Source: Patescibacteria group bacterium (GTDB taxonomy: Bacteria > Patescibacteriota > Microgenomatia > 0-14-0-10-38-17). Taken from it: a stretch of DNA of 64,000 nucleotides. The position numbers were made by a program, and so were the translations under genes. Under the pieces are notes generated by a model. The model did not search any database, was not told where the DNA came from, and was given only the letters and a program-made list of their open reading frames with translations. How positions within the stretch are numbered: the first letter of the stretch is position 1; every line of letters begins with the position of its first letter. The stretch covers positions 463,437 through 527,436 of the forward strand of contig JBMNNJ010000001.1 in NCBI GenBank assembly GCA_050953885.1, in the 5' to 3' direction. Below, one piece after another: positions 1 through 64,000 of this stretch.

Positions 1-1
1 G

Positions 2-2764
2 ACAAGTCCGGGGCAAAAGTTACATGTGCAGGGTACTATTCAAGTTGGTAGCTCTACTTCTGGCGGAAACTTCTACCAAGATGCCCAAACTGGTTGGGAA
101 AGCGTAGTATCTGTTTATCGTGCAGGAGTGCTGAAAAGCGGAATAACAACAAATGGAAACGATGCAATTGGTTTATCAACAGGTGGTATCGCTTGGACTA
201 ATGCAAAATTGGCAATTTTAGGAAACGGCAATGTCGGCATCGGGACGACGAGTCCGGGGGCGAAGTTAGATGTGAGAGCGGGGAATCTTCGAGTTTATGG
301 CGGTAGTGATATTATCTTGCAAGACGACTCAACCGATCCTGGAGATTTGATATTTAGAGATAGTAGTAACACTGAATATGGAAGAGTCTATTCAGCAAGC
401 GGCGGGGCCCTTCATTTAAGTGGTGGTTCAAATACAGATGCTGAACTTACCGTTTATGATTCTGGAGCAATTTATTTCAACTCCGGCATTGGCAACAGAA
501 CCTCGCAGTATCACCAACTACACATCGATGCCGGGACCTGGGAGGTTTTCCGATATAGCTCCAGCCGAAAACTCAAATCAAACATAACTGATTTAGAAAT
601 TGACTCCTCAAAGATATACGACCTCCACCCGGTTTCTTTCACTCCTAACGATAACCCGGATATTAGGAATTTTGGGTTTATTGCCGAGGAGGCTATTGAA
701 ATAATTCCCGACTTGGTCTTGCTTGAGGCCGACGGTAGTCCTGGAGGTTTTCGATACGCCGATTTAAGCGTGCTTATACTTAACGAAATGATCAAGCAAA
801 AACCCATTATAGACAATATTTCCCTTGAATCAATTGACGATTTTAAGCCCAAGGAGGCTAGCGATTCTGCCTTCAGTTTAGTAAAAAAATCTACCGAGAA
901 AATAATTAAAAATGCCGCAGTTTTTGCCGAATTAGCGACAGCCAAGATTTATTCTGGACTTGTCGAAACCACTAACCTTATCACTGATAATTTGACCGCT
1001 AAAAGAATCACCAGCGAGGAGGTTATTTCGCCCCTTATTGAGACCGAGGAGATTAAGTTTAGCGAAAATGCCCGCCTTCGCCAAGGCTCCGGCGGGCAGG
1101 CAAAAGTAGCCATCGTTAATGCTGACGATGAGCCGACAGCGGAGTTTAACACGGAAACAAAAGAAACCACCCTCTTTGGCGACTTGGAGGTGGGCGGCAA
1201 TGTCGGTATTGGGCAGGAAGTCAGCGCCCCCAAGGCCAGCTTTGGCGATTTGCTGGCGCAAAAGATTAACACGGATGAAATTCAGGCAAACACGATTCAC
1301 GCGGATACGGCGCAGATTAGCGCGGATGCGACTATTTCCGGGACTTTATACGTTGACCGCGTGGTGGCCCGGCAGGGAGGGTTTGGAGAATTATTGGCGG
1401 AGAACATCAGCATGGACAGCATAAAGTCTATTGTTAAAGAAGAGGTAGGGATCCTGAATTCCACCCAAGGCGGACAGGCAAGCCAGGATGACGGGGGCGG
1501 AAGTCAGGATGATGATGTTCTTAGCCGTCATTCTGACGAAAGTCAGAATCTGGACAGCGGAGAACCAAGCCAAGAAGAATTCGACCTTCAGGCGCTTTTG
1601 GCAAAAGTGGAGGAATGGGCGGGGACAAGCGCTAAGAACGACTTAACGCTTGAGTGCACAACTGGGGCAGAAAACCAGATCCTGAATCAAGTTCAGGATG
1701 ACGGTTCGGTGGTGAGTCAGAATGACGAGGGCGGGGTGGTTCAGGATGACGAGGGCGGGGTGGTTCAGGATGACGGGAATCTTAATAGTCATCCTGACGA
1801 AAGTCAGGATCAAACCTTAAACCAAGCCCAAAAGAAAAACCTTTGCCTAGTGGATACCGACTTTACCGTTTTGGGCGGGCGGACCTCTCTGGCCGACACT
1901 GCCATCGCCGGCCAACTTTCCGTGGGCAGTTTAGTGATTAACAATAATTCCCTTGATGTTTTAGGCGACACTTTATACATTCAAAAATTAGCCATGGGAG
2001 GGCTGGACATCTTAAACGGCAAACTCACCGTGGACATTGACGGCAATGTCTTTATCGCCGCTCATTTAACCGTGGGCGGGGGCCTGGCCACCAACGAGAT
2101 TAGGCCGATGGAAGGGGGAGATATAACCTTCAATCTGGCTAACGTCATCCCAGACCCGATCCGGGATCAGGGAGAAACAGATCCTGACTTTCGTCAGGAT
2201 GACGGGGGTGGGGCGGTTCAGGATGACGGGAACGAGACGGGAAATAACACGGGATTTGGAAAGTTGTTAGTGAAGGGAATAAATAACGAAACGGTTGCCT
2301 CAATTGACGCCTCCGGCGCGGCCGAGTTTAAAGAGATAGCCACGGATTTATTGCGAATCAACGCGGATAAAGAAGCATCCGAATCAGCCCTCCTTATTGC
2401 CGCCGGCGAGAATTTTGAAAATATCGGCATTCAGGCACCGGGGATCAAGACCAACGCCACCGCCGGCGAGGCCACCCTACCGGCCGGAGAGAAAGAAATA
2501 ATTATCTATAATGACAAACTAACCGACCAGTCGCTGGTTTACCTCACCCCCACCGCGGACACTGGAAACAAAATTTTGTATGTCAAAGAAAAGGTAGGCA
2601 ACACGAATCAAGAACACGAATCAAACGAAAGAGACACGAAATTAACGAATGAAAACGAATTAAACGAATGGAACACGAATGAAACGAATGGTGGATATTT
2701 CGTAGTAGGGCTAAACGAAGCGCTTAACTGGGACGTACGGTTTAACTGGTGGATTATTAACTGA
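2..2764 (+). CDS. Tail-fibre/tail-spike-like repeat protein with an internal intramolecular-chaperone (Peptidase_S74-like) domain. The 5' end is truncated by the window edge, and the ORF carries in-frame insertions of intergenic repeat modules.
   Basis: The reading frame is open from nt 2 with no upstream stop. It contains TSPGxKLxV/NVGIG beta-helix-like repeats. The S74 chaperone signature is SSSRKLKSNITDLE...HPVSF...FGFIAEE...DGSPGGFRYADLSVLILNEMIK. Three low-complexity QDDGG/DPDFRQDD segments are encoded by repeat words, and the last ~30 aa are encoded by the acgaa linker array. Confidence 0.55.
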   Translation, partial: TSPGQKLHVQGTIQVGSSTSGGNFYQDAQTGWESVVSVYRAGVLKSGITTNGNDAIGLSTGGIAWTNAKLAILGNGNVGIGTTSPGAKLDVRAGNLRVYGGSDIILQDDSTDPGDLIFRDSSNTEYGRVYSASGGALHLSGGSNTDAELTVYDSGAIYFNSGIGNRTSQYHQLHIDAGTWEVFRYSSSRKLKSNITDLEIDSSKIYDLHPVSFTPNDNPDIRNFGFIAEEAIEIIPDLVLLEADGSPGGFRYADLSVLILNEMIKQKPIIDNISLESIDDFKPKEASDSAFSLVKKSTEKIIKNAAVFAELATAKIYSGLVETTNLITDNLTAKRITSEEVISPLIETEEIKFSENARLRQGSGGQAKVAIVNADDEPTAEFNTETKETTLFGDLEVGGNVGIGQEVSAPKASFGDLLAQKINTDEIQANTIHADTAQISADATISGTLYVDRVVARQGGFGELLAENISMDSIKSIVKEEVGILNSTQGGQASQDDGGGSQDDDVLSRHSDESQNLDSGEPSQEEFDLQALLAKVEEWAGTSAKNDLTLECTTGAENQILNQVQDDGSVVSQNDEGGVVQDDEGGVVQDDGNLNSHPDESQDQTLNQAQKKNLCLVDTDFTVLGGRTSLADTAIAGQLSVGSLVINNNSLDVLGDTLYIQKLAMGGLDILNGKLTVDIDGNVFIAAHLTVGGGLATNEIRPMEGGDITFNLANVIPDPIRDQGETDPDFRQDDGGGAVQDDGNETGNNTGFGKLLVKGINNETVASIDASGAAEFKEIATDLLRINADKEASESALLIAAGENFENIGIQAPGIKTNATAGEATLPAGEKEIIIYNDKLTDQSLVYLTPTADTGNKILYVKEKVGNTNQEHESNERDTKLTNENELNEWNTNETNGGYFVVGLNEALNWDVRFNWWIIN

Positions 2765-2924
2765 GACACGAATTAAACGAATGGAACACGAAACCAAACG
2801 AATAGAAACGAATCAAACGAAAGGAGAATGAATAAAAGCGAATAAGAGACACGAATTAAACGAAAGAAACACGAATCCAAACGAATGAAAACGAATTAAA
2901 CGAAAGAAAACGAATGGAACGAAA
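2595..2924. repeat. Gene-3' linker array: 10-11 bp phased (a)acgaaNNNN units in the sense orientation cacgaat. It begins inside the 3' end of ORF1.
   Basis: There are about 28 units, cacgaattaa / acgaatggaac / acgaaaccaa and so on. The pattern begins inside the ORF1 3' end, and about 15 units follow the stop. The outer end gacacgaattaaacgaatgg is shared with the array at 3339-3440. Confidence 0.8.
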
Positions 2925-3338
2925 ATGATTTTACACAAAGAATTAAGTTACCAAATAATTGGCGCCGTTTATAACACCAGAAAAATTTATGGCCCCGGTC
3001 AGAAAGAAATTGTTTACCAAAAAGGCCTTGCCGAAGAGTTAAAAGAAAATAATATTCCCTATAAGAGAGAGGTAAACATTAATATTATTTCTCCCAAAAG
3101 CGGCCGTATTTTGAGCAATTATCGGGTTGATTTTGTTATTAAAGAAAGGGTAATTTTGGAATTAAAATCATTAAAATTCCTCCCTCAAAAAATGGAGCAA
3201 CAGTTGTATTCCTACCTTCGTTCAACACCCTATGAAGTTGGATATTTAATTAATATGGGTGGCCCCGAAATTGACATTAAGCGGGTTATCCTCACCAATG
3301 ACCGCAAACCCTATCTCCACCTCTTTCACGTTCGTTAG
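2925..3338 (+). CDS. GxxExxY family protein (PD-(D/E)XK_3-type putative nuclease)
   Basis: It has the motif GQKEIVY (G-x-x-E-x-x-Y) followed by YRVDFVI...ILELKS, which is typical of PDDEXK_3. The gene is nested between inverted acgaa linker arrays. Confidence 0.55.
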   Translation: MILHKELSYQIIGAVYNTRKIYGPGQKEIVYQKGLAEELKENNIPYKREVNINIISPKSGRILSNYRVDFVIKERVILELKSLKFLPQKMEQQLYSYLRSTPYEVGYLINMGGPEIDIKRVILTNDRKPYLHLFHVR

Positions 3339-3440
3339 ATTCGTTTCTATTCGTTTTATTCGTGTCTCATTCGTTAAATTCGTTTTCTTTCGTTAAATTC
3401 GTGTCCTTCGTGTCCCATTCGTTTAATTCGTGTCCCATTC
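3339..3440. repeat. Inverted copy of the linker array (attcgtg orientation)
   Basis: Its reverse complement begins gaatgggacacgaattaaacgaatgggacacgaa and ends aacgaatagaaacgaat, matching the two ends of the 2765-2924 array. Confidence 0.8.
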
Positions 3441-5444
3441 TTCAAACAGCGGGTCGGCGGGAGTGGGACTAGGAGAAGGCAATTCTTGCGGCTGAATTTC
3501 CGGCACCATTTCTTCTTCTGGCCCTACCGGAATTTCCGGCGCCGCTTCCTCGGGAGGCAGTTGGATTGGCGAGGCTTGCGGCGTCGGTAGCGCCGGGGGT
3601 TCCTGCAATTGCCCGCCGGCCTCCTCTTCCTCTACCACCGTTTCTTCTTTCTTGGGCAATTTTTCCTCCATCTCTTTCAGCTCTTCCTGAACCTTTTCAA
3701 AGTCCGCCGAAGCCGGCTCCGTTAAGGAAAGCACCGTCTGCAGTTCCAAGGCCGCCTTCTCCCACTTTTCCTGCGCCTTATAAGCAGCCGCTAAATTATA
3801 ATGGGCGTTGGCATGATCCGGCTTTAACTCCACCGCAATTTCAAACTGGCGCTGGGCCGATTCAAAATCGCCTAAGGCGTAATATAACCCTCCCCAGGCA
3901 ATCCGCAAATTGGGATTAACCGGATCAAGTAAAACCGCCTGACGAAGCGAGTCAAGCGCCCACTGCTGGGCCCCTTCGGCCACGCCGATAATCTGCTGAT
4001 AAATTTGGGATAGGCTATACCAGTTGTCAGCCTTCAGGGGATTGGCCGCGGCGGCCGCTTTGCCCTCCCGAATTGCCTGCTGGATTAAAATGCTCACCTG
4101 TTGTTTATCCTGATCGCTTAAATTTTCCTGCTGGGAAAGAGCGTTGGCTAAAGCCAAATTGGTGTTGGCATAGGCCAAATGATAAAAATCCTGATAGGGG
4201 TTTTTCTCCAACGCTTCAATTTGTAAGTTATAAGCATTGCCGCCCTCGCCACGGTCGAAAGCCTCCAGGGAACGGGAGAAAACCGCATCCGCTCCTAAAA
4301 GCCGGCCATACCACCAGCCCAAAGCAATAAGAGCCAAAAGGGGAATAAAAGCGATTTGGGGGGAATAAGAACGAGAAAAGGCTTTTTCTCCCCTCACCTC
4401 CCCCAACAAAACAAAGAAAAGCACCCATAAAACCAAATCAAAGGGAAGAAAAAGACCGGCTACGGCAAGAAAAATAAAAGCCGGCGAAAGGTTTTTAAAA
4501 CCTCTTCGGGAAACTTTAACCAGCAAAAACAAAAACGATCCCAAGCCCAAAAGCCCCACCTCGGTTAACAAGTTTAAATATTCATTAAAAGAAGAGGGAA
4601 AAAGGGCGTTCCAAAAAGAAGTGGCGTTTACCGCCGCCGGCCGAAAACGGGTATAGGCTTGGGAAAAATTCTCCGGCCCGGCGCCGAAAAAAGCGCTTTG
4701 CCAAGTTTTAAAATTCTCCACCGCCACCACCCAAGCCACCTGAGGAGAAAGCAAAACCGGCTTAGCCTCCACCAAGTTTATTCCCCCCAAAACCAAGCCT
4801 AAAACCAAAACCACCATCGCCGCCAAGGCCGCAAACGGCTGCCAAGTTAACTTTTCCTGGGAACGAAAATGACGGACAACAATTGCAAGTAAATAAACAA
4901 GGCTGGCCAAAACAAAAACCAGCGCCGAAAAAATAGAACCGGTGGGGCTCCAGACCTTATTTTCCAAGAAAGGCCACGAAAACCATTTTTTAAGCACCCC
5001 CAGATATTGGCCCATTAAAACTAACGCTAAAAATAGGGCCGAAATTGTGGCCGGCAGTTGGGGGTTGGCCTTTGGCAGTTGGGCCAAAAGAAAAGCCAAA
5101 AGAAAACCACCCAAGACAATAGCCGTTTTACTGCTTAAGGCGTTAATTTTAGTCGCCGCCGTGGGAGTAAAAAGAGAGGAAAGAGCAAAAACAGCCACCA
5201 AAGCAAGCGCCGGCCAAAACCAGCGGGGAAAGAAAAGGCTTACCTTTTCTTTTTTAAAAAATTTTTCCCCCAGAAAGATTAACCAGCCCACTAACGTTCC
5301 CCCTAAGAGAAGAGTGATTTTGGGAAGGTTGTAAGCATCAAATAAAGAAGGTACAAAGAAAAGAGGCAGAAGAAAAATAAGAAGATAAAGCCAAATTTTA
5401 AGAAGCCGGTTTTCGCCTTTGGCAACGGACAGCATTTCTTCCAT
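3423..5444 (-). CDS. O-antigen ligase/Wzy-like polytopic membrane protein with a C-terminal TPR region and a Pro/Glu-rich tail
   Basis: There are about 12 hydrophobic segments. A periplasmic loop reads FGAGPENFSQAYTRFRP, which is Wzy_C-like. TPR-like A/Y/L periodicity follows in the C-terminal third. Confidence 0.5.
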   Translation of the reverse strand: MEEMLSVAKGENRLLKIWLYLLIFLLPLFFVPSLFDAYNLPKITLLLGGTLVGWLIFLGEKFFKKEKVSLFFPRWFWPALALVAVFALSSLFTPTAATKINALSSKTAIVLGGFLLAFLLAQLPKANPQLPATISALFLALVLMGQYLGVLKKWFSWPFLENKVWSPTGSIFSALVFVLASLVYLLAIVVRHFRSQEKLTWQPFAALAAMVVLVLGLVLGGINLVEAKPVLLSPQVAWVVAVENFKTWQSAFFGAGPENFSQAYTRFRPAAVNATSFWNALFPSSFNEYLNLLTEVGLLGLGSFLFLLVKVSRRGFKNLSPAFIFLAVAGLFLPFDLVLWVLFFVLLGEVRGEKAFSRSYSPQIAFIPLLALIALGWWYGRLLGADAVFSRSLEAFDRGEGGNAYNLQIEALEKNPYQDFYHLAYANTNLALANALSQQENLSDQDKQQVSILIQQAIREGKAAAAANPLKADNWYSLSQIYQQIIGVAEGAQQWALDSLRQAVLLDPVNPNLRIAWGGLYYALGDFESAQRQFEIAVELKPDHANAHYNLAAAYKAQEKWEKAALELQTVLSLTEPASADFEKVQEELKEMEEKLPKKEETVVEEEEAGGQLQEPPALPTPQASPIQLPPEEAAPEIPVGPEEEMVPEIQPQELPSPSPTPADPLFEEWDTN

Positions 5445-5582
5445 ATCTTTATACTATTATAGAAGCGGGGAGGTGTCAAGAGATATATGCAACGTAAAGC
5501 GTAACTTGTAATGCGTAATAAGCAAGTGCAAAGCGCAAATATCAAAAATTAAAATACAAATGTAAAATGCAAAAAGTTAGTA

Positions 5583-5700
5583 ACTCGCAATAAGTAAATT
5601 CAAAATTTAAAATTCAAAATTGCAAGTCAAAAGTTAAAAGTTTTTTTTGCTTTACTTTTGAATTTTAACTTGTAATTTTGACTTTTAACTTTTGACTTTT
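5583..5700. repeat. Type-1 word hairpin (tcaaaag / ttaaaag / caaaat words)
   Basis: The left arm caaaatttaaaattcaaaattgcaagtcaaaagttaaaag is followed by a loop and then the right arm ttttgaattttaacttgtaattttgacttttaacttttgac. Confidence 0.7.
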
Positions 5701-5711
5701 AACTTTTAGTT

Positions 5712-5876
5712 ATTCGATTCTGCCCGCCAGGCGGCGGATTCGTCAGAATGACGGCCACGATTAGCGTCATTCTGAACTTGATTCAGAATCGTTATTGATA
5801 TCTAAAGAACGGTAGATCCTGACTTTCGTCAGGATGACAGCGACGGGGATGATTCTGTCTGCCAGCAGGTGGACAG
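5712..5876. repeat. Type-3 composite GC palindromic element
   Basis: Its modules are ccgccaggcggcgg, attcgtcagaatgacgg..cgtcattctga, ctgaacttgattcag, gatcctgactttcgtcaggatgac and gtctgccagcaggtggacag. Confidence 0.8.
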
Positions 5877-5996
5877 AAGTTAAAAGTTCTTTTGCTTTAC
5901 TTTTTAATTTTAACTTGTACTTTTGACTTTTAACTTTTGCCTTTTGAATTTTTTTCGTTCCCCATTCGTTTTAATTCGTGTTTTCCAATCCCGTGT

Positions 5997-7064
5997 TTAC
6001 TTTAAATACCCTAACGGATTAACGTTGCCCGCGGGGGCGCGGATTTCAAAGTGAAGATGAGTGCCGGTAGAGCGGCCGGTGGAACCCATTTGACCAATCA
6101 CCTGCCCCCGCAAAACCGCCTGACCGGCGGAAACCGCCACCGAAGAAAGATGACCATAAAGCGTTTTCGTGCCGTCCTGATGATCAATAATCACATGGAT
6201 ACCATAAGCTTGGGGGACGCCCCAACCGGCCTGAACTACCGTGCCTCCCTTGGCGGCCACCACCGCCGGCGCGCTACTGTTGGCGATATCAATCGCCTTA
6301 TGATACCAGGAATAGCCTTGGGAAATACTGCCGGTGGTAGGCCAAATAAAATCGCCTAAAGCGCCGGCTGCCGGCGGCGTCTGCGCCACCAAGGATGCGG
6401 GCGTTTGCGGCGCGGCCGGTTCCCACAACTTCACCTTCGGCTTTACCCCCCCGGGAATAATTAACTCCTGCCCCACCGCTAAAGCAAAAGTTTCGTCATT
6501 AGCAAAGGTGTTAAAAGGGAAATCAACAATCGCCTGCGCACTAACACCATAAGTTTTGGCCAAAGAATAAACCGTTTCTCCCCGCCGCACTGTATGAAGC
6601 ACGCCGGAAACCGGCAGAATGCGCAAAACCTGACCGGGCTTAATATCGTCAATCGAACCCAAATCATTGGCCCAGCGAATGGTATCTAAGGAAACGCCAA
6701 ATTTTTGGGCAATAGAGGAAGCCGTATCGCCCTCCACCACCGTATACTCCACCACTCCCCCCCGCTGATTCTCCCCCACGGCAGAAGCGCCTAAAACTTG
6801 AAAATTATTTCCCCCTATTCCCAAAACGGCTCCCTCCTGACCAAAATCTTCATCCTTAGGAGTTAAAAGAGGAGAAAGGGCAATCCCCGCAATTACCAAA
6901 ATGCCCACCGAAAAATGACTTATTGGCCGCGCCATTTTCCCCCGCCGCTGATAAAGAATTTCGGTAAGACCGGTTTTGGCTTCCTGAAAAAGGCCTAAGC
7001 TTATTAAAAAATGCCGACGAAAGAAAGAATACCAAGCACGGAGATAGGACAAGAGATCATTCAT
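5997..7064 (-). CDS. LysM-domain M23 family metallopeptidase
   Basis: There are two LysM-like segments (GDTASSIAQKFGVSLDTIRWAN and GETVYSLAKTYGVSAQAIVDFN). The C-terminal M23 motifs are HKAIDIA and GSTGRSTGTHLHFEI. Confidence 0.8.
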   Translation of the reverse strand: MNDLLSYLRAWYSFFRRHFLISLGLFQEAKTGLTEILYQRRGKMARPISHFSVGILVIAGIALSPLLTPKDEDFGQEGAVLGIGGNNFQVLGASAVGENQRGGVVEYTVVEGDTASSIAQKFGVSLDTIRWANDLGSIDDIKPGQVLRILPVSGVLHTVRRGETVYSLAKTYGVSAQAIVDFPFNTFANDETFALAVGQELIIPGGVKPKVKLWEPAAPQTPASLVAQTPPAAGALGDFIWPTTGSISQGYSWYHKAIDIANSSAPAVVAAKGGTVVQAGWGVPQAYGIHVIIDHQDGTKTLYGHLSSVAVSAGQAVLRGQVIGQMGSTGRSTGTHLHFEIRAPAGNVNPLGYLK

Positions 7065-7140
7065 ACTATGTATAATAAAAAACTCAAATGTTAAATCGCA
7101 AATCTCAAAACTACATGTTAAAACTTAAAACTAAAAACTC

Positions 7141-7300
7141 AATCCGCCCGCTGGCGGATTCGTCAGAATGACGGCAGCCGTGCCGTCATTCCGGACTTGA
7201 TCCGGAATCTGTGTTATTGTCAGAAAACGCAGATCCTGACTTTCGTCAGGATGACGTTTACAGCAGAATAATGTTATTCGCTCATTCGTGTCCATTCGTT
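7141..7300. repeat. Type-3 composite element, a direct copy relative to 5712-5876
   Basis: The modules are ccgcccgctggcgg, attcgtcagaatgacgg..ccgtcattc and gatcctgactttcgtcaggatgac, occurring in the same order. Confidence 0.8.
7232..7291. repeat. Left arm of a 60-bp perfect inverted repeat bracketing rho
   Basis: The sequence gatcctgactttcgtcaggatgacgtttacagcagaataatgttattcgctcattcgtgt is the exact reverse complement of 8585-8644. Confidence 0.9.
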
Positions 7301-7329
7301 TCTAATTCGTTTTTATTCGTGTTTTTTTC

Positions 7330-8544
7330 TTACCTTCTCCCCAAATTCTCCAAAAACTCCTCATTATTTTTGCTTTTGGCCAGCCGTTCTAAAATTACCT
7401 CGGTGCGCTCATCCGGCCCCAAAAGATCAATCATTTTCCTAAAAGTAACAATTTTGGGATAAAGCTTTTCGCCAAACAAAAGCTCCTCCTTGCGCGTGCC
7501 GGAACGCTGAAGATCAATGGCCGGGAAAACCCGCCGTTCCGCTAAGCGTCGATCCAGATGCAACTCCATGTTGCCGGTGCCCTTAAATTCCTCATAAATC
7601 AGGTCGTCCATTCGCGAGCCCGTGTCTACCAAGCAGGTGCCGATAATCGTCAGGCTGCCGCCATTTTCAATATTACGGGCGGCGCCAAAAAATTTCTTGG
7701 CCGGAAAAAGAGCCGCCGGATCAAAACCGCCGGAAAGAGTGCGACCAGAGGTAGGGATAGCTAAATTATAAGCCCGCGCCAAACGGGTAATGGAATCCAT
7801 CAGCAAGAAAACATCTCTGCCCATTTCTACCAAACGCTTGGCGCGCTCCAAAGCAATTTCCGCGGCAAAAGTTTGGTTTTCCGGCGATTCATCAAAATTA
7901 GAAGCGGCCACCTCCCCTTTTCCCCCGGTGATTTTTTTGACATGATGGCTAATATCGGTTACTTCCTCCGGCCGCTCGCCAATTAAAACCACCATCAAAT
8001 GAATTTCGGGATAATTAGCAGCCACTCCTTGGGCGATATCCTTTAAAAGCCAAGTTTTGCCTGCCTTGGGAGGAGAAACAATTAACCCCCGCTGGCCAAT
8101 GCCAATCGGCGCCACCAAATCAATCAGACGCGTGGAAAGAATCTCCGGCTTTGTTTCCAATTTTAACCAGCGATCGGGATAAACCGGCGGCAACTCTTCA
8201 AAAACCGGCCGCGTGCCCACTTCTTCCGCCGGCAGGCCGTTAATTTTTTCTACCCGCAAAAGGCCGTAATAGCGTTCATTTTCCTTGGGAGCGCGCACCT
8301 GACCGCCCACCATATCCCCTTCGCGCAGGCCAAACCGATAAACTTGAGAAGAGGAAACATAAATATCCTCCTCCGAGGGGGCAAAATGAGGCCGCAAATA
8401 GCCATGACCATCCTCGGCAATTTCCAAAACTCCCTCCCGATATTCGGTGGGTAAATTGGCGTCGGGAATGGGCAAACCAACTCCTTGAGACCTTTCCTCT
8501 TCGGGAATGCTCTTAACCGGTTGAGAAGAAAAATTAGAAGACAT
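7330..8544 (-). CDS. rho: Transcription termination factor Rho
   Basis: It has an N-terminal S1-like RNA-binding region and the Walker A motif [10 protein letters not shown]. The RecA-type core matches Rho throughout, ending in the characteristic [14 protein letters not shown] tail. Confidence 0.9.
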
Positions 8545-8584
8545 CGTTAGAAAACACGAATTAAAACGAATTAAAAACGAATAA

Positions 8585-8644
8585 ACACGAATGAGCGAAT
8601 AACATTATTCTGCTGTAAACGTCATCCTGACGAAAGTCAGGATC
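8585..8644. repeat. Right arm of the 60-bp perfect inverted repeat bracketing rho
   Basis: The sequence is acacgaatgagcgaataacattattctgctgtaaacgtcatcctgacgaaagtcaggatc. Confidence 0.9.
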
Positions 8645-8831
8645 GGCTTTAAAGCTTGATGCTTGAAACGCTTGAGGCTTGAATCGCTTGAATCGTTTAA
8701 TGTTTTTACGTTTCAAACGTCTCATGCATTACGAAAGTCAGGATCGGCTTTAAAGCTTGATGCTTGAAACGCTTGAGGCTTGAATCGCTTGAATCGTTTA
8801 ATGTTTTTACGTTTCAAACGTCTCATGCATT
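8630..8831. repeat. Perfect tandem duplication of a 101-bp unit with gcttga words
   Basis: The unit acgaaagtcaggatcggctttaaagcttgatgcttgaaacgcttgaggcttgaatcgcttgaatcgtttaatgtttttacgtttcaaacgtctcatgcatt occurs at 8630-8730 and again at 8731-8831. Confidence 0.85.
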
Positions 8832-9136
8832 TCAAGCATTTCACGCATGATTCTGAATCAAGTTCAGAATGACGTTAAATTATGGCTGTTATTCTGACGA
8901 ATCCGCCGGCTGGCCCTGCACCAGCACGGTATAGGGTTGGCAGGCAGGATCTATCTTAAGGAACAACGGACGATTCATTAATAATCACCATCATCCATTA
9001 TGATATGGGAAAAATACGAGAGGATACGGGAAAACAAACGAGAAGAAATCCTGTTCCCTCCCGTGTGCTTACTTTATTTTTCTATCCCGTTTCATCCTGT
9101 GTTATTTATAGCAGAAGCAAGCTTAATTAAACCACA

Positions 9137-9904
9137 CTAATCTGTTTTTGTCAAACCCCCCGCGCTTAAGACGGCAAAGTCAAAAAACGACGGCACCTGG
9201 GGCCAGCCTTGAAAAACAGAAATTTTTCTCACCACATCCCCCACTTTTGCTTCCGCTTCCACCGTTGTTCCCTGTCTGGGAAGAGGTTCCTTAGTAGTTA
9301 CCGTCAATTGCCGGGAAGGATCAGTACTATAAAAACGAACATTAACAAAATTTGCTCCTGCCGGCAGGTTATTAATAGTACCGCTTTTCGCCAAGCCTTG
9401 GCAACCTCCACCGCCCCCCAAATAATAACGCGCCACTTTATAACCGCTGCTTTGATAATAAACCGCCGCCTCAATGTTCTCCGCCCCCTCCCAGCAAAAA
9501 GTTAAAGCAGTGCCGCCATAACTGATATCAGCCGGAAAAATTCCTCCGTCCAAGGTAATGCTGTTGAGCCAAAAAGTGGTCGCCTGACCAGGAAAAATTT
9601 GCCGCTTGGTTACCTCCCCTGTTGGATCTTGGGTAACCTTAACTTCCGCCTCTTCCCCTCCAGGCTCAAGAGTAAGAAAATTCGGAAAATCCTGACCTGC
9701 CTCAATCGCTCTTAAGGCCTCCTCAATACCCGCCTCGGCGGCTTCAAAAGCCTTGCTGGAAGCGGTTTCTTTCTCGGAAATGGAGATATCGGTGGTGGTC
9801 CGCGCCACTAACGCCAGCCCGGTGGTAAGAGCCACCGATAAAACCAAAAGGATAATCAAAAGCGCCTGACCGGAAGATTTCCCTCCCCTGTTCATTAATA
9901 ACAA
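9137..9904 (-). CDS. PilX-N-like type IV pilus minor pilin/assembly protein
   Basis: The N-terminus GQALLIILLVLSVALTTGLALVA resembles the PilX_N hydrophobic segment. The rest is Gly/Thr-rich and predicted extracellular. Confidence 0.4.
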   Translation of the reverse strand: MLLMNRGGKSSGQALLIILLVLSVALTTGLALVARTTTDISISEKETASSKAFEAAEAGIEEALRAIEAGQDFPNFLTLEPGGEEAEVKVTQDPTGEVTKRQIFPGQATTFWLNSITLDGGIFPADISYGGTALTFCWEGAENIEAAVYYQSSGYKVARYYLGGGGGCQGLAKSGTINNLPAGANFVNVRFYSTDPSRQLTVTTKEPLPRQGTTVEAEAKVGDVVRKISVFQGWPQVPSFFDFAVLSAGGLTKTD

Positions 9905-10065
9905 GAATATAACAAAAAGAAGAGGGTGTCAAGCAAAAAGAGTATTAAGTATAAAAAAACTCAAATGGCAAATGTTAAAACTAAAAACTACAACTCAAAA
10001 CTTAAAACTTGCAAAATACATACACTTTGAAAAGATTTGACATTTGACATGTAGTTTTGAGTTTT

Positions 10066-10251
10066 GATCCGCCAGCTGGCGGACAGCATCATCCCCGTAG
10101 CTGTCATTCCTAAATTAAATTCAGGACAGGCTCTGACGAAAGTCAGGATCTGCGTTCTTTAGATATTAATAATAACGATTCTGAATCAAGTTCAGAATGA
10201 CGCTAATCGTAGCCGTTATTTTGACGAATCCGCCGGCGGGCGGATTGAGCT
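10066..10251. repeat. Type-3 composite element with terminal ccgccNgcNggcgg palindromes
   Basis: The order is ccgccagctggcgg, then catccccgtagctgtcat, cctaaattaaattcagg, gatc..gacgaaagtcaggatc and ctgaatcaagttcag, ending in ccgccggcgggcgg. Confidence 0.8.
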
Positions 10252-10760
10252 TTAACATTTGAGTTTTGAATTTATACTTCCGTTTTCCACAATAACTTTT
10301 TAAAACCCCAAAACCTCTCTTTTTGAAGCCAAAAATAGCAATTTATAAAACTACAGGATACGCTATTTTTAGGGTGTTTTTTTCTATAGGCTTGACAAAA
10401 GAAATCCCTTGTGATAATCTTAAAAATGATGAAGAAGGCAAAAGGGAATAGGACAAATAAAACAAATAAAAGCGGGGAGAAAGAAGCAAGCTTTTTCAAA
10501 ATGGCTTTTTTCCGTCAGCAGTTGGAGGCAATGAAAAAATTAGGGGGAGAATTAATTCTGCAGGAAGGATAAAAAAAGGGCAAAAAAAGAGCATCGCTAT
10601 CGCCGATTCCACTGGTGGGAAAACCCGATTAGCAATGCCCTTTTTTGACTAAAAGAGAATGGAAATTTGCTAAACTAAAGTTATTAAAAAGATAGCAAAA
10701 AAAGGAAAAAAAGTCAAGCCCGAAAATACAAAATAAATTAAGCAACTTACAAAAGTTGCT

Positions 10761-10802
10761 AAAAAAATGGGGGGTAGTGTGTTGGGCAGGCCACTACCTC
10801 CC
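10761..10802 (-). terminator. Putative intrinsic terminator at the 3' end of radA
   Basis: On the minus strand the hairpin gggaggtagtg...cactacccccc is followed by an 8-nt T-tract that overlaps the stop region. Confidence 0.5.
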
Positions 10803-12128
10803 ATTTTGGTTTAAAAACCCTATCGCCTCACTTAGCGAGTGAATATTTCCCGAGGAAAGAATTTCTTGATAGCCCAACCGTTTTGCCTCTTTAATCCGCC
10901 TCTCCTCTTCCCGTCCCGGTCGCACTTCTCCCAAAAGCCCCACCTCGCCAAAAGCAATTGTTTGGGGAGAAATAACTTTATTCTTATAAGAAGACCAAAG
11001 CGCCAAACAACAGGCCAAATCGATTCCCGGCTCCTCTACCCTAATCCCCCCGGCCACATTTAAAATCACGTCCTCTTTATAAAGCGGCAGGCGCAGATGC
11101 TTTTGTAAAATCGCCGTCATTAACTCCAAACGCTCCCAAGAAATCCCCTGCGCCAACCGCCGCGGCGAAGGAGAATAAGAAGGGGTCACAATCGCCTGAA
11201 TTTCCAAAACCAAGGGCCGGCTGCCTTCCAAAACCATTGTTCTGGCCGCCCCGCTGGCATAGACCCCATTGGGGGTAAGAAAAGCCGCCGCCGCCTCTTT
11301 AACCGGCGCCAGCCCTTTTTCCTCCATTTTCAAAATTCCCACCTCGCCGGTAGGGCCAAAACGATTCTTGGTGTCTCGCAAAAGACGGATTTGACCATAG
11401 GGTTCTCCCTCAAAATAAATCACCGTGTCCACTGCATGTTCCAAAATTTTAGGGCCGGCAATCGCGCCTTCTTTAGTGACATGCCCCACTAAAAAAAGCG
11501 GCGTTTGACTGCCTTTAGCCCAAGAAATCAAGCGACCGGCGCACTCTCTTACTTGGCCCACCGAACCGGCACTGCCGGCTAAGCAGGCGGCGGTCATCGT
11601 TTGAATCGAGTCAACAATTACTAAAGCAGGCTTTTCCTTCTCAAGACTTTGGATAACCGCGTCAACATCGGTTTCCGGTAAAAGCATTAGATTTTGCCCC
11701 AAAAACCCCAAGCGGTTGGCCCGCAATTTAATCTGCGAAGGCGATTCCTCACCGCAAACATAAAAAACAACTTGGCGCGGATTTTTGACAGATTGACGCC
11801 GCTGTGAATAACAAGCGGCCATTTGTAAAAGCAGAGTTGACTTGCCAATGCCGGGCTCACCAGCCAGCAAAACCACCCCGCCGGCCACCAACCCCCCTCC
11901 CAAAACCCGATCCAGCTCTTCAAAGCCCGTTGGGGTTTTCTCTTTCTCCTGAAGACTAATCTTGTCAAGGCCGATCATCGCCGTGGCCGGTCTCCTGCTT
12001 CCTTTTCTGTTGGCCGGCTCTATTTTTTGGGTTTCAACCAAGCTATTCCACTCCTGGCAAGAAGGACAACGACCTAACCACTTCGGGGATTCATAACCAC
12101 AATTTTGACAAACAAAAACCGATTTCAT
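10794..12128 (-). CDS. radA: DNA repair protein RadA/Sms
   Basis: It has an N-terminal C4 zinc finger (CQNCGYESPKWLGRCPSCQEWNS), the Walker A motif GEPGIGKST, the KNRFG motif, and a C-terminal Lon-like domain. Confidence 0.9.
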   Translation of the reverse strand: MKSVFVCQNCGYESPKWLGRCPSCQEWNSLVETQKIEPANRKGSRRPATAMIGLDKISLQEKEKTPTGFEELDRVLGGGLVAGGVVLLAGEPGIGKSTLLLQMAACYSQRRQSVKNPRQVVFYVCGEESPSQIKLRANRLGFLGQNLMLLPETDVDAVIQSLEKEKPALVIVDSIQTMTAACLAGSAGSVGQVRECAGRLISWAKGSQTPLFLVGHVTKEGAIAGPKILEHAVDTVIYFEGEPYGQIRLLRDTKNRFGPTGEVGILKMEEKGLAPVKEAAAAFLTPNGVYASGAARTMVLEGSRPLVLEIQAIVTPSYSPSPRRLAQGISWERLELMTAILQKHLRLPLYKEDVILNVAGGIRVEEPGIDLACCLALWSSYKNKVISPQTIAFGEVGLLGEVRPGREEERRIKEAKRLGYQEILSSGNIHSLSEAIGFLNQNGR

Positions 12129-12206
12129 TAATTCAGCGAATTAACACGAATGGGAAACGAAAAAAAATCAAAAGTCAAAAGTTAAAAGTCAAAATTACAA
12201 ATACAA

Positions 12207-12312
12207 TTCTGTAGGGGCGGACCTATGTGTCCGCCCGTCAAAGGGTCCGTACTGCTTATTTAAAACCATTAATCGGGTCGACACATGGGTCGACCCCTAC
12301 AAATTCCTTTGA
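12207..12312. repeat. Type-4 conserved dyad element, copy 1
   Basis: The sequence is ctgtaggggcggacctatgtgtccgcccgtcaaagggtccgtACTGCTTAtttaaaaccattaatcgggtcgacacatgggtcgacccctacaa. Confidence 0.8.
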
Positions 12313-12322
12313 ATTTTGAATT

Positions 12323-13453
12323 TTACTTGTACCCTACCGGCTTGGCCTTAAGAACCAGCCCCAAGCTTAAACGCCGGTTTTGGGGATCAGCGGCTTCCAC
12401 CACACAAGCGACTTTGTCTCCCACCTTTGCTTTTTGCCCCACCGGAATTTTTGACTGGTGTACCAGTCCTTCCACCCCTTCCTCCAAGGTTACCAACCAA
12501 CCATAAGGAGTAATTTTACTAATCTTGCCGGTGATCTCTTTATCAACCGGATATTTTTTGGCCACCTTCTCCCACGGATCTTCCGTTAGCTGTTTTAAGG
12601 AAAGCTGTAGTCTCTGCCCTTCTTTGCCCAAAACCTTTACCTTAATCTCCTCTCCCTTTTGATACTTCCCCCCTAAATTATCAACTTTACCCCAAGAAAT
12701 TTCCGAAATATGCACCAAGCCCTCAATTTTGGCCTTCCCTTTTTCAACTTCCACAAACAAACCATAAGGGGCAACTTTTATTATTTTTGCCGGTAAAACA
12801 TCTCCTTTTTTAATCCCCGCCATTACCTTTTCCTCCCGCAAAACCTCCTCTTCTTCAGAAACCGCCCGTTCCGAGAAAACCAACCGATTTTTCCCCTCAT
12901 CCACTTCCACCACCTTCACCTTAAACTTTTGCCCTAAAAGTTCTTTTTCTTTCCCCAACCATTTTTCCCCTAAAAGAGAATTGGGAATAAAACCCATTAA
13001 AGAAAAGGGGGCTTCCACCAAAACACCCGAAGCAACAATATCGTGCCCCACCACCTCAATTGCCTCTCCACTTTCTTGTTTTTCCTCAAAGAATTTCCAA
13101 GCATGGCGTTGAACCTGATCGCGAAGACTGACTAAAATTTGTCCCCGAGCATCTTCGGGGCTGCCAACCACCACTTCCACCTTATCCCCTTCCTTAAGAG
13201 TCGCTAAGTAATCATGGGCTCTTTTTAATTCTTCTCCAAAAATGACCCCCTCGGTTTTGCCTCCCAAGTCAAAATAAATTTTTTTGGGGGTAATTTGGGA
13301 AATCGTGGCTCTTACGTGGTCTCCTCTTTTGAAAGCCCGAAAGGCGTCCTCTTTTTTCTTAAGAAGATCGGCCATCGTTAGGGCCCCGGAAGAATAATTT
13401 TCCTTAAGCGCTTTTTTAGCGGTCTTTTTTTTCTTGGTTGAAGTTTTTGCCAT
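12323..13453 (-). CDS. rpsA: 30S ribosomal protein S1-like (short form with 4 S1 domains)
   Basis: There are repeated S1 OB-fold signatures (GxV.G.V.....G.FV). The N-terminus is Lys-rich. Confidence 0.7.
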   Translation of the reverse strand: MAKTSTKKKKTAKKALKENYSSGALTMADLLKKKEDAFRAFKRGDHVRATISQITPKKIYFDLGGKTEGVIFGEELKRAHDYLATLKEGDKVEVVVGSPEDARGQILVSLRDQVQRHAWKFFEEKQESGEAIEVVGHDIVASGVLVEAPFSLMGFIPNSLLGEKWLGKEKELLGQKFKVKVVEVDEGKNRLVFSERAVSEEEEVLREEKVMAGIKKGDVLPAKIIKVAPYGLFVEVEKGKAKIEGLVHISEISWGKVDNLGGKYQKGEEIKVKVLGKEGQRLQLSLKQLTEDPWEKVAKKYPVDKEITGKISKITPYGWLVTLEEGVEGLVHQSKIPVGQKAKVGDKVACVVEAADPQNRRLSLGLVLKAKPVGYK

Positions 13454-13550
13454 TCATCCTGCCTCCTTTTTTTATAAGATTATAAAGAATTATAACATAA
13501 AAAAATACATTATTAAACTGCTAAACTGTTAAATTGTTAAACTGTTGCCG

Positions 13551-13740
13551 GTGACAGACAAATGCAAATCTCAAATCGCAAATCTCAAAACTCAAAACTA
13601 CAACTCAAAACTCAAAACGCAAATGGCAAATCTACATGTTAAATGTTAAAACTTTTTTAAAGTTTAAAGTTGTTTTTTTTAGATTTGAGTTTTAACATGT
13701 AGTTTTGAGTTTTGCGATTTAACATTTGAGTTTATTTTTC
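13551..13740. repeat. Type-2 word hairpin (ctcaaaa / cgcaaat / ctacatgttaaa words) with an aaacttttttaaag loop
   Basis: The left arm caaatgcaaatctcaaatcgcaaatctcaaaactcaaaactacaactc...gcaaatctacatgttaaatgttaaaac pairs with the right arm gttttaacatgtagttttgagttttgcgatttaacatttgagttt. Confidence 0.75.
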
Positions 13741-13743
13741 GTT

Positions 13744-14721
13744 TCAATTCGTGTCTTCTCCCTCCACCCACTCCCTAATCTCCTCCCAATCCCCCGCTTT
13801 TGGCTCAAAAACCCAAAGACCATATTTTGACACCGGCGGGGTGGTTAAAAACTCTGCCGGCAAAGAAAGAAATTCAAAAGAAATTTTGTTTTTAAGATAA
13901 GCCTCACCCAAACGCAATAAAACCGGCGCAGGCAAGTCTTTCTCTAAGTTATTATAAAAACGATAAAGCTGACCAGAAAAAGCCGGCTCTTTTAAGAGAC
14001 TAAAAGAACTGACCTTTGCCAAGACCGCTTCCACCACCTGAAGCTGGCGCCGATTGCGCGCCAAATCATTACCTTCATCGGGGTTAGCGCTTTTTCGGGA
14101 ACGAATGTATTGCAAGGTCCTTTCGCCATTCATCAGCTGTTTTCCTTCCTCAAAGCGAATCGTCGTCGTTTGGCCAGAACCATCATCAAGAGGATAGGCA
14201 TCATCTTCAAAAGCTTCAACTACCTCAACCTCAATTCCCCCCAACAAATCAATTAATTCCGAAATTTTGTCAAAATTTAATAAAATTGAATAATTTATTT
14301 CCTCGCCGGTAATCGCTCTAACATTTTCCTTAATTAAATAGGTAGGATCAGCGGGGTTAGTTTTTTTACCATAATAATAAAGAGCGTTTATTTTCGTGGC
14401 TAAATCAGAAATCCATAAATCGCGAGGAAGAGAAAGAAAGCTGATTTTTCCCCTTGAAGGCCTGGCCATACCAAGAATAATCGTATCGGTTAAAAGCGTT
14501 TTCTCTCCCGGCCGGCTATCAAGCCCTAAAACCAAAAAATTAAAATCCTCAAATTGGGTATTTTTTGTGGCCAAAAGAAGTTGTTTTAAATCATTATTGG
14601 TAATACCCGCCGCTTTAGTAAACTCGGAAACATACCAATAAGAAAAAGAGAAAAGAACCAGAAGAGAAAAAAGAAAAAGAACCAAAAGAGAGTAAAGGAA
14701 GATTTTAAGGGGCTTGGGCAT
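13744..14721 (-). CDS. LytR-CpsA-Psr (LCP) family protein
   Basis: It has an N-terminal TM segment. LCP core motifs are present: LVLGLDSRPGE...RTDTIIL-like TLLTDTIILGMARP...ISFLSLPRDLW. Confidence 0.75.
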   Translation of the reverse strand: MPKPLKIFLYSLLVLFLFSLLVLFSFSYWYVSEFTKAAGITNNDLKQLLLATKNTQFEDFNFLVLGLDSRPGEKTLLTDTIILGMARPSRGKISFLSLPRDLWISDLATKINALYYYGKKTNPADPTYLIKENVRAITGEEINYSILLNFDKISELIDLLGGIEVEVVEAFEDDAYPLDDGSGQTTTIRFEEGKQLMNGERTLQYIRSRKSANPDEGNDLARNRRQLQVVEAVLAKVSSFSLLKEPAFSGQLYRFYNNLEKDLPAPVLLRLGEAYLKNKISFEFLSLPAEFLTTPPVSKYGLWVFEPKAGDWEEIREWVEGEDTN

Positions 14722-14740
14722 GGATGTAAAAATTCAAAAT

Positions 14741-14945
14741 TCAATCCGCCCGCGGGCGGGTTGAGTTGTAGTTTTAATCCGCCGCCTGGCGGACAGAATC
14801 ATCCCCATAGCTGTCATCCTGACGAAAGTCAGGATCTGGCTGATTCTGAATCAAGTTCAGAATGACGCTAATCGTGGCCGTCATTCCTGAATTAAATTCA
14901 GGACAGGTTCTGACGAATCCGCCAGCTGGCGGGTTGAATTTTAAC
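14741..14945. repeat. Type-3 composite element, the inverted arrangement of the 10066-10251 type
   Basis: The modules are ccgcccgcgggcgg, ccgccgcctggcgg, catccccatagctgtcat, gacgaaagtcaggatc, ctgaatcaagttcag, cctgaattaaattcagg and ccgccagctggcgg. Confidence 0.8.
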
Positions 14946-14964
14946 TTTTGACTTTGCAACAAGT

Positions 14965-15086
14965 GGTTCCCGGCAATGACCTATTTTCCCCCACCTTGCG
15001 GCGGGGTATCGTCAGCGCTGTCGCGTTTCACGACTCTGTTCGGAATGGGAAGAGGTGGGACCACGACGCTCCAATCACCGGGAACC
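14965..15086 (-). rRNA. rrf: 5S rRNA
   Basis: The reverse complement matches the 5S consensus GGTCCCACCT..TTCCGAAC..GTGAAACG..GCGCTGA. Helix I is closed by ggttcccgg/ccgggaacc. Confidence 0.75.
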
Positions 15087-15431
15087 AAATTTTAAAACTT
15101 ATCTTTAATAAGAGTAGGAAAGAGCATCTTTAAAATGCCGAAAACCATTAGTACCGGTCAGCTTAATTTGTTGCCAAACTTACACCTCCGGCCTATCAAC
15201 CAGGTAGTCTCCCTGGGGTCTTAAAGACTCTTCATCTTGGGATCGGTTTCCCGCTTGAGATGCTTTCAGCGGTTATCCAAAACAAACATAGCTACCCAGC
15301 ATTGCGGCTGATGCCACAACTGGACCACCAGAGGTTTGCCCATCCCAGTCCTCTCGTACTAGGGACAGATTCCCTCAAGAATCAAAACGGTTACTGCGGA
15401 TAGAGACCAAGCTGTCTTACGCATATTATCC

Positions 15432-16176
15432 CTCTATTACTAGAGGTATAGACTATATCACCACCCCGCCATAACGGGGGTTTGGCGTATTATAATGGCG
15501 TTAATTTTTAAGATTATCTTCTTAAAGATTTATCTTAAACAGCCACTATCTAGTTTTTATTAAAAAACTAAGTCGTTACGGGGACAATAATTTGCTCTTT
15601 ACCAAATATTTTTTCACTGTTATGGAAGTAATTGTTCTTTTCTTGGAATAATTAAGAAAAGAAAAACCATCAATATCCTTAGCGATTTTCATGAGCATTT
15701 CCGGCGAGTAATCTCTAGCATTATGAGGATATTTTTTGATTATCCCTAATGATAGTTTTGCCTGGTCATGCTTAATCCTTAAGTAAGGATATAATGCTTC
15801 CAAAACCTCTTCGACAGCCTTGAAGCCAACAATGTTATACTCGCAAATGCCATCATTGCGATCGCGAATATAACCATACTTTAGCTTCTCTTTCAACCAT
15901 AACAGAAACCAACGATACTTTTTATTTTGATAAAAAATAACGCTGGCTTTAACCTGAAAACCAAGACGGTAATCCGATTTCTTAATAAGTTGAAAAAGAA
16001 TACAACCATCACCATCTAAAAATCCGGCGATGTAGGCTTTATCTTTGTCTAGCATAATATTGTCTTCCCTCGGTGTTGTCCTTTGTCGACCAGCTTAAAA
16101 TCAACAAGGATTTCACCGATATTAGCCAAATTTATCTATCATATTACTACGATAGAGCGCAGTATTCTACGCTTTG
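15432..16176 (-). mobile_element. Group I-type intron in 23S domain V, near E. coli position 2593, encoding a LAGLIDADG endonuclease
   Basis: The exon sequence GAGCTGGGTT is interrupted. The exon resumes with GCGTAAGACAGCTTGGTC, which corresponds to CGTGAGACAGTTCGGTC. ORF 15576..16055 lies entirely inside the insertion. Confidence 0.6.
15576..16055 (-). CDS. LAGLIDADG homing endonuclease (single-motif)
   Basis: The motif [13 protein letters not shown] is present and the ORF is located inside the 23S insertion. Confidence 0.8.
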
Positions 16177-16670
16177 AACCCAGCTCACGTAGGTTTTTAA
16201 TGGGCGAACAGTCCAACCCTTGGGGGCTTCTTCACCCCCAGGTTAACCTGAGCCGACATCGAGGTCGCGAACTGGCCCGTCGATATGTACTCTTGGGACC
16301 AACCACGCTGTTATCCCCGGGGTAGCTTTTATCCGTTAAGCCCCGACCCTTCCACGCGGTATCGGGGGATCACTAAGACCTGCTTTCGCATCTGCTCGAC
16401 CCGTCGGTCTTGCAGTTAAGCTGGCTTTTGCCTTTGCACTTTACTCGCGGTTTCCATCCGCAAGAAGCCAACCTTTGTACGCTCGCGTTACCTTTTAGCA
16501 AGCGACTGCCCCAGTCAAACTGCCCACCAGACACTGTCCTAGTTTGCGTTTCCAGCAAACATTAGTCAGAATTGTTATTTCCAAAGAGAGGTGTTTCATT
16601 GTTGCCCCGCCAAAAGGCGGGGCTCCCTCCTACGCTAAACAATTGGAAATAACTCCTCAATATCAAGTTG

Positions 16671-16702
<32 letters not shown>

Positions 16703-16829
16703 AGTAACTAGGCCGCATCTTCACAGCCATTTCAATTTCGCCGAGTAGAGGTTTGTAGACAGTTGCTTGGTCGTTGGGTCTTTCATACCGGTCGGAACTC
16801 ACCCGACAAAGGACTTCGCTCAAAACTAA

Positions 16830-17478
16830 TTGAGTTTTGGACTATATCTTATCGCCTAAGGCGATTCTAGCGTATAGTCTCTGGGGATTCTAAAAAAAAT
16901 GGTCTTCTCTTCCTAGTATTCATCGTTTCGATTATTTTAACAATCTTTCTTACCCCTTCTAAATGAAGATGTTCACTATTTTCCATTAAGGACAACACTT
17001 GAGAAAATTTCTCAAAATCATCCCTTTTAGATGTTTTAAGGGGATATTGTTTGAAGAAAGGGATAATTATTTCCCTTAATTCTTTTTGGGATCGGACACA
17101 ATAACGATAAAGATCTTCTTTATGGTTATCATCCCTTCTATTAACAAAAAGAGAACCACAACCGAAAAAGTTTTTCATTACTTTTAGGGCTTGTTTACTC
17201 TTTTCCCCTTGAGTGACGATGAACTCCGGCATAATCTGCCAATCGGAAGAAGTAGTCGGATTTTTATGAAGGCTAATTGTAAAACAGCCTTCACCGTCAA
17301 CAAACCCAACTATCCAACCAATTATTTTTAGTCTTTCCTGCTGATTGCCTCTACTGGAAGAATTTTTACTTGGCATAAAAATGACAATTTAATTATGCCA
17401 GAGTATCTCCAGAATAACAAGGTTTTCCAGCATATAGCTAGATTTTACTACGGCAGTGTTTAATGTCCTTACCGTAGA
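16830..17478 (-). mobile_element. Group I-type intron in 23S domain IV, near E. coli positions 1917-1931, encoding a LAGLIDADG endonuclease
   Basis: On one side the exon block ...GAAGCCCCGGTGAACGGCAGCAGTAACTCTAAC is present. On the other side the exon resumes with ...GCGAAGTCCTTTGTCGGGTGAGTTCCGACC. The boundaries are approximate. Confidence 0.5.
16867..17376 (-). CDS. LAGLIDADG homing endonuclease
   Basis: The motif IIGWIVGFVDGEGCF is present and the ORF lies inside the second 23S insertion. Confidence 0.8.
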   Translation of the reverse strand: MPSKNSSSRGNQQERLKIIGWIVGFVDGEGCFTISLHKNPTTSSDWQIMPEFIVTQGEKSKQALKVMKNFFGCGSLFVNRRDDNHKEDLYRYCVRSQKELREIIIPFFKQYPLKTSKRDDFEKFSQVLSLMENSEHLHLEGVRKIVKIIETMNTRKRRPFFLESPETIR

Positions 17479-17479
17479 A

Positions 17480-17640
17480 CAGTTAGAGTTACTGCTGCCG
17501 TTCACCGGGGCTTCAGTTCCTCGCCCCCTGGGCGAGAATAACAATTTCCGCTGATTAAAAACAGATTTCCACAGATAAATCCGTGTTAATCCGCTCAAAA
17601 ATCCGCGTTAATCCGTTATTCTTGTCCAGAGGACAAGGTT
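17480..17640. repeat. 23S expansion segment built from cggattaac words, about 100 nt longer than the corresponding region after E. coli position 1852
   Basis: The words cggattaacgcgg / gagcggattaacacgg repeat after the conserved block GGAAGGTTAA. Confidence 0.5.
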
Positions 17641-17751
17641 CCTTAACCTTCCGGCACTGGGCAGACTTCAGCCCCTATACCTCCTCTTTTAGGAGTTTGC
17701 AGAGACCTGTGTTTTTGGTAAACAGTCGCCAAGCAGTCTTTTGTTGTAGCC

Positions 17752-17885
17752 CGCCTCGCGCTCCGCGCGAGGAAATCCGAATTTCTAAACCCGAAACCCG
17801 AAACAAATCACAATTTTTCAAATCCGCCCGCTGGCGGATTGAATTTGTTTCTAATTTCGTTATTCGTGCTTTCGAATTTCCTTGT
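17752..17885. repeat. Hairpin insertion in 23S made of ccgaaa/tttcg words around the core palindrome ccgcccgctggcgg
   Basis: The left arm ggaaatccgaatttctaaacccgaaacccgaaacaa pairs with the right arm ttgtttctaatttcgttattcgtgctttcgaatttcc. The core is the same as in the intergenic type-3 elements. Confidence 0.6.
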
Positions 17886-19167
17886 GCGAAGTACAAGGCA
17901 GGCAGGGCATCTTGCGAACTTACGCCCAGCTTTTTTGCCTAGTTCCTTAAACCTCTTTCTCTCGCTCGCCTTGGTCTACTCGACCTGCCCACCAGTGTTG
18001 GTTTTGGGTACGGTTTTTGCCTGTTCTTGCCGCGACAATTTTCTCGGAAGCCAAAATCACCCAACGCTTTTTTCCTTTTGGGAAAAAAGGCCATCACGGC
18101 TCGGGTTAAAACAAACTAATGGATTTTCCTATTAGCTCTACCTTGCCGTTTAGACAGGAAATCATTAACCTGCTCGGGTTATCTGGCTTCGTCCTGCCCC
18201 AGCTGATAACGAACAAACAAAAGTACAGGAATATTAACCTGTTGGCCATCGCCTACTCCGCCTAAAACAGCGGACTGAGCTTAGGACCGACTAACCCTCC
18301 GTCGACGAACGTTGCGGAGGAAACCTTAGGCATTCGGCGGCCCGGATTCTCACCGGACTTTCTCGCTACTCATACCGGCATTCTCACTCCCCGACGCTCC
18401 ACCCTCGCCTTACGGAAGGGCTTCACCGCCTCGGGGACGCTCCCCTACCATCCGCCAAAGGCGGATCTGGGACTTCGGTAGATAGCTTATCCTCGATCAT
18501 CTTCGGCGCTAATTTTCATCCGCCAGTGAGCTGTTACGCTTTCTTTAAAGGATGGCTGCCTCTAAGCCAACCTCCTGGGTGTCTTTGAAAATTAACTTCC
18601 TTCAAAAACTTAGCTATCATTTAGAGACCTTATTCGCCAGTCTGGGTTGTTTCCCTCTCGCCCTATCAGCTTAGCCCGATAGGACTGACTCCTTGTTCTT
18701 TTATCTTTGTATTCGGAGTTTGGTTGAAATAAATAGCTTGCGCCACTTATTCCATCCAGTGCTCTACCCCAAAGTAAAAATAAACAAGGGCTATGCCTAT
18801 ACATATTTCGGGGAGAACCAGCTATCACCAAGCTCGATTGGCATATTACCCCTAACCACAAGTCATCCAAACCTTTTGCAGCAGATACTGGTGCGGGCCT
18901 CCCCCCGTCTTTCGACAGGATTCACCCTGCTCATGGTTAGCTCGCTTGGTTTCGGGTCTTCCGCCATTTCTCCTCCAGAAAAAACTGGAAACGCGCTTTT
19001 CACACTCGCTTTCGCTTTGCCTCCCCCCGCTTAGCGGGGTTAGACCAAGAAACAGCGGGAACTCACCGGTTCATTCTTCAATAGGCACGGAATCACCCCG
19101 CCAAGGCGGGGCTTTTCCTGTTTGTTAGCAAATGGTTTCAGGTTCTTTTTCACTCCCCTTCCGGGGA

Positions 19168-19207
<40 letters not shown>

Positions 19208-19524
19208 TAGCAAGAGTATTTAGCCTTATCCCGTGGTCGGGACAGATTCGCACAAAGTTTCTTCCCTTGTGTTACTTGGGTACTAGGTTCATTCTTCTCT
19301 GGTTTTGTGTACCAGACTTTCACTGTCTTTGGTTATTTATTCCAAAATATTCCACTACCAAAAAAGAATGAATAATCCTAGCCCCGCAACCCCCACCTTG
19401 TGCGAAGCACAAGGTAAGTTTAGGCTTTTCCGTTTTCGCTCGCCGCTACTTGCGGAATCACTTTCGTTTTCTTATCCTTCGGGTACTTGAATGTTTTCTT
19501 CCCCCGAGTTCCCTCACGCCGCTT

Positions 19525-19640
19525 CGCGGCGAACTCAAAACTCAAAACGCAAAACTCAAAATTTAAATTTTAAAAAATTTTGAGATTTTAGTTACAGTTT
19601 TGACATTTGAGATTTAAAATTTAAGTTCGCAGTGAAACGG
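19525..19640. repeat. Type-2 word hairpin (ctcaaaa / cgcaaaa / tttgag) inserted near the 5' end of 23S
   Basis: The sequence gaactcaaaactcaaaacgcaaaactcaaaattt...aaatttgagattttagttacagttttgacatttgagatttaaaatttaagttc is flanked by 23S sequence. Confidence 0.55.
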
Positions 19641-19849
19641 CGTGCAGCGCAGTTTTCACTGCGCTGGGTTTCCCCATTCGGAAACCACCGGATCAAAGGT
19701 TGGTTGGCACCTCCCCGGCGCTATCGCTGCCGCCAGCGTCCTTCTTCGGCTCTTGCTACCAAGGCATCCACCATTTGCCTTATGGCATTTTAAAAATGCG
19801 TCTTCCTACCCTTATTAAAGATAGGTTCCAAATTTTCAAAGTGCGAAAG

Positions 19850-19922
19850 TGGAGCCAGCCGGGATTGAACCGGCGACCTTCCCGTTGCAAACGGGATGCT
19901 CTTCCCGCTGAGCTATAGCCCC
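19850..19922 (-). tRNA. tRNA-Ala(TGC)
   Basis: The sequence is GGGGCTATAGCTCAGCGGGAAGAGCATCCCGTTTGCAACGGGAAGGTCGCCGGTTCAATCCCGGCTGGCTCCA. It has the G3:U70 pair and the anticodon loop cgTTTGCAAcg. CCA is not encoded. Confidence 0.9.
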
Positions 19923-20195
19923 AAAGCAAATGTAATGTAAAATGTAAAAAGTAGGGGCGTATTGCATACGCCCGCCAACAGGAAACAAACGACCAATGCT
20001 AAATTCAAAAGTTAAAATTTAAAATTCAAAATTGCAAGTCAAAAGTTAAAAGTTCTTTTGCTTTACTTTTGAATTTTGCATTTTGCATTTTGAATTATTT
20101 TTATTCGTTTCCCATTCGTTTTAATTCGTGTCTTTTTAGCCCGTCACTGCGAGCAAATTAGAATTATATCGGTAAAGGGCTTTCTTGTCAAAGTT
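19923..20195. repeat. Composite intergenic-type element (linker, type-1 hairpin, GC palindrome) occupying the tRNA-Ile/tRNA-Ala spacer of the rRNA operon
   Basis: It contains the palindrome gtaggggcgtattgcatacgcccgcc and a type-1 hairpin (caaaagttaaaatttaaaattcaaaattgcaagtcaaaagttaaaag...). It ends with the linker ttcgtttcccattcgttttaattcgtgtc. Confidence 0.6.
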
Positions 20196-20270
20196 TGGTG
20201 GGCGGCGAAGGAATTGAACCTTCTGCTTCCTCTTTATCAGAGAGGCGTTCTGCCGGTGAACTAGCCGCCC
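20196..20270 (-). tRNA. tRNA-Ile(GAT), with CCA encoded
   Basis: The sequence is GGGCGGCTAGTTCACCGGCAGAACGCCTCTCTGATAAAGAGGAAGCAGAAGGTTCAATTCCTTCGCCGCCCACCA. The anticodon loop is ctCTGATAAag. Confidence 0.9.
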
Positions 20271-20285
20271 GAAATTTTAGTGCGA

Positions 20286-20308
20286 GCAGAGAGGCGTTCT
20301 GCCGGTGA
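20286..20308. repeat. 23-nt direct duplicate of an internal tRNA-Ile segment (cagagaggcgttctgccggtgaa)
   Basis: The sequence is identical to 20238..20260, which lies inside tRNA-Ile. The copy sits between tRNA-Ile and the 16S 3' end. Confidence 0.7.
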
Positions 20309-20417
20309 ATCACGGACGCTCTCCCCGTCCTTTTTTTACGCCAAACTTTTAACTCTAGCCTTTGACCAACCAAAAGTGGTAGGAAGAAAAAATTTTTTAT
20401 TTTAAAGATTCTCCTAA

Positions 20418-22088
<1,671 letters not shown>

Positions 22089-22321
22089 AGTAAGGGCTTA
22101 ACTTTTAAAGCTAAACCCTTTCAAAAAAACTTCCTACCACTTTTGGTTTGTCAAAGAGCCAAAAAACCTCTGCCTTCAAGCAGAAGTAATTTCTATTTTA
22201 ACACGAAAAAAGAAGAAGGTAAAGAGAAAAAATGGCTAAAAAACACGAATGGGCACGAATAAATAAACTCAAATGTTAAATCGCAATCCGCCAGCTGGCG
22301 GATCAAAATTGCAAATACAAT

Positions 22322-22417
22322 TCCGTAGGGGCGGACCCATGTGTCCGCCCGTCAAAGGGTCCGTGATTGTCTATTTAAAACCATTAATCGGGTCGACACA
22401 TTGGTCGACCCCTACAA
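22322..22417. repeat. Type-4 element, copy 2 (variable core GATTGTCTA)
   Basis: The sequence is ccgtaggggcggacccatgtgtccgcccgtcaaagggtccgt...gggtcgacacattggtcgacccctacaa. It is preceded by ccgccagctggcgg. Confidence 0.8.
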
Positions 22418-22507
22418 ATATTCCTTTGCGTTTTACGATTTAACATTTGAGTTTCCTGCTGGCGGGCGTATGCAATACTCCCCTACTTTTCCCAATTTTT
22501 TAATTTC

Positions 22508-23035
22508 TTATTTCCCCTCCATCGCCTGCCATAAAACAATCGCTAAAGAAACCATCACGTTTAAACTTTTGTTAACCCCCCACATAGGAATTTCGATAAT
22601 TTGATCAGCCAACTTTAAAACAGAAGAAGAGACCCCTTCCGTTTCATTACCCACCACAAAGGCGGCGGGAAAACGATATTCTACCCGATGGTAGGGGGAA
22701 GACCTCGGACCCTGTTCTATCGCATAAACACTAACTTTCCCCGCCTCCTGGCGTAATTTTTTAATTGCCTCGTCAGCCCGGGGAGCATATTCCCAAGGCA
22801 CCCAGTTTTGGGTGCCAATCGCCGCCCGATGAATTTTAATATCCGGCGGGGTAGCCGTTTGGCCGCAAAGAATCACCTTTTGCGCCGCCACCGCCTCGGC
22901 CAGGCGAAAAATTGCCCCCACATTATAAGTGTCAAGAACATCCTCTAAAATAATATAAATCGGCTGGCGAGGAATAGTGGCCCGCTCCTCTTTTGTCGGC
23001 TTTTTTCTCCGTAACTGCCGGGCATTTAATTTCAT
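22508..23035 (-). CDS. SpoU/TrmH family RNA 2'-O-methyltransferase
   Basis: The SPOUT motifs are ILEDVLDTYNVGAIFR, VVGNETEGVS and a C-terminal trefoil-knot region. The start is moved to the ATG at 23035, because the longer ORF would read through the linker repeat. Confidence 0.75.
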   Translation of the reverse strand: MKLNARQLRRKKPTKEERATIPRQPIYIILEDVLDTYNVGAIFRLAEAVAAQKVILCGQTATPPDIKIHRAAIGTQNWVPWEYAPRADEAIKKLRQEAGKVSVYAIEQGPRSSPYHRVEYRFPAAFVVGNETEGVSSSVLKLADQIIEIPMWGVNKSLNVMVSLAIVLWQAMEGK

Positions 23036-23079
23036 AGCTAAAATACACGAATTAACGCGAATAGGAAACGAATAAAAAT

Positions 23080-23200
23080 AATTCAAAATGCAAAAGTCAA
23101 AATTCAAAATTACAAGTTAAAAGTTTTCGCTCTACTTTTGAATTTTGACTTGTACTTTTGACTTTTAAATTTTAACTTTTGAATTTAGTTATCCGTTCTG
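23080..23200. repeat. Type-1 word hairpin
   Basis: The left arm caaaatgcaaaagtcaaaattcaaaattacaagttaaaag is followed by a loop and then the right arm acttttgaattttgacttgtacttttgacttttaaatttt. Confidence 0.7.
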
Positions 23201-23257
23201 GCTTTCGTCAGAATAACAAGCCGTTTTGCCCATTACGTGTTACGCATTTTTGTATTT

Positions 23258-24223
23258 CTACTTTTCCCAAGTATAAATCTTCCCCTCGTATTTACCGCGT
23301 ATCAACGGCTTTGTTTTGGCGGTGATACTATTTATATAAAGGGAGCTGGCGCTACCGATTGAGGAAGCGCCAAAATAACGGTTAAAGTTAAAAAGCCTTT
23401 CCCGCACCAAAAGCCCCATCCGGTTAATTTTTTCCTGAATTACCAACGTTTTTTCTCGCGCGCGCTCCGACTGGCCATAACAGCAATATAAAACCGAAGC
23501 ATTTTTTGCCTCCAAGGCCTCAATCCCCCGCGATAAAAACAAACTTATCCCGTTTGGCGTGTAAGGGGGGTCGGTAAAAACAACGTCGAAATTCGCCCGC
23601 AAATGAGACGGAAGCGGTTGGCGTAAATCATAATAAAGCGTTTCTATTTCCAGCTTTTCTTTATCAGCTTTTTCACGAATGGCGCTCAAAATTCTTTTAT
23701 CAATGTCTACCACCAAAATTCTTTTTGCCTCCTTTAAAAGGGCTACGGGGAGACAGGTAAAATCATCATCTCCTAAAAAAATTAAACGCCTCTTGGCAAT
23801 ATGGCCGCGGCGGCGCAAAAGAAGCCCTCTTTGCAAAACTGTTTCTTCTGTAGCCAAAAATTGATCAAAAGAACGATTAGAAGCGGGACGATTGGCCAAA
23901 AAAGATTTCGCCTTCGTTAAAAATTCTTTCTCTTCCGGCGAAAAATCTTGCTGCCAATAAGGAGTCCAATTAAAAGCCTTTGGGGAGATTCTGGCCACCA
24001 ACTTTTTCCCTCTCGAATTTAAAACCGTCAGGCGGCTTGGTTTTTCTAAATAAGAAGAAAGAAAGCGCCGAAAGTCATCTAAAATTGATTTGGAAAGGCC
24101 GGTTTCCTGAATTAGTTTCTGATTTTCAATCGGCTCTTTAAATAAAAAAAGCAACCCCTCCGCCTCTTTCGGGGTTAAGCCGACTTCCCCAGCCAGCTTT
24201 TCCAAAAAATCATCCTCTTTCAC
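23258..24223 (-). CDS. DUF43/BpsA-like SAM-dependent transferase with a DPPYT motif and an N-terminal HTH-like domain
   Basis: The C-terminal half contains VVDIDKRIL...DVVFTDPPYTPNG, a Rossmann-fold N-methyl/aminopropyl-transferase signature. Confidence 0.4.
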   Translation of the reverse strand: MKEDDFLEKLAGEVGLTPKEAEGLLFLFKEPIENQKLIQETGLSKSILDDFRRFLSSYLEKPSRLTVLNSRGKKLVARISPKAFNWTPYWQQDFSPEEKEFLTKAKSFLANRPASNRSFDQFLATEETVLQRGLLLRRRGHIAKRRLIFLGDDDFTCLPVALLKEAKRILVVDIDKRILSAIREKADKEKLEIETLYYDLRQPLPSHLRANFDVVFTDPPYTPNGISLFLSRGIEALEAKNASVLYCCYGQSERAREKTLVIQEKINRMGLLVRERLFNFNRYFGASSIGSASSLYINSITAKTKPLIRGKYEGKIYTWEK

Positions 24224-24399
24224 TTTTTAAAAACCTTAATTGCTTCCACCGGACAAACCGCCGCTACCTCCTCCTCCCGATTTTTCTCCGGTTGCTTTAA
24301 AACTTCCGCCTTCCCGTCCGCTCCAATACGAAAAAAGTCCGGGAAAAGAGCCGCGCAAGTGCCGCAACCGATACACTTATCTTTGTCAACTTTTAACAT
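24220..24399 (-). CDS. 4Fe-4S ferredoxin
   Basis: The cluster motifs are CIGCGTCAALFP and AAVCPVEAI. The ATG at 24399 is the probable start. Confidence 0.8.
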   Translation of the reverse strand: MLKVDKDKCIGCGTCAALFPDFFRIGADGKAEVLKQPEKNREEEVAAVCPVEAIKVFKK

Positions 24400-24429
24400 A
24401 AGAAACACGAATTAAAACGAATAAAAATA

Positions 24430-24545
24430 ATTTAAAATGCAAAAGTCAAAAGTCAAAATTACAAGTTAAAAGTTAAAAGTTTTCACTCTACTTTTGAATT
24501 TTGACTTGTACTTTTGACTTTTAAATTTTAACTTTTGAATTTTTT
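24430..24545. repeat. Type-1 word hairpin
   Basis: The arms are the same as in 23080-23200, at 95% identity or higher. Confidence 0.7.
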
Positions 24546-24584
24546 TTAACAATACAACAGTTTAACCATATAACAACCTATCTC

Positions 24585-25370
24585 TTATCCCGCCAGCCAG
24601 CCGCCATCAACATAAAGAACCGTGCCGGTAATATAATCCGCTTCGTCGGATGACAAAAAAGCCACTGCTGCGCCAATATCTTCTGGCCTGCCTAACCGCT
24701 TTTTTAAAATCCTGGCCATCAGCGCCGTCATTGTTTGAGGATCTTTTTTAAAGCCGGCGGTCATATCGGTGTCAATTACCCCCGGCGCCACCGCATTAAC
24801 ATTAATTCCCAAGGGCGAAAGCTCCATCGCCAGCTCTTCGGTTAAAGCCACCACGCCCCCTTTTGAGGCGCAATAATGAGCCAAATTTAAAAACCCTACC
24901 CCTACCCCGCCGGAAGCAATTGAGGCCAAGTTAATAATCCGGCCGCTACCCCTTTCCTTCATCAAAGGCGCCACCGCCTTGGCGCATAAAAACTGGCTTT
25001 TTAAGTTAACCGCCAAGGTTTTATCCCAATCTTCCTCCGTTAGCTGGTCAAAGGGCTTAAAAATAGCAATGCCGGCATTATTCACCAAAATGTCAATTTT
25101 TCCGAAAGCTTTTTTAACCTCGGCGACCATTTTTTCCACCGCTTCCTTTTGGGAAACATCGGCCTGGACGATTATTGAATGCTGACCTATTTTTTCAATT
25201 TCTCTTTGCACCTCTTCGGCTTCTTCTTTTGAAGAACGATAGTTAATAGCCACCTCGGCTCCCTGGCGGGCTAATGAAAGCGCAATTCCCCGACCAATAC
25301 CTCTAGAGGCCCCGGTTACCAGCGCTGATTTACCGGATAGATTAAACATGTTTAAAAAATCAAAATTCAA
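24585..25370 (-). CDS. SDR family oxidoreductase (FabG-like)
   Basis: The motifs are TGASRGIGRGIA (cofactor binding), NNAG, and the S-Y-K catalytic triad in a YCASKGG context. Confidence 0.85.
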   Translation of the reverse strand: MNFDFLNMFNLSGKSALVTGASRGIGRGIALSLARQGAEVAINYRSSKEEAEEVQREIEKIGQHSIIVQADVSQKEAVEKMVAEVKKAFGKIDILVNNAGIAIFKPFDQLTEEDWDKTLAVNLKSQFLCAKAVAPLMKERGSGRIINLASIASGGVGVGFLNLAHYCASKGGVVALTEELAMELSPLGINVNAVAPGVIDTDMTAGFKKDPQTMTALMARILKKRLGRPEDIGAAVAFLSSDEADYITGTVLYVDGGWLAG

Positions 25371-25485
25371 AAGTTAAAAGTTAAAATTACAAGTTAAAAT
25401 TCAAAAGTAAAGCAAAAATAACTTTTAACTTTTGACTTGCAATTTTGCATTTTGAACTTTGACTTTTGAATTCTCTACGCCCCTT
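25360..25485. repeat. Type-1 word hairpin
   Basis: The sequence is caaaattcaaaagttaaaagttaaaattacaagttaaaattcaaaag...acttttaacttttgacttgcaattttgcattttgaactttgacttttg. Confidence 0.7.
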
Positions 25486-25515
25486 AGCAACTCTATAATA
25501 TGAACTTAATGTATT

Positions 25516-25956
25516 TTATCTTACCACCAAAAACATTAGTAAAACAAGAGCGAAAATTGCCAAGAAAAAAAGGGCTTTCTCCTCCTTTCTTTTAAGATAA
25601 TAGGTTCTTAAAAAATAACCGTTAATCGCCAAAACCATACCGTGGGCAAAAATTGCTTCGTTGGAGATAAGTAACCACAGGGAAAAAAAATAAAAAACGG
25701 CCTGAAAAGAAAAAGAGTTTAAAACCGGCGCAAGAGAGCGAGTAATTTCTTGCCCAAAATCCGGAGGCAACCGCAAACGTTGCCAATACTTCTCTCCCTC
25801 GGGACCAAAAATTTCCATTAACAACCAACCGAATAGCTCGCCTAAAAAGAAAAGGAGAGGCAAAAACCAATTATTGCCACCCAAACTTCCCATAAAATAC
25901 CAAACGAGAGCAACCAGGGCGGTAGTAAGAAAAGAAAAAGAAATTGGAAAAGACAT
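25516..25956 (-). CDS. Hypothetical small polytopic membrane protein
   Basis: There are four hydrophobic segments and no recognisable motif. Confidence 0.35.
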   Translation of the reverse strand: MSFPISFSFLTTALVALVWYFMGSLGGNNWFLPLLFFLGELFGWLLMEIFGPEGEKYWQRLRLPPDFGQEITRSLAPVLNSFSFQAVFYFFSLWLLISNEAIFAHGMVLAINGYFLRTYYLKRKEEKALFFLAIFALVLLMFLVVR

Positions 25957-26009
25957 TTTTTAGATTATTGAAAGACGCGAATTAACACGAATGGGAAACG
26001 AAAAAAAAT

Positions 26010-26130
26010 AATTCAAAATGCAAAAGTCAAAATTCAAAATTGCAAGTTAAAAGTTAAAAGTTTTTTTGCTTTACTTTTTAATTTTAACTTGTACTTTTGA
26101 CTTTTGAATTTTGACTTTTAACTTTTATTT
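26010..26130. repeat. Type-1 word hairpin
   Basis: It shares the same word set as the other type-1 hairpins and is flanked by the linker acgcgaattaacacgaatgggaaacgaaaaaaaa. Confidence 0.7.
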
Positions 26131-26976
26131 ACTCACATACCGACTTCTTCTGACCCAAAAACGCAGTGGCTTTTTAGCCCACTTCTCAGCATATTCTACC
26201 CCAATTCTTGGCCCGCTGGCAATCCTTTCTTTTTTAACTTTTTCTCCTCCCGCGATCCAAAGGCGAGAAGAGCGCGCTAAATTCTCGCCATTTTGGTCAA
26301 GAGTAATTTTAAGCCACGTGGTTAATTTTGCCGGACCGCAGGCCACGGTTCCCTTGCCGCCCACTACTGGTTTTAAGGCCCGGATCAGCACCGCCCCCGC
26401 CTCTTTCTCCGGGTGCGCCACCACATTAAACATCGTATAAAGACCATAAATTAAATAAATATAAGCCGTGCCGGGCGACCCCCACATTGCCTTTGCCCGA
26501 CCTTTTTTACCAAAACGGGCGTGCGAAGCCAAATCTTCTTGACCAAAGTAGGCTTCGGTTTCGGTAATTTGCCCGGCGCGCAAAATTCCTTTTTCATCAA
26601 TAGCCACCAGTATTTGCCCCAAAAGTTCTCGCGCGACCTTATCGGGATTTTTTTTAAAAAATGTCTTTTTTAACCGGCCTTTTTCAAGCTTTTCCTGCCA
26701 ATGATATTGGCCTAATTTCCATAAAAAAAGCCTTTTTTTGTTGACCGCCTTGCTTTCTAAAACCGAAAATTTTATTTTTTCCAAAACTGCCCGCGGCTCC
26801 TCTTTGGCTAATTTAATATACAAGGAACGATTTTCTAAATCACCCAGCACTCTTGCCAAATCATAACCATACTTTTGAAATTCGCGGGAAATATACTTAT
26901 CTTTTTGGAAATCATAACGACTTAAAATTTCCCCAAGCGGACGAAGATGATTATTCTTTTTGACCATCATTACCAT
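26125..26976 (-). CDS. mpg: 3-methyladenine DNA glycosylase (Mpg/AAG family) with an extra N-terminal domain
   Basis: The C-terminal core is ITETEAYFGQEDLASHA...GRAKAMWGSPGTAYIYLIYGLYTMFNVV. Confidence 0.7.
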   Translation of the reverse strand: MVMMVKKNNHLRPLGEILSRYDFQKDKYISREFQKYGYDLARVLGDLENRSLYIKLAKEEPRAVLEKIKFSVLESKAVNKKRLFLWKLGQYHWQEKLEKGRLKKTFFKKNPDKVARELLGQILVAIDEKGILRAGQITETEAYFGQEDLASHARFGKKGRAKAMWGSPGTAYIYLIYGLYTMFNVVAHPEKEAGAVLIRALKPVVGGKGTVACGPAKLTTWLKITLDQNGENLARSSRLWIAGGEKVKKERIASGPRIGVEYAEKWAKKPLRFWVRRSRYVSK

Positions 26977-28096
26977 AAACTAAAGCCGCCCCCAAGGCTC
27001 CCAGGAAAAAGCTCACCGGCCAAAAAAAAGAAGTTTTGGAAAAAAGCGCCAAAATTAAGCAAGCCAGCGCGGCGGCAAAATTAATTATCATCTCTCGGGC
27101 AACCAAAATTTCCAGAGGAAAATACCTCCCCCGCGCCTTTTCATAAACTAACGCCTGAAGGGGGATGTTCACCAAAATGCCGCCTACGGTACCAAAAAAG
27201 TCAAAGACAAAAAAACCCAAGGGGGTTTTGGCAATAATTCGCCATAGCCAATTAAAAACATTCAGCCCCACTCCCCAATTAATAATTTTTTTACCCCGGC
27301 GATCAACTAAACGCCCTATCCAAATCATCAAAAGAAATGAAAAAAGAATCGATAAGCCTTTAATTAACCCCAAGGCCTGATATTGCCCTAAATTTGCAAA
27401 GATAAAAAGAGGCCAGGAAAGAATTGCCACCGCCTCCAAACCATTCCCCCAAAAAGCCCGCTTCAAGTTTTTTTCCTGTTTCCCCTTCATAAAAAACCGT
27501 GTATCTTTAAAAGAAAACTCTACCCGAGAAGGATTAAAACGGTCAAAATAAAGCGGCAAAAAAGAAAGAACAAAGAAAAAGCCCGCCAAAAGGTAAGCGC
27601 TTCCCGCCCCATAAAGAGTAATTAACAACCCGCCTAAAATCGGGGAAAGAGCCGCGGCCAAGCTTGATAAAAGATTCATATAACTAACTTCCTTGCCAAA
27701 AAAACCATCTTCTTTTTCTTCGTAAACTACCGTTAAATAATAAGGCAGCCAGCAAAAAGGAATGGTTAGCCCCCAAAAAAAAGCCGCCAAGAAGAAAAAA
27801 AGCTGATTTTGGCCCCCCAGAAACAGAAAAAAAAGATAAGTTAACCGGCCTAAAACCGACAAAAAATAAGCATAATCGGGGGAAATAAATTTCTTAAGAA
27901 GAGTCGCCGCCAACGGCGTTGCCAAAACTACCGCCAGGTAGTAAATAAAATAAAAGCCAAAAACAGTCCCTATTTGCCCTGTTTTTTGCCAAACAAAAAC
28001 CGGGATAAAAATATCTAAAAGGGTCAGGCCAAAATTTAAGAAGAAGGTGGTTAAATATATTCCCCGCAGGCCGGAAAAACGACGTCTTGAAAACAC
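26951..28096 (-). CDS. Polytopic membrane transporter (MFS-like)
   Basis: There are about 12 TM segments and a loop motif GRLVDRRGKK that resembles the MFS loop 2-3. Confidence 0.45.
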   Translation of the reverse strand: MFSRRRFSGLRGIYLTTFFLNFGLTLLDIFIPVFVWQKTGQIGTVFGFYFIYYLAVVLATPLAATLLKKFISPDYAYFLSVLGRLTYLFFLFLGGQNQLFFFLAAFFWGLTIPFCWLPYYLTVVYEEKEDGFFGKEVSYMNLLSSLAAALSPILGGLLITLYGAGSAYLLAGFFFVLSFLPLYFDRFNPSRVEFSFKDTRFFMKGKQEKNLKRAFWGNGLEAVAILSWPLFIFANLGQYQALGLIKGLSILFSFLLMIWIGRLVDRRGKKIINWGVGLNVFNWLWRIIAKTPLGFFVFDFFGTVGGILVNIPLQALVYEKARGRYFPLEILVAREMIINFAAALACLILALFSKTSFFWPVSFFLGALGAALVYGNDGQKE

Positions 28097-28112
28097 AGAT
28101 AATATTTTTGAG

Positions 28113-28721
28113 TTAAATACTATATTTTCTTTCTAAATCTTCCATCCCTTCATTAATTCCCTTTACCAATAATTCCGCCGCTTTGGCGATCATTTTCTGC
28201 GCCTTTTTGCGCTCGTTTGGGAAAAAGGGATCGGTCACAAAATCAGCCACTTCCCGCGCCTTGTTGTTTTCATGACGAAAACCAACCCGTCCTTTCTCGG
28301 CCGCCGGCAAGGGATGGCCAATCCCCAAGCGCAAACGCCAAAAATCGTTACTCCCTAATTGCTCGATTACCGATTCCACTCCCCGATGACCGGCCGCCCC
28401 TCTTTTTCTCCCTACTTTAATCTGCCCCAACGCCAAATCCAAATCATCATGCACCACCACCAAAAATTGAGGGGGAAATTGATAGAAATCAACCAATTTT
28501 TTAACCGCAAAGCCAGCGGCGTTCATCGCCACTTGGGGCTTGGCTAAAATAAACCCTTCTCCCTTAATCACCTGCGCCTTAAGAGAAGCCTTTTTCTCCC
28601 AAACTTTTTCCGGCATCGGCAAAAGCTCTTGGGCTAATTTTTCCACCACCATAAAGCCCAAGTTGTGACGCGTGTTCTGGTATTTTTCTCCCGGGTTGCC
28701 CAACCCAACAACAAGATACAT
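28113..28721 (-). CDS. pth: Peptidyl-tRNA hydrolase
   Basis: The signatures are MYLVVGLGNPGEKYQNTRHNLGF and GHNG-like GAAGHRGVES. The internal Met at 28721 is the probable start. Confidence 0.85.
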   Translation of the reverse strand: MYLVVGLGNPGEKYQNTRHNLGFMVVEKLAQELLPMPEKVWEKKASLKAQVIKGEGFILAKPQVAMNAAGFAVKKLVDFYQFPPQFLVVVHDDLDLALGQIKVGRKRGAAGHRGVESVIEQLGSNDFWRLRLGIGHPLPAAEKGRVGFRHENNKAREVADFVTDPFFPNERKKAQKMIAKAAELLVKGINEGMEDLERKYSI

Positions 28722-28739
28722 CCTCTTTATTATAATCAA

Positions 28740-29210
28740 AAAAAATTATTTTTACACCCGAAAATTTATATATCAAAACAACCCCGGCTGGGAGTAGCGG
28801 GCTTTCCATCCGAAGCGGACAGATGGCCTGCGCTAAAAATGAGCGCGCAATATTTACCCGCCTCGGTTGGAAATTGCGCTACTTCATAACGAGGCGGTTA
28901 AATTTTACGCCGTACATTTATGCCTATATTTATGCCCCAACCGCATCTATATTTATACTTAATTTTCTGTATCAGTCGACTATATCATGGGATACAGGAA
29001 GAAAAATCACCACCAAAAAAAAGAGCATTTTTAAAGCCTCTTTGTCTTAGATAAATGTCAGGGGACAAGCGCTACTTAGTATTTTTAAGAAGCGAAAAAA
29101 GTGTTGCCTGCACCAAATGCTTTAAAGCATTCCGGGTTAAAGAGAAGTTTCCTTTTATTGGGTTGATTAATAGGAAAATGACTTTAGGTTTTAAAAATTA
29201 ACCAGCCCTG
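28740..29210. other. An atypical 470-bp non-repetitive intergenic region upstream of pth. It contains local hairpins and is a candidate leader or small RNA.
   Basis: It lacks the word-repeats that fill the other gaps. Hairpins include ccgcctcg...cgaggcgg and gcgct...agcgcgc. Confidence 0.3.
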
Positions 29211-29282
29211 TGGACCGGAGGAGAGTCGAACTCCCAACCTCTGCAATGCGAATGCAGCGCTCTACCATTGAGCCACCGGCCC
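29211..29282 (-). tRNA. tRNA-Ala(CGC)
   Basis: The sequence is GGGCCGGTGGCTCAATGGTAGAGCGCTGCATTCGCATTGCAGAGGTTGGGAGTTCGACTCTCCTCCGGTCCA. It has the G3:U70 pair and the anticodon loop TTCGCAT. CCA is not encoded. Confidence 0.85.
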
Positions 29283-29310
29283 ATATTTTTATCTGCTAAC
29301 AAATAACTTG

Positions 29311-29397
29311 TGCCGCGGGTGGGAATCGAACCCACACGATAGGGTTGCTACCACAGGTTTTTGAGACCTGCGCGTCTGCCAGTTCCGCCACCGCGGC
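29311..29397 (-). tRNA. tRNA-Leu(CAA), a type II tRNA with a long variable arm
   Basis: The sequence is GCCGCGGTGGCGGAACTGGCAGACGCGCAGGTCTCAAAAACCTGTGGTAGCAACCCTATCGTGTGGGTTCGATTCCCACCCGCGGCA. The anticodon loop is CTCAAAA. Confidence 0.85.
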
Positions 29398-29499
29398 CCC
29401 TCTTTAAGATACTAAGATATTAAGATACTAAGAAATTAAGAAATATTGTTAAAATTGTCAAAAACGTGAATTAACACGAACGAGAAACAAGAAAATAAT

Positions 29500-29800
29500 T
29501 CAAAAGTCAAAAGTTAAAAGTCAAAATTACAATACAATTCTGTAGGGGCGGACCCATGTGTCCGCTCGTCAAAGGGTCCGTCCCTACCTTATTTAAAACC
29601 ATTAATCGGGTCGACACATGGGTCGACCCCTACAAATTCCTTTGCGTTTTGCGATTTAACATTTGAGTTTATTTATTGTCTTTGAACTTTTATTTAGGTT
29701 CTAATCTTTGCATTTTGCACTTTGCGTTTTTTTATTACGAATTACGGATTACTGATTTTTAATTTTGACTTTTAACTTTTAAATTTCTAAAGCAATTCAA
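29500..29800. repeat. Long composite element (linker, type-1, type-4 copy 3, type-2 tail, type-5 words)
   Basis: Type-4 occupies 29540-29635. The whole approximately 300-bp composite is nearly identical to 52150-52440. Confidence 0.8.
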
Positions 29801-29808
29801 CAATATTC

Positions 29809-30444
29809 TTACCCCTTATTATACCCCAACGCCTCCTTAACCTGCTCGTCATTTACTTGGGGAAAATGATGATAGAACTGGCTAACGGACCAAAAAGCCA
29901 ATGGCGCTTCTTCATAAATAACCTGATCCGCCTCTTCCTGCAGTAACTTTAAGGCCTCCCGGGAAACAACCGGTGTTGCCACCATCACTTTTCTTGCCCC
30001 CAAAAGACGCGCCTGCCGTGCGGCCGCGGCCATTGTTGCCCCCGTGGCCGCTCCATCATCAACAATAATTGCCTCTTTTCCGACTAAGCTCAATTTTTCG
30101 TCTGGCAAATACGCACGCCAACGTCTTTTTACCTCGGTTGTTTTTAACTTTATTTCCTGCGCAAGATAACCTTTGCTGATGTTCAAGCTGTTAACCAGCT
30201 CTTGGTTCAAAAAAAGCGATTCGGGGGAGCTGGAAATAGCGCCAATAGCTAGCTCTGAATCTTGGGGCGCGGCTAATTTTTTGGCCACCAAAATACCCAA
30301 CGGCAAACCCAGATTGGAAGCTATTTCAGAAGCAACCACCACTCCCCCCCGAGGAATTCCTAAAACTACCGCCTTCTCTTTATTAATCGTTTCCTCAATT
30401 TTAGACGCCAGTTTCCGGCCGGCCTCTTGACGATCAAAAAACAT
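29809..30444 (-). CDS. Phosphoribosyltransferase family protein
   Basis: The PRPP-binding loop is AIIVDDGAATGATM. Confidence 0.7.
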   Translation of the reverse strand: MFFDRQEAGRKLASKIEETINKEKAVVLGIPRGGVVVASEIASNLGLPLGILVAKKLAAPQDSELAIGAISSSPESLFLNQELVNSLNISKGYLAQEIKLKTTEVKRRWRAYLPDEKLSLVGKEAIIVDDGAATGATMAAAARQARLLGARKVMVATPVVSREALKLLQEEADQVIYEEAPLAFWSVSQFYHHFPQVNDEQVKEALGYNKG

Positions 30445-30452
30445 TTTCCTGC

Positions 30453-30788
30453 TTATTTTTTCTTTTCAGCTTTGGGAAGAATTTTTTCTTCCACAAAACC
30501 AGTCAGCCAGGGAATTTTGTACTCTTCCCCCTGATAAGCCTTAACCATCAACAAAAGCCAAAGGGCAAAACACGCCAATCCCCACAAGGGATAAATCACT
30601 AAATTAACAAGAGGAATTATCCCCAAAACTAACCCTCCAATCGCGGCTGTTAGGGAAAAAATAATTGACTGGCGGGCATGAAAACGAACAAAGGCGTCTT
30701 CTTTCTCGGTAAGATAAAAATAAATACCGGTGATAAGACCCAGCAAGTAGGCCAAGGCCGCTTTAGGGTTCTTTTTTTCTTCTGCCAT
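30453..30788 (-). CDS. DUF4870-like small membrane protein
   Basis: It has two TM segments and the motif HARQS. Confidence 0.4.
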   Translation of the reverse strand: MAEEKKNPKAALAYLLGLITGIYFYLTEKEDAFVRFHARQSIIFSLTAAIGGLVLGIIPLVNLVIYPLWGLACFALWLLLMVKAYQGEEYKIPWLTGFVEEKILPKAEKKK

Positions 30789-30886
30789 TATTTCTCACCT
30801 CCTTTTCTTCCTTCTTTTTACCAGTTTTTCTTGCTAAAAACAAGGGGAAACTTAAAATAGGCTTATTTAATTTTTGCCTCCCCGAA

Positions 30887-31279
30887 TTAGCCGTCAAAAC
30901 CCGGCTTTATCAAAATTTTCCCTTCCCTCACCCTTAAGACCACCTCTTTCAGTTTCACTCCTCCTGCCCTCTTAATTTCTTCGGGTTTTCTTCGCAGCAT
31001 TATTTCCCGCTCTGCTCCTAAAAGCACTGTTAAATTATTGTAGTCATTAATAACTTTTTTTCTTGATAAACCCACATTTCTTACTTGGGCCAAAATTTCC
31101 AAAAGCGGCAATAAATTTACATAAAAATAACAAGTAGCCCTTCTTTTTCCCAAAAACATTAATCCTTTTTTTCTTGTCCAAGAAACTATTTCTGAAGTAC
31201 CATTTGGGGAAAAACCGCCCGCGAATAACGCGAATGAAGAGGCCAAGTCTAAAAAAAGCTCTCTTTCTGCCCGCTTCAT
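30887..31279 (-). CDS. Hypothetical protein
   Basis: The ORF has plausible codon usage and sits compactly between neighbouring genes. No motif was recognised. Confidence 0.3.
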   Translation of the reverse strand: MKRAERELFLDLASSFALFAGGFSPNGTSEIVSWTRKKGLMFLGKRRATCYFYVNLLPLLEILAQVRNVGLSRKKVINDYNNLTVLLGAEREIMLRRKPEEIKRAGGVKLKEVVLRVREGKILIKPGFDG

Positions 31280-31284
31280 GAAGC

Positions 31285-32118
31285 TTAAAGGTTAAAAACA
31301 GCCAAAACCGCCAAAAAATAAAAAAGTATTAACGCCACCCCCTCAAAACGCTCAATTTTGCGCTTTGACCAGGCAAAAAAATAAAAAAGAGCAAACGCTA
31401 AAAGGATAAAAATTACCGCCCAAAGATAAGCGGAAAAGCTAGTAACCTCAAAAGGAGAAAAAAAACTGGCCATCCCCAAAATGAGGGTGTTTCCTAAAAC
31501 CAAAGGAGTCAGAAACTGCTCAAATCTGATTTTCGCCTTTGCGGAGGAGAAAAGCACTATTTCCGGCAGGCAAACCGGCAAAGACAGGAAAACAAATCCG
31601 GCCGCAAAAAGAGAAGAAAAAGAAAAAGAACCGGCCACTGTTGCCAAAAGGCTAAAAGAAAGCAAGAAAAAAACCGATCCTAAAATTAATTTTGGCCAAA
31701 AAATTTTCCCCCCTTTTCCGCTTTTGTTTTTTAGGGCAAGAAAAAAACACCCTAAAGATAATAAAACTAATCCCTCCCTTCGGCTTATGCTTTTGTCCAG
31801 AAGAAAAACCAACGGCAAACAAAGCGATAAAAAAGCCCAAAGCAGTTGGCTTAAGAGAAACTCATCGCGGCAAACTACCCTTCCTTGCCTTAAGGCCACT
31901 GCCCCGGGCAACAGCAGGAAAAAAATTAACGCGCTTCCTAAAACCAATCCTAAAACCACTTCTGATAAACCTAAAGAGGCTAAAATAAGGCTTAAAAGAA
32001 ACTCCGGCAAAATCATCGCCGCCAGCGCCCTCTTTCTGCCTCCCTGGCCTAAAAGCAAAACCGCCCAGGAAAAAAAACCTGCCAACAAAAAAGTTAAAAT
32101 TATTTTTAAAAAAATCAT
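31285..32118 (-). CDS. Hypothetical polytopic membrane protein
   Basis: There are 7-8 hydrophobic segments. The overlapping plus-strand ORF is Lys-rich low complexity and is judged spurious. Confidence 0.4.
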   Translation of the reverse strand: MIFLKIILTFLLAGFFSWAVLLLGQGGRKRALAAMILPEFLLSLILASLGLSEVVLGLVLGSALIFFLLLPGAVALRQGRVVCRDEFLLSQLLWAFLSLCLPLVFLLDKSISRREGLVLLSLGCFFLALKNKSGKGGKIFWPKLILGSVFFLLSFSLLATVAGSFSFSSLFAAGFVFLSLPVCLPEIVLFSSAKAKIRFEQFLTPLVLGNTLILGMASFFSPFEVTSFSAYLWAVIFILLAFALFYFFAWSKRKIERFEGVALILFYFLAVLAVFNL

Positions 32119-33845
32119 CCCAGCTTTTTTAATTCTTCAAGGGTGGTAATTTCCTCAACGCTTTTATCATCACGAAAACGCACCAGGCGGGGAAAACGAA
32201 GAGCAAAACCAGCCGTATGCAAGGGCGAGCGGGTTAAATTATCGGCGGCAATTTCCACCACCACTTTTGGCAAACACCAAACATCAGGAACCAGTTCTTT
32301 GGGAACCGTATATTCTTTAGGCTTCGTGTCAGTTTTGGCCTCTTGGGCCCGACGGCGCATTTCCCGCCAATCCTCGTCGGAAAGACCCGTGCCAATTTTG
32401 GAAACGGTCACGATCTTTTCTCCATTTCTTATCCCCACCAAGAAAGCGCCGATGCCAAAACCGGCTCGCTTTCCCCTTCCCAAATAATAACCCATCACCA
32501 CCCCTTCAATCGTATCCAAAAGCCCGCCGCTTTCCTTGCTCTCCTCCTGTTTAAATTTTACCCAGGTAAATCCCCGCTTCCCCGGCTCATAAGGCGCCTG
32601 CCATTTTTTCACCACCACCCCCTCCAGGCCTTTTTTAATCTGCTCCTCATGATAACGCCGCAATTCTTCAACCCTGTTGGTTAAAATTTGCGGCGAGAGA
32701 AAAACTATCTTGGCATTAGGCTTAATCATCTCTTCTAAAATTTGCCGTCTTTGGGAAAAGGGGAGATGAATTGTTTCCTCGCCATTATAATAAAGAATGT
32801 CAAAACAATAATAGCGCAGGGGGATCTTAAGCAAAGTGGCCTGAATTTCATGCTTTCTTTTTCGCTTAATTGTTTCCTGAAAAGGAAGAAGACGGCCGGT
32901 TTTTTTGTCCACGCCAATTACCTCGCCGTCCAAAATCGCCGCTTGGGCATTAATTTCCTTGGGTATCGCCTCGGCGATATCAGGGAACATCGCCGCCACG
33001 TTTTCCAAGTTGCGGGTAAACATCCAAACCTGGGGTTGACCGTCGCGCCGAAACTGAACCTCTAAGCGCGTCCCGTCATATTTTGGTTCAACGGCAACTA
33101 AATCACCTTCTTGCAAGGCCATTTTCTTAATCATCTCCTCGGCGGTGGGAAGGCGCTGGCAAAGAGAAGGAAGCACCGGCGTTCCTAAAACAATTTTTAT
33201 CTCTTCCAAACCCTCTATCCCTTTTTGTTTAATTGTTTTGGCAATAAAGCCAATATCAGCCCGACGATTATAAGCGGCCTCAATTTTTTCCCGCCAGCGT
33301 TTATCGCCGCTTAAAAGCCAGGAAAGAGCGTCCAAAAGGGTCGTTTCGGAAAAGCCTAAACGCAATCGGCCCAGGGGGATACGAACAAAAAACCGCGCTT
33401 CAAGGGGAGAAAGCAATTTTAACAGGGCGGCCATTTTCCTGACCTTGCGCTCCTGGCTCCCCTCGCCAGCATCTTGAGCAATCTCTAAAAGTTTTGCGTA
33501 AAGCTCTTCAACCGTTAAAGAAGAGGCTTCCTTTTTTCCTCCCTTTTTTTGCGCCAACTCTTCGGCCACCAACCCCAGATCGCCTTTCTGACCAAAACTT
33601 TTCTCCACCGTTTCTTTCTCAACGCCAAAAGCTTGAGCCAAAACCCTGATCATCATCTTTTCCGCCAAATTAAATTCTATTCCCCGATGGGCAGGCGCCA
33701 ACTCTCCCAAAAGAAGGTAACAAAGCTTATCGGTCTCTTCTGCTTCTGCCTTTTCGAAAATCTCAGCCAAAATCCTGGTAATTTCAAGACGAGAAGTGGT
33801 TTTTTCAAGTTTTAACAAATAGTTGGCTAATTCCCTTGCTTTCAT
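32115..33845 (-). CDS. lig: ATP-dependent DNA ligase
   Basis: It has the adenylation motif I (EPKYDGTRLEV), motif IV (EGVVVK) and an OB domain. Confidence 0.85.
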   Translation of the reverse strand: MKARELANYLLKLEKTTSRLEITRILAEIFEKAEAEETDKLCYLLLGELAPAHRGIEFNLAEKMMIRVLAQAFGVEKETVEKSFGQKGDLGLVAEELAQKKGGKKEASSLTVEELYAKLLEIAQDAGEGSQERKVRKMAALLKLLSPLEARFFVRIPLGRLRLGFSETTLLDALSWLLSGDKRWREKIEAAYNRRADIGFIAKTIKQKGIEGLEEIKIVLGTPVLPSLCQRLPTAEEMIKKMALQEGDLVAVEPKYDGTRLEVQFRRDGQPQVWMFTRNLENVAAMFPDIAEAIPKEINAQAAILDGEVIGVDKKTGRLLPFQETIKRKRKHEIQATLLKIPLRYYCFDILYYNGEETIHLPFSQRRQILEEMIKPNAKIVFLSPQILTNRVEELRRYHEEQIKKGLEGVVVKKWQAPYEPGKRGFTWVKFKQEESKESGGLLDTIEGVVMGYYLGRGKRAGFGIGAFLVGIRNGEKIVTVSKIGTGLSDEDWREMRRRAQEAKTDTKPKEYTVPKELVPDVWCLPKVVVEIAADNLTRSPLHTAGFALRFPRLVRFRDDKSVEEITTLEELKKLG

Positions 33846-34033
33846 AAACTTGAAGAAATAAAGAAAAACACCAAAATCGCGGTGGCGATAAAAAGAACCC
33901 CGCTTAAAAATGAAGCCCAGCCCTGTTTTTCCTCCTTAATAATCTTATTCAAACCCTCGCCCATAAGAGTCAGCCCAAAAAGCGAGGGTAAAATTAAGAC
34001 CATATATAAAAATTGCGGGTCAGTAGGGGACAT
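33842..34033 (-). CDS. Small membrane protein
   Basis: It has two TM helices and overlaps the ligase start by 4 nt. Confidence 0.3.
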   Translation of the reverse strand: MSPTDPQFLYMVLILPSLFGLTLMGEGLNKIIKEEKQGWASFLSGVLFIATAILVFFFISSSL

Positions 34034-34159
34034 CTTAAGATAAGATTAAGGCTTTGGATATTTAATTTCCATCACCTAAAAGGGAAAACCGCACTTCTTT
34101 TTTAGCACAAAGCGCAAAATGCAAAGAGCCCCGCCGCAGCGGGGCCCCGCTATGGCGGG

Positions 34160-34275
34160 ACAAAACCTAAATCAAAATTCAAAAACATTTTTTAATTTTT
34201 GGTTCTGGTCTTTGAGCTTGGTTTTGCTTTTTGATATTTGATTTTTGATTTGTTTTTTTCGTTTCTCATGCGCGC
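34160..34275. repeat. Type-5 word element (cctaaatcaaaattcaaa / ggtctttgagcttggttttgc)
   Basis: The same word order recurs at 49690-49800, 50590-50700, 48940-49010, 52320-52400 and 53750-53820. It is preceded by the palindrome gagccccgccgcagcggggc. Confidence 0.65.
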
Positions 34276-34325
34276 CGATTCGTATTTTTTAGCAATTTGA
34301 CAGTTTAACAATTTAGCAATTTAAC

Positions 34326-35393
34326 TTATCTTAAAACATACCTTACTCCCTTTGTTCTGCCTACTTTTCTTATTATGCCCTTTTTCCGCAAATCCTGCAA
34401 CTCCCGCAAAATCGTATCGTCGGAAACCATGGGCAAAACCTGCCGGGCCGTATTCATATCAATTCCCCCTCCCTGGTTAACTTGCTCCATTAACTTTACC
34501 TGACGGGCGGAAAGAGCAATTTGTTTCCCTCCTAATTTTTGCCGCAAACTTCGGTCCACGGAAAGCTTTTCTACCTGCTCTTTTACCTTAGTCAACTCTT
34601 CCGCCAGCCCCCGGCTGAAAAATTCCAGCCAAGCCGTTAAATCCCTTTGAGCCAAGTCCGCCGACTGGTCGGAGGTTTTTTTTAAAAAATGGTAATAATC
34701 GTTTAAGTTTTTATCAAAATATTCTTCTAAGGAAAAAAGCCGCCGCACGTCATAGCCTTCGGCAAAAAGAACTAGATTGGCAAAAGCGCGCGCTGTCCGC
34801 CCATTACCTTCAACAAAAGGATGAATGGCCACCAAAATATAATGGGCAATACCCGCTCGCAAAACCGGATGAACCTCCCGTCCTTTTTGAGAGTTAAGAA
34901 AAGCAAAAAAGGATCGTACCAAATATGGCACCTCGATTGCCGGCGGTGCCTTAAAAACCGTTTCGCCGGCAGGCGAGCGAACCACCACCGCCGTTTGCCG
35001 GTAACACCCGCATTTTTTGGGCGGCAAAATCCGGTTACAAACTAAGGCATGAATCTTTAAAAAATCCTCTTCCTCATAAGAAAATTGCCCTTTTTTTCCC
35101 TTCCCCAGCTGGTCAATAAAATCAACTACCTCACGATAGTTAATTACCTCCTGAACGTCGCGCCGGCCGGCCAACACCTCCCGCCCTGCCATCGCCTGCG
35201 CCGCCTGATTTAAAGAAAGCTCGTTACCCTCAATGCGAGTGCCAAAGTGAACCGTACGCAAAACCGCCTCGGCCTGAAAACTTTTTTCATACGACGGCAC
35301 CAGCGGGGCTTTTTCCAAAACTGCCTTCGCCGCCTCAATAGCGCCAATATTTTTCAAAATTTCGGGGGTGATGGTAAATTTAGGGGAAAACAT
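34326..35393 (-). CDS. Fic/DOC family protein with a C-terminal winged-helix domain
   Basis: The Fic motif is HPFVEGNGRTARAF. Confidence 0.85.
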   Translation of the reverse strand: MFSPKFTITPEILKNIGAIEAAKAVLEKAPLVPSYEKSFQAEAVLRTVHFGTRIEGNELSLNQAAQAMAGREVLAGRRDVQEVINYREVVDFIDQLGKGKKGQFSYEEEDFLKIHALVCNRILPPKKCGCYRQTAVVVRSPAGETVFKAPPAIEVPYLVRSFFAFLNSQKGREVHPVLRAGIAHYILVAIHPFVEGNGRTARAFANLVLFAEGYDVRRLFSLEEYFDKNLNDYYHFLKKTSDQSADLAQRDLTAWLEFFSRGLAEELTKVKEQVEKLSVDRSLRQKLGGKQIALSARQVKLMEQVNQGGGIDMNTARQVLPMVSDDTILRELQDLRKKGIIRKVGRTKGVRYVLR

Positions 35394-35424
35394 AGAATAA
35401 GTTAATTCAAAAGTTAAAATTCAA

Positions 35425-35640
35425 AATTCAATCCGCCAGCTGGCGGACAAGTTAAAACTCAAAACTTAAAACTCAAATCTCAAAACTACATGTTAAAACT
35501 TAAAACTAAAAAACTTTAGGGCTTAATATTTATATTTCTAAATTGTAATTCTGTTTTTGTCTTTCAAGTTTTAAGTTTTGCGTTGTAGATTTGAGTTTTG
35601 AGTTTTGCGATTTGAGTTCTTTATATTTAATACCAAATAC
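35425..35640. repeat. Type-2 word hairpin with the long loop ctttagggcttaatatttatatttctaaattgtaattctgtttttgtctttcaag
   Basis: The same arms and loop recur at 39245-39470, 40590-40810 and 45590-45765, some in inverted orientation. Confidence 0.75.
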
Positions 35641-35709
35641 AAAATACAATTTTCGTTTCTCATTCGTTAACTCGCGTTTTTTTTCTATCTTTAGTATAAT
35701 ATATTTACG

Positions 35710-36084
35710 ATGACAAAGAAAACAAAGGGAAAATCTCTCAAAATTCCTCTCCTGCCGGAAGAATACGACGAACCGCACGAAATTAAGAAAAAAATTCGCC
35801 AAGAGGTCCGGGAATTCCAAAGAACCCTCATTGAGGAATTAACCCGTTTAATCACCACCTCTTTTGGCCTCATGGCCGCGCTTGCTTGGCGGGGTGTGAT
35901 TCAAGAATTTATCAATAATTATCTTAAGAAATTTTTTGGCCAGGCTTCCGGCCTTATTTCCGAAGTTATCTTCGCTCTTATTGTGACGGTCTTAGCCGTT
36001 ATCGTCACCTGGAGGCTGGCTAAAATTAAAGATCGCCTTATTGAAGAGGAAGAAGAGGAGGAGGAAATTAACGAAACAAAATAA
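35710..36084 (+). CDS. Small membrane protein with a poly-Glu C-terminus (hypothetical)
   Basis: It has two TM helices and an EEEEEEEE tail. Its 3' end overlaps the convergent CPBP gene. Confidence 0.4.
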   Translation: MTKKTKGKSLKIPLLPEEYDEPHEIKKKIRQEVREFQRTLIEELTRLITTSFGLMAALAWRGVIQEFINNYLKKFFGQASGLISEVIFALIVTVLAVIVTWRLAKIKDRLIEEEEEEEEINETK

Positions 36085-36748
36085 TTGGCCACCACCAAAA
36101 AAGATGAACTAAAATGGGAGCCAAAATGTTTTTGTTTTTGAGGAAAGAAAAGCCAGCCACAAGACTGGCCAAAAAGATAAGGAAAAAGTAAATAACAATT
36201 TGGGGGAAAGGATAATGATAAACAAAAAAAGCGGCCGGGAAATGAATAAGGGTAAAACAAAAACTCGTTAAAAGGTTACTTACCTTTTTCTCTTTTAGAG
36301 TTTCTGTTAAACGGTTTAGCATAAACCCCCGAAAGGCCACTTCTTCACAGAAAGCCGTTACCAAAGAAAGGCCAAAAGCAATAAGAAAAGCCCCAGTTGA
36401 TTCGTAAGGAGTGCTTATAAAAGAAAAAGAGCCATACTTAAGATAGTTAATCAATAAGCCTTCAAAAGTAAGAACCGCCCCTAAGCCAATACCCCAATAG
36501 CAGGAAGAGAGGATGTTTTTTCGGCTAAAGCCAAGAGAGGGAAAAATCGGTCGATTCTCCTTTGCCCCCACCAGCCAAAAAAGAGGGCCTAACCAAATAA
36601 AAGGTTTTAAAATCCCTTCCTCCAATTCTTCCGGTAGGCGAAACAAAAAGCGATAAAGACCCCAAACAATAAACAAAAAAGCCCAGTAGCCAAAAACAAG
36701 CTCCAGCTCTTTCGTCGCCCCGTTTGCGCCCTTCTTTCCCTTGGTCAT
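36068..36748 (-). CDS. CPBP (CAAX protease/Abi) family intramembrane metalloprotease
   Basis: The motif is EEVAFRGF, with histidines downstream. Confidence 0.7.
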   Translation of the reverse strand: MTKGKKGANGATKELELVFGYWAFLFIVWGLYRFLFRLPEELEEGILKPFIWLGPLFWLVGAKENRPIFPSLGFSRKNILSSCYWGIGLGAVLTFEGLLINYLKYGSFSFISTPYESTGAFLIAFGLSLVTAFCEEVAFRGFMLNRLTETLKEKKVSNLLTSFCFTLIHFPAAFFVYHYPFPQIVIYFFLIFLASLVAGFSFLKNKNILAPILVHLFWWWPIILFR

Positions 36749-36779
36749 TTAAAAAAAGTATAACACAAAAACAAAAGAT

Positions 36780-36945
36780 AAACTCAAATGTTAAATCGCA
36801 AATGTCAAAACTACATGGTAAATGTTAAAACTTTTTTAAAGCTTAAGGTTGTTTTTTTAGATTTGAGTTTTGAGTTGTAGTTTTGAGTTTTGCGATTTGA
36901 GATTTGAGATTTAAGCTTGTCATTTGCGTTTTGCGTTTTGAGATT
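36780..36945. repeat. Type-2 word hairpin
   Basis: The arms are aaactcaaatgttaaatcgcaaatgtcaaaactacatggtaaatgttaaaac and its counterpart, with the loop aaacttttttaaagcttaaggttgtttttttag. Confidence 0.75.
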
Positions 36946-36991
36946 ATCTTTCGCGTTCATTCGTGTCTTTTGGCAATGTTATAATCAAAAC

Positions 36992-39193
36992 ATGATGAAA
37001 AAAAGGAAAAAAACGCCAAAAAAAATCACCCCCACCATTTCTTGGATAAAAGCCCATCTTAAAATCGTTATCCTTATTGTTTTATTAGTTTTCGCCGCTC
37101 TTTTCTACTTTTTTATCCTCCGCGATCTGCCTTCCCCCAAAACAATTGCTACCCAAACACCTTACTCCACCCAAATTTATGACCGCCACGGGAAACTTCT
37201 TTATGAAATTTATGCCGAAGAAAATCGTCTGCCGGTAAAACTTGAAGAGCTACCCGATTATGTTGTTAAAGCCACCATTGCCATTGAGGATCGCAATTTT
37301 TACCAGCACCATGGTTTTTCTACTAAGGGCATCCTGCGCGCCGCCTACAAAACTATTTTTCAGGGCAATCTTCAGGGCGGCTCAACCCTCACCCAACAGC
37401 TGGTGAAAAACGCCCTTTTAACCCAAGAGCGTACCTTAAAAAGAAAAATTAAAGAAGCCATTTTAACCGTCCTGACAGAAATCATTTACAACAAGGACCA
37501 AATTCTGACAATGTATTTTGAACAAACTCCCTATGGCGGCACCGCCTGGGGCATTGAAGCGGCGGCAAAGCGCTATTTTAACAAGCCGGCTAAACAATTA
37601 ACCCTAGCCGAGGCGGCTCTTTTAGCTGGTTTACCCGCCTCCCCCACCACTTTTTCCCCCTTTGGCGCCCACCCGGAATTGGCTAAAAGTCGTCAAGAGC
37701 TAGTTCTTGATAAAATGGTCGAGGCAGGCTTTATCAGCCAGGAAGAAGCCCAAAGGGCCAAAGAAGAAAAATTAGTCTTTGCTCCCCTTGGAGAAGAAAT
37801 TCTTGCTCCCCATTTTGTGATGTATGTTAAGGAGGCCTTGGTGGAGCTTTTTGGCCAAAAAATGGTTGAAGAAGGCGGTTTACAGGTAACCACCACCCTT
37901 GACGGGGAGCTTCAAGATTTTGCCCAAAAAACGGTTAAAGAGGAAATTGAAGAAATTAAAAAATTTAAAGTTGAAAATGGCGGCGCCCTAATTACCAACC
38001 CAAAAACGGGAGAAATTTTGGCAATGGTGGGCTCGCGTGATTATTTTGATAAAGAAATTGACGGCAATTTTAATGTTACCACCGCCGCCCTGCGCCAACC
38101 GGGGTCATCGATTAAACCCCTAAATTATGTTTTGGCCCTTGAGGAGGGGAAAATCACCGCCTCCACCCCCTTAATTGACGCTCCCACCTGCTTTTCCGTT
38201 GCCGGCCAAAAGCCATATTGTCCCACTAACTACGATTATTCTTATCATGGCATTACCCAAACTCGTTTTGCCTTAGGCAACTCTTATAATATCCCCGCCG
38301 TTAAGGTCTTGGCTCTCAATGGACTGGAAAATTTCTTGAATTTTTGCCAAAAGTTAGGAATTACCACCTTTGGTGACCCCAAAAACTATGGCCTCTCTTT
38401 AACATTAGGCGGCGGCGAGGTCCGCATGACGGAAATGGCCACTGCCTTTGGCGCACTGGCTAATTTGGGTGTTAAAAAACCGCTTGTTTCTATTTTAAAA
38501 GTTGCCGACCCGCACGGAAAAATACTTTTAGAAAACGAGGAAACTTTAGGACAAATTGGCGAAAGGGTCATCTCGCCCGAGGCAAGCTATATTGTCACCC
38601 ACATTCTTCTGGATAATGGTGCCCGCAGCGCCGCTTTTGGCAGCCACTCCCAATTAGTAGTTGAAGGCCATCCCGAGGTGGCCGTTAAAACCGGCACTAC
38701 TAACGAAAAAAAAGACAACTGGACGATCGGTTATACCCCTTCCCGTCTAGTCGCTGTTTGGGTGGGAAATAATGACGGCTCTTCTATGGGCGCGGTTGCT
38801 TCCGGGGTAACCGGCGCCTCGCCTATTTGGAATAAGCTCATTTCTTTTGCTCTTGACAAAGATAACCTTGGCCAAGAATGGCCTGTTAAACCCGAGGGGG
38901 TGGTTGGTTATTCTGTCTGCTCAGATTCCGGCCAACTGCCTCAAGACTCCGACTGTCCTACCCGTTTCGAATATTTCATTAAAGATAAACCCCCAAAACA
39001 AACCGCCAGCCGGGAAAAAATTTTAGTTAACAAAGACACCGGCGAGCCTCTTCTGCCTTGGCAAAAGGAAGAAAATACCGAAGAACAAGAACACCCCATT
39101 GTTCGCGACCCTTTAGGAGCAATTTTTTGCCTTGACTGTCCCCCGCCCTCAAAGACGGCTGTTTTCAACTATCCGCTGAAAAAAGGAGACTAA
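36992..39193 (+). CDS. Class A penicillin-binding protein (PBP1A-type transglycosylase/transpeptidase)
   Basis: The GT51 motifs are IAIEDRNFYQHHG and GGSTLTQQLVKN. The transpeptidase motifs are SxxK (SSIK), SxN and KTGT. The ATG at 36992 (MMKKRKK) is the probable start. Confidence 0.85.
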   Translation: MMKKRKKTPKKITPTISWIKAHLKIVILIVLLVFAALFYFFILRDLPSPKTIATQTPYSTQIYDRHGKLLYEIYAEENRLPVKLEELPDYVVKATIAIEDRNFYQHHGFSTKGILRAAYKTIFQGNLQGGSTLTQQLVKNALLTQERTLKRKIKEAILTVLTEIIYNKDQILTMYFEQTPYGGTAWGIEAAAKRYFNKPAKQLTLAEAALLAGLPASPTTFSPFGAHPELAKSRQELVLDKMVEAGFISQEEAQRAKEEKLVFAPLGEEILAPHFVMYVKEALVELFGQKMVEEGGLQVTTTLDGELQDFAQKTVKEEIEEIKKFKVENGGALITNPKTGEILAMVGSRDYFDKEIDGNFNVTTAALRQPGSSIKPLNYVLALEEGKITASTPLIDAPTCFSVAGQKPYCPTNYDYSYHGITQTRFALGNSYNIPAVKVLALNGLENFLNFCQKLGITTFGDPKNYGLSLTLGGGEVRMTEMATAFGALANLGVKKPLVSILKVADPHGKILLENEETLGQIGERVISPEASYIVTHILLDNGARSAAFGSHSQLVVEGHPEVAVKTGTTNEKKDNWTIGYTPSRLVAVWVGNNDGSSMGAVASGVTGASPIWNKLISFALDKDNLGQEWPVKPEGVVGYSVCSDSGQLPQDSDCPTRFEYFIKDKPPKQTASREKILVNKDTGEPLLPWQKEENTEEQEHPIVRDPLGAIFCLDCPPPSKTAVFNYPLKKGD

Positions 39194-39244
39194 GAGACTA
39201 AAAATCGAAAACAGAAAGACAATAAATAATAAGTTAATAATTCG

Positions 39245-39470
39245 TAGTGGGCAATAAAAAACTCAAATCGCAAATCGCAAAACTCAAAACTACAACGCAA
39301 AACTTAAAACTTGAAAGACAAAAACAGAATTACAATTTAGAAATACAAATATTAAGCCCTAAAGTTTTTTTTAGTTTTAAGTTTTAACATGTAGTTTTGC
39401 CATTTGAGTTTTAAGTTTTGAGTTTTAACATGTAGTTTTGCCATTTGCGTTTTGAGATTTGAGATTATCT
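39245..39470. repeat. Type-2 word hairpin (long-loop variant, inverted)
   Basis: See 35425-35640. Confidence 0.75.
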
Positions 39471-39509
39471 TTCGTTTCTCATTCGCATCAATTCACGTCC
39501 TTCCACAAT

Positions 39510-40547
39510 TTAGTAATTCAGCTTCACGTGTCTTCTTAAATACGCCGCCGCTTCCTCGGGAGCGATCGTCGAGATTTCTATCTGCGCCCCTAATTCAAAG
39601 CCCGCCCAAATTTGGGTTTTGGGTAAAATATGCCAGCTAAAGTGATAAAAATCACTTTTCTTTTCCCGGCAGGGAGCGGTTTTGAGAAAAAAATTGTAGT
39701 CCGGGGAATTTAAGCCCTTTTCTAAAGCGCCAAGAGAAACTTTGAAAACCTCGGCCAGCGACCATTTTTCCCCAGCGCTTATTTTTTCAAAGTAAGGCCG
39801 ATGCTTTTTGGGATAAATTCTTATTTCGAAAGCTACCCGGGGAGCAAAAGGAACAAAAGCAATGAAATCTTTATTCTCAAAAACAAGACGCTTTTTGGTC
39901 TTTTTCTCATACGCAATTGCCAAACAATGAGGGCATTTCTTGTGAATTTGCCAATAATCTTGGGTGTTCTTAAAATCACGAACCATGCCCGCATCAAGAA
40001 CAGGGATCGCCATAATCTGGGAATGGTGGTGGGCAATAGAAGCACCGGCTTCTTCCCCCTGATTGTGAAAAATCGCCACATAAGAAACATCAGGCTGTCG
40101 GCAAAGAGTTAAGTAACGGCTTTGGTAAACATCAATCAGCTCCTTAACTTTTTTAATCTCCATCTGGCCAATATCCCGATTATGATCAGCAGTAATTACC
40201 AGCTCATGAAAACCCTTCCCGTTCATTACCCGATAGGGGCCCGCTTTTCTTTTCTCCAATTTTAACCTCGGCAAAAAGGCCGGATAACGGTTGGCAACCA
40301 CCACGGTGGTCCAACCATTATAAGAGGGCTTTTTAATTAACTCCCCCTCGCGGTAAGCCAAAATTGGCTCTTCATATTCGGTAATTTGGCAAAATCGGCA
40401 AGGGAGAACCGGTCTTAATTCTTTTTTTTGCTTTCTTTTAAATTCATCAGGACGGGCGGCCCGGCCGGTAGCCACCACCACCCAATCGCCGGAAATAAAA
40501 TCCTGACGTAAGGAGGAAAGAAAGGGGAGATCTGCTTTTTTCTTCAT
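39510..40547 (-). CDS. galT: Galactose-1-phosphate uridylyltransferase (GalT family)
   Basis: It has a Zn/Fe site (CRFCQ) and the HIT-like H-x-H-x-Q motif IAHHHSQIMA. Confidence 0.75.
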   Translation of the reverse strand: MKKKADLPFLSSLRQDFISGDWVVVATGRAARPDEFKRKQKKELRPVLPCRFCQITEYEEPILAYREGELIKKPSYNGWTTVVVANRYPAFLPRLKLEKRKAGPYRVMNGKGFHELVITADHNRDIGQMEIKKVKELIDVYQSRYLTLCRQPDVSYVAIFHNQGEEAGASIAHHHSQIMAIPVLDAGMVRDFKNTQDYWQIHKKCPHCLAIAYEKKTKKRLVFENKDFIAFVPFAPRVAFEIRIYPKKHRPYFEKISAGEKWSLAEVFKVSLGALEKGLNSPDYNFFLKTAPCREKKSDFYHFSWHILPKTQIWAGFELGAQIEISTIAPEEAAAYLRRHVKLNY

Positions 40548-40589
40548 CTCTTAAATATAACATAAAAAACAAGACAGGATAAAATAATT

Positions 40590-40810
40590 CAAAGGTCAAA
40601 ACTCAATCCGCCAGCTGGCAGACAAGTTAAAACTCAAAACTTAAAACTCAAATCTCAAAACTACATGTTAAAACTCAAAACTAAAAAAACTTTAGGGCTT
40701 AATATTTGTATTTCTAAATTGTAATTCTGTTTTTGTCTTTCAAGTTTTAAGTTTTGCGTTGTAGTTTTGAGTTTTGCGATTTGAGATTTGAATTTTGAGA
40801 TTGTCTTTCG
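40590..40810. repeat. Type-2 word hairpin (long-loop variant), preceded by ccgccagctggcagac
   Basis: It is nearly identical to 35425-35640. Confidence 0.75.
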
Positions 40811-40881
40811 TTTCTCATTCGCGTTAATTCGTGCATTTTACAGTATCGCAATTTAACCATTTTTCTTTTATAATAAAATTA

Positions 40882-43131
40882 ATGGCGAGGGTTAAAAGAT
40901 GTTTAACCAAACTAACTAACTTTTTGGCCGCCATTGGCAAGCCCTTTTTTCATCTCCTCCTTTTTCTTCCTCTTATTATCGGTTTAATTTTCTCCTTTTT
41001 CTGGCGCATTTTCATTTTTACCATCAGTACTATATATAATAGTATAAGCACTCTCTTTGCTTCGGCTAAAAAATTATTTCTTTTTTTTTGCCAATACAAT
41101 ATACTGAAGAGGGTGAAAAAAACCCTTTTCTTAAAAATTTTTATTTATTTTGTTTTCCCTTTGGCTATCGCCATTTCTTTTTATTTTTTAATTTTAAAAG
41201 ATCTCCCCTCGCCCAACCAGCTAATCGCCCGTGATGTCCCCCAAACAACAAAAATTTATGACCGCCACGGTCAGTTGCTTTATCAAATTTATCACGACCA
41301 AAACCGCACTCTTGTTCCCCTTGAGAAAATCCCTGAAAACGTTAAAAACGCAACTATCGCTATTGAAGACGCCGATTTTTATCACCACCGGGGTATTTCC
41401 GTTAGCGGTCTGGCTCGGGCTCTTAAGCAACTCCTTCTTCGGGGTGAGCCCCTTCAGGGAGGATCAACGATCAGTCAGCAGTTGGTTAAAAACGCTCTTT
41501 TAACACCGGAAAAAACCCTAACCCGAAAAACACGGGAAATAATTCTGGCTTTCTTGGTGGAAAACCGGTTTTCTAAAGAAGAAATTCTCCAGATGTATTT
41601 AAATGAAATTAGCTATGGCGGCACCGCTTACGGCATTGAGGCCGCCAGTCAATTTTACTTTGGCAAGTCCTGCCGTGATTTAAGCCTGTCTGAAGCGGCT
41701 TTTCTCGCCGGTCTGCCCGCTTCTCCTACCACTTTTTCTCCCTTTGGCGCTTATCCGCAAATGGCCAAAATAAGACAGGCGGAGGTTTTGCGCCGAATGA
41801 GAGAAGAGGGTTTTATTAACGATGACCAATTTAAAAAGGCCAAAAGTGAAGAACTAAAACTTAACCTTCCCCGGGAAGAAATCCTCGCCCCTCATTTTGT
41901 GATGTTTGTCCGCGACGAATTAACCAAACTTTTTCCCCCGCGCTTAATTGAAGAAGGGGGCCTTCAGGTCAAAACCACCCTGGACTTGGAAATTCAAAAA
42001 AAAGCCGAAACAATTGTGGCCGAGGAAATTAAAAAAATCAAAGCCTACCAGGCTGAGAATGGCGCCGCTTTAGTTACCAACCCCAAAACCGGGGAGATTT
42101 TGGCGATGGTGGGCTCGCGCAATTATTTTGACCAAGAAATTGACGGCAATTATAATATCACCACCGCCTTGCGCCAGCCAGGATCGGCGATTAAGGTGGT
42201 TAACTATGCTCTGGCCTTACAAAACGGCTACACTTTAGCCACCATTATCCCCGACACCCCGGTTACCTACCAACTTGCCGGTTCCCCTCCCTATTCCCCC
42301 CAAAATTATGATGGCCGTTTTCATGGGCCGGTAACACTGCGCACCGCTTTGGCCTCCTCTTATAACATTCCCGCCGTTAAGGTGCTGGCGTCCCTTGGGC
42401 CAGAAAAGATGGCTCGGCTTGGCCGGGAAATGGGCATCACCACTTGGGATGATCCTTCCCGTTTTGGCCTTTCCCTTACCTTGGGCGGCGTCGAGGTTAA
42501 AATGACCGACTTAGCCGTTGTCTATGGCGTTTTGGCAAATTCGGGTAAAAAAACCCCCCTCCAAACAATTATAGAAGTAAGCGATAGCTCGGGCAAAATT
42601 TTATGGCACAACCCTTGCCTTGCCTTGCCCCAAGAAGCGTCTTCAAATTTTAACAAGAAAATTTCCTTTTCCTCCACCGTGGAAGCGCAAGAACCAGCCT
42701 GCCAAAATCAGGCAATTCCCGCCGGAGTCGCCTTCCTGCTCACTGATGTTCTTGCTGACAATTCGGCTCGTCAGCCGGCCTTTGGCGCTAATTCTCTTCT
42801 TTATATTCCGGGCCAAACGGTGGCCGTTAAAACCGGTACCAGTAATAATTTACGCGATAATTGGGCTATTGGTTATACCCATGATTTTTTAGTGGCCGCT
42901 TGGGTGGGCAACAATGATAACCAACCGATGAAAAAAATTGCCTCCGGCGTTACCGGCGCCACTCCCATTTGGCGCCAAATCACCGATTTTCTTTTGGAAA
43001 AATACCCCTCTTCCCCTTTCCTGCCGCCGCCGGGAGTAGTCAAGAAAAAAGTCTGCCAGCAAATTGATCGGGAAAAAAATATTTGTCTTAAAGAAAGGGA
43101 AGAATGGTTTCTGGAGGAAAGACACGAATAA
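40882..43131 (+). CDS. Class A penicillin-binding protein, paralog of 36992..39193
   Basis: The GT51 motifs are IAIEDADFYHHRG and GGSTISQQLVKN. The transpeptidase motifs are SAIK, SYN and KTGT. The ATG at 40882 is the probable start. Confidence 0.85.
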   Translation: MARVKRCLTKLTNFLAAIGKPFFHLLLFLPLIIGLIFSFFWRIFIFTISTIYNSISTLFASAKKLFLFFCQYNILKRVKKTLFLKIFIYFVFPLAIAISFYFLILKDLPSPNQLIARDVPQTTKIYDRHGQLLYQIYHDQNRTLVPLEKIPENVKNATIAIEDADFYHHRGISVSGLARALKQLLLRGEPLQGGSTISQQLVKNALLTPEKTLTRKTREIILAFLVENRFSKEEILQMYLNEISYGGTAYGIEAASQFYFGKSCRDLSLSEAAFLAGLPASPTTFSPFGAYPQMAKIRQAEVLRRMREEGFINDDQFKKAKSEELKLNLPREEILAPHFVMFVRDELTKLFPPRLIEEGGLQVKTTLDLEIQKKAETIVAEEIKKIKAYQAENGAALVTNPKTGEILAMVGSRNYFDQEIDGNYNITTALRQPGSAIKVVNYALALQNGYTLATIIPDTPVTYQLAGSPPYSPQNYDGRFHGPVTLRTALASSYNIPAVKVLASLGPEKMARLGREMGITTWDDPSRFGLSLTLGGVEVKMTDLAVVYGVLANSGKKTPLQTIIEVSDSSGKILWHNPCLALPQEASSNFNKKISFSSTVEAQEPACQNQAIPAGVAFLLTDVLADNSARQPAFGANSLLYIPGQTVAVKTGTSNNLRDNWAIGYTHDFLVAAWVGNNDNQPMKKIASGVTGATPIWRQITDFLLEKYPSSPFLPPPGVVKKKVCQQIDREKNICLKEREEWFLEERHE

Positions 43132-43224
43132 ACACGAACGGGAAACGAAAAAAAATTCAAAATTTAAAATTCAAAAGTCAAAAGTGCAAGTTAAAATTAA
43201 AAAGTAGTAAAGCAAAAAAACTTT

Positions 43225-43500
43225 TGTCCGCCGGCTGGCGGATTCGTCAGAACCTGTCCTGAATTTAATTCAGGAATGACAGCCACGATTAGCGTCATTC
43301 TGAACTTGATTCAGAATCAGTTAGATCCTGACTTTCGTCAGGATGACAATTACGGGAAGATTTTGTCCGCCAACTAGCGGACAGAAGTTAAAAGTTTTTT
43401 GTTCTACTTTTGAATTTTAACTTGTAATTTTAACTTTTGACTTTTGACTTTTAACTTTTAGTTATTCGATTCTGTCCGCCAGACGGATTGAGTTTTGCCA
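43225..43500. repeat. Type-3 composite element flanked by type-1 hairpins
   Basis: The modules are ccgccggctggcgg, attcgtcagaa, cctgaatttaattcagg, cgtcattctgaacttgattcagaatc, gatcctgactttcgtcaggatgac and ccgccaactagcgg. Confidence 0.8.
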
Positions 43501-43552
43501 TTTGCGTTTTGAGTTTTTTATTGCCCATTACGCAATTTAACCTGATACCACC

Positions 43553-44545
43553 TTACTCCTCCCCTTCCTCTCCACTTTCCAAAAGCGCTTTGGTCAAAAG
43601 TATAAATGCCTCCTGGGCTTCTTCCCGATTATTATTTTTACTCATTAAAACCAAAATAAAAGGTGGGTCTTGAAAAATAATTCCCGCGTCATGCAAAATC
43701 CCCTCATCAATCCCCACTTTATGAGCCACTTTTACTCCTGCCGGCAGGGCGGCGGGAATCTGCTCCTCGAAAATCGTCTCGGTAAGTAAATCTAAAATTT
43801 CCTCCCGATATTCTTCTTTTAAATCTCCTTCCCAAAGTTTTTGCCAGAATAAGGCGATATCTTCCGGCGTGGTTTGCCGCCGGGAAAAAGAGGTGTTTTC
43901 CATCCCCAACCTTCTTATCGTCGCCTCAATTGCTTCGGCCCCTAAAACTTTTTCTAAAATTGCCGCGGCGGTGTTGTCCGACTGTTTGCCACAAAGGCGA
44001 GCCAATTCCCGATAAGAATAAACCGCCCCCGCCGCATCTTGATAAAGACTGCCTGCCCCTCCTACCTTATCCTCCTCTTTAAGGGTATATTTTTCTTCCA
44101 AATTAATCTTTCCTTCTTGCGCCTGCTGATAAAGTGTATAAACAATGGGGAGTTTAATAAGAGAAGCGGCAGGAAATGATTCCTTTTCTCGAATGGAAAC
44201 TGCTTTTCCTGTCCTAAGATTTAAATAATAAACCCCGTAAACCCCCTGCCGACCGGCTAAAATTTTCTCAAGTTCCAAGGCTTTGCTTTCTTCAATCGGA
44301 GAAGGAGAAGGAGAAGGGCTAAAAGCCGGACTGGAGCGAAAAACTGCCGGTTGGGTAATTTCCTCTATTTTTGGCGACGCTTGTTTTCCCAAATAAATTA
44401 AAAAGGAAAGTCCGGTGGTTAAAAGAAACAGGACGAAAATTATTCTTCGTCTTTTGCCTTCCCCTTCTTCTTTTTCCTCTTCAAAACTTATTCTCCCGGA
44501 ATTTCTTTCTTCATCTTCACTTAATTCTTTGGTTTTACGGATCAT
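43553..44545 (-). CDS. Class A beta-lactamase-like serine hydrolase
   Basis: The motifs are SxxK (ASLIK), SDN and KVG(IDEG) in the correct order. There is an N-terminal TM anchor. Confidence 0.65.
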   Translation of the reverse strand: MIRKTKELSEDEERNSGRISFEEEKEEGEGKRRRIIFVLFLLTTGLSFLIYLGKQASPKIEEITQPAVFRSSPAFSPSPSPSPIEESKALELEKILAGRQGVYGVYYLNLRTGKAVSIREKESFPAASLIKLPIVYTLYQQAQEGKINLEEKYTLKEEDKVGGAGSLYQDAAGAVYSYRELARLCGKQSDNTAAAILEKVLGAEAIEATIRRLGMENTSFSRRQTTPEDIALFWQKLWEGDLKEEYREEILDLLTETIFEEQIPAALPAGVKVAHKVGIDEGILHDAGIIFQDPPFILVLMSKNNNREEAQEAFILLTKALLESGEEGEE

Positions 44546-44620
44546 TTTTCCGGGTTAATTTTTCTTAAAATACGACATCGTATTTTTCCTGCTTGCAGTC
44601 AGGAAGATTGTTCTCCTTTT

Positions 44621-45547
44621 TTAAACGTTTTCCGCTAACTTTAAAAGCTGTTTCTTGGTGGGCAAGCCGGTTTTTGCTCCCAACTTACTCACTGCCAAGC
44701 CACTGGTAATCATCGCCAAACGAAGGCTTTCTTTTAAATTCTTTCCCCAAGAAAGACCGGCAATTAAACCAACCGAAAAAGCGTCTCCGGCGCCAGTGGC
44801 GTCAACGGTTTTAGTTTTAAAAATCGTCTCCTCAATTAACCTGCCCTCGGCAGCAAGACAAGCACCCTTTTTCCCCAAAGTAACCACGGTTATTTTTGCC
44901 GGGGAACATTTTATCACCCGACGCCAATTTCTCCCCCAAAAAGCACTTGCCTCCTCTTCGTTCACAATTAAAACCGCCAAAAGGGGCAAGAGGGCTTTCA
45001 GTCTTCTTTTCTCTTTAAGTTCGCGACTACCGGGATTTAAGGCAATCTTGCTTCCCCTTTCTTTTGCCCAGAAAATAATTTTTTCAAGCAAGGAAATATT
45101 ACCCTCCAGAGAAGAAAGATAAACCCAGTGGCTGGGGGGCAACTTGGAAAAAGGGAAAATCTTTTTTTCCAAGCGACTTTGACCACGGGCAACCAAAATA
45201 ACCCGCTCGCCGTTATCGCCAACTAAAATGGTTGAATAATCGGTTTTATCGCCTTTAATCTGAAGCAAAAATCGCTGATCAAACTTTTCCGCCCCTAATT
45301 CTTTGGCCACCCACTGACCGAGAAGATCGTCGCCAAAACGAGCCACCGCCGCCGTTTTTAAACCCAAACGGGAAAAGCCCACCGCCGTATTAGTGGCGCC
45401 TCCGCCGCTTTGAAAAAAAACTTCTTCCACTTCCACTTTACCACCCTCAAGAACCAGCTTCTCCCTACCTCTTTTGCCAATTTTAAAGCCCGAGGAACGT
45501 AAAAAAACATCCAAAGTAGCCGAACCAACGGTGATAATATCGAGCAT
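44621..45547 (-). CDS. PfkB family carbohydrate kinase
   Basis: It has a GG motif near the N-terminus and the C-terminal motif DATGAGDAF. Confidence 0.8.
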   Translation of the reverse strand: MLDIITVGSATLDVFLRSSGFKIGKRGREKLVLEGGKVEVEEVFFQSGGGATNTAVGFSRLGLKTAAVARFGDDLLGQWVAKELGAEKFDQRFLLQIKGDKTDYSTILVGDNGERVILVARGQSRLEKKIFPFSKLPPSHWVYLSSLEGNISLLEKIIFWAKERGSKIALNPGSRELKEKRRLKALLPLLAVLIVNEEEASAFWGRNWRRVIKCSPAKITVVTLGKKGACLAAEGRLIEETIFKTKTVDATGAGDAFSVGLIAGLSWGKNLKESLRLAMITSGLAVSKLGAKTGLPTKKQLLKLAENV

Positions 45548-45589
45548 TAGTCTAAAGTTGAAATATTATTAATAAATTGTTTAATTGCT

Positions 45590-45765
45590 TAGAAAACTCA
45601 AATCTCAAAACGCAAAACTCAAATCTACAACGCAAAACTCAAAACTTGAAAAACAAAAACAGAATTACACTTTAGAAATGCAAATATTAAGCCCTAAGGT
45701 TTTTTAGTTTTAAGTTTTAACATGTAGTTTTAACATTTGAGATTTGAGATTTGAGATTTTTTATA
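45590..45765. repeat. Type-2 word hairpin (long-loop variant)
   Basis: See 35425-35640. Confidence 0.7.
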
Positions 45766-45790
45766 CTTAATCATCATCCTTAACTCCCTA

Positions 45791-46549
45791 TTATTTCGGC
45801 CATATTATTTTCGCTACTTTCTCTGCCATCAGGAGAGGATTCTCGGCCTGCCAAATGTTGCGCCCTACCACCACACCACAGGCTCCTGCCGCCAAAACAT
45901 CTTTCACCATTTTCAAAAAATCCCCCTCCGCTGTCTTCGGCCCTCCCTGAACCACCACCTTCACCTTTCCCGCCGCCTTAACCACCCAGGAAAAACTTTC
46001 CCGGTCACCCGTGTAGGGAATTTTCACCATCTCCGCCCCCAGTTCTAAAGCCACCCGCGCCGCATAAGACAAAACTTCGCTACTAAATTCCCTGCCTTTG
46101 ACCGCCTCTCCGCGGGGGTACATCCAGCCAATTAAAGGAAGCCCACGCCGGTCTGCTTCCTCCTCCACTTGAGAAAATTCTTTCATCATCTGACTTTCGT
46201 ATTTACTCCCTATATATATAGTATAGCCAAGGGCCACCGCCCCCAACGATACTGCCTCATCAACCGAGCAAAGAAGCGGCGAATATGGTTCCGGATCGAC
46301 CGTTAAACTTGTTTTTCCGTTAAGCTTAATAATTAAAGGAACACGATTTATTCCGGGACGATAATATTTTTCCGCCACCCCTTTTTGGAAAACCACCCCG
46401 GTAAAAAACCCCTTCTCGGCCAGCTCCAAAATTTTTTTCGGATCAACCGATTGCTGGTTAAAATCAGCCGTGCCATGCTCCATGCCATGATCATAAGCCA
46501 AAAGAAGCGCCCGGCCGTTTTTGGTAATTTTTGACAAAGACGACATCAT
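45791..46549 (-). CDS. Class I fructose-bisphosphate aldolase (DhnA/FbaB type)
   Basis: It matches LLLAYDHGMEHG...Schiff-base Lys in a VKIPY context...VVQGGPK. The start is moved to the ATG at 46549, because the longer ORF overlaps the type-4 repeat. Confidence 0.6.
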   Translation of the reverse strand: MMSSLSKITKNGRALLLAYDHGMEHGTADFNQQSVDPKKILELAEKGFFTGVVFQKGVAEKYYRPGINRVPLIIKLNGKTSLTVDPEPYSPLLCSVDEAVSLGAVALGYTIYIGSKYESQMMKEFSQVEEEADRRGLPLIGWMYPRGEAVKGREFSSEVLSYAARVALELGAEMVKIPYTGDRESFSWVVKAAGKVKVVVQGGPKTAEGDFLKMVKDVLAAGACGVVVGRNIWQAENPLLMAEKVAKIIWPK

Positions 46550-46616
46550 CCGTTTTTTAATTTTAATAACTAGGCCACAACGATAAAAAGTCAAAACGCA
46601 AATGGCAAATACAATT

Positions 46617-46697
46617 CTGTAGGGGTGGACCCATGTGTCCACCCGTCAAAGGGTCGTCCCTACCTTATTTAAAACCATTAGTCGGGTCGACCCCTAA
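46617..46697. repeat. Type-4 element, copy 4. This truncated variant lacks one arm of the second hairpin.
   Basis: The sequence is ctgtaggggTggacccatgtgtccAcccgtcaaagggtcgtCCCTACCTtatttaaaaccattagtcgggtcgacccctaa. The capitalised T and A form a compensatory pair in the first stem. Confidence 0.75.
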
Positions 46698-46850
46698 TTT
46701 TAATTTATAATTTTCAATTTTTATTGAATTTTAAATTTCCAATTTCTTAATTTCAGCCTCGCCATGGCGGGGCGAATTTCTAATTTCTAACTTCTATTAC
46801 CATTCACCATTTTCCAACAACCAGTTTCCATCTCTTGCTATATATTTTAA

Positions 46851-47780
46851 TCATTTATCATTAGCTATTAACCTCTCCCCCTCTTCCCTAATTCTTTCCT
46901 CCGTTAGACCATATTTTTGATAAAGTTCTTCTGGGCTCCTCGCCGATTCGCCAAAAACATCAGGAATCCCCATTAATTTCATAGGCACGGGACATTCTTG
47001 GCTTAAAAGCTCGGCCGCCGCCGCTCCCAAACCGCCAAGAAAAGAATGTTCTTCCAGAACCAAAACCCGCCCCGTTCTTTTAACCGACGTGATAATCGTT
47101 TCCTTATCCAGCGGTTTAACGGTAGCGCAATTAATTACTTCCGCGCCCAAAACATCAGCCACCGCTATGGCTTTTGCCAAAATTGGCCCGGTTCCCAAAA
47201 TGGTTAATTTTTCTCCCGGGCAAAGAATCGTGGCCTGACCAATTTTAAATTCTTTACCCTTTTGGGTCAATAGCGGTGTTTTGCTTCTGCTCAAGCGCAG
47301 GTAAACCGGCCCCTCATAGGAAGCCATCGCAAAAACCGCTTCCTTTGCCTCGTTGGCATCAGCCGGGGATAAAACCACCATTCCCGGCAAAGAACGCATC
47401 AGGGCAATATCGGCCACACTTTGCGCCGAAGCGCCATCGCCGCCGTTGGAAAATCCCAAATGCGAGCCAATTAACTTCACGTTTGCTTTGTTTTGACAAA
47501 CCGCCACCCGAATTTGGTCAAAACAACGGCCGGGTAAAAAAACGGCAAAAGACGACAAAAAGGGGATAAATCCTTCTAAAGCCAAACCAGCCGCCACGGC
47601 AACCGCGTTTTGCTCGGCCACCCCCACGTTAAAAAACCGCTCCGGGAAAAAACGAGCAAATTTTTCTATTCTCGTTGAAGAGGCCAGGTCGGCAGTAAGG
47701 GCTAAAACCCGCTCATTTTTTTGCGCCAACTCCAAAAGAGCCTCGCCATAAGCATCGCGCTGTGATTTTAAAAAAACCAT
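46851..47780 (-). CDS. Transketolase, C-terminal subunit
   Basis: It contains a pyrimidine-binding domain and a C-terminal domain and is adjacent to the N-terminal subunit. Confidence 0.85.
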   Translation of the reverse strand: MVFLKSQRDAYGEALLELAQKNERVLALTADLASSTRIEKFARFFPERFFNVGVAEQNAVAVAAGLALEGFIPFLSSFAVFLPGRCFDQIRVAVCQNKANVKLIGSHLGFSNGGDGASAQSVADIALMRSLPGMVVLSPADANEAKEAVFAMASYEGPVYLRLSRSKTPLLTQKGKEFKIGQATILCPGEKLTILGTGPILAKAIAVADVLGAEVINCATVKPLDKETIITSVKRTGRVLVLEEHSFLGGLGAAAAELLSQECPVPMKLMGIPDVFGESARSPEELYQKYGLTEERIREEGERLIANDK

Positions 47781-47835
47781 ACTTAAAAAATTTCTAATAT
47801 TAGTCCTATAAGACCTATTGGACCTATTTTATTTT

Positions 47836-48669
47836 TCAACTTTTGCTCTCTTCGGCTAACTCACTCATTGCTTCTTCATATTCTTTTGGCGTCAGCGTGC
47901 AAGCATGATAGCGCTTTTTGCCCTCCATAAAAGAAACCCCCTTGCCGCGTACCGTTTGGGCAATAATCACGGTGGGCTGGCGATGATTTTCTTTAGCCTG
48001 ACAAATAGCCTGAATTAACTCCCGATAATCATGGCCGTTAACCACCAAGGCCTGCCAGCCAAAAGATTCGTATTTTTTGGCCAATGGTTCCAAAGCCAGC
48101 TGTTTTTCCGTTTTGCCGCCAATCTGCATGCCGTTGCGATCAACAATATTAATTAAATTCCCCAGCTGGTGGTGGGCGGCAAACATCACCGCCTCCCAAA
48201 GCGAACCCTCATCATGCTCACCATCAGAGGTAAGAGTAAAAACAAAATAATTCTCGTTTTTTAAGAAAGCGGCTAAAGCCATTCCCGCCGCCACCCCCAA
48301 ACCCTGCCCTAAAGAACCGGTGGAACATTCCACAAAAGGGGCATGCATCCGGCTGGGATGGCCCTGAAGTGGACTGTCAAGAGCGCGTAAATTCCCAAGC
48401 TCTTCTTTGGCAAAAAGACCGCAAGAGGATAAAACCGCGTAATAAGCCGGACAGACATGGCCGCAGGAAAGAAGAAAACGATCGCGGCGGGGATCGGTCG
48501 AGTCGTGGGAGTTAAAACGAAGGCAACCACTAAAAAAAAGGGCGGTCAGAATATCGGTTGAAGAAAGAGAGCCGCCGGGATGACCTGAACCAGCATGGTA
48601 AATCATTTCTATTACCTCGCGCCGCACCTCGCGGGCTTTCTTTGCTAACTGTTCTGGAGGAAGAGGCAT
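47836..48669 (-). CDS. Transketolase, N-terminal (TPP-binding) subunit
   Basis: The motif is GHPGGSLS...GSLGQGL...DGE. Confidence 0.85.
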   Translation of the reverse strand: MPLPPEQLAKKAREVRREVIEMIYHAGSGHPGGSLSSTDILTALFFSGCLRFNSHDSTDPRRDRFLLSCGHVCPAYYAVLSSCGLFAKEELGNLRALDSPLQGHPSRMHAPFVECSTGSLGQGLGVAAGMALAAFLKNENYFVFTLTSDGEHDEGSLWEAVMFAAHHQLGNLINIVDRNGMQIGGKTEKQLALEPLAKKYESFGWQALVVNGHDYRELIQAICQAKENHRQPTVIIAQTVRGKGVSFMEGKKRYHACTLTPKEYEEAMSELAEESKS

Positions 48670-48769
48670 AACTAATCTTTAGTATAGCACAAAACGTATT
48701 TTGTATTTAGCATTAAGACAAGAACCAACGCGGACGAGAAACGAAAGAAAATAATTCAAAATTCAAAAG

Positions 48770-49030
48770 TCAATCCGCCAGCTGGCGGATCAAAATTGCA
48801 AATACAATTCTTGTAGGGGCGGACCCATGTGTCCGCCCGTTAAAGGGTTCGTGCTGCTTATTTAAAACCATTAATCGGGTCGACACATGGGTCGACCCCT
48901 ACAAATTCCCTTGCGTTTTGCGATTTAACATTTGAGTTTATTTTTTGTTTTTGAACTTTGATTTAGGTTTTGATCTCTGATATTTGCACTTTGCACTTGC
49001 CTATTACGGATTACGAATTATTCAGCCCGC
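48770..49030. repeat. Long composite element (ccgccagctggcgg, type-4 copy 5, type-2 tail, type-5 words)
   Basis: Type-4 occupies 48810-48904 with the variable core GCTGCTTA. The arrangement is the same as at 22270-22450. Confidence 0.8.
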
Positions 49031-49072
49031 CACAATGAAACAAGGCAATAATGAAGCAATACTCTCTGTTTG

Positions 49073-49624
49073 TCATTTCTCTCTTCCTTGGGCAAAGCGC
49101 TTAATCGCCTCAGCGGCTCCCTCAGGCGTTTCCACAATTTCGTAAACCCGCATTTCCTCGGGGCGTAAGAGCATATTTTTTTTGAAGGCCTCAATGATTT
49201 CCTCCCAAAAACGGCCAAAAAGAACCATTGGCTTGTGGTTACCAAAATAAAGACGCGCCAAACCCCAGGCCATACCAAACTCGGAAATCGTCCCCGTGCC
49301 GCCGTTAAAAACCACATAAAAATTTCCCAATTCCAAAAGCTTTAAAGTCCGGCTCACATAATCCGGCGTTTCAATCAGCTTGTCAACCCGATTCTTGAGA
49401 TCGCGGCCTTCAAAGTTAGTCATTCCCACGGGATTAAAACAGATCCCAACTGCCTGACCGCCGCCGGCATGGGCTCCTTCGGTGGCCGCTCGCATCACTC
49501 CCGGCCCGGCGCCATTGATAATAGTAAATCCCGATTGCGCCAAAAGCCGGGCCGTTTCCTTAGCCTCCTGATAAAGCCTTTCGTCTGGTTTTGCCTCCGA
49601 ATAACCAAAAATAGAAACGGTCAT
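49073..49624 (-). CDS. LOG family protein (TIGR00730; cytokinin riboside 5'-monophosphate phosphoribohydrolase-like)
   Basis: The motifs are INGAGPGVM and GGTGTISEF. Confidence 0.7.
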   Translation of the reverse strand: MTVSIFGYSEAKPDERLYQEAKETARLLAQSGFTIINGAGPGVMRAATEGAHAGGGQAVGICFNPVGMTNFEGRDLKNRVDKLIETPDYVSRTLKLLELGNFYVVFNGGTGTISEFGMAWGLARLYFGNHKPMVLFGRFWEEIIEAFKKNMLLRPEEMRVYEIVETPEGAAEAIKRFAQGREK

Positions 49625-49846
49625 AAAAGTTAAAGAAATTGTTTATCTAAATTTAGCACGCTTTTCTCAAGCCAGATAGCAAAAACCCCACACAAAAAAA
49701 TGCAAAATTCAAAAATCAAAATGCAAAACCAAGCTCAAAAACCAAAACTTGAAAATATTTTTGAACTTTGCTCTAGGTTTTGATCTTTGATATTTACACT
49801 TTGCGCTTATTTTGGTAATGATTTGTTCTTTCGTTTCTCGTTCGTG

Positions 49847-50506
49847 TCAATTCGCGTTTTTTAACAATTCTTCCAGTCTTTTTATCTTCTCCCCCGGACT
49901 ATCTGCCTTCCAAATGCTATTCCCCACGCAAAAAACTTCTGCCCCAGCCTCAAGACAGGAGGGAATGGTTTTCGCGTTTAGGCCGCCGTCAACGGCAATT
50001 TGAAAATCCCAACCCTCTTTTTGCCGCCAAGAGGAAAGCTCGCGGATTTTAGAAAGGCAAGAGGGGGAAAATTTTTGCCCTCCTCTCCCGGCCCTAACCG
50101 CCAGCACTAAAACTTGATCGCAAAGGTCCAAGGCCTGTAATTTTAAACTCTCCACCGGCGTTTCAAGATTAATAGCCAAGCCCGCCTGATAACCTTCTTC
50201 TTTAGCCCGACGGACAAATTCTAACTGGCTGGTCATCATCTCAATTTGGCCAATCACCAAACCCGTGGGCTCCGGCAAATCTTTATCAAGATAAACCACC
50301 GGGTCAGCCGTCATTAAATGCCAATCCAAAAAAAGACTCTCCTCAGAACTAACCACGCCCATTAAATCCTCCGGACTAATTGTTTGCGGCAAGGCAAACC
50401 ATTGCTGAATAATATCAATCTGAACCCGAGAAGCTTTTCCTTTTAAAAAAGAAATCTTTTCTTTAGCCTCATTAGGGTCATTGGTTAAAATCGTGGGAAC
50501 AATCAC
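49847..50506 (-). CDS. rpe: Ribulose-phosphate 3-epimerase
   Basis: The motifs are DWHLM, GLAINLETP, RGGQKF and VDGGL...AGAEVFCVGNSIW. Confidence 0.75.
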   Translation of the reverse strand: MIVPTILTNDPNEAKEKISFLKGKASRVQIDIIQQWFALPQTISPEDLMGVVSSEESLFLDWHLMTADPVVYLDKDLPEPTGLVIGQIEMMTSQLEFVRRAKEEGYQAGLAINLETPVESLKLQALDLCDQVLVLAVRAGRGGQKFSPSCLSKIRELSSWRQKEGWDFQIAVDGGLNAKTIPSCLEAGAEVFCVGNSIWKADSPGEKIKRLEELLKNAN

Positions 50507-50750
50507 ACTTTAGATGATACAAAGATACAAAGAAACACGATAATATAAAGTCAAAAGTTAAAAATCAGTAATTCGTAATATGCAACAAAAAAGCGCAAAA
50601 AGCAAAGTGCAAAGATTAGAACCTAAATCAAAATTCAAAGATATTTTTAATTCTTGGCTTTGGTCTTTGAGCTTGGTTTTGCATTTTACTCTTTACACTT
50701 TAATCTTGTTTTCTCACGAGTTACTAACTTTTTACATTTTACATTACATT

Positions 50751-50888
50751 CAATCCGCCAGCTGGCGGACAGAATCATCCCCGTAGCTGTCATCCTGACG
50801 AAAGTCAGGATCTGGCTGATTCTGAATCAAGTTCAGAATGACGCTAATCGTGGCCGTCATTCTGACGAATCCGCCAGCTGGCGGATTG
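50751..50888. repeat. Type-3 composite element bounded by ccgccagctggcgg at both ends
   Basis: The order is ccgccagctggcggacag, then catccccgtagctgtcat, gacgaaagtcaggatc, ctgaatcaagttcag and cgtcattctgacgaat, ending in ccgccagctggcgg. Confidence 0.8.
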
Positions 50889-50946
50889 ACTTTTGACTTG
50901 CAATTTTGACTTTTGACTTTTGCATTTTGAATTATTTTCTTGTTTC

Positions 50947-51978
50947 TCATTCATCTTTTTCGTGTATTTTCTCCGCCATTTCCACTAGCCGGCAGGAATA
51001 ACCCCACTCGTTATCATACCAGGCGCCTAAATAAACCAAATCGTCACTTAAAACCTCGGTGTTGGCCGCATCAATAATTGCCGAGACGCTTTCCCCCAAA
51101 ATATCGGTAGAAACTAAAGGCTCATAACTCACCTTTAAAATTCCCCGCAATGGTCCGGCGGCCGCTTCCTCCAGTTTTTGGTTAACCTCATCAACGGTCG
51201 TTTTCCTTTTTGTCTTAAAAACAAAGGTGGAATAAGAACCGCAAACCACCGGCGCGCGCACCGAGAAGGCGGCAAAACGCCCCGCCGCTGGCGGGTAAGC
51301 AGCCACCACCGACTGGGCCGCGCCCGTGCCGGCCGGAATTAAGTTTTGTGCCGCCGCCCGGCCTTCCCGCCAGTCGGAAGAAGAACCATCAACCAGCTGT
51401 TGCGAAGCTGTGTAAGCATGAATGGTGGTCATCACCGCCTCCAAAAAACCAAACTCTTGGTCCATTAATTTCACCACCGGCGCCACGCAGTTGGTAGTGC
51501 AAGAGCCAATAGAAACTAATTTCTCTCCTCGATATTTTTCTTCATTCACCCCTAAAACAAAAGTGGGAATACTCTCATCTTTTGGAGGAGCGGAGATAAT
51601 CGCCTTTTTTGCCCCGCCTTTAAAATGCCCTTCTGCTTGCCGGTCGCGAAAAACACCAGTGCATTCCAAAACTATTTCCACCCCATAATCGCGCCAAGGG
51701 ATTCTCGCCGGCTCTTTTATCGCCAAAACCGGATACTCCTCCTCATCAATCATGATCCGGCCAATTTCCGAGGCCATTTTTGGCGGTAAAACAACTATTT
51801 TATGGTTAAAACGACCATAAACGGTGTCGTATTTTAGAAAATGAGCCCAGCCGGCAGTATCCATTGAACCGGAGGTGTTAATCGCCGTCACCCGCATCCG
51901 ATTATGGTAGTTTTCAATAATGGTTCGTAAGGTCACCCGGCCAATCCGGCCAAAACCATTAATAGCAAGATTTAGCAT
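50947..51978 (-). CDS. gap: Glyceraldehyde-3-phosphate dehydrogenase
   Basis: The motifs are INGFGRIGR and SCTTNC. Confidence 0.9.
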   Translation of the reverse strand: MLNLAINGFGRIGRVTLRTIIENYHNRMRVTAINTSGSMDTAGWAHFLKYDTVYGRFNHKIVVLPPKMASEIGRIMIDEEEYPVLAIKEPARIPWRDYGVEIVLECTGVFRDRQAEGHFKGGAKKAIISAPPKDESIPTFVLGVNEEKYRGEKLVSIGSCTTNCVAPVVKLMDQEFGFLEAVMTTIHAYTASQQLVDGSSSDWREGRAAAQNLIPAGTGAAQSVVAAYPPAAGRFAAFSVRAPVVCGSYSTFVFKTKRKTTVDEVNQKLEEAAAGPLRGILKVSYEPLVSTDILGESVSAIIDAANTEVLSDDLVYLGAWYDNEWGYSCRLVEMAEKIHEKDE

Positions 51979-52149
51979 TACTTAATCATTAAATCATGAA
52001 ATCATTAAATCATTAAATCAAAAGAGCAAAAAACAGTTAAAAATTACTAAAATTGTATTTTTTTAAACACGCGAATTGACGCGAATGAGAACGAAAAAAA
52101 CAATTCAAATATCAAATATCAAAGCGCAAAACCAAGTTCAAAGACCAAA

Positions 52150-52440
52150 ACTACAAATTAAAACTCAAAATGCAAATGGCAAATACAATTCTGTAGGGGC
52201 GGACCCATGTGTCCGCCCGTCAAAGGGTCCGTCCCTACCTTATTTAAAACCATTAATCGGGTCGACACATGGGTCGACCCCTACAAATTCCCTTGCGTTT
52301 TGCGATTTAACATTTGAGTTTATCTTTTGTTTTTGAGCTTTGATTTAGGTTCTAATCTTTGCATTTTGCGCTTTGCACTTTTTTATTACGGATTACTGAT
52401 TTTTAACTTTTAACTTTATCTTATCGTGTTTCTTTGTATC
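52150..52440. repeat. Long composite element containing type-4 copy 6
   Basis: Type-4 occupies 52194-52289 with the variable core CCCTACCT. The composite is nearly identical to 29500-29800. Confidence 0.8.
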
Positions 52441-52448
52441 TTAGTATC

Positions 52449-53546
52449 TTAGTATCGTGTTTTCTCCAACGCTTCTATCCCCGGCAAAGTTCCTTTGGCT
52501 AAATAAGCCAGCATCGCTCCCCCCCCGGCGCTAATATAGTCTATCCTATCAGTTAGCCCCAACTTCGTCAAGGCCGCTTCGGTGTCGCCGCCACCGGCTA
52601 AAACAAACGCCTCGCCGCTAAGCGCCGCTTCAAAAAGCGTCCTTGTCCCTTCAAAAAACCCTTTCGTGGTGTTACTCACCGGCCCGGCAAAAATCACCGT
52701 GCCCGCTTTTCTAATCTCCTCTTTAAATTGCTTAATCGTTTTTTCATCTAAATCTTGTTCGTCTTCTCTTAGCTTTCCAAAAACAATCTTTTTCAACCCC
52801 TCCGCTCCCAACTTTTGATTTTTAGCTTTTAACTTTGGGTTATTAACCAATTGCCCTCCCACCAAAACCTTATCCACCCACGAGGCCATTTCTTTGGCCG
52901 CCTCAATCTTATCTTCCTTAACGCCACCTACCACCAAAACCACCGGTCGTTGGGGCGAAAAACGAACTCTTCTTAAAATTTCTTCTTCTTGGCAAAAACG
53001 AAAACCAACCGCCGCCGGCAATAATTTAGGAAGGCCAACAATCGAAGCATGAGCACGATGGGAGCAAGAAAAAGCTTCGTTTAAATAAAAATCACCCAGT
53101 CTTGCCAGCCTTTTGGCAAAAACGGGATCGTTTTCTTCTTCTCCCGGATAAAAACGCAGATTCTCCAAAACCAAGATTTCTCCTTTACCCAACCCCCGGA
53201 TGGCCGTTTGGGGCTGGCGGCCTAAAGCCCGCGGACAAAATTTTACTTTTTTCTTATAACCGGCCAACCCAAAAGCAAGCTCATTAAGTTTTTGAGCCAC
53301 CGGCGCTAAGCTTAACTCTTCTTCTACCTTACCGCCGGGATCACCCAGATGAGAAAGTAAAATAATCCTTGCCCCGGCATCCAAAAGAAACTTAAGCGTT
53401 TCCATGGAAAAACGAATTCGGCTATCATCAACCACCACTATCTTTTCCCCCTCTTTTTCCAAGGGCACATTATAATCGACCCGCACCAAAACGCGCCGGC
53501 CGGAAAAATTAACAAGAGGATAATTGGTTAATTTAGGGAAAGACAC
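52449..53546 (-). CDS. pgk: Phosphoglycerate kinase
   Basis: It has an N-terminal RVDYNVP motif, the hinge, and a C-terminal GGGD/GGGA nucleotide-binding region. Confidence 0.9.
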   Translation of the reverse strand: MSFPKLTNYPLVNFSGRRVLVRVDYNVPLEKEGEKIVVVDDSRIRFSMETLKFLLDAGARIILLSHLGDPGGKVEEELSLAPVAQKLNELAFGLAGYKKKVKFCPRALGRQPQTAIRGLGKGEILVLENLRFYPGEEENDPVFAKRLARLGDFYLNEAFSCSHRAHASIVGLPKLLPAAVGFRFCQEEEILRRVRFSPQRPVVLVVGGVKEDKIEAAKEMASWVDKVLVGGQLVNNPKLKAKNQKLGAEGLKKIVFGKLREDEQDLDEKTIKQFKEEIRKAGTVIFAGPVSNTTKGFFEGTRTLFEAALSGEAFVLAGGGDTEAALTKLGLTDRIDYISAGGGAMLAYLAKGTLPGIEALEKTRY

Positions 53547-53589
53547 GATAATAATTCAAAATTCAAAAGTTAAAAGTCAAAATTAAAAG

Positions 53590-53790
53590 ATAAAAGCATC
53601 AATTAAATCCCAAAACGCAAATGGCAAACCTGCCTGCCGGCAAGGCAGGTCTACATGGCAAATGTTAAAACTTTTTAAAGCCTAAAGTTGTTTTTTTAGA
53701 TTTGAGTTTTGAGTTGTCGTTTTGAGTTTTGCGATTTAACATTTGAGTTTATCTTTTGTTTTTGAACTTTGCTTTAGGTTTTGATTTTTG
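53590..53790. repeat. Type-2 word hairpin with the palindrome cctgcctgccggcaaggcaggt
   Basis: The arms are caaaacgcaaatggcaaa...ctacatggcaaatgttaaaac and gttttgagttttgcgatttaacatttgagttt. Confidence 0.7.
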
Positions 53791-53828
53791 ATATTTGCGC
53801 TTTGCGCTTTTTTATTGCCCGTTACGAG

Positions 53829-54269
53829 TTACGCGTTACGCATTACCAATTTTTCTATCCTTCTCCTGTGGCTCTCTTTTTCGTCAAATTCTGTTTCTAA
53901 AAAAACTTTTACCAGCTCTTGTGCTTCTTCAAAATTTAAAAAATCAGCCGGCAGGGAAAGACAATTAATATTATCATTTTTTCGGCCGTGCTTCACTTGG
54001 TTTTTGTTAAAGCCTAGGCCGCAACGAAGATGAGGAAAACGGTTAGCCGCTATCGCCATTCCTATTCCCGAACCGCAAAATAAAATTCCCCGATCAGACG
54101 GCTTCTTCATTTCTTGAGCTATTTTCAGGGCAAAATCAGGATAGTCATCATCCGGGTCAAAATGGTGATTACCCATATCCTTAACTTGATAACCTTCTTT
54201 GACAAGCCAAAACTTAATCTGTTCCTTAAGATTAAAACCCCGATGATCAGCGGCAAGATAAAGAAACAT
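53829..54269 (-). CDS. rpiB: Ribose-5-phosphate isomerase B
   Basis: The motifs are ADHRGF and GILFCGSGIGM. Confidence 0.85.
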   Translation of the reverse strand: MFLYLAADHRGFNLKEQIKFWLVKEGYQVKDMGNHHFDPDDDYPDFALKIAQEMKKPSDRGILFCGSGIGMAIAANRFPHLRCGLGFNKNQVKHGRKNDNINCLSLPADFLNFEEAQELVKVFLETEFDEKESHRRRIEKLVMRNA

Positions 54270-54364
54270 AATAGTATTTTGTATATTGTCTTAAGTATTA
54301 GGTATAAATATAAGTTCAAAATGCAAAGAGTAAAAATCAAAACCTAAATCAAAGTTCAAAAACA

Positions 54365-54520
54365 AAAGATAAACTCAAATGTTAAATCGCAAAACTCAAA
54401 ACTACAACTCAAAACTCAAATCTAAAAAACAACTTTAGGCTTTAAAAAGTTTTAACATTTGCCATGTAGTTTTGCCATTTGACATTTGAGCTTTGAGTTT
54501 TTTATACTTAATACTTAATA
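54365..54520. repeat. Type-2 word hairpin (inverted orientation)
   Basis: The sequence is aaactcaaatgttaaatcgcaaaactcaaaactacaactcaaaactcaaatct...gttttaacatttgccatgtagttttgccatttgacatttgag. Confidence 0.7.
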
Positions 54521-54587
54521 CCAAATACCAAATACAATTTTCTTTTCTCGTTCGTGTTTTTTAGCAATATAGCAACTTATCGGTTAT

Positions 54588-55262
54588 TTACCTTTTCTCC
54601 CCCACCACTAACTCTTTCAACTTTTTCTCCGGATTTTTTGCCAAAACCACGGCCGAGGAAACCAACACTCCGGCCGCTCCCAATTTTTTGGCCAAAAGAA
54701 CATCCTGAGCACTATTCACCCCTGCCCCCACAACGAGGGGAATCCCCTTCTGACGGCAAATTCTTTTTGCCTTACGAATAACTCCCGGCTGGGCTTGGCT
54801 TACGGAAACCTCCCCGCCAATAAGCTCGGGTGGTTCATAAGCCAAAAAATCAGGTTTCAAAAAAACTCTTTTTTCAAGCTGGCCTAAAGTGCGCGCGCAA
54901 ACCATCACCTGAAAGTTTTTATCTAACTCTCGCACCCGCTTAATCGTGCGCTTAATTATTCCCGGCGGCAACTGGTGTTCACTATGGCCCAAAAGGGTGC
55001 CTGAAGCGCCGGCGGCTAAAACGGCCTCCGGACTAATCCAGCCCGTATGGGCGCCGGCCTCAAACCAATCAAGATGCTGGGTCCAAAACAAATCCCCTGC
55101 TTCTTTTTTAACCCGATAAAGATCCGCCGCCTGAACAAGAGGAATAATTGTCTGGCCCGTTTGCCTGCCTACTTTAAAACAAATTTTAGCCAAAGCCGCC
55201 GCCTTCTCTCCCGTTGCCTGCGGATAAGTTTTAAAGTTAACAAAAAAAGTAAATTGCTCCAT
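54588..55262 (-). CDS. tpiA: Triosephosphate isomerase
   Basis: The motifs are NFKTY and AHTGWISPEAVLAAGASGTLLGHSEHQ. The start is at the internal Met at 55262, since the longer ORF runs through the linker repeat. Confidence 0.8.
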   Translation of the reverse strand: MEQFTFFVNFKTYPQATGEKAAALAKICFKVGRQTGQTIIPLVQAADLYRVKKEAGDLFWTQHLDWFEAGAHTGWISPEAVLAAGASGTLLGHSEHQLPPGIIKRTIKRVRELDKNFQVMVCARTLGQLEKRVFLKPDFLAYEPPELIGGEVSVSQAQPGVIRKAKRICRQKGIPLVVGAGVNSAQDVLLAKKLGAAGVLVSSAVVLAKNPEKKLKELVVGEKR

Positions 55263-55329
55263 GGCTACATTGTTAAAAGACACGAACAAACGAACGGGAA
55301 GCGAAAATTGTATTTTGTATAAAGTATTA

Positions 55330-55500
55330 AGTATAAAAAACTCAAAACTCAAATGGCAAATGTCAAATCTACATGGCAAATGTTAAAACTTTTTAAAGCT
55401 TAAAATTGTTTTTTAAGATTTGAGTTTTGAGTTGTAGTTTTGAGTTTTGCGATTTGAGATTTGAGTTTTAACGTGTAGATTTGCCATTTAAGTTTTGAGA
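55330..55500. repeat. Type-2 word hairpin
   Basis: It uses the same word set, with the loop aaactttttaaagcttaaaattgttttttaag. Confidence 0.7.
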
Positions 55501-55520
55501 TTTAATTTTAAGCTTGTCTA

Positions 55521-55832
55521 TTATTCCCACCCCAGCCTTTTTCTCCCTTTTGCCGTCATTTTTTCCGGGCTCCAAGGTGGTTCGAAAGTTAAATTCACCA
55601 CCACCTCTTCCACCCCCTCAAGAGAAGCCACTTTTTCCTTCACCTCGTCAGCTAAACTAGCCATAAAGGGACATCCCGGCGCCGTCAGCGTCATTAAAAT
55701 CTTTACCCGGGCACCTTTTTCTCCTGAAGTTGCTTGAAGTTGATAAATTAAGCCTAAATCAACGATGCTTATCCCCAATTCCGGATCCAACACTTCTTCC
55801 AGCGCTTGATAAATTTTCTTTTCACTGATCAT
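55521..55832 (-). CDS. DUF59/MIP18 (SufT-like) Fe-S assembly protein
   Basis: It matches VLDPELGISIVDLGLIY...APGCP. Confidence 0.7.
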   Translation of the reverse strand: MISEKKIYQALEEVLDPELGISIVDLGLIYQLQATSGEKGARVKILMTLTAPGCPFMASLADEVKEKVASLEGVEEVVVNLTFEPPWSPEKMTAKGRKRLGWE

Positions 55833-56145
55833 TTTTCACCAAAGCCTCCACTTCTTCTTTAAAGCGATCTTTATCTTGAACGCCAATCCACTCCTTTAAA
55901 GCCTTTCCATTTTTAAACAAAACGAGAGTGGGAATACTCATCACCCCATACCGGCTGGCCAAACCAGAATTCTCATCTACATTAACCTTACCCACTTTTA
56001 TTTCCCCCTGCCATTCTTTTTCTAACTCCTCCAGCACCGGCGCCATCATCAAACACGGCCCACACCATGGCGCCCAAAAATCAACCAGCACCGGCAAAGT
56101 TTGCTCTTCCACCTCTTGTTTAAAGTTCCCCTCGTTAATTTCCAT
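55822..56145 (-). CDS. trxA: Thioredoxin
   Basis: The active-site motif is WAPWCGPC. Confidence 0.9.
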   Translation of the reverse strand: MEINEGNFKQEVEEQTLPVLVDFWAPWCGPCLMMAPVLEELEKEWQGEIKVGKVNVDENSGLASRYGVMSIPTLVLFKNGKALKEWIGVQDKDRFKEEVEALVKNDQ

Positions 56146-56210
56146 TTGACTTTTTTAAAAATTTCAACTATCCTTATTTTAACTTGTCTTAAAAAATTTA
56201 GCAAGGAGAA

Positions 56211-57095
56211 ATGGCAAGAGTTAAAAAAGGAGTTATCGCCGCCGCCGGCCGGGGAACCCGCTTTCTGCCGGTTACCAAAGCCTACCCTAAAGAGCTTGTC
56301 CCCATTTTGGAAAAGCCCAACATTCAGTATTTAGTGGAAGAACTTTTGGCCGCCGGTGTTAATGAAATTGCCATTATTCACCGCCATGCCGATCCGGCCT
56401 TAAAACAATATTTTACCCCCGATAAAGAGCTGGAGAAGTTTTTAAAAGAAAATAGTAAAGAAGCATTTTTGGAAAGTCTTAAAAGAATTTGGCAAAAAGC
56501 CAAAGCGCTCCGCTTTATCCCCCAACCACAACATCTTCCCTACGGCAATGCCTCTCCAGTTTTAGCAGCCAAAAATTTTCTTAAAAACGATCCGTTTGTT
56601 TTTATGTTTGGCGACGATCTTTTAATTGAAAAAAAGACCGGCCAATATCTTAAAAAATTAATCTCCTACTACGAAAAATATCAGCCGGCAATTATCTTGG
56701 GCGCCCAAGAAGTTAGCCGCGAGGAAATTAGCCGCTACGCGAGCATTAAATATCAAGATGACCCCCGCTATCCCTACCGAGCCAGCGCTGTTTTGGAAAA
56801 ACTGCCTGCCGAAAAAGCGCCCTCGCTGGTGGCTCAATTTGGCCGGTTTGTGGTTTCTCCCGAAATTTTTCCGGTTTTGGCCGCGCAAGAGCTTTCCCGC
56901 GACAACGAGCTCTGGTTTGCCGACGCGGTAAATACCTTGGCGAAAACCAAAGTGGCCTTGGCCGTCCCCTTAACGGACGCCACTTGGATGACTACCGGTG
57001 ATCCCCTGCGTTGGCTGGAGACTAATCTTGTCGTCGGACTTTCTCATCCCCAAATTGGCCCGGAATTAAAAAAGTTTCTTCGCAAAAATCTTTAA
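56211..57095 (+). CDS. galU: UTP--glucose-1-phosphate uridylyltransferase-like nucleotidyltransferase
   Basis: The motif is KGVIAAAGRGTRFLPVTKAYPKELVPI. Confidence 0.75.
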   Translation: MARVKKGVIAAAGRGTRFLPVTKAYPKELVPILEKPNIQYLVEELLAAGVNEIAIIHRHADPALKQYFTPDKELEKFLKENSKEAFLESLKRIWQKAKALRFIPQPQHLPYGNASPVLAAKNFLKNDPFVFMFGDDLLIEKKTGQYLKKLISYYEKYQPAIILGAQEVSREEISRYASIKYQDDPRYPYRASAVLEKLPAEKAPSLVAQFGRFVVSPEIFPVLAAQELSRDNELWFADAVNTLAKTKVALAVPLTDATWMTTGDPLRWLETNLVVGLSHPQIGPELKKFLRKNL

Positions 57096-57652
57096 GAAGA
57101 AAACCTTAGCTTTTCTTCTTTAACCAAAAAATAATCAGCCCCTTTTTTTGAAAGCCGGCTTTCAAAAAGGCCAAGTGAAGAAATTGAAAATTCCCCGGTA
57201 GTCACTTTTGGCAAATTTCTTTTAAAAATTTTTTCTTTTTTGGAAAAACGCGTGAGGGTAATGTGAGGCAAAAAGGGCTTTTGATCAAAACCAATATTTC
57301 TTGCCAAAAACTCCTCGCCTAATCTTTGGCGAAAAGAAAAAAGCCTTTCTTCATCCCTGCCGCCAACTTTCACCCAAATTCCCCGCGGCCGGCTGCAACT
57401 AGGGAAAAAAGAAAGATCGGCAAAAGAAAAGGTAAAGGGCTTTTCCTCTAAAGCCACTTTGGAAAAAGCTTCTTTAATTTTTCCCTCCTCTTGACTTGAT
57501 GCTTGGCCGAAGAAAAAAAGCGTTAGATGAAGATTCTCCTTCGCTTGCGGTCGGCCGGGAAGTTTTTGAAAAAGCGAGGAAAGAAAGGAAAGCGCTTCCT
57601 CCGGCAAAAGAAGAGCCAAAAAAAGCCGCTTATTTTTAATCTTCCCCGCCAT
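57092..57652 (-). CDS. thpR: RNA 2',3'-cyclic phosphodiesterase (2H family, ThpR/LigT)
   Basis: It has two H-x-T-x motifs, HLTL and HITL. Confidence 0.75.
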   Translation of the reverse strand: MAGKIKNKRLFLALLLPEEALSFLSSLFQKLPGRPQAKENLHLTLFFFGQASSQEEGKIKEAFSKVALEEKPFTFSFADLSFFPSCSRPRGIWVKVGGRDEERLFSFRQRLGEEFLARNIGFDQKPFLPHITLTRFSKKEKIFKRNLPKVTTGEFSISSLGLFESRLSKKGADYFLVKEEKLRFSS

Positions 57653-57653
57653 T

Positions 57654-58562
57654 TTAAAAAATAAAATTAACCTTCTTCCCTCTTGCCTTGGGAGAATATT
57701 GCAAAACTAGCTGTTTTGCCTTTTCTTTCCCCTCTTTATTAATCTTGCCACCAAAAGGTCGCCCCAAAACCGTTGGCCCGGGAATTTCAGCTAACTCTAT
57801 TAAATAGTCGCCTTTCCCCACTAATTTTTTAAGTCTTTCGTTTTCCTCCTCGTTTCTACCAACCACAAACAAAACTTCATTATCCCAAAAATGGCGGCCT
57901 AATTTTAGGAGAGCCAGATCAGAAGCAGTTGGCCGGGGGTTAACGGTAAGAAGATTTTTTAGCCTTTGGGAAAAGTTTGGGTCGGTTAGCAAACAGCCGC
58001 CGGCCGGTGTTTGGTAATTCTTAAGGCCCCAAATTTTACTCAATCTTAGCTGTTCTTTTCTTTGCTTCCCCTTAATTGAATAAAGCTTATTTTTTAAAAT
58101 TAACCCCTTTTTCTCCGGCCAACTGGGCGGTAAAAGTTTGGCCGAAAGGGGCCGCAAAACCAATCCCTCCACCCCCGCCTCTTTCTCAATTAATTTTAGT
58201 GCCGCCAAACTTTGGGAAAAAGGCCGCTGACCTAAAACCTCACCGGTTACCAAAAAAGAAGCCCCCTCTTCTTCCATTATTTCTTTCGCCTTTTTTAACA
58301 TCAGCGCATGGCAATCCCGACAGGGATTAAGCCCCGCCCCAAAACCATAATGGGGGGAAAAGACCAACGCCAGTTGCTCTTGGGAGATATCAACTATTTT
58401 TAAAGGAATTCCTAATTCCGCCGCTTGTTTTTTGGTAATGCTTGAAGGATCAAAAAAGTAACTTTTAAAAGAAACCCCTATTAACTCAACCTTTTCCTCC
58501 TTAACAATTTTTGCCGCCAAAAGGCTGTCCAACCCGCCGGAGAGCAAAACCACCGCCTTCAT
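57654..58562 (-). CDS. ThiI-like PP-loop ATPase (tRNA thiolation), short form without a THUMP domain
   Basis: The motif SGGLDS is present, and the region NPCRDCHALM...TGEVLGQRPFSQSL resembles the ThiI C-terminal region. Confidence 0.55.
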   Translation of the reverse strand: MKAVVLLSGGLDSLLAAKIVKEEKVELIGVSFKSYFFDPSSITKKQAAELGIPLKIVDISQEQLALVFSPHYGFGAGLNPCRDCHALMLKKAKEIMEEEGASFLVTGEVLGQRPFSQSLAALKLIEKEAGVEGLVLRPLSAKLLPPSWPEKKGLILKNKLYSIKGKQRKEQLRLSKIWGLKNYQTPAGGCLLTDPNFSQRLKNLLTVNPRPTASDLALLKLGRHFWDNEVLFVVGRNEEENERLKKLVGKGDYLIELAEIPGPTVLGRPFGGKINKEGKEKAKQLVLQYSPKARGKKVNFIF

Positions 58563-58709
58563 ATTTATATTATAAACTTTAGGTTACAAACTACCAAAAC
58601 TCTAAAATCTTAAAATCACCAAGCTTGTTTTTCCTGAAATACTACATCGTATCCCATATGGCTGAACCATTGATTAACCCATTAAATTAATCAGTTTTTG
58701 CCCAAAAAA

Positions 58710-60440
58710 TCAAAACCAAAAAAGCGGGCTTTTGAGACGCCGCAAGAATTTTTGGCCGGCAAAATTTAGGGCCGGGTCGGGAGAAGATAAATAATAATTG
58801 GCCAAACCTAAATTCGCTCTATAAGAAGAGGCGTTTACCTCATAAGCTTTTTTGAAAAACCAGAAAGCCTTTTCTTCATCTCCCACTACCTGAAAGAAAT
58901 TAGCCAAAGAGACAAGGTCGCGAGAAGAAGAATTTTCTGCCGCTAATTTATTCTCCTCCAAAACAATGGCGTCTGCCTTTGGTGAAGAGGTAAAAATCAC
59001 CACCGCGTCGTCCAAATAAACTAACTTCCATAAAGGATCGTGATAAAGGCGGTTTAAAAAGGTCTGAAACCAAGGCGTCTGGTCGTGGTGAAAAACAAAA
59101 ACCGCTTCAATCTGCCATTTGGCCACTAATTTTTCCCAAGCCTCTTCGTCGGCTTGTGCCTGACGATACTCCTCCCAAAATTCAACCGGATAAGCTTCGG
59201 GGCGGGAGTCGGTAAAAACCGGCCATTGAGGCCAAAGGTAACCGGCGAAAAAACTGCCGATGTCAAAATTATTAAAAAAATGCGTTCCGGGGGCAAAACG
59301 GGCTTTAAAAAACTCCGCTCCCTCCGCTGCTTTTTTTTCGCCTCCCCAACCAAAGGAAGCTTCTCGGTCATTAATCAGATAATAACGGTTACTCGCATAA
59401 AAAATGGTAAAAAAAGCAAAAATGAAAAAATTAAAAGTAATCAGGGCGGGTTTTAGCTTTTTCCTAAGAACAGGATTGGCCTTGGCCCAAAGGCAAGGTA
59501 AATTCCGACCTAAAACAAAAAAAGAAAAAAGAGCAAAAAACGGAAAATGGCGGATTTGCCAGGCGGCAGCGCCGGCTAACGCCAACCAAACGGCAAAAAG
59601 CAAGCCATTACGGCGAAGAAAAATAAAGGTAGAAAAAACTAAGACAAAGCAAAGTTTAAAAAAGAAAATATTGCGAAAGCCACCAAAGTTTGCCAAGAAA
59701 AAGATTGATTGATTTTCCGCAATTTCATAGCCATAGTTTTCCCAGATCATAAAAGGCGCCAACGCTCCCCTCAAACCATGGGGATTAATAAAGTTTGCCA
59801 AAAGAGCCAAGACTATCGGGATACTTTGCCGCGAGAGCAACTTTCTTCCTCTCCAAAGATAGAAAAGATAGGCCGCCAAAAGAAGATTGCCAAAAACAAA
59901 AGAAAGATGGCAATTAACCCAAAAAGCCTGACAAACCGGCAGAAGATAAAGCCAGCGATTCTTCCCTGCAAGGCTCTTAGCAAAAATCAAAAGATAGAAA
60001 GAAAAAAAGAAAAAGCCAAAAATCTCCGGCCGAACATCGGTTCTTTCCCGAAAAACAAGGAGAGGTAAAATTAGGGCGCTAAAAGATAAAAAGGCGTTTT
60101 CCCTGTTTGCGGTCAGGAAAAAAATTATCCCAAAGGCGGCGGCAAAAAGAAACGTTTTAAGGGTAACCAAAGCCGGGTCCCCTCCTGCCTGATAAAGAAG
60201 ATAAAAAACCACCTCGGCCAGCCAGTGGTGGTTGGCAAAAGGAAAATCGGGAAAGGTATAGGAAAAAAGATTCGTCCGGGGAAGATTATGCTCTTTTAAA
60301 ATTATCTCTCCTAACTTTAAGTGGCGGCCTAAATCCTGACTCCACTCCCGCGTCGTGGTGTGAAAAGAAAGAACAAAAACCAAAATTAAGCTTAAAGATA
60401 GCCAAAAGATTTTTTTCTTGCTCACTTTTTGGGAGACCAA
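58710..60440 (-). CDS. Large polytopic membrane protein with C-terminal TPR repeats (glycosyltransferase-39/PMT-like topology)
   Basis: There are more than 10 TM segments, followed by TPR-like YxxLGxxY periodicity. Confidence 0.4.
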   Translation of the reverse strand: MVSQKVSKKKIFWLSLSLILVFVLSFHTTTREWSQDLGRHLKLGEIILKEHNLPRTNLFSYTFPDFPFANHHWLAEVVFYLLYQAGGDPALVTLKTFLFAAAFGIIFFLTANRENAFLSFSALILPLLVFRERTDVRPEIFGFFFFSFYLLIFAKSLAGKNRWLYLLPVCQAFWVNCHLSFVFGNLLLAAYLFYLWRGRKLLSRQSIPIVLALLANFINPHGLRGALAPFMIWENYGYEIAENQSIFFLANFGGFRNIFFFKLCFVLVFSTFIFLRRNGLLFAVWLALAGAAAWQIRHFPFFALFSFFVLGRNLPCLWAKANPVLRKKLKPALITFNFFIFAFFTIFYASNRYYLINDREASFGWGGEKKAAEGAEFFKARFAPGTHFFNNFDIGSFFAGYLWPQWPVFTDSRPEAYPVEFWEEYRQAQADEEAWEKLVAKWQIEAVFVFHHDQTPWFQTFLNRLYHDPLWKLVYLDDAVVIFTSSPKADAIVLEENKLAAENSSSRDLVSLANFFQVVGDEEKAFWFFKKAYEVNASSYRANLGLANYYLSSPDPALNFAGQKFLRRLKSPLFWF

Positions 60441-61201
60441 AATATCCCCAAGGGGACTCTTTCGCCGGGGGTTGCTAGAAACTTAAGAAGAGAAGCCTGA
60501 TCTTGGGGTAATTCTTCCGGGTAATAAATTCTTTCTTTAAAATAGTCCAAATTATAATCGTCTGACCAAACCAGACAGGGCATAATTATTTCCACCAACG
60601 AAAAGCCCTGATATTTAATCGCTGCTTTAATCATCGTTGTTGTTTGGGAAAAATCAAAAGCAAAAGCGCGGGCCAAAAAAGCCTTGGGCGAGGCGGCGGC
60701 GGTTAAAAGAAGAGGATTAAGCGGGGGATAAACGTTTCCTTCGGGGGTGGATTTGGTGGCCAAACCAACAGGCGTGGCTGCGGAGGTTTGGCCGGCGGTA
60801 AGAGCAAAAACTAAATTATTATGTAATAAAACGGTAATGTTGTCGTTTCTTTGAGCGGCATGAATTAAGTGGTTGGCGCCTTCGTTTAAAAGTCCGCCGT
60901 CACCGGCTTGAGCAATAACTGTTAACTTGGGATTGGCTAATTTTGCCCCCACCGCCACCGGCACCGATCGGCCATGAAGCGTGGCAAAACCGCAAACGCG
61001 CAAAAGGTTAACCATATTTCCCCCACAACCAATATCATAGGTAACCACCGCATCTTTTGGAGCAATTTCAAGCTCCGCTAAGGCCTGTTTCAGGCTTTGC
61101 AAAACCCCAAAATTCCCGCACCCCGGGCACCAAGTGGACGGTTGGTTGGTAGAATATTGGTTAATATCCACGTTAATATGCACAAAACAATTACTGTTCA
61201 C
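60422..61201 (-). CDS. 2-oxoacid:ferredoxin oxidoreductase, beta (TPP-binding) subunit
   Basis: The motif is CPGCGNFGV...GDG. Confidence 0.8.
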   Translation of the reverse strand: MNSNCFVHINVDINQYSTNQPSTWCPGCGNFGVLQSLKQALAELEIAPKDAVVTYDIGCGGNMVNLLRVCGFATLHGRSVPVAVGAKLANPKLTVIAQAGDGGLLNEGANHLIHAAQRNDNITVLLHNNLVFALTAGQTSAATPVGLATKSTPEGNVYPPLNPLLLTAAASPKAFLARAFAFDFSQTTTMIKAAIKYQGFSLVEIIMPCLVWSDDYNLDYFKERIYYPEELPQDQASLLKFLATPGERVPLGIFWSPKK

Positions 61202-61209
61202 TAACTCTC

Positions 61210-61290
61210 AAGACAAAAATTAAGTCAAAAGTTAAAAGTTTTTTACTTTACTTTTTAATTTTAACTTGTACTTTTGACTTTTAAATTTTA
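61210..61290. repeat. Type-1 word hairpin between the two ferredoxin oxidoreductase subunit genes
   Basis: The sequence is caaaagttaaaagttttttactttactttttaattttaacttgtacttttgacttttaaattttaacttttg. Confidence 0.7.
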
Positions 61291-63000
61291 ACTTTTGAAT
61301 TTTTTCTCTATCTCCCCTTCAAAAAACGGCCGGCCATCATCTTTTAAAATCTGCTGGTCAACTTCAATTCCTGTTTCCATTTTAATCAATTTCGCCAACT
61401 GACCGGTGCTATTGTTTTCCACGCTAATAACTTTTTCTGCCGCCAATAAAATTTTCTTTGCCTCTTGGGGAAACGGCCAAGGACGGTAAAAATGCAGAAA
61501 ATTAACCGCCAAACCCTGATCGGCCAAGTTCTCTTGGGCTTTTAAAACCGCTGCCTTCGTTGAGCCAAAAGAAACCAAGGTGATTTTAGCTTTTTTGGGG
61601 CCATAAAGAGCGCTGCCGGGAGAAGAAAAATGAGCCAACTTTTTTAACAACTTTTCTTTCATCTTTACTCTTGTTTGGCCATCTTCAACAGAAAATCCTT
61701 CCTCATCATGAACATAAGAATTGGTTAAAAATTGGGCCTGCCCGGGAAAAGCCCGCAAGGAAATGCCGTCTTTGGTCAACCGATAGCGCCGGTAATTTTT
61801 TAAATCCGCCGGCTGGGCTAATTTTCCCCGTTTAATTTTTAAACCCCAAGTTTGAGCGGAAAAAAAATCGCTTGAAAAAACGCTTTCGCTTAAGTATTTA
61901 TCGGTTAAAACCACCACCGGCAATTGGTAAATTTCCGCCAAGTTAAAAGCTTCAAAAGTAAAACGATAAGCCTCGGCTGGATCGCCCGGAGAGAAAATAA
62001 TCCGGGGAAATTCCCCCTGACCGGCGTGGATTAAAAACAGCAAATCCTCCTGCGAGGTCCAGGTGGCCATGCCGGTGGAGGGACCGGTCCGCATCCCCTC
62101 CACCACCACCAAGGGAATCTCCGCCGCCCCGGCCATGCCAAAAGCCTCAACCATCAGAGAAAACCCACCGCCAGAGGTGGCCGCCATTGCCCGCCGACCG
62201 GCATAGGAAGCACCAAGAGCGGCGTTTATCCCGGCAATCTCGTCCTCGGGAGTAAAAACCACCATTCCTGTTTCTTTTTTCTTTCCCGCCAAAATTGTCA
62301 AAATAGAATTAATCGGCGTCATCGGATAAATGGCGGCAAAACCTACTCCCGCCTCAAGCGCGCCCTGACTAATTGCCTCATTGCCGGTTAAAAATAACCG
62401 TTTTTTTTCTCCCGCCGGTGGCTGGGGGATATTTTCTCCTCGCCAGTTAATTTTTTGGGCCAGCCGGTAACCTGCCTCGGCCGCCTTTTGGTTGCCCGCC
62501 ACCACTTTCTCGCCCTTGTCGGCAAACGCATTTTTAAGGCTTTCTTTTAAGGCCAAAAGAGGAAAATTAAGGAGACCAAAAACCACCCCCGAAGCCACCG
62601 AGTTGCGGGCCAAGAAAAAGCCGGCGGTTTTTTGGGCAATTTCGTCTAAGGGGATTCCCACCGCTTCACGGTATTGAAGTGGTTTTTTTTCTACTTCATT
62701 ATATAAGAGTAGGCCGTTTTCTTTTTTCTCGTTAAGGTGCAAAGGGAAATTTTCCGGTGAAAAAATCACCAAAAGATCGTTTTTTGCCTCAGGAAGCGGC
62801 ATTGATAACGAAGAAAAAGAAATCTGGCTCACATTATCACCACCCCGGATACGAGAAGGATATTCCGGATAAGAAAGAACCGAAAATCCTAAACTGCTTA
62901 ACGCTTCTCCCAACACCCGCCCTCCTTCCATAATACCAAAACCAGCTGGACCAGAAAATTTAACCGAAAACATCTTTTTAAATTTAAAAATTAGCGCCAA
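61288..63000 (-). CDS. 2-oxoacid:ferredoxin oxidoreductase, alpha subunit, with a fused N-terminal gamma-like domain
   Basis: The motifs are GYPITP-like YPMTPIN and core domains I/II. The gene is adjacent to the beta subunit. Confidence 0.8.
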   Translation of the reverse strand: MALIFKFKKMFSVKFSGPAGFGIMEGGRVLGEALSSLGFSVLSYPEYPSRIRGGDNVSQISFSSLSMPLPEAKNDLLVIFSPENFPLHLNEKKENGLLLYNEVEKKPLQYREAVGIPLDEIAQKTAGFFLARNSVASGVVFGLLNFPLLALKESLKNAFADKGEKVVAGNQKAAEAGYRLAQKINWRGENIPQPPAGEKKRLFLTGNEAISQGALEAGVGFAAIYPMTPINSILTILAGKKKETGMVVFTPEDEIAGINAALGASYAGRRAMAATSGGGFSLMVEAFGMAGAAEIPLVVVEGMRTGPSTGMATWTSQEDLLFLIHAGQGEFPRIIFSPGDPAEAYRFTFEAFNLAEIYQLPVVVLTDKYLSESVFSSDFFSAQTWGLKIKRGKLAQPADLKNYRRYRLTKDGISLRAFPGQAQFLTNSYVHDEEGFSVEDGQTRVKMKEKLLKKLAHFSSPGSALYGPKKAKITLVSFGSTKAAVLKAQENLADQGLAVNFLHFYRPWPFPQEAKKILLAAEKVISVENNSTGQLAKLIKMETGIEVDQQILKDDGRPFFEGEIEKKFKS

Positions 63001-63305
63001 AATTCAGGGATAGATATTGGCGCCTGCGGCAAAAGTTTTTGCAATAAGGCGATAATATCCAAACCAATTTCCTGAAGCAAAGGCAAAGAGGCAGGCACAA
63101 AAATTATCAAAAGAATCAGCCAAATAAAGCTTTTTTTCACCAACTCAATAAGCGATTTTAAAAGAAAAATAAAAACAACCAGAGAAATAATTCCCCCCAT
63201 CCAATCGGGGAAAACCGTCAAAAACTGCTGCCAAAGAGAATAAAGCTGGTCGAGAAAAAAGTTAAGAGACACGATAAAAAATTCAAAGATAATAAATAAA
63301 CTCAA
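62991..63305 (-). CDS. Small membrane protein (hypothetical)
   Basis: It has three hydrophobic helices. Confidence 0.3.
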   Translation of the reverse strand: MSLFIIFEFFIVSLNFFLDQLYSLWQQFLTVFPDWMGGIISLVVFIFLLKSLIELVKKSFIWLILLIIFVPASLPLLQEIGLDIIALLQKLLPQAPISIPEFWR

Positions 63306-63440
63306 ATGTTAAATCGCAAAACTCAAAACTACATGTTAAAACTCAAATCTAAAAAATAACTTTAAGTTTTAAAAAGTTTTAACATTTAACATGTAGATTT
63401 GACATTTGCGTTTTGAGATTTGCGATTTAAGCTTGCCATT
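63290..63440. repeat. Type-2 word hairpin
   Basis: The sequence is aaactcaaatgttaaatcgcaaaactcaaaactacatgttaaaactc...gttttaacatttaacatgtagatttgacatttgcgttttgag. Confidence 0.7.
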
Positions 63441-63633
63441 TTCCATTTGCTTATCTATTATTTTCATTATATTATATTATCATAAACATATCTTAAGGTG
63501 TTTGGCCATTGCCTTTTAAGGTGAGAAGGCCAACCCCAAACAGGGAAGACCCCGCTTTGGCGGGGAACGGTGCCGCCGCGGTGAAAGTCCGAAGACCTAC
63601 CTTAAGAAAGCTGTCCCGGTCAGGACAAAATTA

Positions 63634-64000
63634 TGAACAAAGAAGCGCTTGCGTGCGATCCTGCTCGTTGGCAACGCCAAACTATCCCTTCCCAAATCGA
63701 AGCGGACCTTGCTTTTTATGGTTTAGAACATGGCCGCTCACCCGAATATTTAGGCTCCGAAGGGGTTTTTATTATTGGTTATTACTACCGTCTTTACCCC
63801 GAGAAAAACGCTATCCATTCCTTTAACCCCCAGAAAGAAGAAGAACTTAAAAAAGATGTTCGCGACATGTTTAATACCGAAACGCTTCGCGGCCAACAGG
63901 AAAAAGAAGGCTTTGAAAAACTCACTCAGCTTTTTTTTAAAGCAAACCCGGGCGATTCTTTTGTTTGGCTAAGCCCGGCCGAAAAAAATCTTTATCCTTA
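63634..64000 (+). CDS. Hypothetical protein, 3'-truncated by the window edge
   Basis: The ATG at 63634 opens a frame that runs off the end of the window. No motif was recognised. Confidence 0.35.

Follow-up and report, generated by a model that had tools for sequence, protein, structure and literature searches.

Repeat families and their known counterparts

Comparable repeats have been described among the REP sequences, whose catalogued super-families include hairpin classes known from phyla other than the one studied here. Insertion into genes has been reported for intragenic REPs (PMC3733652), and a functional role has been proposed for the TAACTGA heptamers of Beggiatoaceae (PMC4679880). 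The window analysed here, a 64 kb stretch of chromosomal DNA from Candidatus Shapirobacteria (CPR/Patescibacteria; the nearest genome is a Shapirobacteria MAG), carries six repeat families, which is unusual for so compact a genome. Types 1, 2 and 5 are dispersed elements of 110–210 nt whose long, imperfect inverted arms consist of tandem YAAANNN heptamers. Type 4 is a REPIN-like, GTAG-tagged REP dimer (GTAG head, 8-bp stem and inverted partner), and type 3 comprises CGTC-tagged REPs in clusters that have CCGCCAGCTGGCGG palindromes at their boundaries; in each unit the tag is CGTC or TGTC, the stem measures 8 bp and begins with AT, and the loop has 4–5 nt. ACGAA/TTCGT word arrays form the outermost layer; they had been predicted as a sixth, phased family and are indeed present, with a period of 9–11 nt (~10) and not 7.

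The original prediction placed this system well beyond REP, BIME and RPE elements, which did not hold, since two of the six families (types 3 and 4) belong, in canonical form, to REP super-families that are already catalogued and insertion into genes is known for intragenic REPs. Whether the families were already catalogued has a divided answer: types 3 and 4 are known elsewhere, and no catalogue was found for this lineage. The repeats are best read as a variant of known repeat DNA, namely palindromic DNA of a REP/BIME/MITE-like kind, which both spreads and nests.

Extent and architecture in the window

Of the window, 18.5% is intergenic. This intergenic DNA is covered to 58.4% by recurring 14-mers (5.6% of genic DNA) and to 24.4% by period-7 YAAANNN heptamer arrays (0.6% of genic DNA). 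Self-similarity at lag 7 stands alone (519 windows with at least 75% match vs 0–72 at other lags), with 62 period-7 array segments (3,215 nt; 0–3 in block shuffles) and 74 in-register YAAANNN runs of at least three words (0–1 in shuffles), comprising 294 words of which ~12 dominate. Inverted-repeat pairs number 58 and have arms of up to 66 nt, spacer folding z-scores range from −3 to −10, and the GTAG hairpin, CGTC hairpin and CCGCC palindrome each occur in 9–26 copies (0–0.04 expected). The repeats are thus far above chance, but the prediction that they fill almost every gap was too broad: spacers of at least 150 nt lie at 31 of 53 gene junctions, heptamer arrays occur in 27 of the 41 spacers of at least 50 nt, many genes overlap or abut, and six spacers are free of modules (28722–29209, 30789–30886, 44546–44620, 47781–47835, 56146–56210 and 58563–58709). 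Two contigs (L132 and L133) have only the repeat modules in common with the window, the rest of both matching nothing there. The following spacers carry repeats (no strand assigned; sub-elements in brackets).

5445–5996: composite of type 5 arm, full type 1 heptamer hairpin (5592–5718), CGTC-REP cluster (~5719–5880), half type 1 element (5880–5954) and TTCGT linker
7065–7329: type 2 arm (7084–7148), CCGCC palindrome, CGTC-REP cluster and ACGAA linker
8545–9136: TTCGT linker and CGTC-REP cluster, with a perfect 101-nt tandem duplication at 8630–8831
9905–10330: type 2 hairpin arms (9961–10020 and others) flanking a CGTC-REP cluster (10069–10243)
12129–12322: TTCGT linker, type 1 arm and GTAG-REP dimer (type 4, 12196–12310)
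13454–13743: type 2 heptamer hairpin (arms 13553–13655 and 13660–13740) and 8-mer array
23036–23257: type 1 hairpin (23077–23190) and TTCGT linker
24409–24584: type 1 hairpin (24426–24547), 93% identical to the copy at 23080–23186
25350–25515: type 1 hairpin, oppositely oriented
25957–26124: ACGAA linker and type 1 hairpin (26007–26133)
29398–29808: layered composite of linker, type 1 arm, GTAG-REP dimer (29527–29643), type 2, 5 and 1 arms and 8-mer arrays
34080–34325: type 5 hairpin with GC palindrome, ACGAA linker and 8-mer array
35394–35709: type 2 element with a 60-nt non-palindromic centre in a divergent spacer, 93–95% identical to the copy at 40586–40796
36749–36991: type 2 hairpin and TTCGT linker, with a −10-like box adjoining each flanking gene
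39194–39509: inverted type 2 element in a convergent spacer, containing a 41-nt higher-order repeat
40548–40881: type 2 element, CCGCC palindrome and linker
43132–43552: type 1 arms divided by a CGTC-REP cluster (43228–43375), a cassette replaced by a GTAG-REP dimer in strain L001
45548–45790: type 2 element, 92% identical to the copy at 39255–39370
46550–46850: truncated GTAG-REP dimer (46604–46700) with a compensatory change in the stem, and heptamer runs
48670–49072: composite of type 5, type 2, GTAG-REP dimer (48798–48912), CCGCC palindrome, type 1 arm and linker
49625–49846: type 5 hairpin and ACGAA linker
50507–50946: type 1 arms, CGTC-REP cluster (50755–50884) and type 5 hairpin
51979–52448: layered composite with GTAG-REP dimer (52178–52294)
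53547–53828: type 1, 2 and 5 layers surrounding a GC palindrome (53624–53654)
54270–54587: type 5 and type 2 hairpin with taatac/caaatac heptamer runs
55263–55520: type 2 hairpin and TTCGT linker
61202–61307: short type 1 hairpin
63290–63440: type 2 hairpin

Module maps bear out a modular system of words in a recurring, nested order, with layers nesting at dyad centres. Among neighbouring heptamer runs, 24 pairs run from A-rich to T-rich, 11 from T to T, six from A to A and none from T to A; the A-rich arm always lies 5′ of the T-rich arm. Copies at different loci are 90–95% identical and have a common word order and non-periodic centres, in both orientations, whereas the two arms of one element show a mere 71–82% complementarity. 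As a result, an arm finds better pairing in a copy at another locus than in its own partner (type 1, P = 0.008; type 2, P = 0.0001). The similarity claimed for 29500–29800 and 52150–52440 exists, although 'near-identical' overstates it (89% over 268 nt between 29504–29771 and 52155–52422). Higher-order array periods are 20, 27, 41 and 39–40 nt.

Copies within rRNA genes and coding sequences

[quoted passage not shown]

1524–2205, + strand: in-frame CGTC-REP units and derivatives in g1 (1524–1554, 1673–1704, 1785–1815 and 2175–2205)
2596–2690, + strand: in-frame ACGAA words at the 3′ end of g1, encoding the peptide NTNQEHESNERDTKLTNENELNEWNTNETN; a shorter version lies at the same site in relative L287
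2765–2924: ~16 ACGAA words recurring every ~10 nt, upstream of g2
3339–3422: inverted partner array of ~9 TTCGT words, downstream of g2
14722–14967: spacer separating g9 from the 5S rRNA gene, holding a CGTC-REP cluster with four CCGCC palindromes
17740–17880, − strand: hairpin module within the 23S gene, made of A-rich heptamers, then CCGCCAGCGGGCGG, then U-rich heptamers
19495–19660, − strand: type 2-like heptamer hairpin within the 23S gene, ~170–280 nt from the gene's 5′ end
19923–20195: ACGAA linker and type 1 hairpin (19994–20103) in the rRNA operon, between tRNA-Ala and tRNA-Ile
21889–22009, − strand: 122 nt inserted at the helix 6 tip of 16S, in which CCCCCAGCUGGCGG follows A-rich heptamers and precedes U-rich ones (UUUCGGA words)
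22089–22507: spacer upstream of 16S with type 2 words, GTAG-REP dimer (22310–22425), CCGCCAGCTGGCGG palindrome and TTCGT linker

An Rfam alignment shows that the 122 nt in 16S helix 6 replace a 4-nt loop; the insertion folds at −58.7 kcal/mol (z = −5.6). Both 23S hairpins also occur in an independent assembly (L211). The in-frame REP units in g1 repeat the behaviour described for intragenic REPs in the report cited above (PMC3733652). This gene further contains a 24-nt unit repeated 3.5 times (1691–1775), and alignment of its homologues reveals variable linkers and a 44-amino-acid insert specific to the window. The arrays around g2, with 16 and nine words, have counterparts of 3–4 words in relatives L287–L292.

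Assembly support

The repeat-filled spacers are real DNA and not an assembly artefact. They were checked against five independent assemblies (JGI, ENA and Logan samples) with identical or near-identical sequence, the gap-free matches being 100% over 14.9 kb (L002), 100% over 8.9 kb (L003), 99.98% over 9.1 kb including the 23S gene (L211) and 99.45% over 2.75 kb (L004). Stretches of up to 15 kb, with ~15 consecutive spacers, are thereby reproduced at 99.98–100% identity, as are the 23S insertions, which excludes misassembly. Chimeric joins of repetitive MAG reads or scaffolding might have been suspected, as relatives in this lineage give very short contigs and contig ends often fall at repeats (e.g. 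L087 and L211), but given this agreement and the presence of similar elements in a sister species (L007) an artefact is extremely improbable. Across ~25 arrays compared in four assemblies we found no indels, so slippage is not fast.

Comparison with related genomes

In relatives gene order is kept but spacers measure 0–100 nt, and such compact spacers occur at 57–86% PGK identity. As predicted, the repeats split genes that are contiguous elsewhere: within tpiA-rpiB-pgk-gap the spacers measure 282–470 nt in the window, compared with at most 14 nt or overlaps in L088 and 12–92 nt in L090. Filled and empty sites were also compared at orthologous loci. The LOG–transketolase spacer, the composite at 48670–49072, is 403 nt in the window and 24 nt in sister species L007; that between transketolase N and C is 55 nt in the window and a 96-nt hairpin in L007. 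The sister species has the same families at different loci, and its copies are 88–91% identical to window copies at non-orthologous loci (77–85% for coding DNA). Heptamer-array density is 50–86 nt/kb in the window and L007, whereas its median across 79 other genomes is 0; the 86%-identical relative L087 has spacers of 33–97 nt almost devoid of arrays. In L089 and L090, which are distant relatives, short runs (3–5 heptamers) lie immediately upstream of start codons. Between the window and L001, strains otherwise 99% identical, one spacer cassette has been swapped.

Recent or ongoing copying, also predicted, is supported by the 90–95% identical copies, the perfect 101-nt tandem duplication, this cassette swap and the filled and empty sites relative to the sister species. 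Neither target-site duplications nor clean strain-level empty sites could be defined, the single strain difference lying in a recombination tract, and the 64 kb window encodes no transposase or RAYT gene.

Origin of the repeats

We consider it rather probable that several families of dispersed repeats, non-coding and imperfectly palindromic, colonised originally short spacers in this lineage, a spread that is in part seen directly and in part deduced. Directly seen are the families and their architecture, their confinement to this lineage, their turnover between strains and species, the nesting, and the copies in rRNA and coding sequence. Copies of elements would arise at new sites and recombination at common words would exchange them; arrays would also grow in place through duplication of multi-word blocks, for which the perfect 101-nt duplication, the higher-order periods and the longer g2 arrays speak. 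To survive, a new element may have to land where a resident palindrome has its dyad centre or at another harmless hairpin tip; survival at dyad centres would build onion-like composites with A-rich arms 5′ and T-rich arms 3′, and the harmless-tip rule would account for copies being found in a surface protein's hydrophilic linkers and at the tips of rRNA helices. For the GTAG dimers, a RAYT-type Y1 transposase is the expected mobilising enzyme.

The stronger conservation of word sequences than of genes between species could mean function and not selfish spread. The heptamer arms would then be a cis-acting code, in which arrayed sites are bound by a dedicated protein (either a DNA binder, transposase-like or nucleoid, or an RNA binder, with S1, cold-shock and CsrA-type proteins as examples), the sites facing inward on both sides of gene boundaries and controlling termination, translation or mRNA stability. 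Word identity and order, better conserved than arm complementarity, would fit such a code, as would the strict polarity, the constant array lengths among assemblies, the heptamers directly upstream of start codons in L089 and L090 and the comparable proposal for Beggiatoaceae (PMC4679880). We nevertheless find it doubtful: presence, family and position vary freely between sister species and even strains, L087 does almost without arrays, elements occur alike in convergent, divergent and co-directional spacers as well as in rRNA and coding sequence, and no candidate binding protein was identified.

The tandem structure, the 7-nt period, the higher-order duplications and the expansion in place of the g2 arrays relative to L287 would fit an origin of the arrays purely in place, by replication slippage or unequal recombination of simple heptamers as in cyanobacterial STRR repeats, with no element ever mobile and the similarity between loci convergent. 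As the sole explanation this is very improbable, being contradicted by dispersed copies, in both orientations, that have specific long word orders and non-repetitive 60-nt centres in common at 92–95% identity, by the same families at non-orthologous loci of the sister species and by the lack of array indels among assemblies. It is also quite improbable that the hairpins serve first and foremost as insulators or bidirectional intrinsic terminators (A-rich tract, GC palindrome, U-rich tract), selected because many genes are expressed from leaderless transcripts, each requiring a separate promoter. The layout of A-rich arm, CCGCCAGCTGGCGG and T-rich arm, its invariable order, the elements in convergent spacers and the −10-like boxes, which end 1–11 nt ahead of many start codons, agree with this reading, as does the rarity of Shine-Dalgarno motifs; yet most type 1 and type 2 hairpins have no GC-rich stem, spacers of 0–100 nt suffice in relatives, and the same modules sit within 16S and 23S, where termination would be harmful. 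Consensus scans are weakly enriched, that for terminators barely exceeding shuffles (26 vs 19.3 ± 4.7; promoters, 27 vs 18.4 ± 3.7).

Under colonisation by dispersed repeats, the elements probably mark transcript boundaries, with hairpins acting through termination, RNase III processing or 3′-end protection; they would separate genes that each have a −10 box directly at the start codon. Against this count the weak enrichment in the terminator and promoter scans and the folding energies, which gave no sense-strand advantage, hence no G-U signature of RNA-level selection. The genome encodes both Rho and ribosomal protein S1.

Genomic context and assembly support

The repetitive DNA of the window consists of dispersed, nested and imperfect palindromes, part of them REP-type and part built of heptamer words, which turn over between strains and between species and which are tolerated between genes, at the tips of rRNA helices and in protein linkers. 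They are interspersed with housekeeping genes (Rho, S1, RadA, PGK, GAPDH, TIM, RpiB, transketolase and penicillin-binding proteins) and with an rRNA operon whose 23S gene is unusually long and has the following parts:

15129–19792, 23S rRNA gene, 4.66 kb against 2.9 kb for the model
15576–16055, LAGLIDADG homing-endonuclease ORF within the 23S gene
16867–17376, LAGLIDADG homing-endonuclease ORF within the 23S gene
15430–15575, weak group I intron match within the 23S gene
15919–16179, weak group I intron match within the 23S gene

Long 23S genes with LAGLIDADG ORFs are typical of Candidate Phyla Radiation (CPR) bacteria (PMC11270868). Among species-level genomes, the nearest is L007, a Candidatus Shapirobacteria MAG recovered from a sludge digester, whose GAPDH protein is 90% identical to that of the window. 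The exact GAPDH protein was found on 11 contigs, which come from assemblies of JGI, Logan and ENA (biogas fermenter). These GAPDH-bearing contigs and one further contig were aligned to the window. The independent assemblies aligned without gaps at 99.1–100% identity, so the repeat spacers are not assembly artefacts and are real, as had been proposed.

Gapless alignments to the window (contig, identity, length)
L002, 100%, 14,883 nt
L003, 100%, 8,943 nt
L211, 99.98%, 9,058 nt, including most of the 23S gene
L004, 99.45%, 2,751 nt
L001, 99.1%, 15,089 nt

One apparent spacer of 361 nt contains a ferredoxin-like ORF of 59–62 amino acids (MLKVDKDKCIGCGTC...; 24220–24408, minus strand), which falls below the 100-amino-acid cut-off for listing ORFs.

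Periodicity and extent of the repeats

Self-matching of the window at a lag of 7 nt was an outlier among all lags tested. Period-7 segments numbered 62 (3,215 nt) against 0–3 in block shuffles, and runs of at least three in-register YAAANNN words numbered 74 (294 words in total) against 0–1 in shuffles. The vocabulary comprises 47 distinct heptamers, 12 of them common, with CAAAACT, CAAAAGT, CAAAATT, CAAATCT, CAAATGT and TAAAAGT being the most frequent. The window holds 58 inverted-repeat pairs, and the folding z-scores of its spacers lie between −3 and −10. Intergenic DNA accounts for 11,694 of 63,280 nt (about 18% of the window); of this, 24.4% lies in heptamer arrays, compared with 0.6% of genic DNA, and 58.4% in recurring 14-mers, compared with 5.6%. 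Coverage by 11-mers was inflated by low-complexity A/T-rich coding sequence and was abandoned in favour of 14-mers. No Rfam family was matched by any spacer module, even at E ≤ 0.05.

The original prediction had such repeats filling almost every gap. Many spacers do contain them, but spacers of at least 150 nt occur at just 31 of the 53 gene junctions, heptamer arrays are present in 27 of the 41 spacers of at least 50 nt, six spacers are devoid of modules and many genes overlap. Likewise, the two spacers singled out as near-identical proved to be 89% identical across 268 nt.

Layering and polarity of the spacers

Between the stop codon of one gene and the start codon of the next, a typical spacer begins with optional 8-mer arrays and an ACGAA-word linker, continues inwards through A-rich heptamer arms, in which type 5 words are followed by those of type 2 and then of type 1, to a core and out again through the matching T-rich arms, and closes with a conserved TTCGT linker (TTTTTTCGTTTCCCATTCGTGTTAATTCGCGT, about 30 nt) with words spaced 9–11 nt apart. 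Neighbouring heptamer runs within 250 nt made 24 A-to-T, 11 T-to-T, 6 A-to-A and 0 T-to-A transitions, a strict polarity from which it follows that the layers sit inside one another at dyad centres and are nowhere arranged in tandem.

The GxxExxY gene g2 (PDDEXK_3, TIGR04256; window 2925–3338) lies between inverted ACGAA and TTCGT arrays of 16 and 9 words, compared with 3–4 words per side in relatives (L287–L292) that share the synteny of tail-fibre-like protein, GxxExxY protein and TPR protein. That conserved synteny, with just 3–4 flanking words, rules out g2 as the cargo of a mobile element bounded by the ACGAA arrays. Genes homologous to g2 lie almost exclusively on contigs of about 1 kb.

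REP-class cores

Type 4 units span about 115 nt and consist of two inverted hairpins, GTAGGGGCGGACCCATGTGTCCGCCC and GTAGGGGTCGACCCATGTGTCGACCC. Five full dimers and a truncated one are present in the window and another in strain L001; all 7 copies have the same orientation, they can be aligned over about 115 nt, and one shows a compensatory change in its stem. The hairpin reads GTAG, GGGCGGAC, the loop CCATGT and GTCCGCCC (11 matches against 0 expected). It thus has the unpaired GTAG (or close variant) at the end of a short palindrome with a 6–13 bp stem that marks GTAG-REPs, and the pair has the two inverted REPs 20–100 bp apart of a dimer or REPIN. Type 4 fits the published definition of a GTAG-tagged REP dimer and the REPIN concept. 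Its ends consist of a GTAG head, an 8-bp GC-rich stem and a loop, and are inverted about 40 nt apart with the heads outside, an arrangement named the HH dimer in PMC3733652; as in the known elements, the copies are intergenic and numerous. Unlike those, they all point one way, are embedded between heptamer arms and reside in a CPR bacterium, a group absent from the 2013 survey as far as its available text goes (PMC3733652). GTAG-tagged REPs, REP dimers and REPINs are described as mobilised by RAYT (TnpA-REP) transposases (PMC3733652, PMC3116915). A RAYT (Y1 transposase) gene, typically a single copy with REPs on its flanks, was found neither within the 64 kb window nor in the related contigs.

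Type 3 is a hairpin cluster with two kinds of unit. Unit h3 reads CGTC-ATTCTGAA-CTTGA-TTCAGAAT, with the CGTC tag in 7 of 7 copies, and unit h4 reads (C/T)GTC-ATCCTGAC-GAAA-GTCAGGAT, with CGTC or TGTC in 8 of 9. Both show the terminal CGTC/TGTC tag, the 8–9 bp stem starting with A–T pairs and the 4–5 nt loop of CGTC-tagged REPs, a definition that type 3 fits apart from its short unpaired tail, which is CTG, CTA, CAG or CGT and not the consensus CCA. CGTC-tagged REPs include RPE-4 and RPE-6 of Rickettsia and dRS3 of Neisseria (PMC3733652). The likeness extends beyond tag, 8-bp stem beginning AT and loop length to the clustering of the units and to in-frame copies in a protein gene, which the same paper describes for intragenic REPs. 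Besides the tail and the different lineage, type 3 departs from these in that its clusters are nested in heptamer hairpins and bounded by CCGCCAGCTGGCGG palindromes; CCGCCNGNNGGCGG palindromes bound the clusters at 14 sites (26 strand-specific matches against 0.04 expected). With two module types belonging to catalogued REP super-families, and with REP/BIME, MITE, RPE and STRR repeats already known, the view that this DNA goes well beyond REP/BIME is not supported.

A perfect tandem duplication at 8630–8831 (101 nt × 2.0 copies, 100% identical) begins at a CGTC-REP hairpin and looks like a very recent event.

Heptamer elements

Copies of the heptamer elements at separate loci have identical word order and, in type 2, also a common non-palindromic centre of 60 nt, with identities of 92–95%. 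Over all, the copies of types 1 and 2 are 90–95% identical and occur in both orientations. Their arms are 45–66 nt long, and the two arms of an element reach only 71–82% complementarity. Inverted copies at other loci are consequently better pairing partners for an arm than its own opposite arm (type 1, P = 0.008; type 2, P = 0.0001). We rejected selection for arms that avoid pairing with their own partner, a statistic that is real but is explained by the inverted copies elsewhere. In alignments, the same type 1 half-element was joined to a full A-rich arm, to the end of a REP cluster, to a TTCGT linker or to unique DNA, a variety of junctions that indicates probable recombination at shared words. 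The arrays also expand in place: TRF reported higher-order periods of 20, 27, 34, 41 and 39–40 nt besides the 101-nt duplication, and the ACGAA and TTCGT arrays around g2 are longer than those of relatives.

Types 1 and 2 share with MITEs the terminal inverted repeats and the dispersed, multi-copy units of 100–300 nt. Neither a target-site duplication nor a clean pair of filled and empty sites was found at strain level, and neither a transposase gene nor a parent transposon for these elements in the window or related contigs. They share with BIME, MITE, Correia and ERIC elements the mosaic of palindromic units between genes, the nesting, the occurrence in both orientations and presumably the transcription as hairpins, but their terminal inverted repeats are 50–60 nt arrays of short words with about 75% complementarity.

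Heptamer tandem repeats are known from heterocystous cyanobacteria as STRR. Direct repeats of TAACTGA occur in Beggiatoaceae, cyanobacteria and Bacteroidetes, and an indirect repeat was present in only 1 of 170 repeat sets (PMC4679880). Repeats of this kind, for which protein binding or a post-transcriptional action has been suggested, resemble those of the window as intergenic 7-nt tandem arrays often just 5′ of start codons. In contrast to tandem direct repeats of one defined heptamer, the window keeps the 7-nt period but draws on about 12 alternating variants of a degenerate YAAANNN word, and its arrays come in inverted pairs, forming the A-rich arm and the T-rich arm of elements that are discrete and dispersed. 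The degenerate heptamer-word arms, the strict nesting at centres, the streamlined CPR host and the modules common to spacers, rRNA and protein are what is noteworthy here; in the literature searched, neither repeats in Shapirobacteria nor heptamer arrays in CPR bacteria were described.

Copies in rRNA and in a protein gene

In the Rfam alignment, the 4-nt loop of 16S helix 6 is replaced by 122 nt (21889–22009) of A-rich heptamers, CCCCCAGCUGGCGG and U-rich heptamers, which fold as one hairpin (−58.7 kcal/mol, z = −5.6). Two regions of the 23S gene, 17740–17880 and 19495–19660, have the same design, each folds as a single hairpin, and both are present in an independent assembly (L211). As in rRNA intervening sequences, the 16S and 23S insertions are extra hairpins at the tips of variable helices. 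CPR rRNAs are known to carry insertions at 16S and 23S stem-loop tips, beside introns encoding LAGLIDADG endonucleases, but three of the insertions here are non-intron, lack an ORF and consist of the modules seen in the spacers, in which a CCGCC palindrome separates an A-rich from a U-rich arm. Repeats, palindromes and hairpins gave no hit when the main text of the survey of CPR rRNA insertions was searched for these terms.

Within g1, which encodes a tail-fibre-like protein with a Peptidase_S74 domain, four CGTC-REP units are translated in frame, and so is a run of ACGAA words. Aligned with five homologues, these repeats fall in variable linkers between conserved blocks. One of them is a 44-amino-acid insert specific to the window and absent from the homologues P0121 and P0122, with conserved blocks on either side, as in the in-frame insertions of RPE-like elements that leave conserved blocks intact. 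The REP-encoded peptide ILNQVQDD occurs at other positions in other Shapirobacteria homologues of g1.

Comparison with relatives and strains

The block encoding FeS-assembly protein, TIM, RpiB, PGK, GAPDH, RPE, LOG, transketolase, DeoC and PfkB is syntenic in relatives, where its genes are far more closely packed than at most junctions of the window block, which measure 222–470 nt. The contention that spacers split genes normally contiguous (the tpiA/rpiB/pgk/gap block) is therefore borne out.

Spacers of the syntenic block in relatives (contig, PGK identity to the window, spacers)
L087, 86%, 33–97 nt
L088, 60%, ≤ 14 nt or genes overlapping
L090, 57%, 10–105 nt

On L090 (57% PGK identity), a four-helix-bundle gene (‘23S rRNA IVP’, TIGR02436; 11062–11572) lies between PGK and GAPDH, with inverted heptamer runs on both sides whose polarity is opposite to that of the window (T-rich run first). 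In L089 and L090, more distant Shapirobacteria-like contigs, short arrays of 3–5 heptamers (e.g. AGAAATT, TGAAAAT and GGAAATT) lie directly 5′ of many start codons.

Heptamer arrays occupy 50–86 nt/kb in the window species and 49 nt/kb in the sister species L007, against at most 10 nt/kb (median 0) in 79 other genomes, other CPR lineages included. Most orthologous spacers of L007 contain hairpins, though of other families and lengths. One junction spans 403 nt in the window and 24 nt in L007, with a GTGCTATACT box retained in both, while another comprises 55 nt in the window and a 96-nt hairpin in L007. Filled and empty sites, for which the original prediction proposed to look, were thus seen together with family turnover, but without the same families and lengths recurring at orthologous spacers. 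At non-orthologous loci, elements of L007 and the window are 88–91% identical, compared with only 77–85% for coding DNA. Between strains, a cassette of about 300 nt in the window (type 1 element and REP cluster) is exchanged for a GTAG-REP dimer in L001, inside a tract of clustered substitutions. Taken together, the compact relatives, the contrast in density, the turnover and dispersal relative to L007 and the strain swap show a lineage-specific invasion, turnover and dispersal of the repeats.

All 138 substitutions between the window and L001 lie in two tracts, 43491–44000 and 56802–58524, beside structural differences, and the 12.8 kb between them are identical; both tracts look like recombination imports. 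A seemingly extreme constraint on spacers, with 4 of 3,212 spacer bases changed compared with 134 of 11,877 coding bases, is an artefact of this clustering, and no rate can be inferred because all strain changes sit in the two tracts. Where the window has about 130 nt (58576–58706), L001 has a stretch of 874 nt (2529–3403) with a gene for a YerC/YecD TrpR-related protein (147 amino acids), its own palindromes at both ends and a tract of dense substitution adjoining.

CPR bacteria (Patescibacteria) serve as models of streamlining, and the lineage of the window went the opposite way: its intergenic DNA grew and is packed with nested palindromes, and a glycolysis/pentose-phosphate block that is contiguous in relatives is split. 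The locus represents a natural experiment in the invasion of a tiny genome by REP/MITE-like DNA and its persistence there, one set of modules giving intergenic repeats, rRNA helix-tip insertions and in-frame protein linkers. The repeats also account for the fragmentation of this lineage's assemblies into contigs of about 1 kb.

Spread and possible function

The elements would have spread by copying, for which a RAYT-type enzyme would be expected in the case of the GTAG dimers, with recombination at shared words and block duplication probably adding variety and with copies likely surviving only at hairpin-tip landing sites. At the RNA level, the hairpins probably delimit transcripts. In a survey of the 45 nt upstream of 45 start codons, a TGnTAtAaT-like −10 box ended 1–11 nt before many of them (e.g. 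g6, g24, g25, g26, g32 and g43), and a Shine–Dalgarno-like motif was present in about 5 of the 45 genes. This pattern suggests that leaderless mRNAs may be widespread in the organism, and with −10 boxes abutting start codons and Shine–Dalgarno motifs rare, genes without translational coupling probably need a transcript of their own.

In their order of A-rich arm, GC (CCGCC) palindrome and U/T-rich arm, the hairpins appear to resemble bidirectional terminators. A purely terminating role is nevertheless at odds with the weak outcome of the terminator scan (26 sites against 19.3 ± 4.7; the promoter scan was likewise weakly above shuffles), with the lack of a GC stem in most heptamer hairpins, with the presence of the same modules within rRNA genes and with the absence of any folding asymmetry between sense and antisense strands. 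The heptamer arms may serve as protein-binding arrays, a reading that stands because their words are conserved better than their pairing and, between species, better than genes. In its fullest form, this would make the arms inward arrays of binding sites for a lineage-specific protein which, together with the REPs, constitute a self-propagating, tip-inserting system that marks gene boundaries in a mostly leaderless organism and also produces rRNA expansion segments and disordered linkers; we consider so comprehensive a scheme improbable. Being more conserved between species than genes are, the heptamer arms are worth probing for a protein that binds or an enzyme that mobilises them.

Occurrence of the motifs elsewhere

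The exact 26-nt GTAG hairpin GTAGGGGCGGACCCATGTGTCCGCCC was found in at least 120 metagenome contigs of varied source, with GC contents of 0.39–0.70, and is usually followed there by a partner hairpin. Heptamer arrays accompany it in only three of these contigs, all short and of low GC, two of which (L132 and L133) match the window solely at repeat modules and not in their remaining sequence. Given the wide GC range and the arrays in just three contigs, the GTAG hairpin class is cross-phylum and the heptamer system lineage-specific. A link of GTAG hairpins to GxxExxY or four-helix-bundle (IVP) genes was discarded, as a phmmer search of the ORFs of 80 metagenome loci gave no gene of either kind. 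The type 2 string was absent from viral contigs, and four-unit YAAAAKT arrays were present in 74 viral contigs as repeats of a single word that were not paired as inverted arms. Several groups of the metagenome contigs have conserved flanks in common, for example ...atcatacaggtaatttatcttct before the hairpin or ggcggaaaca...ttcggcgaattcg after it.

Follow-up and report, generated by a model that had tools for sequence, protein, structure and literature searches.

Phased ACGAA arrays at gene borders of a Patescibacteria group bacterium as possible terminal arms of an insertion-cassette family

REP sequences are short repeats dispersed between genes that also flank, in inverted orientation, a vertically inherited gene of nuclease type (RAYT), and the sequence of the repeat and the lineage of the gene change together. 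Gene borders in Neisseria abound in Correia (NEMIS) elements, which are small and built on inverted repeats; they can be co-transcribed and are classical shapers of transcript ends, with 26-bp terminal inverted repeats (TIRs), a TA duplication, defined lengths and a demonstrated role as RNase III substrates. The ends of Tn7, Mu and Ac/Ds (subterminal hexamers) carry repeated transposase-binding sites. The 23S intervening sequences (IVSs) of Coxiella burnetii and Leptospira, which encode S23p, are regarded as selfish elements. In Coxiella, the 23S IVS forms a 28-bp inverted-repeat stem, and GACAGAT repeats, variable in number between strains, lie beside its S23p gene, with an RNase III cut at the first repeat (PMC4990558).

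We analyzed a stretch of 64,000 nucleotides (the window) from a Patescibacteria group bacterium, a candidate-phyla organism in which 30-bp copies of an arm tip lie at many borders between genes and spacers; similar arms enclose GxxExxY genes in several bacterial phyla. The full cassette in the window spans 2765-3440 and consists of two inverted arms that enclose a GxxExxY gene, the only two-armed locus in the window. Each arm is built from direct repeats of an 8-bp box, one helical turn apart, and ends in a conserved outer tip (AAAGACAC...). The dispersed 30-bp linkers (consensus GACACGAATTAACACGAATGGGAAACGAAA, three boxes) correspond to the outermost three boxes, or outer 30 nt, of both cassette arms. 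The features are as follows.

2600..2691, + strand: in-frame ACGAAT array inside the S74-domain giant protein ORF 26..2764; encodes NTNQEHESNERDTKLTNENELNEWNTNETN
2765..2924, + strand: left cassette arm, ~14 A(A/C)ACGAAT boxes at 9-11 bp; its outer end GACACGAATTAAACGAATGG begins 1 bp past the S74 stop codon
2925..3338, + strand: GxxExxY / PDDEXK_3 gene for a nuclease of 137 aa, enclosed by the two arms as cargo
3331..3440, - strand: right cassette arm, 11 boxes, TTCGT on the + strand; overlaps the final codons of both GxxExxY and a convergent TPR gene (product end ..EEWDTN*)
5951..5984, - strand: three-box linker past the M23 peptidase stop codon (nhmmer E = 4.9e-7); holds the L004 synteny break
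7277..7325, - strand: four-box linker past the rho stop codon
8552..8599, + strand: four-box linker ahead of the rho start codon; mirrors 7277-7325, inner extension TGAGCGAATAACATTATTCTGCTG included
12133..12164, + strand: linker 5 bp ahead of the radA start codon (E = 9.2e-8)
13738..13757, - strand: linker overlapping the LytR gene and providing its stop codon
20101..20134, - strand: linker in the 16S-23S spacer, past the first tRNA (E = 6.6e-8)
22240..22260, + strand: two-box linker; a TGtTAAAAT -10-like box separates it from the 16S rRNA gene ~150 bp downstream
23042..23075, + strand: linker ahead of the SpoU methylase start codon (E = 2e-7)
24405..24422, + strand: two-box linker 7 nt ahead of the ferredoxin ATG
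25972..26005, + strand: linker ahead of the start of ORF 25516..25956 (E = 1.1e-8); unpaired in the spacer fold
29461..29488, + strand: linker upstream of a tRNA pair; TTGACA-17-TAATTT lies in between
34255..34288, - strand: linker past the Fic gene stop codon (nhmmer profile)
35649..35680, - strand: linker upstream of the DUF5654 gene; a TATAAT box separates it from the ATG
36950..36969, - strand: two-box linker ahead of the likely true PBP1 start (nhmmer profile)
39468..39501, - strand: linker past the GalT-like gene stop codon (nhmmer profile)
40804..40837, - strand: linker ahead of PBP2 (E = 5.9e-8)
43119..43152, + strand: linker overlapping PBP2 and providing its stop codon
48722..48748, + strand: degenerate linker upstream of the transketolase-N (TktN) gene, with a TGcTATACT box between linker and ATG
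49827..49860, - strand: linker overlapping the rpe stop codon (nhmmer profile)
52066..52098, + strand: linker upstream of gap (nhmmer profile)
54538..54559, - strand: degenerate linker past the tpi stop codon (nhmmer profile)
55278..55309, + strand: linker ahead of the tpi start codon (nhmmer profile)

The phased ACGAA arrays in the window are real, as the initial annotation had proposed. They occupy 2600-2691 and 2765-2924 (ACGAA on the + strand) and 3331-3440 (TTCGT on the + strand), and an independent metagenome assembly (L001) shows them without any difference. Spacing from unit to unit is 9 (n = 16), 10 (n = 18) or 11 bp (n = 15) with a mean of 10.0, and the window holds nine chains of at least three units where first-order Markov resamples predict 0.003. 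A canonical 19-mer with up to three mismatches matches 14 times (0.03 expected), and ACGAA units are denser in intergenic regions (7.5 per kb) than within genes (1.8 per kb). Across the window's arrays the 8-bp box A(A/C)ACGAAT is kept while the 2-3 nt separating the boxes vary freely; beside the ACGAA core, conservation extends to A(-2), A/C(-1) and T(+5), while other flank positions are free. A conserved box at roughly every helical turn, with variable spacers, is the pattern of a phased protein-binding array, and iterons and OmpR-PhoB-type direct repeats likewise place a short box at about one helical turn. The longest arrays had originally been delimited as 2595-2924 and 3339-3440. What stands of these are the inverted arms at 2765-2924 and 3331-3440; the part at 2595-2719 is in-frame coding sequence of ORF 26..2764 and not a linker. 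The GxxExxY gene between the two long arrays had been overlooked.

The cargo gene product matches PF13366 (92.9 bits, cut-off 22) and TIGR04256 (99.5 bits, cut-off 35). The nuclease looks active: the D..ExK catalytic residues of the PD-(D/E)XK type (D69, E79 and K81) are invariant and the structural model has a confident, Cas4-like PD-(D/E)XK fold. The protein whose gene lies within the arm ends is a nuclease, not any known transposase.

Searching the window with an nhmmer profile of the 30-bp linker, we found linkers at 24 ends of protein or RNA genes, split evenly between 5' (12) and 3' (12) ends, positioned from 13 bp inside the gene to 152 bp outside and mostly within less than 40 bp. The initial annotation placed them on most genes, which is an overstatement: 21 of the 57 genes have one, and linkers mark both ends only at rho, PBP2 and tpi. 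Among its named examples, rho, radA, SpoU, ferredoxin, both PBPs, gap, tpi and rpe hold, and pgk has only a degenerate remnant. The GAC (outer) end faces the gene in all 24 linkers and the A-run is directed to the interior of the spacer, as the polarity first described requires, but this is a geometric identity. The + strand across a spacer reads ACGAA...TTCGT in all four gene arrangements, and because every spacer reads this way on either strand, the linker is uninformative on gene direction; its outer tip is in every case directed outward from the element, and genes therefore look bracketed by TTCGT...ACGAA. Exactly one linker is found in 25 of the 37 window spacers of at least 80 bp, and about two thirds of the long intergenic spacers have a linker at the edge that faces the gene. 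They are joined to at least five different inner modules, which are several kinds of AT-rich hairpin, via conserved junctions, and linker and module were therefore copied as units. Since spacers are mostly one-armed, they are not classical TIR-bounded MITEs. Of the three functions considered originally, terminal inverted repeats of the spacers came closest, in that the linker is the tip of an arm, although most spacers have just the one. A pairing of 5' and 3' UTRs into a panhandle, also suggested earlier, is not supported, given the few genes with both linkers (3/57), the promoter-like boxes downstream of some linkers and the folds in which the linker is unpaired. Promoter-like -35/-10 boxes lie between linker and gene at TktN, DUF5654, a tRNA and 16S; such a linker would therefore be outside the transcript.

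To place the cassette among its relatives, we compared 33 non-redundant GxxExxY loci from relatives and other phyla. The flanks are inverted repeats (p <= 0.01) in 23 of these loci, with L054 as a 24th once a mis-set start codon is allowed for, and about 70% of the 33 genes have an array-arm architecture like that of the window. These include loci in Bacteroides, Treponema and Sphingomonas (between fabD and fabG). The arm hexamer is specific to the lineage and identical in both arms (ACGAAT, ACAGAT, ACGGAT, ACAGGA/ACTGGA, ACAAAT or CGCGGAA), and the outer tip AAAGCACAC / AAAGACAC is kept across lineages. In the window and in L011, L053, L027, L032 and L041 the cassette sits in one slot, immediately behind the ..FNWWII terminus of the giant S74 protein; hexamers differ between these lineages, and the arms have therefore changed together without leaving the slot. 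Synteny of the GxxExxY gene extends over deep divergence, and this counts against frequent transposition of the full cassette. Arms are mismatched at L030, and flanks are direct rather than inverted at L055, L059 and L031. Two relatives at 77-79% Rho identity, L060 and L062, are compact and have neither spacers nor linkers, in line with a lineage-specific spread. In L061, ATCTGTCCY arrays take the place of the window's linkers within 11 kb that hold no GxxExxY gene. All four of its arrays are directed at a downstream gene, and three end just upstream of promoter-like -35/-10 boxes. L061 also has an S23p gene with inverted heptamer arms in an M23/TPR neighborhood shared with the window, and Y1 (IS200-like) transposase genes are found near this locus in L060, L061 and L062.

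The arms are unstable and recombinogenic: they vary in box number and run on in frame into neighboring coding sequence, and a synteny break falls on one of them. Between strains, the upstream arm has about 14, 13 or 10 boxes and the downstream arm 11, 7, 6 or 4, and the L018 contig fits an array-to-array deletion. The in-frame array of the S74 protein lies in a loop between conserved LYVKxK and GGYFVVG..FNWWII segments; the insert is 30 aa long in the window, against about 17 aa for L022 and 10 aa for L011, and L032, L027 and L041 have none. L054 has a two-armed cassette without a gene between LytR_C and M23 (intergenic, 4096-4241), and L025 has one in frame within a TPR membrane protein, five orthologues of which lack the insert. 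Relative to strain L004, the synteny break falls inside linker 5951..5984, and the spacers of L004 and the window differ past the shared first box. Neither a target-site duplication nor a clean, freshly empty site was found when the L025 copy was compared with the five orthologues and when L060 and L062 were compared.

Like the 23S IVS, the cassette has a small ORF within inverted terminal repeats, and as in the Coxiella IVS, short tandem repeats of strain-variable number adjoin the ORF start (PMC4990558). The IVS, however, lies in an rRNA helix, and the cassette and linkers lie between or inside protein genes and at tRNA borders, with no linker forming an insertion in a 23S rRNA helix. The IVS cargo is a four-helix-bundle protein rather than a PD-(D/E)XK nuclease, the Coxiella repeats are tandem heptamers rather than boxes spaced 9-11 bp, and the cassette arms, unlike the IVS stem, are poorly complementary between boxes. 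REP/REPIN sequences with RAYT share with the linker system a dispersed intergenic repeat that also flanks a nuclease gene in inverted orientation. RAYT is a Y1 HUH transposase, whereas the gene flanked here is GxxExxY, and Pfam scans of about 56 window ORFs gave no Y1_Tnp match. A REP unit is a short GC-rich palindrome, whereas the linker is made of direct repeats, is not self-complementary and stays unpaired in the fold; the cassette arms are arrays of direct repeats as well. Correia elements are also small inverted-repeat elements at gene borders, for which, unlike for the cassette family, a TIR, a TA duplication, defined lengths and a status as RNase III substrates are established. Like the ends of Tn7, Mu and Ac/Ds, those of the cassette combine several inverted copies of a short motif per end with a conserved extreme tip, but the cassette has no recognizable transposase, is syntenic rather than multicopy in its full form, and showed no target duplication. 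The S74 and L025 TPR inserts resemble Rickettsia palindromic elements (RPE), in-frame MITEs tolerated as extra hydrophilic loops; unlike RPE, the window's in-frame copy is one-armed and length-variable and its family has a protein-coding, master-like copy. TIRs at both ends of each copy, as in MITEs, are not seen in the window, and the two-armed gene-less copies are those in L054 and L025.

We give a roughly even chance to the reading that the ACGAA arrays make up the terminal arms in a family of insertion cassettes, with the boxes as putative phased protein-binding sites. It is favored by the match of linker and arm tip, the uniform linker orientation, the recurrence of inverted arms at GxxExxY genes, the conservation of boxes over the gaps between them, the gene-less copies, the instability of the arms, their lineage-specific spread and a nuclease that looks active. 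The arms would belong to a selfish, IVS/MITE-like cassette and the arrays are probably protein-binding. In DNA, the conserved boxes would serve as phased sites for a protein, and the leading candidate for this binder is the cassette's own GxxExxY nuclease, encoded between the arms as RAYT transposase is associated with REP sequences. Such a binder could keep both arms alike and may now and then copy or move arm-bounded segments. The mostly one-armed spacers of the window speak against this reading, as do the mismatched arms or direct flanks at some loci and the failure to find a target-site duplication or a freshly empty site. The Coxiella repeats stand beside an unrelated S23p gene and the L061 arrays have no GxxExxY gene, so the repeats may belong to the vehicle and not the cargo, which weakens GxxExxY as the binder. 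A hexamer that tracks the protein lineage would also arise from linked inheritance alone.

It is also possible, though rather unlikely, that the arms act in RNA, on the model of rRNA intervening sequences: read-through transcripts would fold at the arms, or at an arm with its hairpin, and RNase III would cleave them there, with excision of the insert separating the flanking messages into short-leader mRNAs, or the hairpin and a U-run would terminate transcription. The Coxiella IVS stem, with its variable GACAGAT repeats and RNase III cut at the first repeat (PMC4990558), is a precedent, near-perfect pairing with G.U wobbles is expected for the short-armed cassettes of Bacteroides and Sphingomonas, spacer 25957-26124 places U8, and after it the linker, behind a stable hairpin (z = -3.9), and the lack of a Shine-Dalgarno sequence beside 5' linkers near the ATG and the spacer-like palindromes within 16S and 23S genes would fit as well. 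The pairing between arms argues otherwise. Inverted arms mismatch at about 20-25% of positions, concentrated in the non-complementary 3-5 nt spacers between boxes and mainly transversions (185) and gaps (92) over 34 cassettes, and there is no RNA-stem signature because G.U-compatible transitions (48) are not in excess over A.C-type ones (51). The gene-less L054 cassette folds no better than shuffled sequence (z = -1.6); in the typical spacer fold the AT-rich hairpin forms alone and leaves the linker unpaired. Most window linkers also lack a partner arm, several 5' linkers lie upstream of a likely promoter, and one DNA would yield different RNAs, with ACGAA in 3' regions and UUCGU in 5' regions. 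We consider it improbable that the arrays are a neutral minisatellite, shaped by slippage, unequal recombination and gene conversion between inverted copies with no recognizing protein or RNA, and oriented by the A-rich-to-T-rich composition rule of all spacers. Hypervariable copy number between strains, the putative L018 deletion, the varying length of in-frame coding arrays and the match between hairpin spacer and linker polarity are as this would predict, but duplication and decay alone should affect every position equally, whereas boxes are conserved and inter-box positions variable, the outer tip is retained across lineages, and the architecture recurs at one specific gene family in several phyla.

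A host regulatory or architectural array, in which a transcription factor, nucleoid protein or curved DNA provides upstream activating sites or insulators, seems quite improbable. A protein-binding array as such, with its conserved boxes and free gaps, remains plausible. The 10-bp phasing would set boxes on one helix face, and the orientation of the four L061 arrays, three of them ending at promoter-like boxes, and of several window 5' linkers just upstream of such boxes is in keeping with upstream sites. Yet half of the linkers lie past stop codons with the tip towards the gene 3' end, genes with the clearest promoters have no linker, and the hexamer varies between close lineages and with GC content, unlike a conserved host factor. 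Predicted curvature is also low: an approximate wedge model gives 13-15 degrees per 30 bp for the arrays, compared with a window mean of 20, 40 for shuffled arrays and 70 for an A-tract control. Intrinsically curved DNA, suggested initially by a helical phasing that is itself real, is not supported. IS200/IS605-type elements insert 3' of a short target, and the linker could in principle be such a pre-existing target, beside which AT-rich hairpin elements insert in fixed orientation. This landing-pad reading, which we regard as very unlikely, would explain one linker per spacer, found in 25 of 37 long spacers and always on the A-run side of the hairpin module; the Y1 genes in the matching neighborhood of L060, L061 and L062 and the divergence of L004 and window spacers beyond the first box are compatible with it. 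Against it, the window ORFs scanned against Pfam include no Y1 transposase gene, no solo linker without an adjoining module was seen in the window, hairpins that have no linker vary in their ends, and the conserved linker-module junctions in several copies better fit copying of a composite.

Several smaller observations concern the spacers. No Shine-Dalgarno sequence accompanies genes with a 5' linker near the ATG, and the clearest TTGACA-17-TAtAAT promoters belong to genes without a linker. Palindromes resembling spacers occur within the 16S and 23S genes, and no ACGAAT arm accompanies the palindromic 23S insert at about 19530-19640. Hairpins without linkers have variable ends. All hairpin spacers run A-rich and then T-rich, the same polarity as the linkers.

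The window comes from an uncultivated Microgenomates-group bacterium of the candidate phyla radiation; its Rho shares 78% identity with the Candidatus Shapirobacteria protein, followed among named matches by Microgenomates and Woesebacteria. Gene content is approximately 82%, including ordinary housekeeping genes and an rRNA operon whose introns bear LAGLIDADG. For candidate-phyla genomics, the ~18% that is non-coding means that a supposedly streamlined genome can hold this much non-coding DNA made of modular palindromic repeats; 37 intergenic spacers are at least 80 bp long and are full of several repeat families. We found only rRNA and tRNA matches to Rfam at the gathering score. The motif ACGAA (TTCGT on the other strand) forms the following longer arrays, and short clusters elsewhere:

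2600-2691, array translated in frame within ORF 26..2764, which encodes a giant S74-domain protein
2765-2924, 160-bp ACGAA array, left arm of a cassette
3331-3440, 100-bp TTCGT array, right arm of the same cassette

Units are spaced 9 bp (n = 16), 10 bp (n = 18), or 11 bp (n = 15) apart, with a mean of 10.0, and we observed nine chains of three or more units versus 0.003 in Markov resamples. The density of ACGAA is four times higher in intergenic than in intragenic sequence, and an independent assembly carries identical arrays. Each repeat consists of an 8-bp box, A(A/C)ACGAAT, with 2-3 free positions behind it; three boxes make up a linker of roughly 30 bp with the consensus AAAGACACGAATTAACACGAATGGGAAACGAAA(A)n. 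A profile search of the window placed this linker at 24 gene or RNA-gene ends, 12 ahead of starts (sense-strand TTCGT) and 12 behind stops (ACGAA). At all 24 the GAC tip points to the gene, frequently overlapping the stop codon or lying a few bases from the start. The core of the initial annotation, that linker words sit at gene ends, is thus correct and far beyond chance, but its attribution of them to most genes was overstated: 21 of 57 genes bear a linker, and only rho, PBP2, and tpi do so at both ends. Its first "linker array", at 2600-2691, is coding sequence and not a linker.

The proposed polarity, TTCGT before starts and ACGAA after stops, is real but does not signal gene direction. 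As the tip faces the gene and the A-run faces the spacer in every linker, the plus strand reads ACGAA...TTCGT across spacers, and this holds for tandem, convergent, and divergent neighbors alike. The start/stop rule is the same geometric statement, so gene direction is not encoded by the linker. The linker is a mark of the gene/spacer boundary, and its polarity is a property of an element boundary, not of transcription.

The two longest arrays do exist as initially described, but the gene lying between them had been overlooked. ORF 2925-3338 encodes a GxxExxY protein (PF13366 at 2.3e-26; also TIGR04256) in which D69, E79, and K81, residues of the PD-(D/E)XK type, are invariant. This gene sits exactly between the two arrays, whose inner ends are toward it and whose outermost 30 nt are the linker sequence, so the linkers are copies of the cassette arm tip. 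We conclude that the linkers are the arm tips of an IVS/MITE-like cassette family, the full member of which carries the GxxExxY nuclease gene. A PDB sequence search with GxxExxY found no homologue, the viral contigs searched held no relative, and the literature searched contains almost nothing on the family, with three papers naming it and none treating its function. Many bacterial genomes have annotated members of the family, for which shared arms of inverted, phased, lineage-specific hexamers provide a first testable substrate.

Exactly one linker is present in 25 of the 37 long spacers; two arms occur only at the GxxExxY locus. The linker is fused to at least five different inner modules, among them AT-rich hairpins of 7-bp repeats and a GC-hairpin module, and the junctions are conserved in 2-7 copies, implying that linker and module were copied as units. 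In the spacer at 25957-26124, the hairpin forms independently (z = -3.9), a U-run comes next, and the linker stays unpaired between the hairpin and the start codon. All AT-rich hairpin spacers of the window read as an A-rich arm and then a T-rich arm on either strand, and the reverse type was not seen among them; a T-run often follows, so that they resemble weak bidirectional terminators. An exact 19-mer scan of 185,579 species genomes returned six matches, about the chance level, with only one true relative, contig L010 (JAQURC010000013.1). Labelled a Candidatus Omnitrophota MAG, L010 has type IV pilin-like genes with the linker and several repeat modules of the window between them, which may reflect mis-binning or a wider distribution of the repeats.

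We then assembled 33 non-redundant GxxExxY loci: a metagenome scan contributed 23, and homologue look-ups and annotated plasmid or chromid records 5 each. Inverted repeats flanked the gene in 23 of the 33 (p <= 0.01 versus shuffles), and contig L054 became the 24th after its annotated start codon was corrected. Arms elsewhere comprise 2-6 hexamer copies at ~10-bp spacing with a conserved terminal tip (AAGCACAC... / ...GTGTGCTT). The hexamer is lineage-specific, yet common to both arms of a cassette:

Window's clade, ACGAAT
Gottesmanbacteria and others, ACAGAT
Further lineages, ACGGAT; ACAGGA/ACTGGA; ACAAAT/ACTAAT; CGCGGAA
Bacteroides finegoldii, arm unit ACAGAGG
Sphingomonas, arm unit ACGCGAAG, cassette neatly between fabD and fabG

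Arm sequence is translated in the N- and C-terminal tails of the GxxExxY proteins (TDRTDK, NTN, SVKSV). Contigs of ~1 kb hold most of the homologues, as would be expected if the arms break assemblies. In the window and five other contigs (L011, L053, L027, L032, L041), the giant S74-domain protein ends in ..FNWWII and the cassette directly follows, and L054 retains the wider gene order radA-rho-M23-TPR-GxxExxY-S74. The cassettes in this shared slot have differing hexamers, which indicates that both arms changed hexamer in concert, without re-insertion. This cross-phylum architecture of GxxExxY gene and arms appears not to have been described before.

The small nuclease-type or selfish gene in the M23/TPR/S74 slot differs from lineage to lineage: GIY-YIG (in L011, with direct repeats of ~110 bp on its flanks), IS200-like Y1 transposase (in L060, L061, and L062), S23p, or GxxExxY. 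Slot genes in this neighborhood are located as follows:

L011, 5938-6219
L060, 12272-12877
L061, 6504-6872 and 9036-9656
L062, 3313-3837

Several comparisons suggest that arrays have been inserted and are unstable. A two-armed cassette without a gene occupies the LytR_C/M23 interval of L054 (4096-4241), and a second, in L025, lies in frame in a loop of a TPR membrane protein and is absent in five orthologues. Within the S74 protein, the array lies in a loop of a conserved C-terminal domain and varies in length: the window has 30 inserted residues, L022 ~17, and L011 10. Three other lineages lack the insert, and L053 has at that spot an SVTSVTS insert of its own hexamer type. Rickettsia palindromic elements offer an analogy for such in-frame copies. 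Box counts vary among strains whose GxxExxY proteins are 92-97% identical (upstream ~14, 13, or 10; downstream 11, 7, 6, or 4), and in one contig the coding array is joined straight to the arm. L004 and the window have the M23 gene and the first linker box in common and then continue into a different spacer and gene (NDK, not TPR), placing a rearrangement point inside the linker. The modular repeats also enter coding regions in frame and coincide with sites of rearrangement. In annotation, linkers are a source of stop codons and of spurious N-terminal extensions of ORFs. The relatives L060 and L062 (Rho 77-79% identical) are compact, with neither spacers nor linkers, and the spacers of the Shapirobacteria-like L061 carry ATCTGTCCY arrays instead; massive linker spread is thus specific to the window's lineage. 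Two JGI contigs with the same rho gene, L002 and L003, are large palindromes (rho-M23-TPR-GxxExxY ... inverted copy), probably chimeras of fold-back assembly or amplification that arose at the inverted repeats.

The closest described object to the cassette is the ORF-bearing 23S rRNA intervening sequence. In Coxiella, an S23p gene is enclosed by a 28-bp inverted-repeat stem, GACAGAT repeats of strain-dependent copy number adjoin the ORF start, and the first repeat is an RNase III cut site; the element is considered selfish, and a transposon origin has been proposed (PMC4990558). In L061, an S23p gene (PF05635) between M23 and TPR is flanked by inverted AAAACTC-type heptamer arms, repeats of the kind from which the window's AT-rich spacer hairpins are built. 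The architecture connects the GxxExxY family with these long-unexplained intervening sequences. REP/RAYT is the best functional analogy, but the cassette is not a member, as the enzyme differs and the linker repeat is not a palindrome. Integron attC-like cassettes were ruled out by the flanked genes, which have housekeeping roles and lie in either orientation, and CsrA-type GGA arrays, a candidate for the ACAGGA lineages, by the absence of GGA in other lineages.

Whether the arms act as RNA or as DNA can be weighed from their divergence. Across 34 cassettes, the majority of arm-to-arm differences are transversions (185) and gaps (92), the differences are located between boxes, and transitions that preserve G.U pairing in the sense RNA (48) do not outnumber those giving A.C (51). 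This negative result led us to reject RNA-stem covariation. The fold of a gene-less cassette is no more stable than that of shuffled sequence (z = -1.6), and in RNA form half of the linkers would read ACGAA and half UUCGU. RNase III may nevertheless cut short arms that pair better, those of Bacteroides for example. The suggestion that UTRs pair in a panhandle fails, since only three genes have linkers at both ends and several likely promoters sit downstream of the linker; promoter-like -35/-10 elements lie between linker and gene at TktN, DUF5654, a tRNA pair, and 16S. A promoter inside the linker was also rejected: its GTTAAT/TTTAAT stretch is a poor -10 box, and in a consensus scan of the first 14.9 kb linker-overlapping matches were low-scoring only (9 of 12), all opposite in strand to the adjacent gene (e.g., 12141-12168, 7243-7272). 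Intrinsic curvature, also proposed initially, found no support in a wedge-model trajectory with Bolshoy parameters, which gave these approximate values per 30 bp:

Arrays, 13-15 degrees
Window mean, 20 degrees
Shuffled arrays, about 40 degrees
Phased A-tract control, 70 degrees

The combination of conserved, phased boxes with free spacers and use on both strands alike suits a double-stranded DNA protein-binding array better than a conserved RNA helix. The boxes are most likely protein-binding sites, and we infer that the cassette's own nuclease would be the leading candidate binder. Copies with one arm weaken this step, as do the gene's deep synteny and similar repeats beside an unrelated cargo. 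A broader reading, which we put forward as tentative and rather doubtful, is that GxxExxY genes with phased-hexamer inverted arms would form a new cross-phylum class of selfish cassette, in which the nuclease recognizes its own lineage's hexamer array, a partnership like that of REP/RAYT with another enzyme. ORF-bearing rRNA intervening sequences and candidate-phyla in-frame inserts would then be products of the same kind of vehicle, and this genome would represent its runaway spread, with arm tips bordering about two thirds of long spacers.

Clear TTGACA-17-TAtAAT promoters with short leaders were found on the minus strand, and two of the three share the motif GGTGTCAAG:

5451-5479, minus strand, precedes the TPR gene
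9904-9932, minus strand, precedes ORF 9137..9904
13489-13516, minus strand, precedes the S1 gene

These three genes are without a 5' linker, and several genes with one are without a Shine-Dalgarno sequence. The spacer upstream of rho contains a perfect 101-bp tandem duplication (8630-8831), and rho is flanked by a ~100-bp inverted repeat (7230-7329 and 8545-8650) running past the linker into TGAGCGAATAACATTATTCTGCTGTAAACGTCATCCTGACGAAAGTCAGGAT, a module that also follows arrays in L010. A GC-rich repeat of ~105 nt occurs in six copies, always on the plus strand, and most genes are on the minus strand:

12203-12312, plus strand
22320-22430, plus strand
29540-29645, plus strand
46643-46700, plus strand, partial
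48805-48915, plus strand
~52190-52300, plus strand

The predicted structure of this repeat is a single long, imperfect hairpin (-48.7 kcal/mol, z = -6.1) that matched no family in an Rfam search, and we found nothing specific in the literature on palindromic intergenic repeats of the candidate phyla radiation.

The 23S rRNA gene (15140-19794, minus strand) carries two inserts encoding LAGLIDADG homing endonucleases (PF00961; ORFs 15576..16055 and 16867..17376); its Rfam match spans 16092-19794, yet domain VI sequence runs on to ~15140. Near their 5' ends, the rRNA genes hold AT-rich palindromic inserts (~19530-19640 in 23S, ~21896-21990 in 16S) of the 7-bp-repeat kind seen in the intergenic spacers, resembling intervening sequences. 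Finally, a perfect 16-bp palindrome, TCCGCCAGCTGGCGGA, is dispersed in spacers at 15 sites with two or fewer mismatches versus 0.01 expected (e.g., 10068-10083, 22287-22302, 35432-35447, 48774-48789), with one copy in the 16S insert and one within the 23S region.

Follow-up and report, generated by a model that had tools for sequence, protein, structure and literature searches.

Does the large reading frame at the left edge of this locus encode a working protein into which intergenic repeats have been inserted in frame, or is it a decaying gene open to colonisation by repeats? Both readings were offered by the initial annotation of the window, by which the whole analysed stretch of 64,000 nucleotides is meant, and the first of them was compared there with the Rickettsia palindromic elements (RPEs). 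According to the present analysis the probability is about 0.8 that the reading frame, ORF1, belongs to a conserved surface-fibre gene of CPR (Microgenomates/Shapirobacteria) type, of which it is the functional 3' end, and that intergenic repeats of the same genome have colonised it in frame at four loop or linker positions.

The frame of ORF1 runs for more than 912 codons without a stop. A Peptidase_S74 domain (PF13884; 37 bits, cut-off 22) was found at aa 187-240, counted in the translation that starts at nt 2, together with a PHROG tail-fibre match. About 680 aa follow C-terminal to the S74 domain, which is atypical for S74 fibre proteins, and the conserved C-terminal module in this part ends in FNWWIIN. 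The family of the C-terminal part included 5245 representatives, where it makes up the C-terminal end of proteins of as many as 7082 aa, and the closest protein-database match to the protein of the window was 82% identical. When the AF2 model was compared with the PDB by Foldseek, no match at E<=0.001 was obtained, only weak tailspike/depolymerase C-terminal similarities. The blocks flanking the inserts were compared with those of the closest relative, L006 (762 nt, including the block after site 4; loci from other genomes are given by their L numbers). With dN 0.058, dS 0.41 and dN/dS 0.14, these blocks, including the one past the last insert, are under purifying selection.

The hairpin repeats form a family of the type GTCAT...GRATC, of which 24 perfect hairpins are present in the window. 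The 19-nt core TCCTGACGAAAGTCAGGAT was found in 11 copies, three in ORF1 and eight intergenic, against 0 expected from shuffled sequences, and GGTTCAGGATGACG gave ten matches against 0.19 expected, four of the ten in ORF1. The 9-mer flank GTCATYC[TCG][GA] occurred 28 times: 16 times in intergenic regions, ten times in ORF1, always within 1484-2227, and twice in the other c. 43 kb of coding sequence. Outside ORF1, hairpin and array sequences are almost only intergenic. These counts bear out the in-frame repeat words described in the initial annotation, and the frame stays open through them to 2764.

Altogether ORF1 holds five GTCAT...GRATC hairpins, in-frame tandem units of 24 nt corresponding to half-hairpins, and an in-frame array of ACGAAT words. 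Perfect 8-bp palindromes have been kept inside the gene, and the codon phase (CAG GAT GAC) is identical in all seven CAGGATGAC-type flanks. Hairpin B is present in ORF1 as a C..G variant (ATCCTGAA/TTCAGGAT), whereas the intergenic copies of the window, six in number, all belong to the T..A variant, and because of this difference the in-ORF hairpin B was not recently copied from the intergenic copies seen here.

The complete intergenic module is c. 140 nt long and has palindromic tccgccNNNNggcgga ends (Table 1). The RNA fold of the in-ORF stretch at site 2 reached a z of only -2.2, against -10.5 for the intergenic module, and a large composite structure formed by the coding copies was thus unsupported. 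No RNA family of Rfam fitted the modules, either at the gathering score or at E<=1 over positions 1400-10400; the sole match, a sub-threshold one to a plant miRNA, was judged to be a chance similarity.

Table 1. Positions of ORF1, its hot spots and the intergenic repeats within the window.
Feature	Position	Strand	Description
ORF1	26-2764	+	3' part of large surface-fibre gene; frame open to left window edge
Hot spot 1	1450-1553	+	hairpin B with interrupted loop (GATCCTGAAT/CAGGATGAC), half-hairpin units of QDD type, variant of hairpin A gtcATTCTGACgaaaGTCAGAATc (1527-1550)
Hot spot 2	1678-1834	+	hairpin B, 24-nt units, hairpin A, degenerate tail
Hot spot 3	2144-2235	+	two hairpins and one 24-nt unit
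Hot spot 4	2600-2692	+	in-frame ACGAAT-word array, read NTNQEHESNERDTKLTNENELNEWNTNETN
Last 23-24 codons GGYFVVGLNEALNWDVRFNWWIIN and stop codon	2693-2764	+	conserved; model pLDDT ~90
TCCTGACGAAAGTCAGGAT copy in ORF1	1531-1549		2 compensatory mismatches
TCCTGACGAAAGTCAGGAT copy in ORF1	1792-1810		
TCCTGACGAAAGTCAGGAT copy in ORF1	2181-2199	-	
ACGAAT-word array, intergenic	2764-2923	n/a	inverted partner at 3331-3440
GxxExxY PD-(D/E)XK gene	2925-3338		between ACGAAT array and its inverted partner
Multi-hairpin module, intergenic	5712-5882	-	reference copy of the repeat family
Intergenic module	7140-7262	-	hairpin pair in same order as in hot spot 3
Intergenic module	8590-8910	+	split by perfect 101-bp tandem duplication
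Intergenic module	10066-10250	+	
Intergenic module	14775-14935	+	
Intergenic module	43222-43388	-	
Intergenic module	50750-50892	+	palindromic tccgccagctggcgga ends; fold -82 kcal/mol, z = -10.5

Four hot spots of repeat-derived sequence were recognised in ORF1. Hot spot 1 translates as GILNSTQGGQASQDDGGGSQDDDVLSRHSDESQNL; its columns in the family alignment are variable and of low occupancy, and its hairpin B is intact in L006. Hot spot 2 includes a perfect hairpin B (ATCCTGAAtcaagTTCAGGAT, 1679-1699, read ILNQVQDD), the 24-nt units detected by TRF (1691-1775, 3.5 copies), each made up of a G-rich spacer and a 3' half-hairpin, and a perfect hairpin A (1788-1811, read SHPDESQD) followed by the degenerate tail QTLNQAQKK. 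This hot spot covers 60 aa in the window against 35 aa in L006, where also the top of the hairpin differs (SHSGLDPES), and the occupancy of the family columns is below 30%. In hot spot 3, an imperfect hairpin (gtcATCCCAGAcccgaTCCGGGATc, 2144-2168, read VIPDPIRDQ), a minus-strand copy of hairpin A (2180-2203, read DPDFRQDD) and a single 24-nt unit (2204-2227, read GGGAVQDD) were found, and the order of its hairpins is that of the intergenic module at 7185-7255. Hot spot 4 has a 25-nt exact word string in common with the intergenic array downstream; its acgaa stretch has no stops in frame and two in each of the other frames.

The initial annotation had listed three of these stretches, and all three are present, but the list was incomplete, as the hairpins at 1679-1699 and 2144-2168 had been missed. 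The first stretch, given there as 1483-1560, is repeat-derived, with its limits to be corrected to c. 1450-1553, so that it starts with a second hairpin interrupted in its loop (GATCCTGAAT...CAGGATGAC). Also the 30 aa encoded by acgaa words exist (2600-2689), but they do not form the C-terminus that had been assumed: 24 conserved residues, GGYFVVGLNEALNWDVRFNWWIIN, come after them. ACGAAT arrays flank this conserved segment (2693-2764) on both sides.

In the AF2 model, site 3 (model residues 110-144) and site 4 (residues 263-288, between the strands 253-259 and 292-298) both had pLDDT below 50 and no secondary structure, although low pLDDT is partly to be expected at the inserts, where the alignment carries no information. 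The model thus predicts the inserts of sites 3 and 4 to be unstructured loops between confident beta-strands. The inserts are presumably translated, and LECTTGAENQILNQVQDDG, NLNSHPDESQDQ, ETDPDFRQDDGGG and KVGNTNQEHESNER are candidate peptide segments spanning their junctions.

Orthologs of ORF1 were found in synteny, with TPR, LysM-M23 and Rho genes as neighbours. In the 98-member family alignment, all repeat-derived stretches of ORF1 fall in gap or low-occupancy columns. In the syntenic ortholog L004, sites 1, 3 and 4 have neither hairpins nor arrays, and no hairpin of the GTCAT...GRATC family was present in the 17 kb read of its contig; at site 2 a deletion and a frameshift, by which the gene is split, rule out the comparison. 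L006 and L005 lack the hairpins of site 3 and have an array of acgggat/acaggat words there instead. At hot spot 4, the window differs from both by a 39-nt (13-codon) indel, which is clean against L006. The flanking blocks of the window and L006 are 88% identical in nucleotides, with the differences concentrated at the four sites, all of them frame-preserving; also against L005 all indels are multiples of three. The initial annotation had proposed an ortholog alignment, insert lengths in multiples of three and a fold model as checks of its first reading, and all three came out in its favour.

At the same hot spots, orthologs of other lineages have different hairpins of the family or array words of their own. 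An identical 27-mer is common to the window, L006 and L001, even though the conserved coding parts are only c. 73% identical, and the hairpin loop has been interrupted independently in two lineages. The inserts are very probably lineage-specific, fast-changing disordered loops within an otherwise conserved protein.

The closest described counterpart in the way of working is that of the RPEs, first reported in R. conorii (reviewed in PMC10969869). Both are multi-copy palindromic repeats, with in-frame copies in genes that give extra peptides compatible with the fold, and with orthologs free of inserts. The genomic excess of the repeats, the frame kept without a stop, the insert-free orthologs and the loop location in the model all agree with this mode of action, and to that extent the comparison made in the initial annotation holds. 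It does not extend to membership in RPE-1 to RPE-10, from which unit size and host set the present repeats apart: RPEs are c. 100-150 bp long, have their own consensus peptides and are scattered across numerous unrelated genes in an intracellular alphaproteobacterium, whereas here hairpins of c. 25 nt, tandem half-hairpin units and word arrays are concentrated in four hot spots of one CPR gene. Unlike in the RPE pattern, the hot spots are reused in the orthologs of ORF1.

Miniature elements such as ERIC, BOX, Correia/NEMIS and QMITE1 are likewise non-autonomous repeats able to fuse in frame with host ORFs (PMC10969869), and the complete intergenic module, with its length and palindromic ends, is MITE-like. 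The copies in ORF1 differ in being internal sub-modules without terminal repeats. No target-site duplication was recognised where the modules end or around the inserts of ORF1, including site 3 when compared with L006, and no clean element boundary was found for the ORF1 inserts. A search of the literature on CPR/Patescibacteria repeats, MITEs and in-frame REP insertions yielded nothing on this phenomenon in CPR.

Identical 24-26-mers of the window hairpins were found across phyla, and by these identities the hairpins are not CPR-specific. Identical copies border small GIY-YIG genes at seven further loci, hairpin A in L052, L122 and L037 and hairpin B in L161, L132, L195 and L181; the hairpin-flanked genes had Pfam GIY-YIG scores of 50 and 54 bits, and among named proteins the nearest homologs of the L161 nuclease come from Patescibacteria. 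In metagenomes, 115 of the 133 copies of hairpin B were outside long ORFs, but unrelated proteins also contain it in frame, read ILNQVQ[DN]D. A restriction of its C..G variant to ORFs was considered and discarded, as 69 of the 77 C..G copies in metagenomes were not in long ORFs.

This layout is that of the NTS/SRM hairpins, which flank genes of Ssn GIY-YIG single-strand nucleases (Nat Commun 2025, PMC11893778). Both are oriented, high-copy hairpins in which the loop is GNRA-like and the flanks are CGTCAT(T/C)C on the 5' side and G(G/A)ATC on the 3' side, and in other genomes the hairpins of the window show the same hairpin-gene-hairpin arrangement around GIY-YIG genes. The window consensus was cGTCAT(C/T)CTGACgaaaGTCAG(G/A)ATC and cGTCATTCTGAActtgaTTCAGAATC, set against NTS CGTCATTCCCGCGMAVGCGGGAATCYRG (PMC11893778), and the orientation is as in NTS/SRM, with a non-palindromic 5' CGTCAT flank and a C after the palindrome. 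The window hairpins differ in that they miss the published degenerate SRM pattern: HGTCWYN(0-2)YYVSBRHN(0-5)WNVSBRGN(0-2)RNCYNB had no matches on either strand of the window. Nor was any Ssn-like GIY-YIG homolog found in the 64-kb window by tblastn with two Ssn-like proteins or by a crude GIY-YIG regular expression. The Ssn/SRM family has been described in Pseudomonadati, and Patescibacteria and in-frame intragenic copies are not mentioned (PMC11893778).

The in-frame hairpins might even be working parts of the gene, if they are recognised in single-stranded form by an Ssn-type GIY-YIG nuclease whose gene lies elsewhere in the genome; breaking and rejoining at these points would then rewrite the loops of the fibre rapidly in a cassette-like manner. 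The concentration of changes between close relatives at the four hairpin-bearing sites and the independent breaking of the hairpin loop in two lineages are in line with this, as is the clustering of the Neisseria NTS hairpins around surface-protein genes, where they modulate the recombination of transforming DNA (PMC11893778). The same pattern is explained by relaxed constraint in disordered loops and ordinary repeat instability, and the nuclease gene is absent from the window, which makes such a function unlikely. If true, it would mean hairpin-nuclease diversification inside coding sequence, wherever hairpins of this family sit in frame.

About equally doubtful is that a RAYT, an IS200-like Y1 transposase, mobilises the hairpins as REP/REPIN elements unrelated to Ssn. 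Like REPs, REPINs and BIMEs, they are short extragenic palindromes clustered into composite intergenic modules. Furthermore, the identical 24-mer occurs in Sphingomonas as inverted doublets c. 34 nt apart, as in REPINs, and in L001 the ortholog is directly followed, on its downstream side, by a Y1_Tnp gene (24 bits, cut-off 23). REP palindromes have a conserved 5' GTAG flank, whereas the flank here is GTCAT, and REPs are typically absent from coding sequence. Neither was a RAYT link found: tblastn with the L001 Y1 transposase gave no homolog in the window, covering 64 kb of the genome, and adjacency of hairpins and RAYT was not seen, while identical hairpins directly flank the GIY-YIG genes of the seven loci.

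Far less probable is the explanation that the QDD-rich acidic stretches are ancestral low-complexity linkers, their likeness to the repeats being due to chance or the intergenic copies being derived from the gene. The linkers of sites 1 and 3 are indeed acidic in all orthologs, with or without hairpins, and several lineages have QDD motifs at site 3. Against this explanation stand the exact identity over 19-24 nt with intergenic copies, where 0 were expected by chance, and the perfect 8-bp palindromes retained in ORF1. Also, the same 24- and 26-mers are present in unrelated phyla, mostly outside ORFs, the L004 ortholog is empty on a contig without these hairpins in the 17 kb read, and the 27-mer is identical in the window, L006 and L001 despite the low coding identity.

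That ORF1 is a decaying pseudogene, the second reading of the initial annotation, is hardly tenable. It would fit with the frameshift that splits the L004 ortholog at hot spot 2 and with the near exclusion of the repeats from other coding sequence, but the long open frame, the dN/dS of 0.14 that includes the block downstream of the last insert, the frame-preserving indels against L006 and L005 and the conservation of the C-terminal domain in thousands of family members all contradict it. An assembly artefact, in which short repeats caused chimeric joins that mimic in-frame inserts, is scarcely credible, for although the source is probably a metagenome assembly and the L006 contig ends exactly at a hairpin, both flanks of every insert are collinear with the orthologs in five independent assemblies, these assemblies have analogous in-frame inserts, and the frame is preserved at all sites.

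For in-frame colonisation of a functional fibre gene, the following course is proposed. Intergenic GTCAT-stem-loop-stem-GRATC hairpins and ACGAAT word arrays would enter four loop positions of ORF1 in frame, and the inserted pieces would then be amplified and remodelled, giving rise to the 24-nt half-hairpin units, the 39-nt array step, the swapped tops and the interrupted loop. Since the protein requires its downstream domain, the only versions to survive would be those that keep the frame, avoid stops and encode peptides of hydrophilic, acidic character (QDDG, HPDESQD, DPDFRQDD, NTNQEHESNE). The entry route was presumably either transposition-like spread or illegitimate recombination and gene conversion promoted by the hairpins or a nuclease, and recombination or slippage could give the same picture as transposition.

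Colonisation of this kind would carry the RPE phenomenon, in which selfish palindromes become protein, over into the Candidate Phyla Radiation and into a different type of element, the small GTCAT hairpins that recent work has linked with Ssn single-strand nucleases. Because empty, old and recent states exist in related genomes, the birth of peptide loops from repeats can be followed here stepwise. Peptides of the QDDG/HPDESQD type in CPR and other proteins would become recognisable as hairpin-derived, and neither gene calling nor repeat masking should cut genes short at such hairpin sites. In metagenomes, in-frame hairpins of the family were also observed in a glycosyltransferase, a P-type ATPase and a methyltransferase.

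ORF1, the 3' part of a surface-fibre gene at the left window edge, has a frame open from nucleotide 2, the longest call covering 912 aa. The initial annotation had claimed that repeat words are translated in frame in this gene, and this was borne out by the excess of the repeats over expectation together with the open frame. The palindromic 19-nt core TCCTGACGAAAGTCAGGAT was present in 11 copies in the 64-kb window, compared with none in 100 shuffles; three of the copies are in ORF1 and eight intergenic. The second word, GGTTCAGGATGACG, had 10 matches where 0.19 would be expected, and ORF1 accounts for four of these. Of the 24 perfect hairpins counted in the window (form ATYC(N3-5)-loop-complement), four are in ORF1. 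Outside the rRNA operon, no other window ORF of at least 120 aa contained one; the sole other in-ORF hairpin, at 17822, lies within the 23S rRNA gene and the remaining ones are intergenic. Furthermore, ORF1 includes an imperfect fifth hairpin adjoining the copy at 2180-2203, and the two are ordered and oriented like the pair of hairpins in the intergenic module at 7185-7255. The flank GTCATYC[TCG][GA] occurred 28 times in the window: 10 times in ORF1 (all within 1484-2227), 16 times in intergenic regions and twice in the other coding sequence (~43 kb). By their coordinates, the seven CAGGATGAC-type flanks of ORF1 all share the codon phase CAG GAT GAC. The repeat stretches listed originally are real, but two hairpins had been overlooked, and the first stretch, although present, begins at about 1450 and not at 1483. 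Also the peptide encoded by the acgaa words is in frame as proposed, yet it does not form the C-terminus: it is internal (2600-2689) and followed by 24 conserved residues. The acgaa stretch of ORF1 is free of stops in frame and has two in either of the remaining frames, whereas the intergenic acgaa array has two to three stops in every frame.

Positions of repeats and neighbouring features in the window
Feature	Position	Remark
ORF1, longest call	26-2764	plus strand
ORF1 stop codon	2762-2764	
Hot spots in ORF1, sites 1-4	1450-1553; 1678-1834; 2144-2235; 2600-2692	
TCCTGACGAAAGTCAGGAT core copy in ORF1	1531-1549	two mismatches, mutually compensating in stem
TCCTGACGAAAGTCAGGAT core copy in ORF1	1792-1810	
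TCCTGACGAAAGTCAGGAT core copy in ORF1	2181-2199	minus strand
Perfect hairpins in ORF1	1530-1549; 1679-1699; 1791-1810; 2181-2200	
Imperfect hairpin in ORF1	2144-2168	
24-nt unit	1691-1775	3.5 copies (TRF)
ACGAAT-type arrays	2600-2691; 2764-2923; 3331-3440	TRF
Intergenic modules	5712-5882; 7140-7262; 8590-8910; 10066-10250; 14775-14935; 43222-43388; 50750-50892	
Heptamer arrays (examples)	5596-5708; 5896-5953; 13565-13733; 35452-35618; 39258-39466; 43152-43460	
Tandem duplication	8630-8831	101 bp, 2.0 copies, 100% identity
GxxExxY gene	2925-3338	Pfam PDDEXK_3
rRNA operon	14968-22088	minus strand
ORFs with putative LAGLIDADG-like motifs	15576-16055; 16867-17376	by eye only
tccgcc hairpin	17822-17839	inside 23S region

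ORF1 matched Peptidase_S74 (aa 187-240; Pfam) and a tail fibre (PHROGs), and its homologs carry Shapirobacteria or Microgenomates names. The profile search found 5245 representatives, with the ORF1 region forming the C-terminus of proteins as long as 7082 aa. The TPR, LysM-M23 and Rho genes follow the ortholog in loci L001 and L004 as they do in the window. Compared with the closest relative, L006, dN was 0.058 and dS 0.41 (dN/dS 0.14) over 762 nt of flanking blocks, including the block past the last insert. ORF1 is thus a real constrained gene, and the alternative that it is decaying while being colonised by repeats was therefore rejected.

When ORF1 was aligned with 7, 4, 22 and 97 relatives, the repeat stretches coincided with columns that are gapped or of low occupancy and that separate conserved blocks. 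The 17 kb read of L004 showed no hairpin of the GTCAT family, and the linkers of its syntenic ortholog at sites 1, 3 and 4 are short and unrelated. A deletion and frameshift exactly at hot spot 2 (L004 7190-7220) break this ortholog into several ORFs, the cause being either an error in sequencing or a genuine disruption. The nucleotide differences between ORF1 and L006 cluster at the four sites, and the frame is preserved in all versions of them. Within the site 4 array there is a clean 39-nt indel, equal to 13 codons, and L005 has the same 13-codon difference. Site 2 measures 60 aa in ORF1 against 35 aa in L006; the window has an extra 24-nt unit, and its hairpin top on the shared AGTCAT flank reads SHPDESQD, that of L006 SHSGLDPES. 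Site 3 (38 aa against 23 aa) has hairpins only in the window, an acgggat/acaggat word array being there in L006 and L005. At site 1, hairpin B, one of the small oriented GTCAT...GRATC hairpins, is intact in L006 (1-27), while its loop is interrupted in the window (1450-1495) and, independently and by unlike sequence, in L001 (1380-1437); the loop may be a favoured site of breakage or insertion.

The AF2 model of window positions 1820-2761, based on a 23-sequence alignment, had a mean pLDDT of 67.9, with a C-terminal beta-rich domain at about 90. Values below 50 were found at residues 110-144 (site 3), 173-190 and 263-288 (site 4, between strands 253-259 and 292-298), the low values at sites 3 and 4 agreeing with the expectation that inserts lie in loops. 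A PDB fold search with the model gave no significant match.

The exact hairpin A 24-mer occurred in at least 117 stretches of GTDB genomes, mostly Sphingomonas, where it is often in inverted doublets, and also in Bacteroidota, Pragia, Vibrio, Oceanisphaera, Fibrobacter, Spirochaetia and a Patescibacteria MAG. The Neisseria hairpin NTS, CGTCATTCCCGCGMAVGCGGGAATCYRG, belongs to the wider Ssn-related motifs (SRMs), oriented hairpins whose single-stranded DNA is cut by the small GIY-YIG nucleases whose genes they flank, and of which there are more than 300 copies in Rickettsia, Wolbachia, Neisseria and Sphingomonas (PMC11893778). Exact copies of the window hairpins flank GIY-YIG genes in the order hairpin-gene-hairpin, hairpin A in L052 (5579-5956), L122 and L037 and hairpin B in L161, L132, L195 and L181; Pfam GIY-YIG scores of such genes were 50 and 54 bits. 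Named homologs closest to the L161 protein come from Paceibacterota, Parcubacteria, Patescibacteria and Doudnabacteria. Against SRM membership count the absence of matches to the published degenerate pattern in the window and of GIY-YIG and RAYT homologs in its 64 kb. The SRM paper mentions neither intragenic copies nor Patescibacteria.

Similar inserts were found in other lineages. L001 has in-frame hairpin B at sites 1, 3 and 4, with four 24-nt units after the site 4 copy, and another hairpin at a fifth place. At site 3, L002 and L003 have LRSAQDDG- and SFASAQDDG-type hairpins with 21-24-nt units. Site 4 of the window, L006, L005 and L003 contains words from their own downstream arrays; the longest string shared with the own array was 25 nt in the window, 14 nt in L003 and 8 nt (weak) in L002, and strings between lineages were mostly at most 7 nt, the exceptions being lineage pairs with the same array word. 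From metagenomes, 133 hairpin B copies were recovered from 120 loci, 115 of them outside long ORFs. For eight, the in-frame reading is ILNQVQ[DN]D, and at least four of these lie in recognisable unrelated proteins (loci L140, L152, L172 and L223): a GT2-like glycosyltransferase, a P-type ATPase, a DNA methyltransferase and a ComF-like protein. In-frame copies of the GTCAT hairpin family are thus general and not specific to ORF1. The glycosyltransferase also has an RHPDENQD hairpin. Since the C..G stem variant that hairpin B has in ORF1 and its orthologs is also common outside ORFs in the metagenomes, the 27-mers that are identical between the window, L006 and L001 point to a common pool of elements and not to conservation at the protein level.

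The best-supported reading is that SRM-type hairpins and word arrays have colonised, in frame, tolerant loops of a functional surface-fibre gene. After such entry the pieces would be locally amplified and rapidly remodelled, and selection would filter them for a kept frame, absence of stops and a hydrophilic reading. Both the mechanism of insertion and any role of the hairpins within the gene are inferred. The comparison with Rickettsia palindromic elements (RPEs) holds for the mode of working, but the inserts are outside the RPE family. A literature search found no paper on in-frame hairpin inserts in the Candidate Phyla Radiation.

The intergenic module of about 140 nt occurs at seven window sites in the order tccgccNNNNggcgga, hairpin A gtcATCCTGACgaaaGTCAGGATc, hairpin B gATTCTGAAtcaagTTCAGAATgacg, sometimes more hairpins, gtcattctgacgaa and tccgccNNNNggcgga. 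One copy had a folding energy of -82 kcal/mol (z = -10.5), and the Rfam search of the modules gave no matching family. Aligned with ORF1, the modules share an invariant core of 22 nt of hairpin A and some flank similarity past it (…tagcY-GTCAT…ATCTGG). A perfect tandem duplication inside one module begins within hairpin A, which suggests very recent instability there. Inverted heptamer-array pairs (AAAACTC, AAAAGTC, AAAATTC and complements) form long imperfect palindromes in most intergenic regions of the window, often bracketing multi-hairpin modules, and similar arrays surround the 23S_rRNA_IVP gene of L001 (5423-5791). An intergenic tandem half-hairpin array in L001 (9030-9100; caggatgacgggga / gagaatgacgggga / gggaatgac) resembles the 24-nt in-frame units of ORF1, so half-hairpin arrays are an intergenic repeat type too.

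Downstream of ORF1, a GxxExxY PD-(D/E)XK gene lies between inverted short-word arrays (2764-3440). The gene and arrays recur at a conserved position in L004 (8008-8580), L006 (1150-1700) and L003 (2709-3074), but with array words that differ by lineage: the window and L006 have ACGAAT/CGAAT, L004 and L003 have ACAGGA/ACGGGA, and L002 has GCAGAAAA. Directly downstream of the L001 ortholog is an IS200-like Y1 transposase gene (2639-3259; Pfam Y1_Tnp, 24 bits) that contains, in frame, a GC-rich hairpin triplet of its own (ggggcggggttttcccgccc x3, ~2920-2990), with a further hairpin at 3086-3104; nothing connects this gene to the GTCAT hairpin family. The window 23S (3.7 kb, model length 2925) and 16S (1672 nt) rRNA genes both carry insertions, as their lengths indicate. 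One of the ORFs with putative LAGLIDADG-like motifs is just downstream of the 23S match (15576-16055) and the other inside the 23S.
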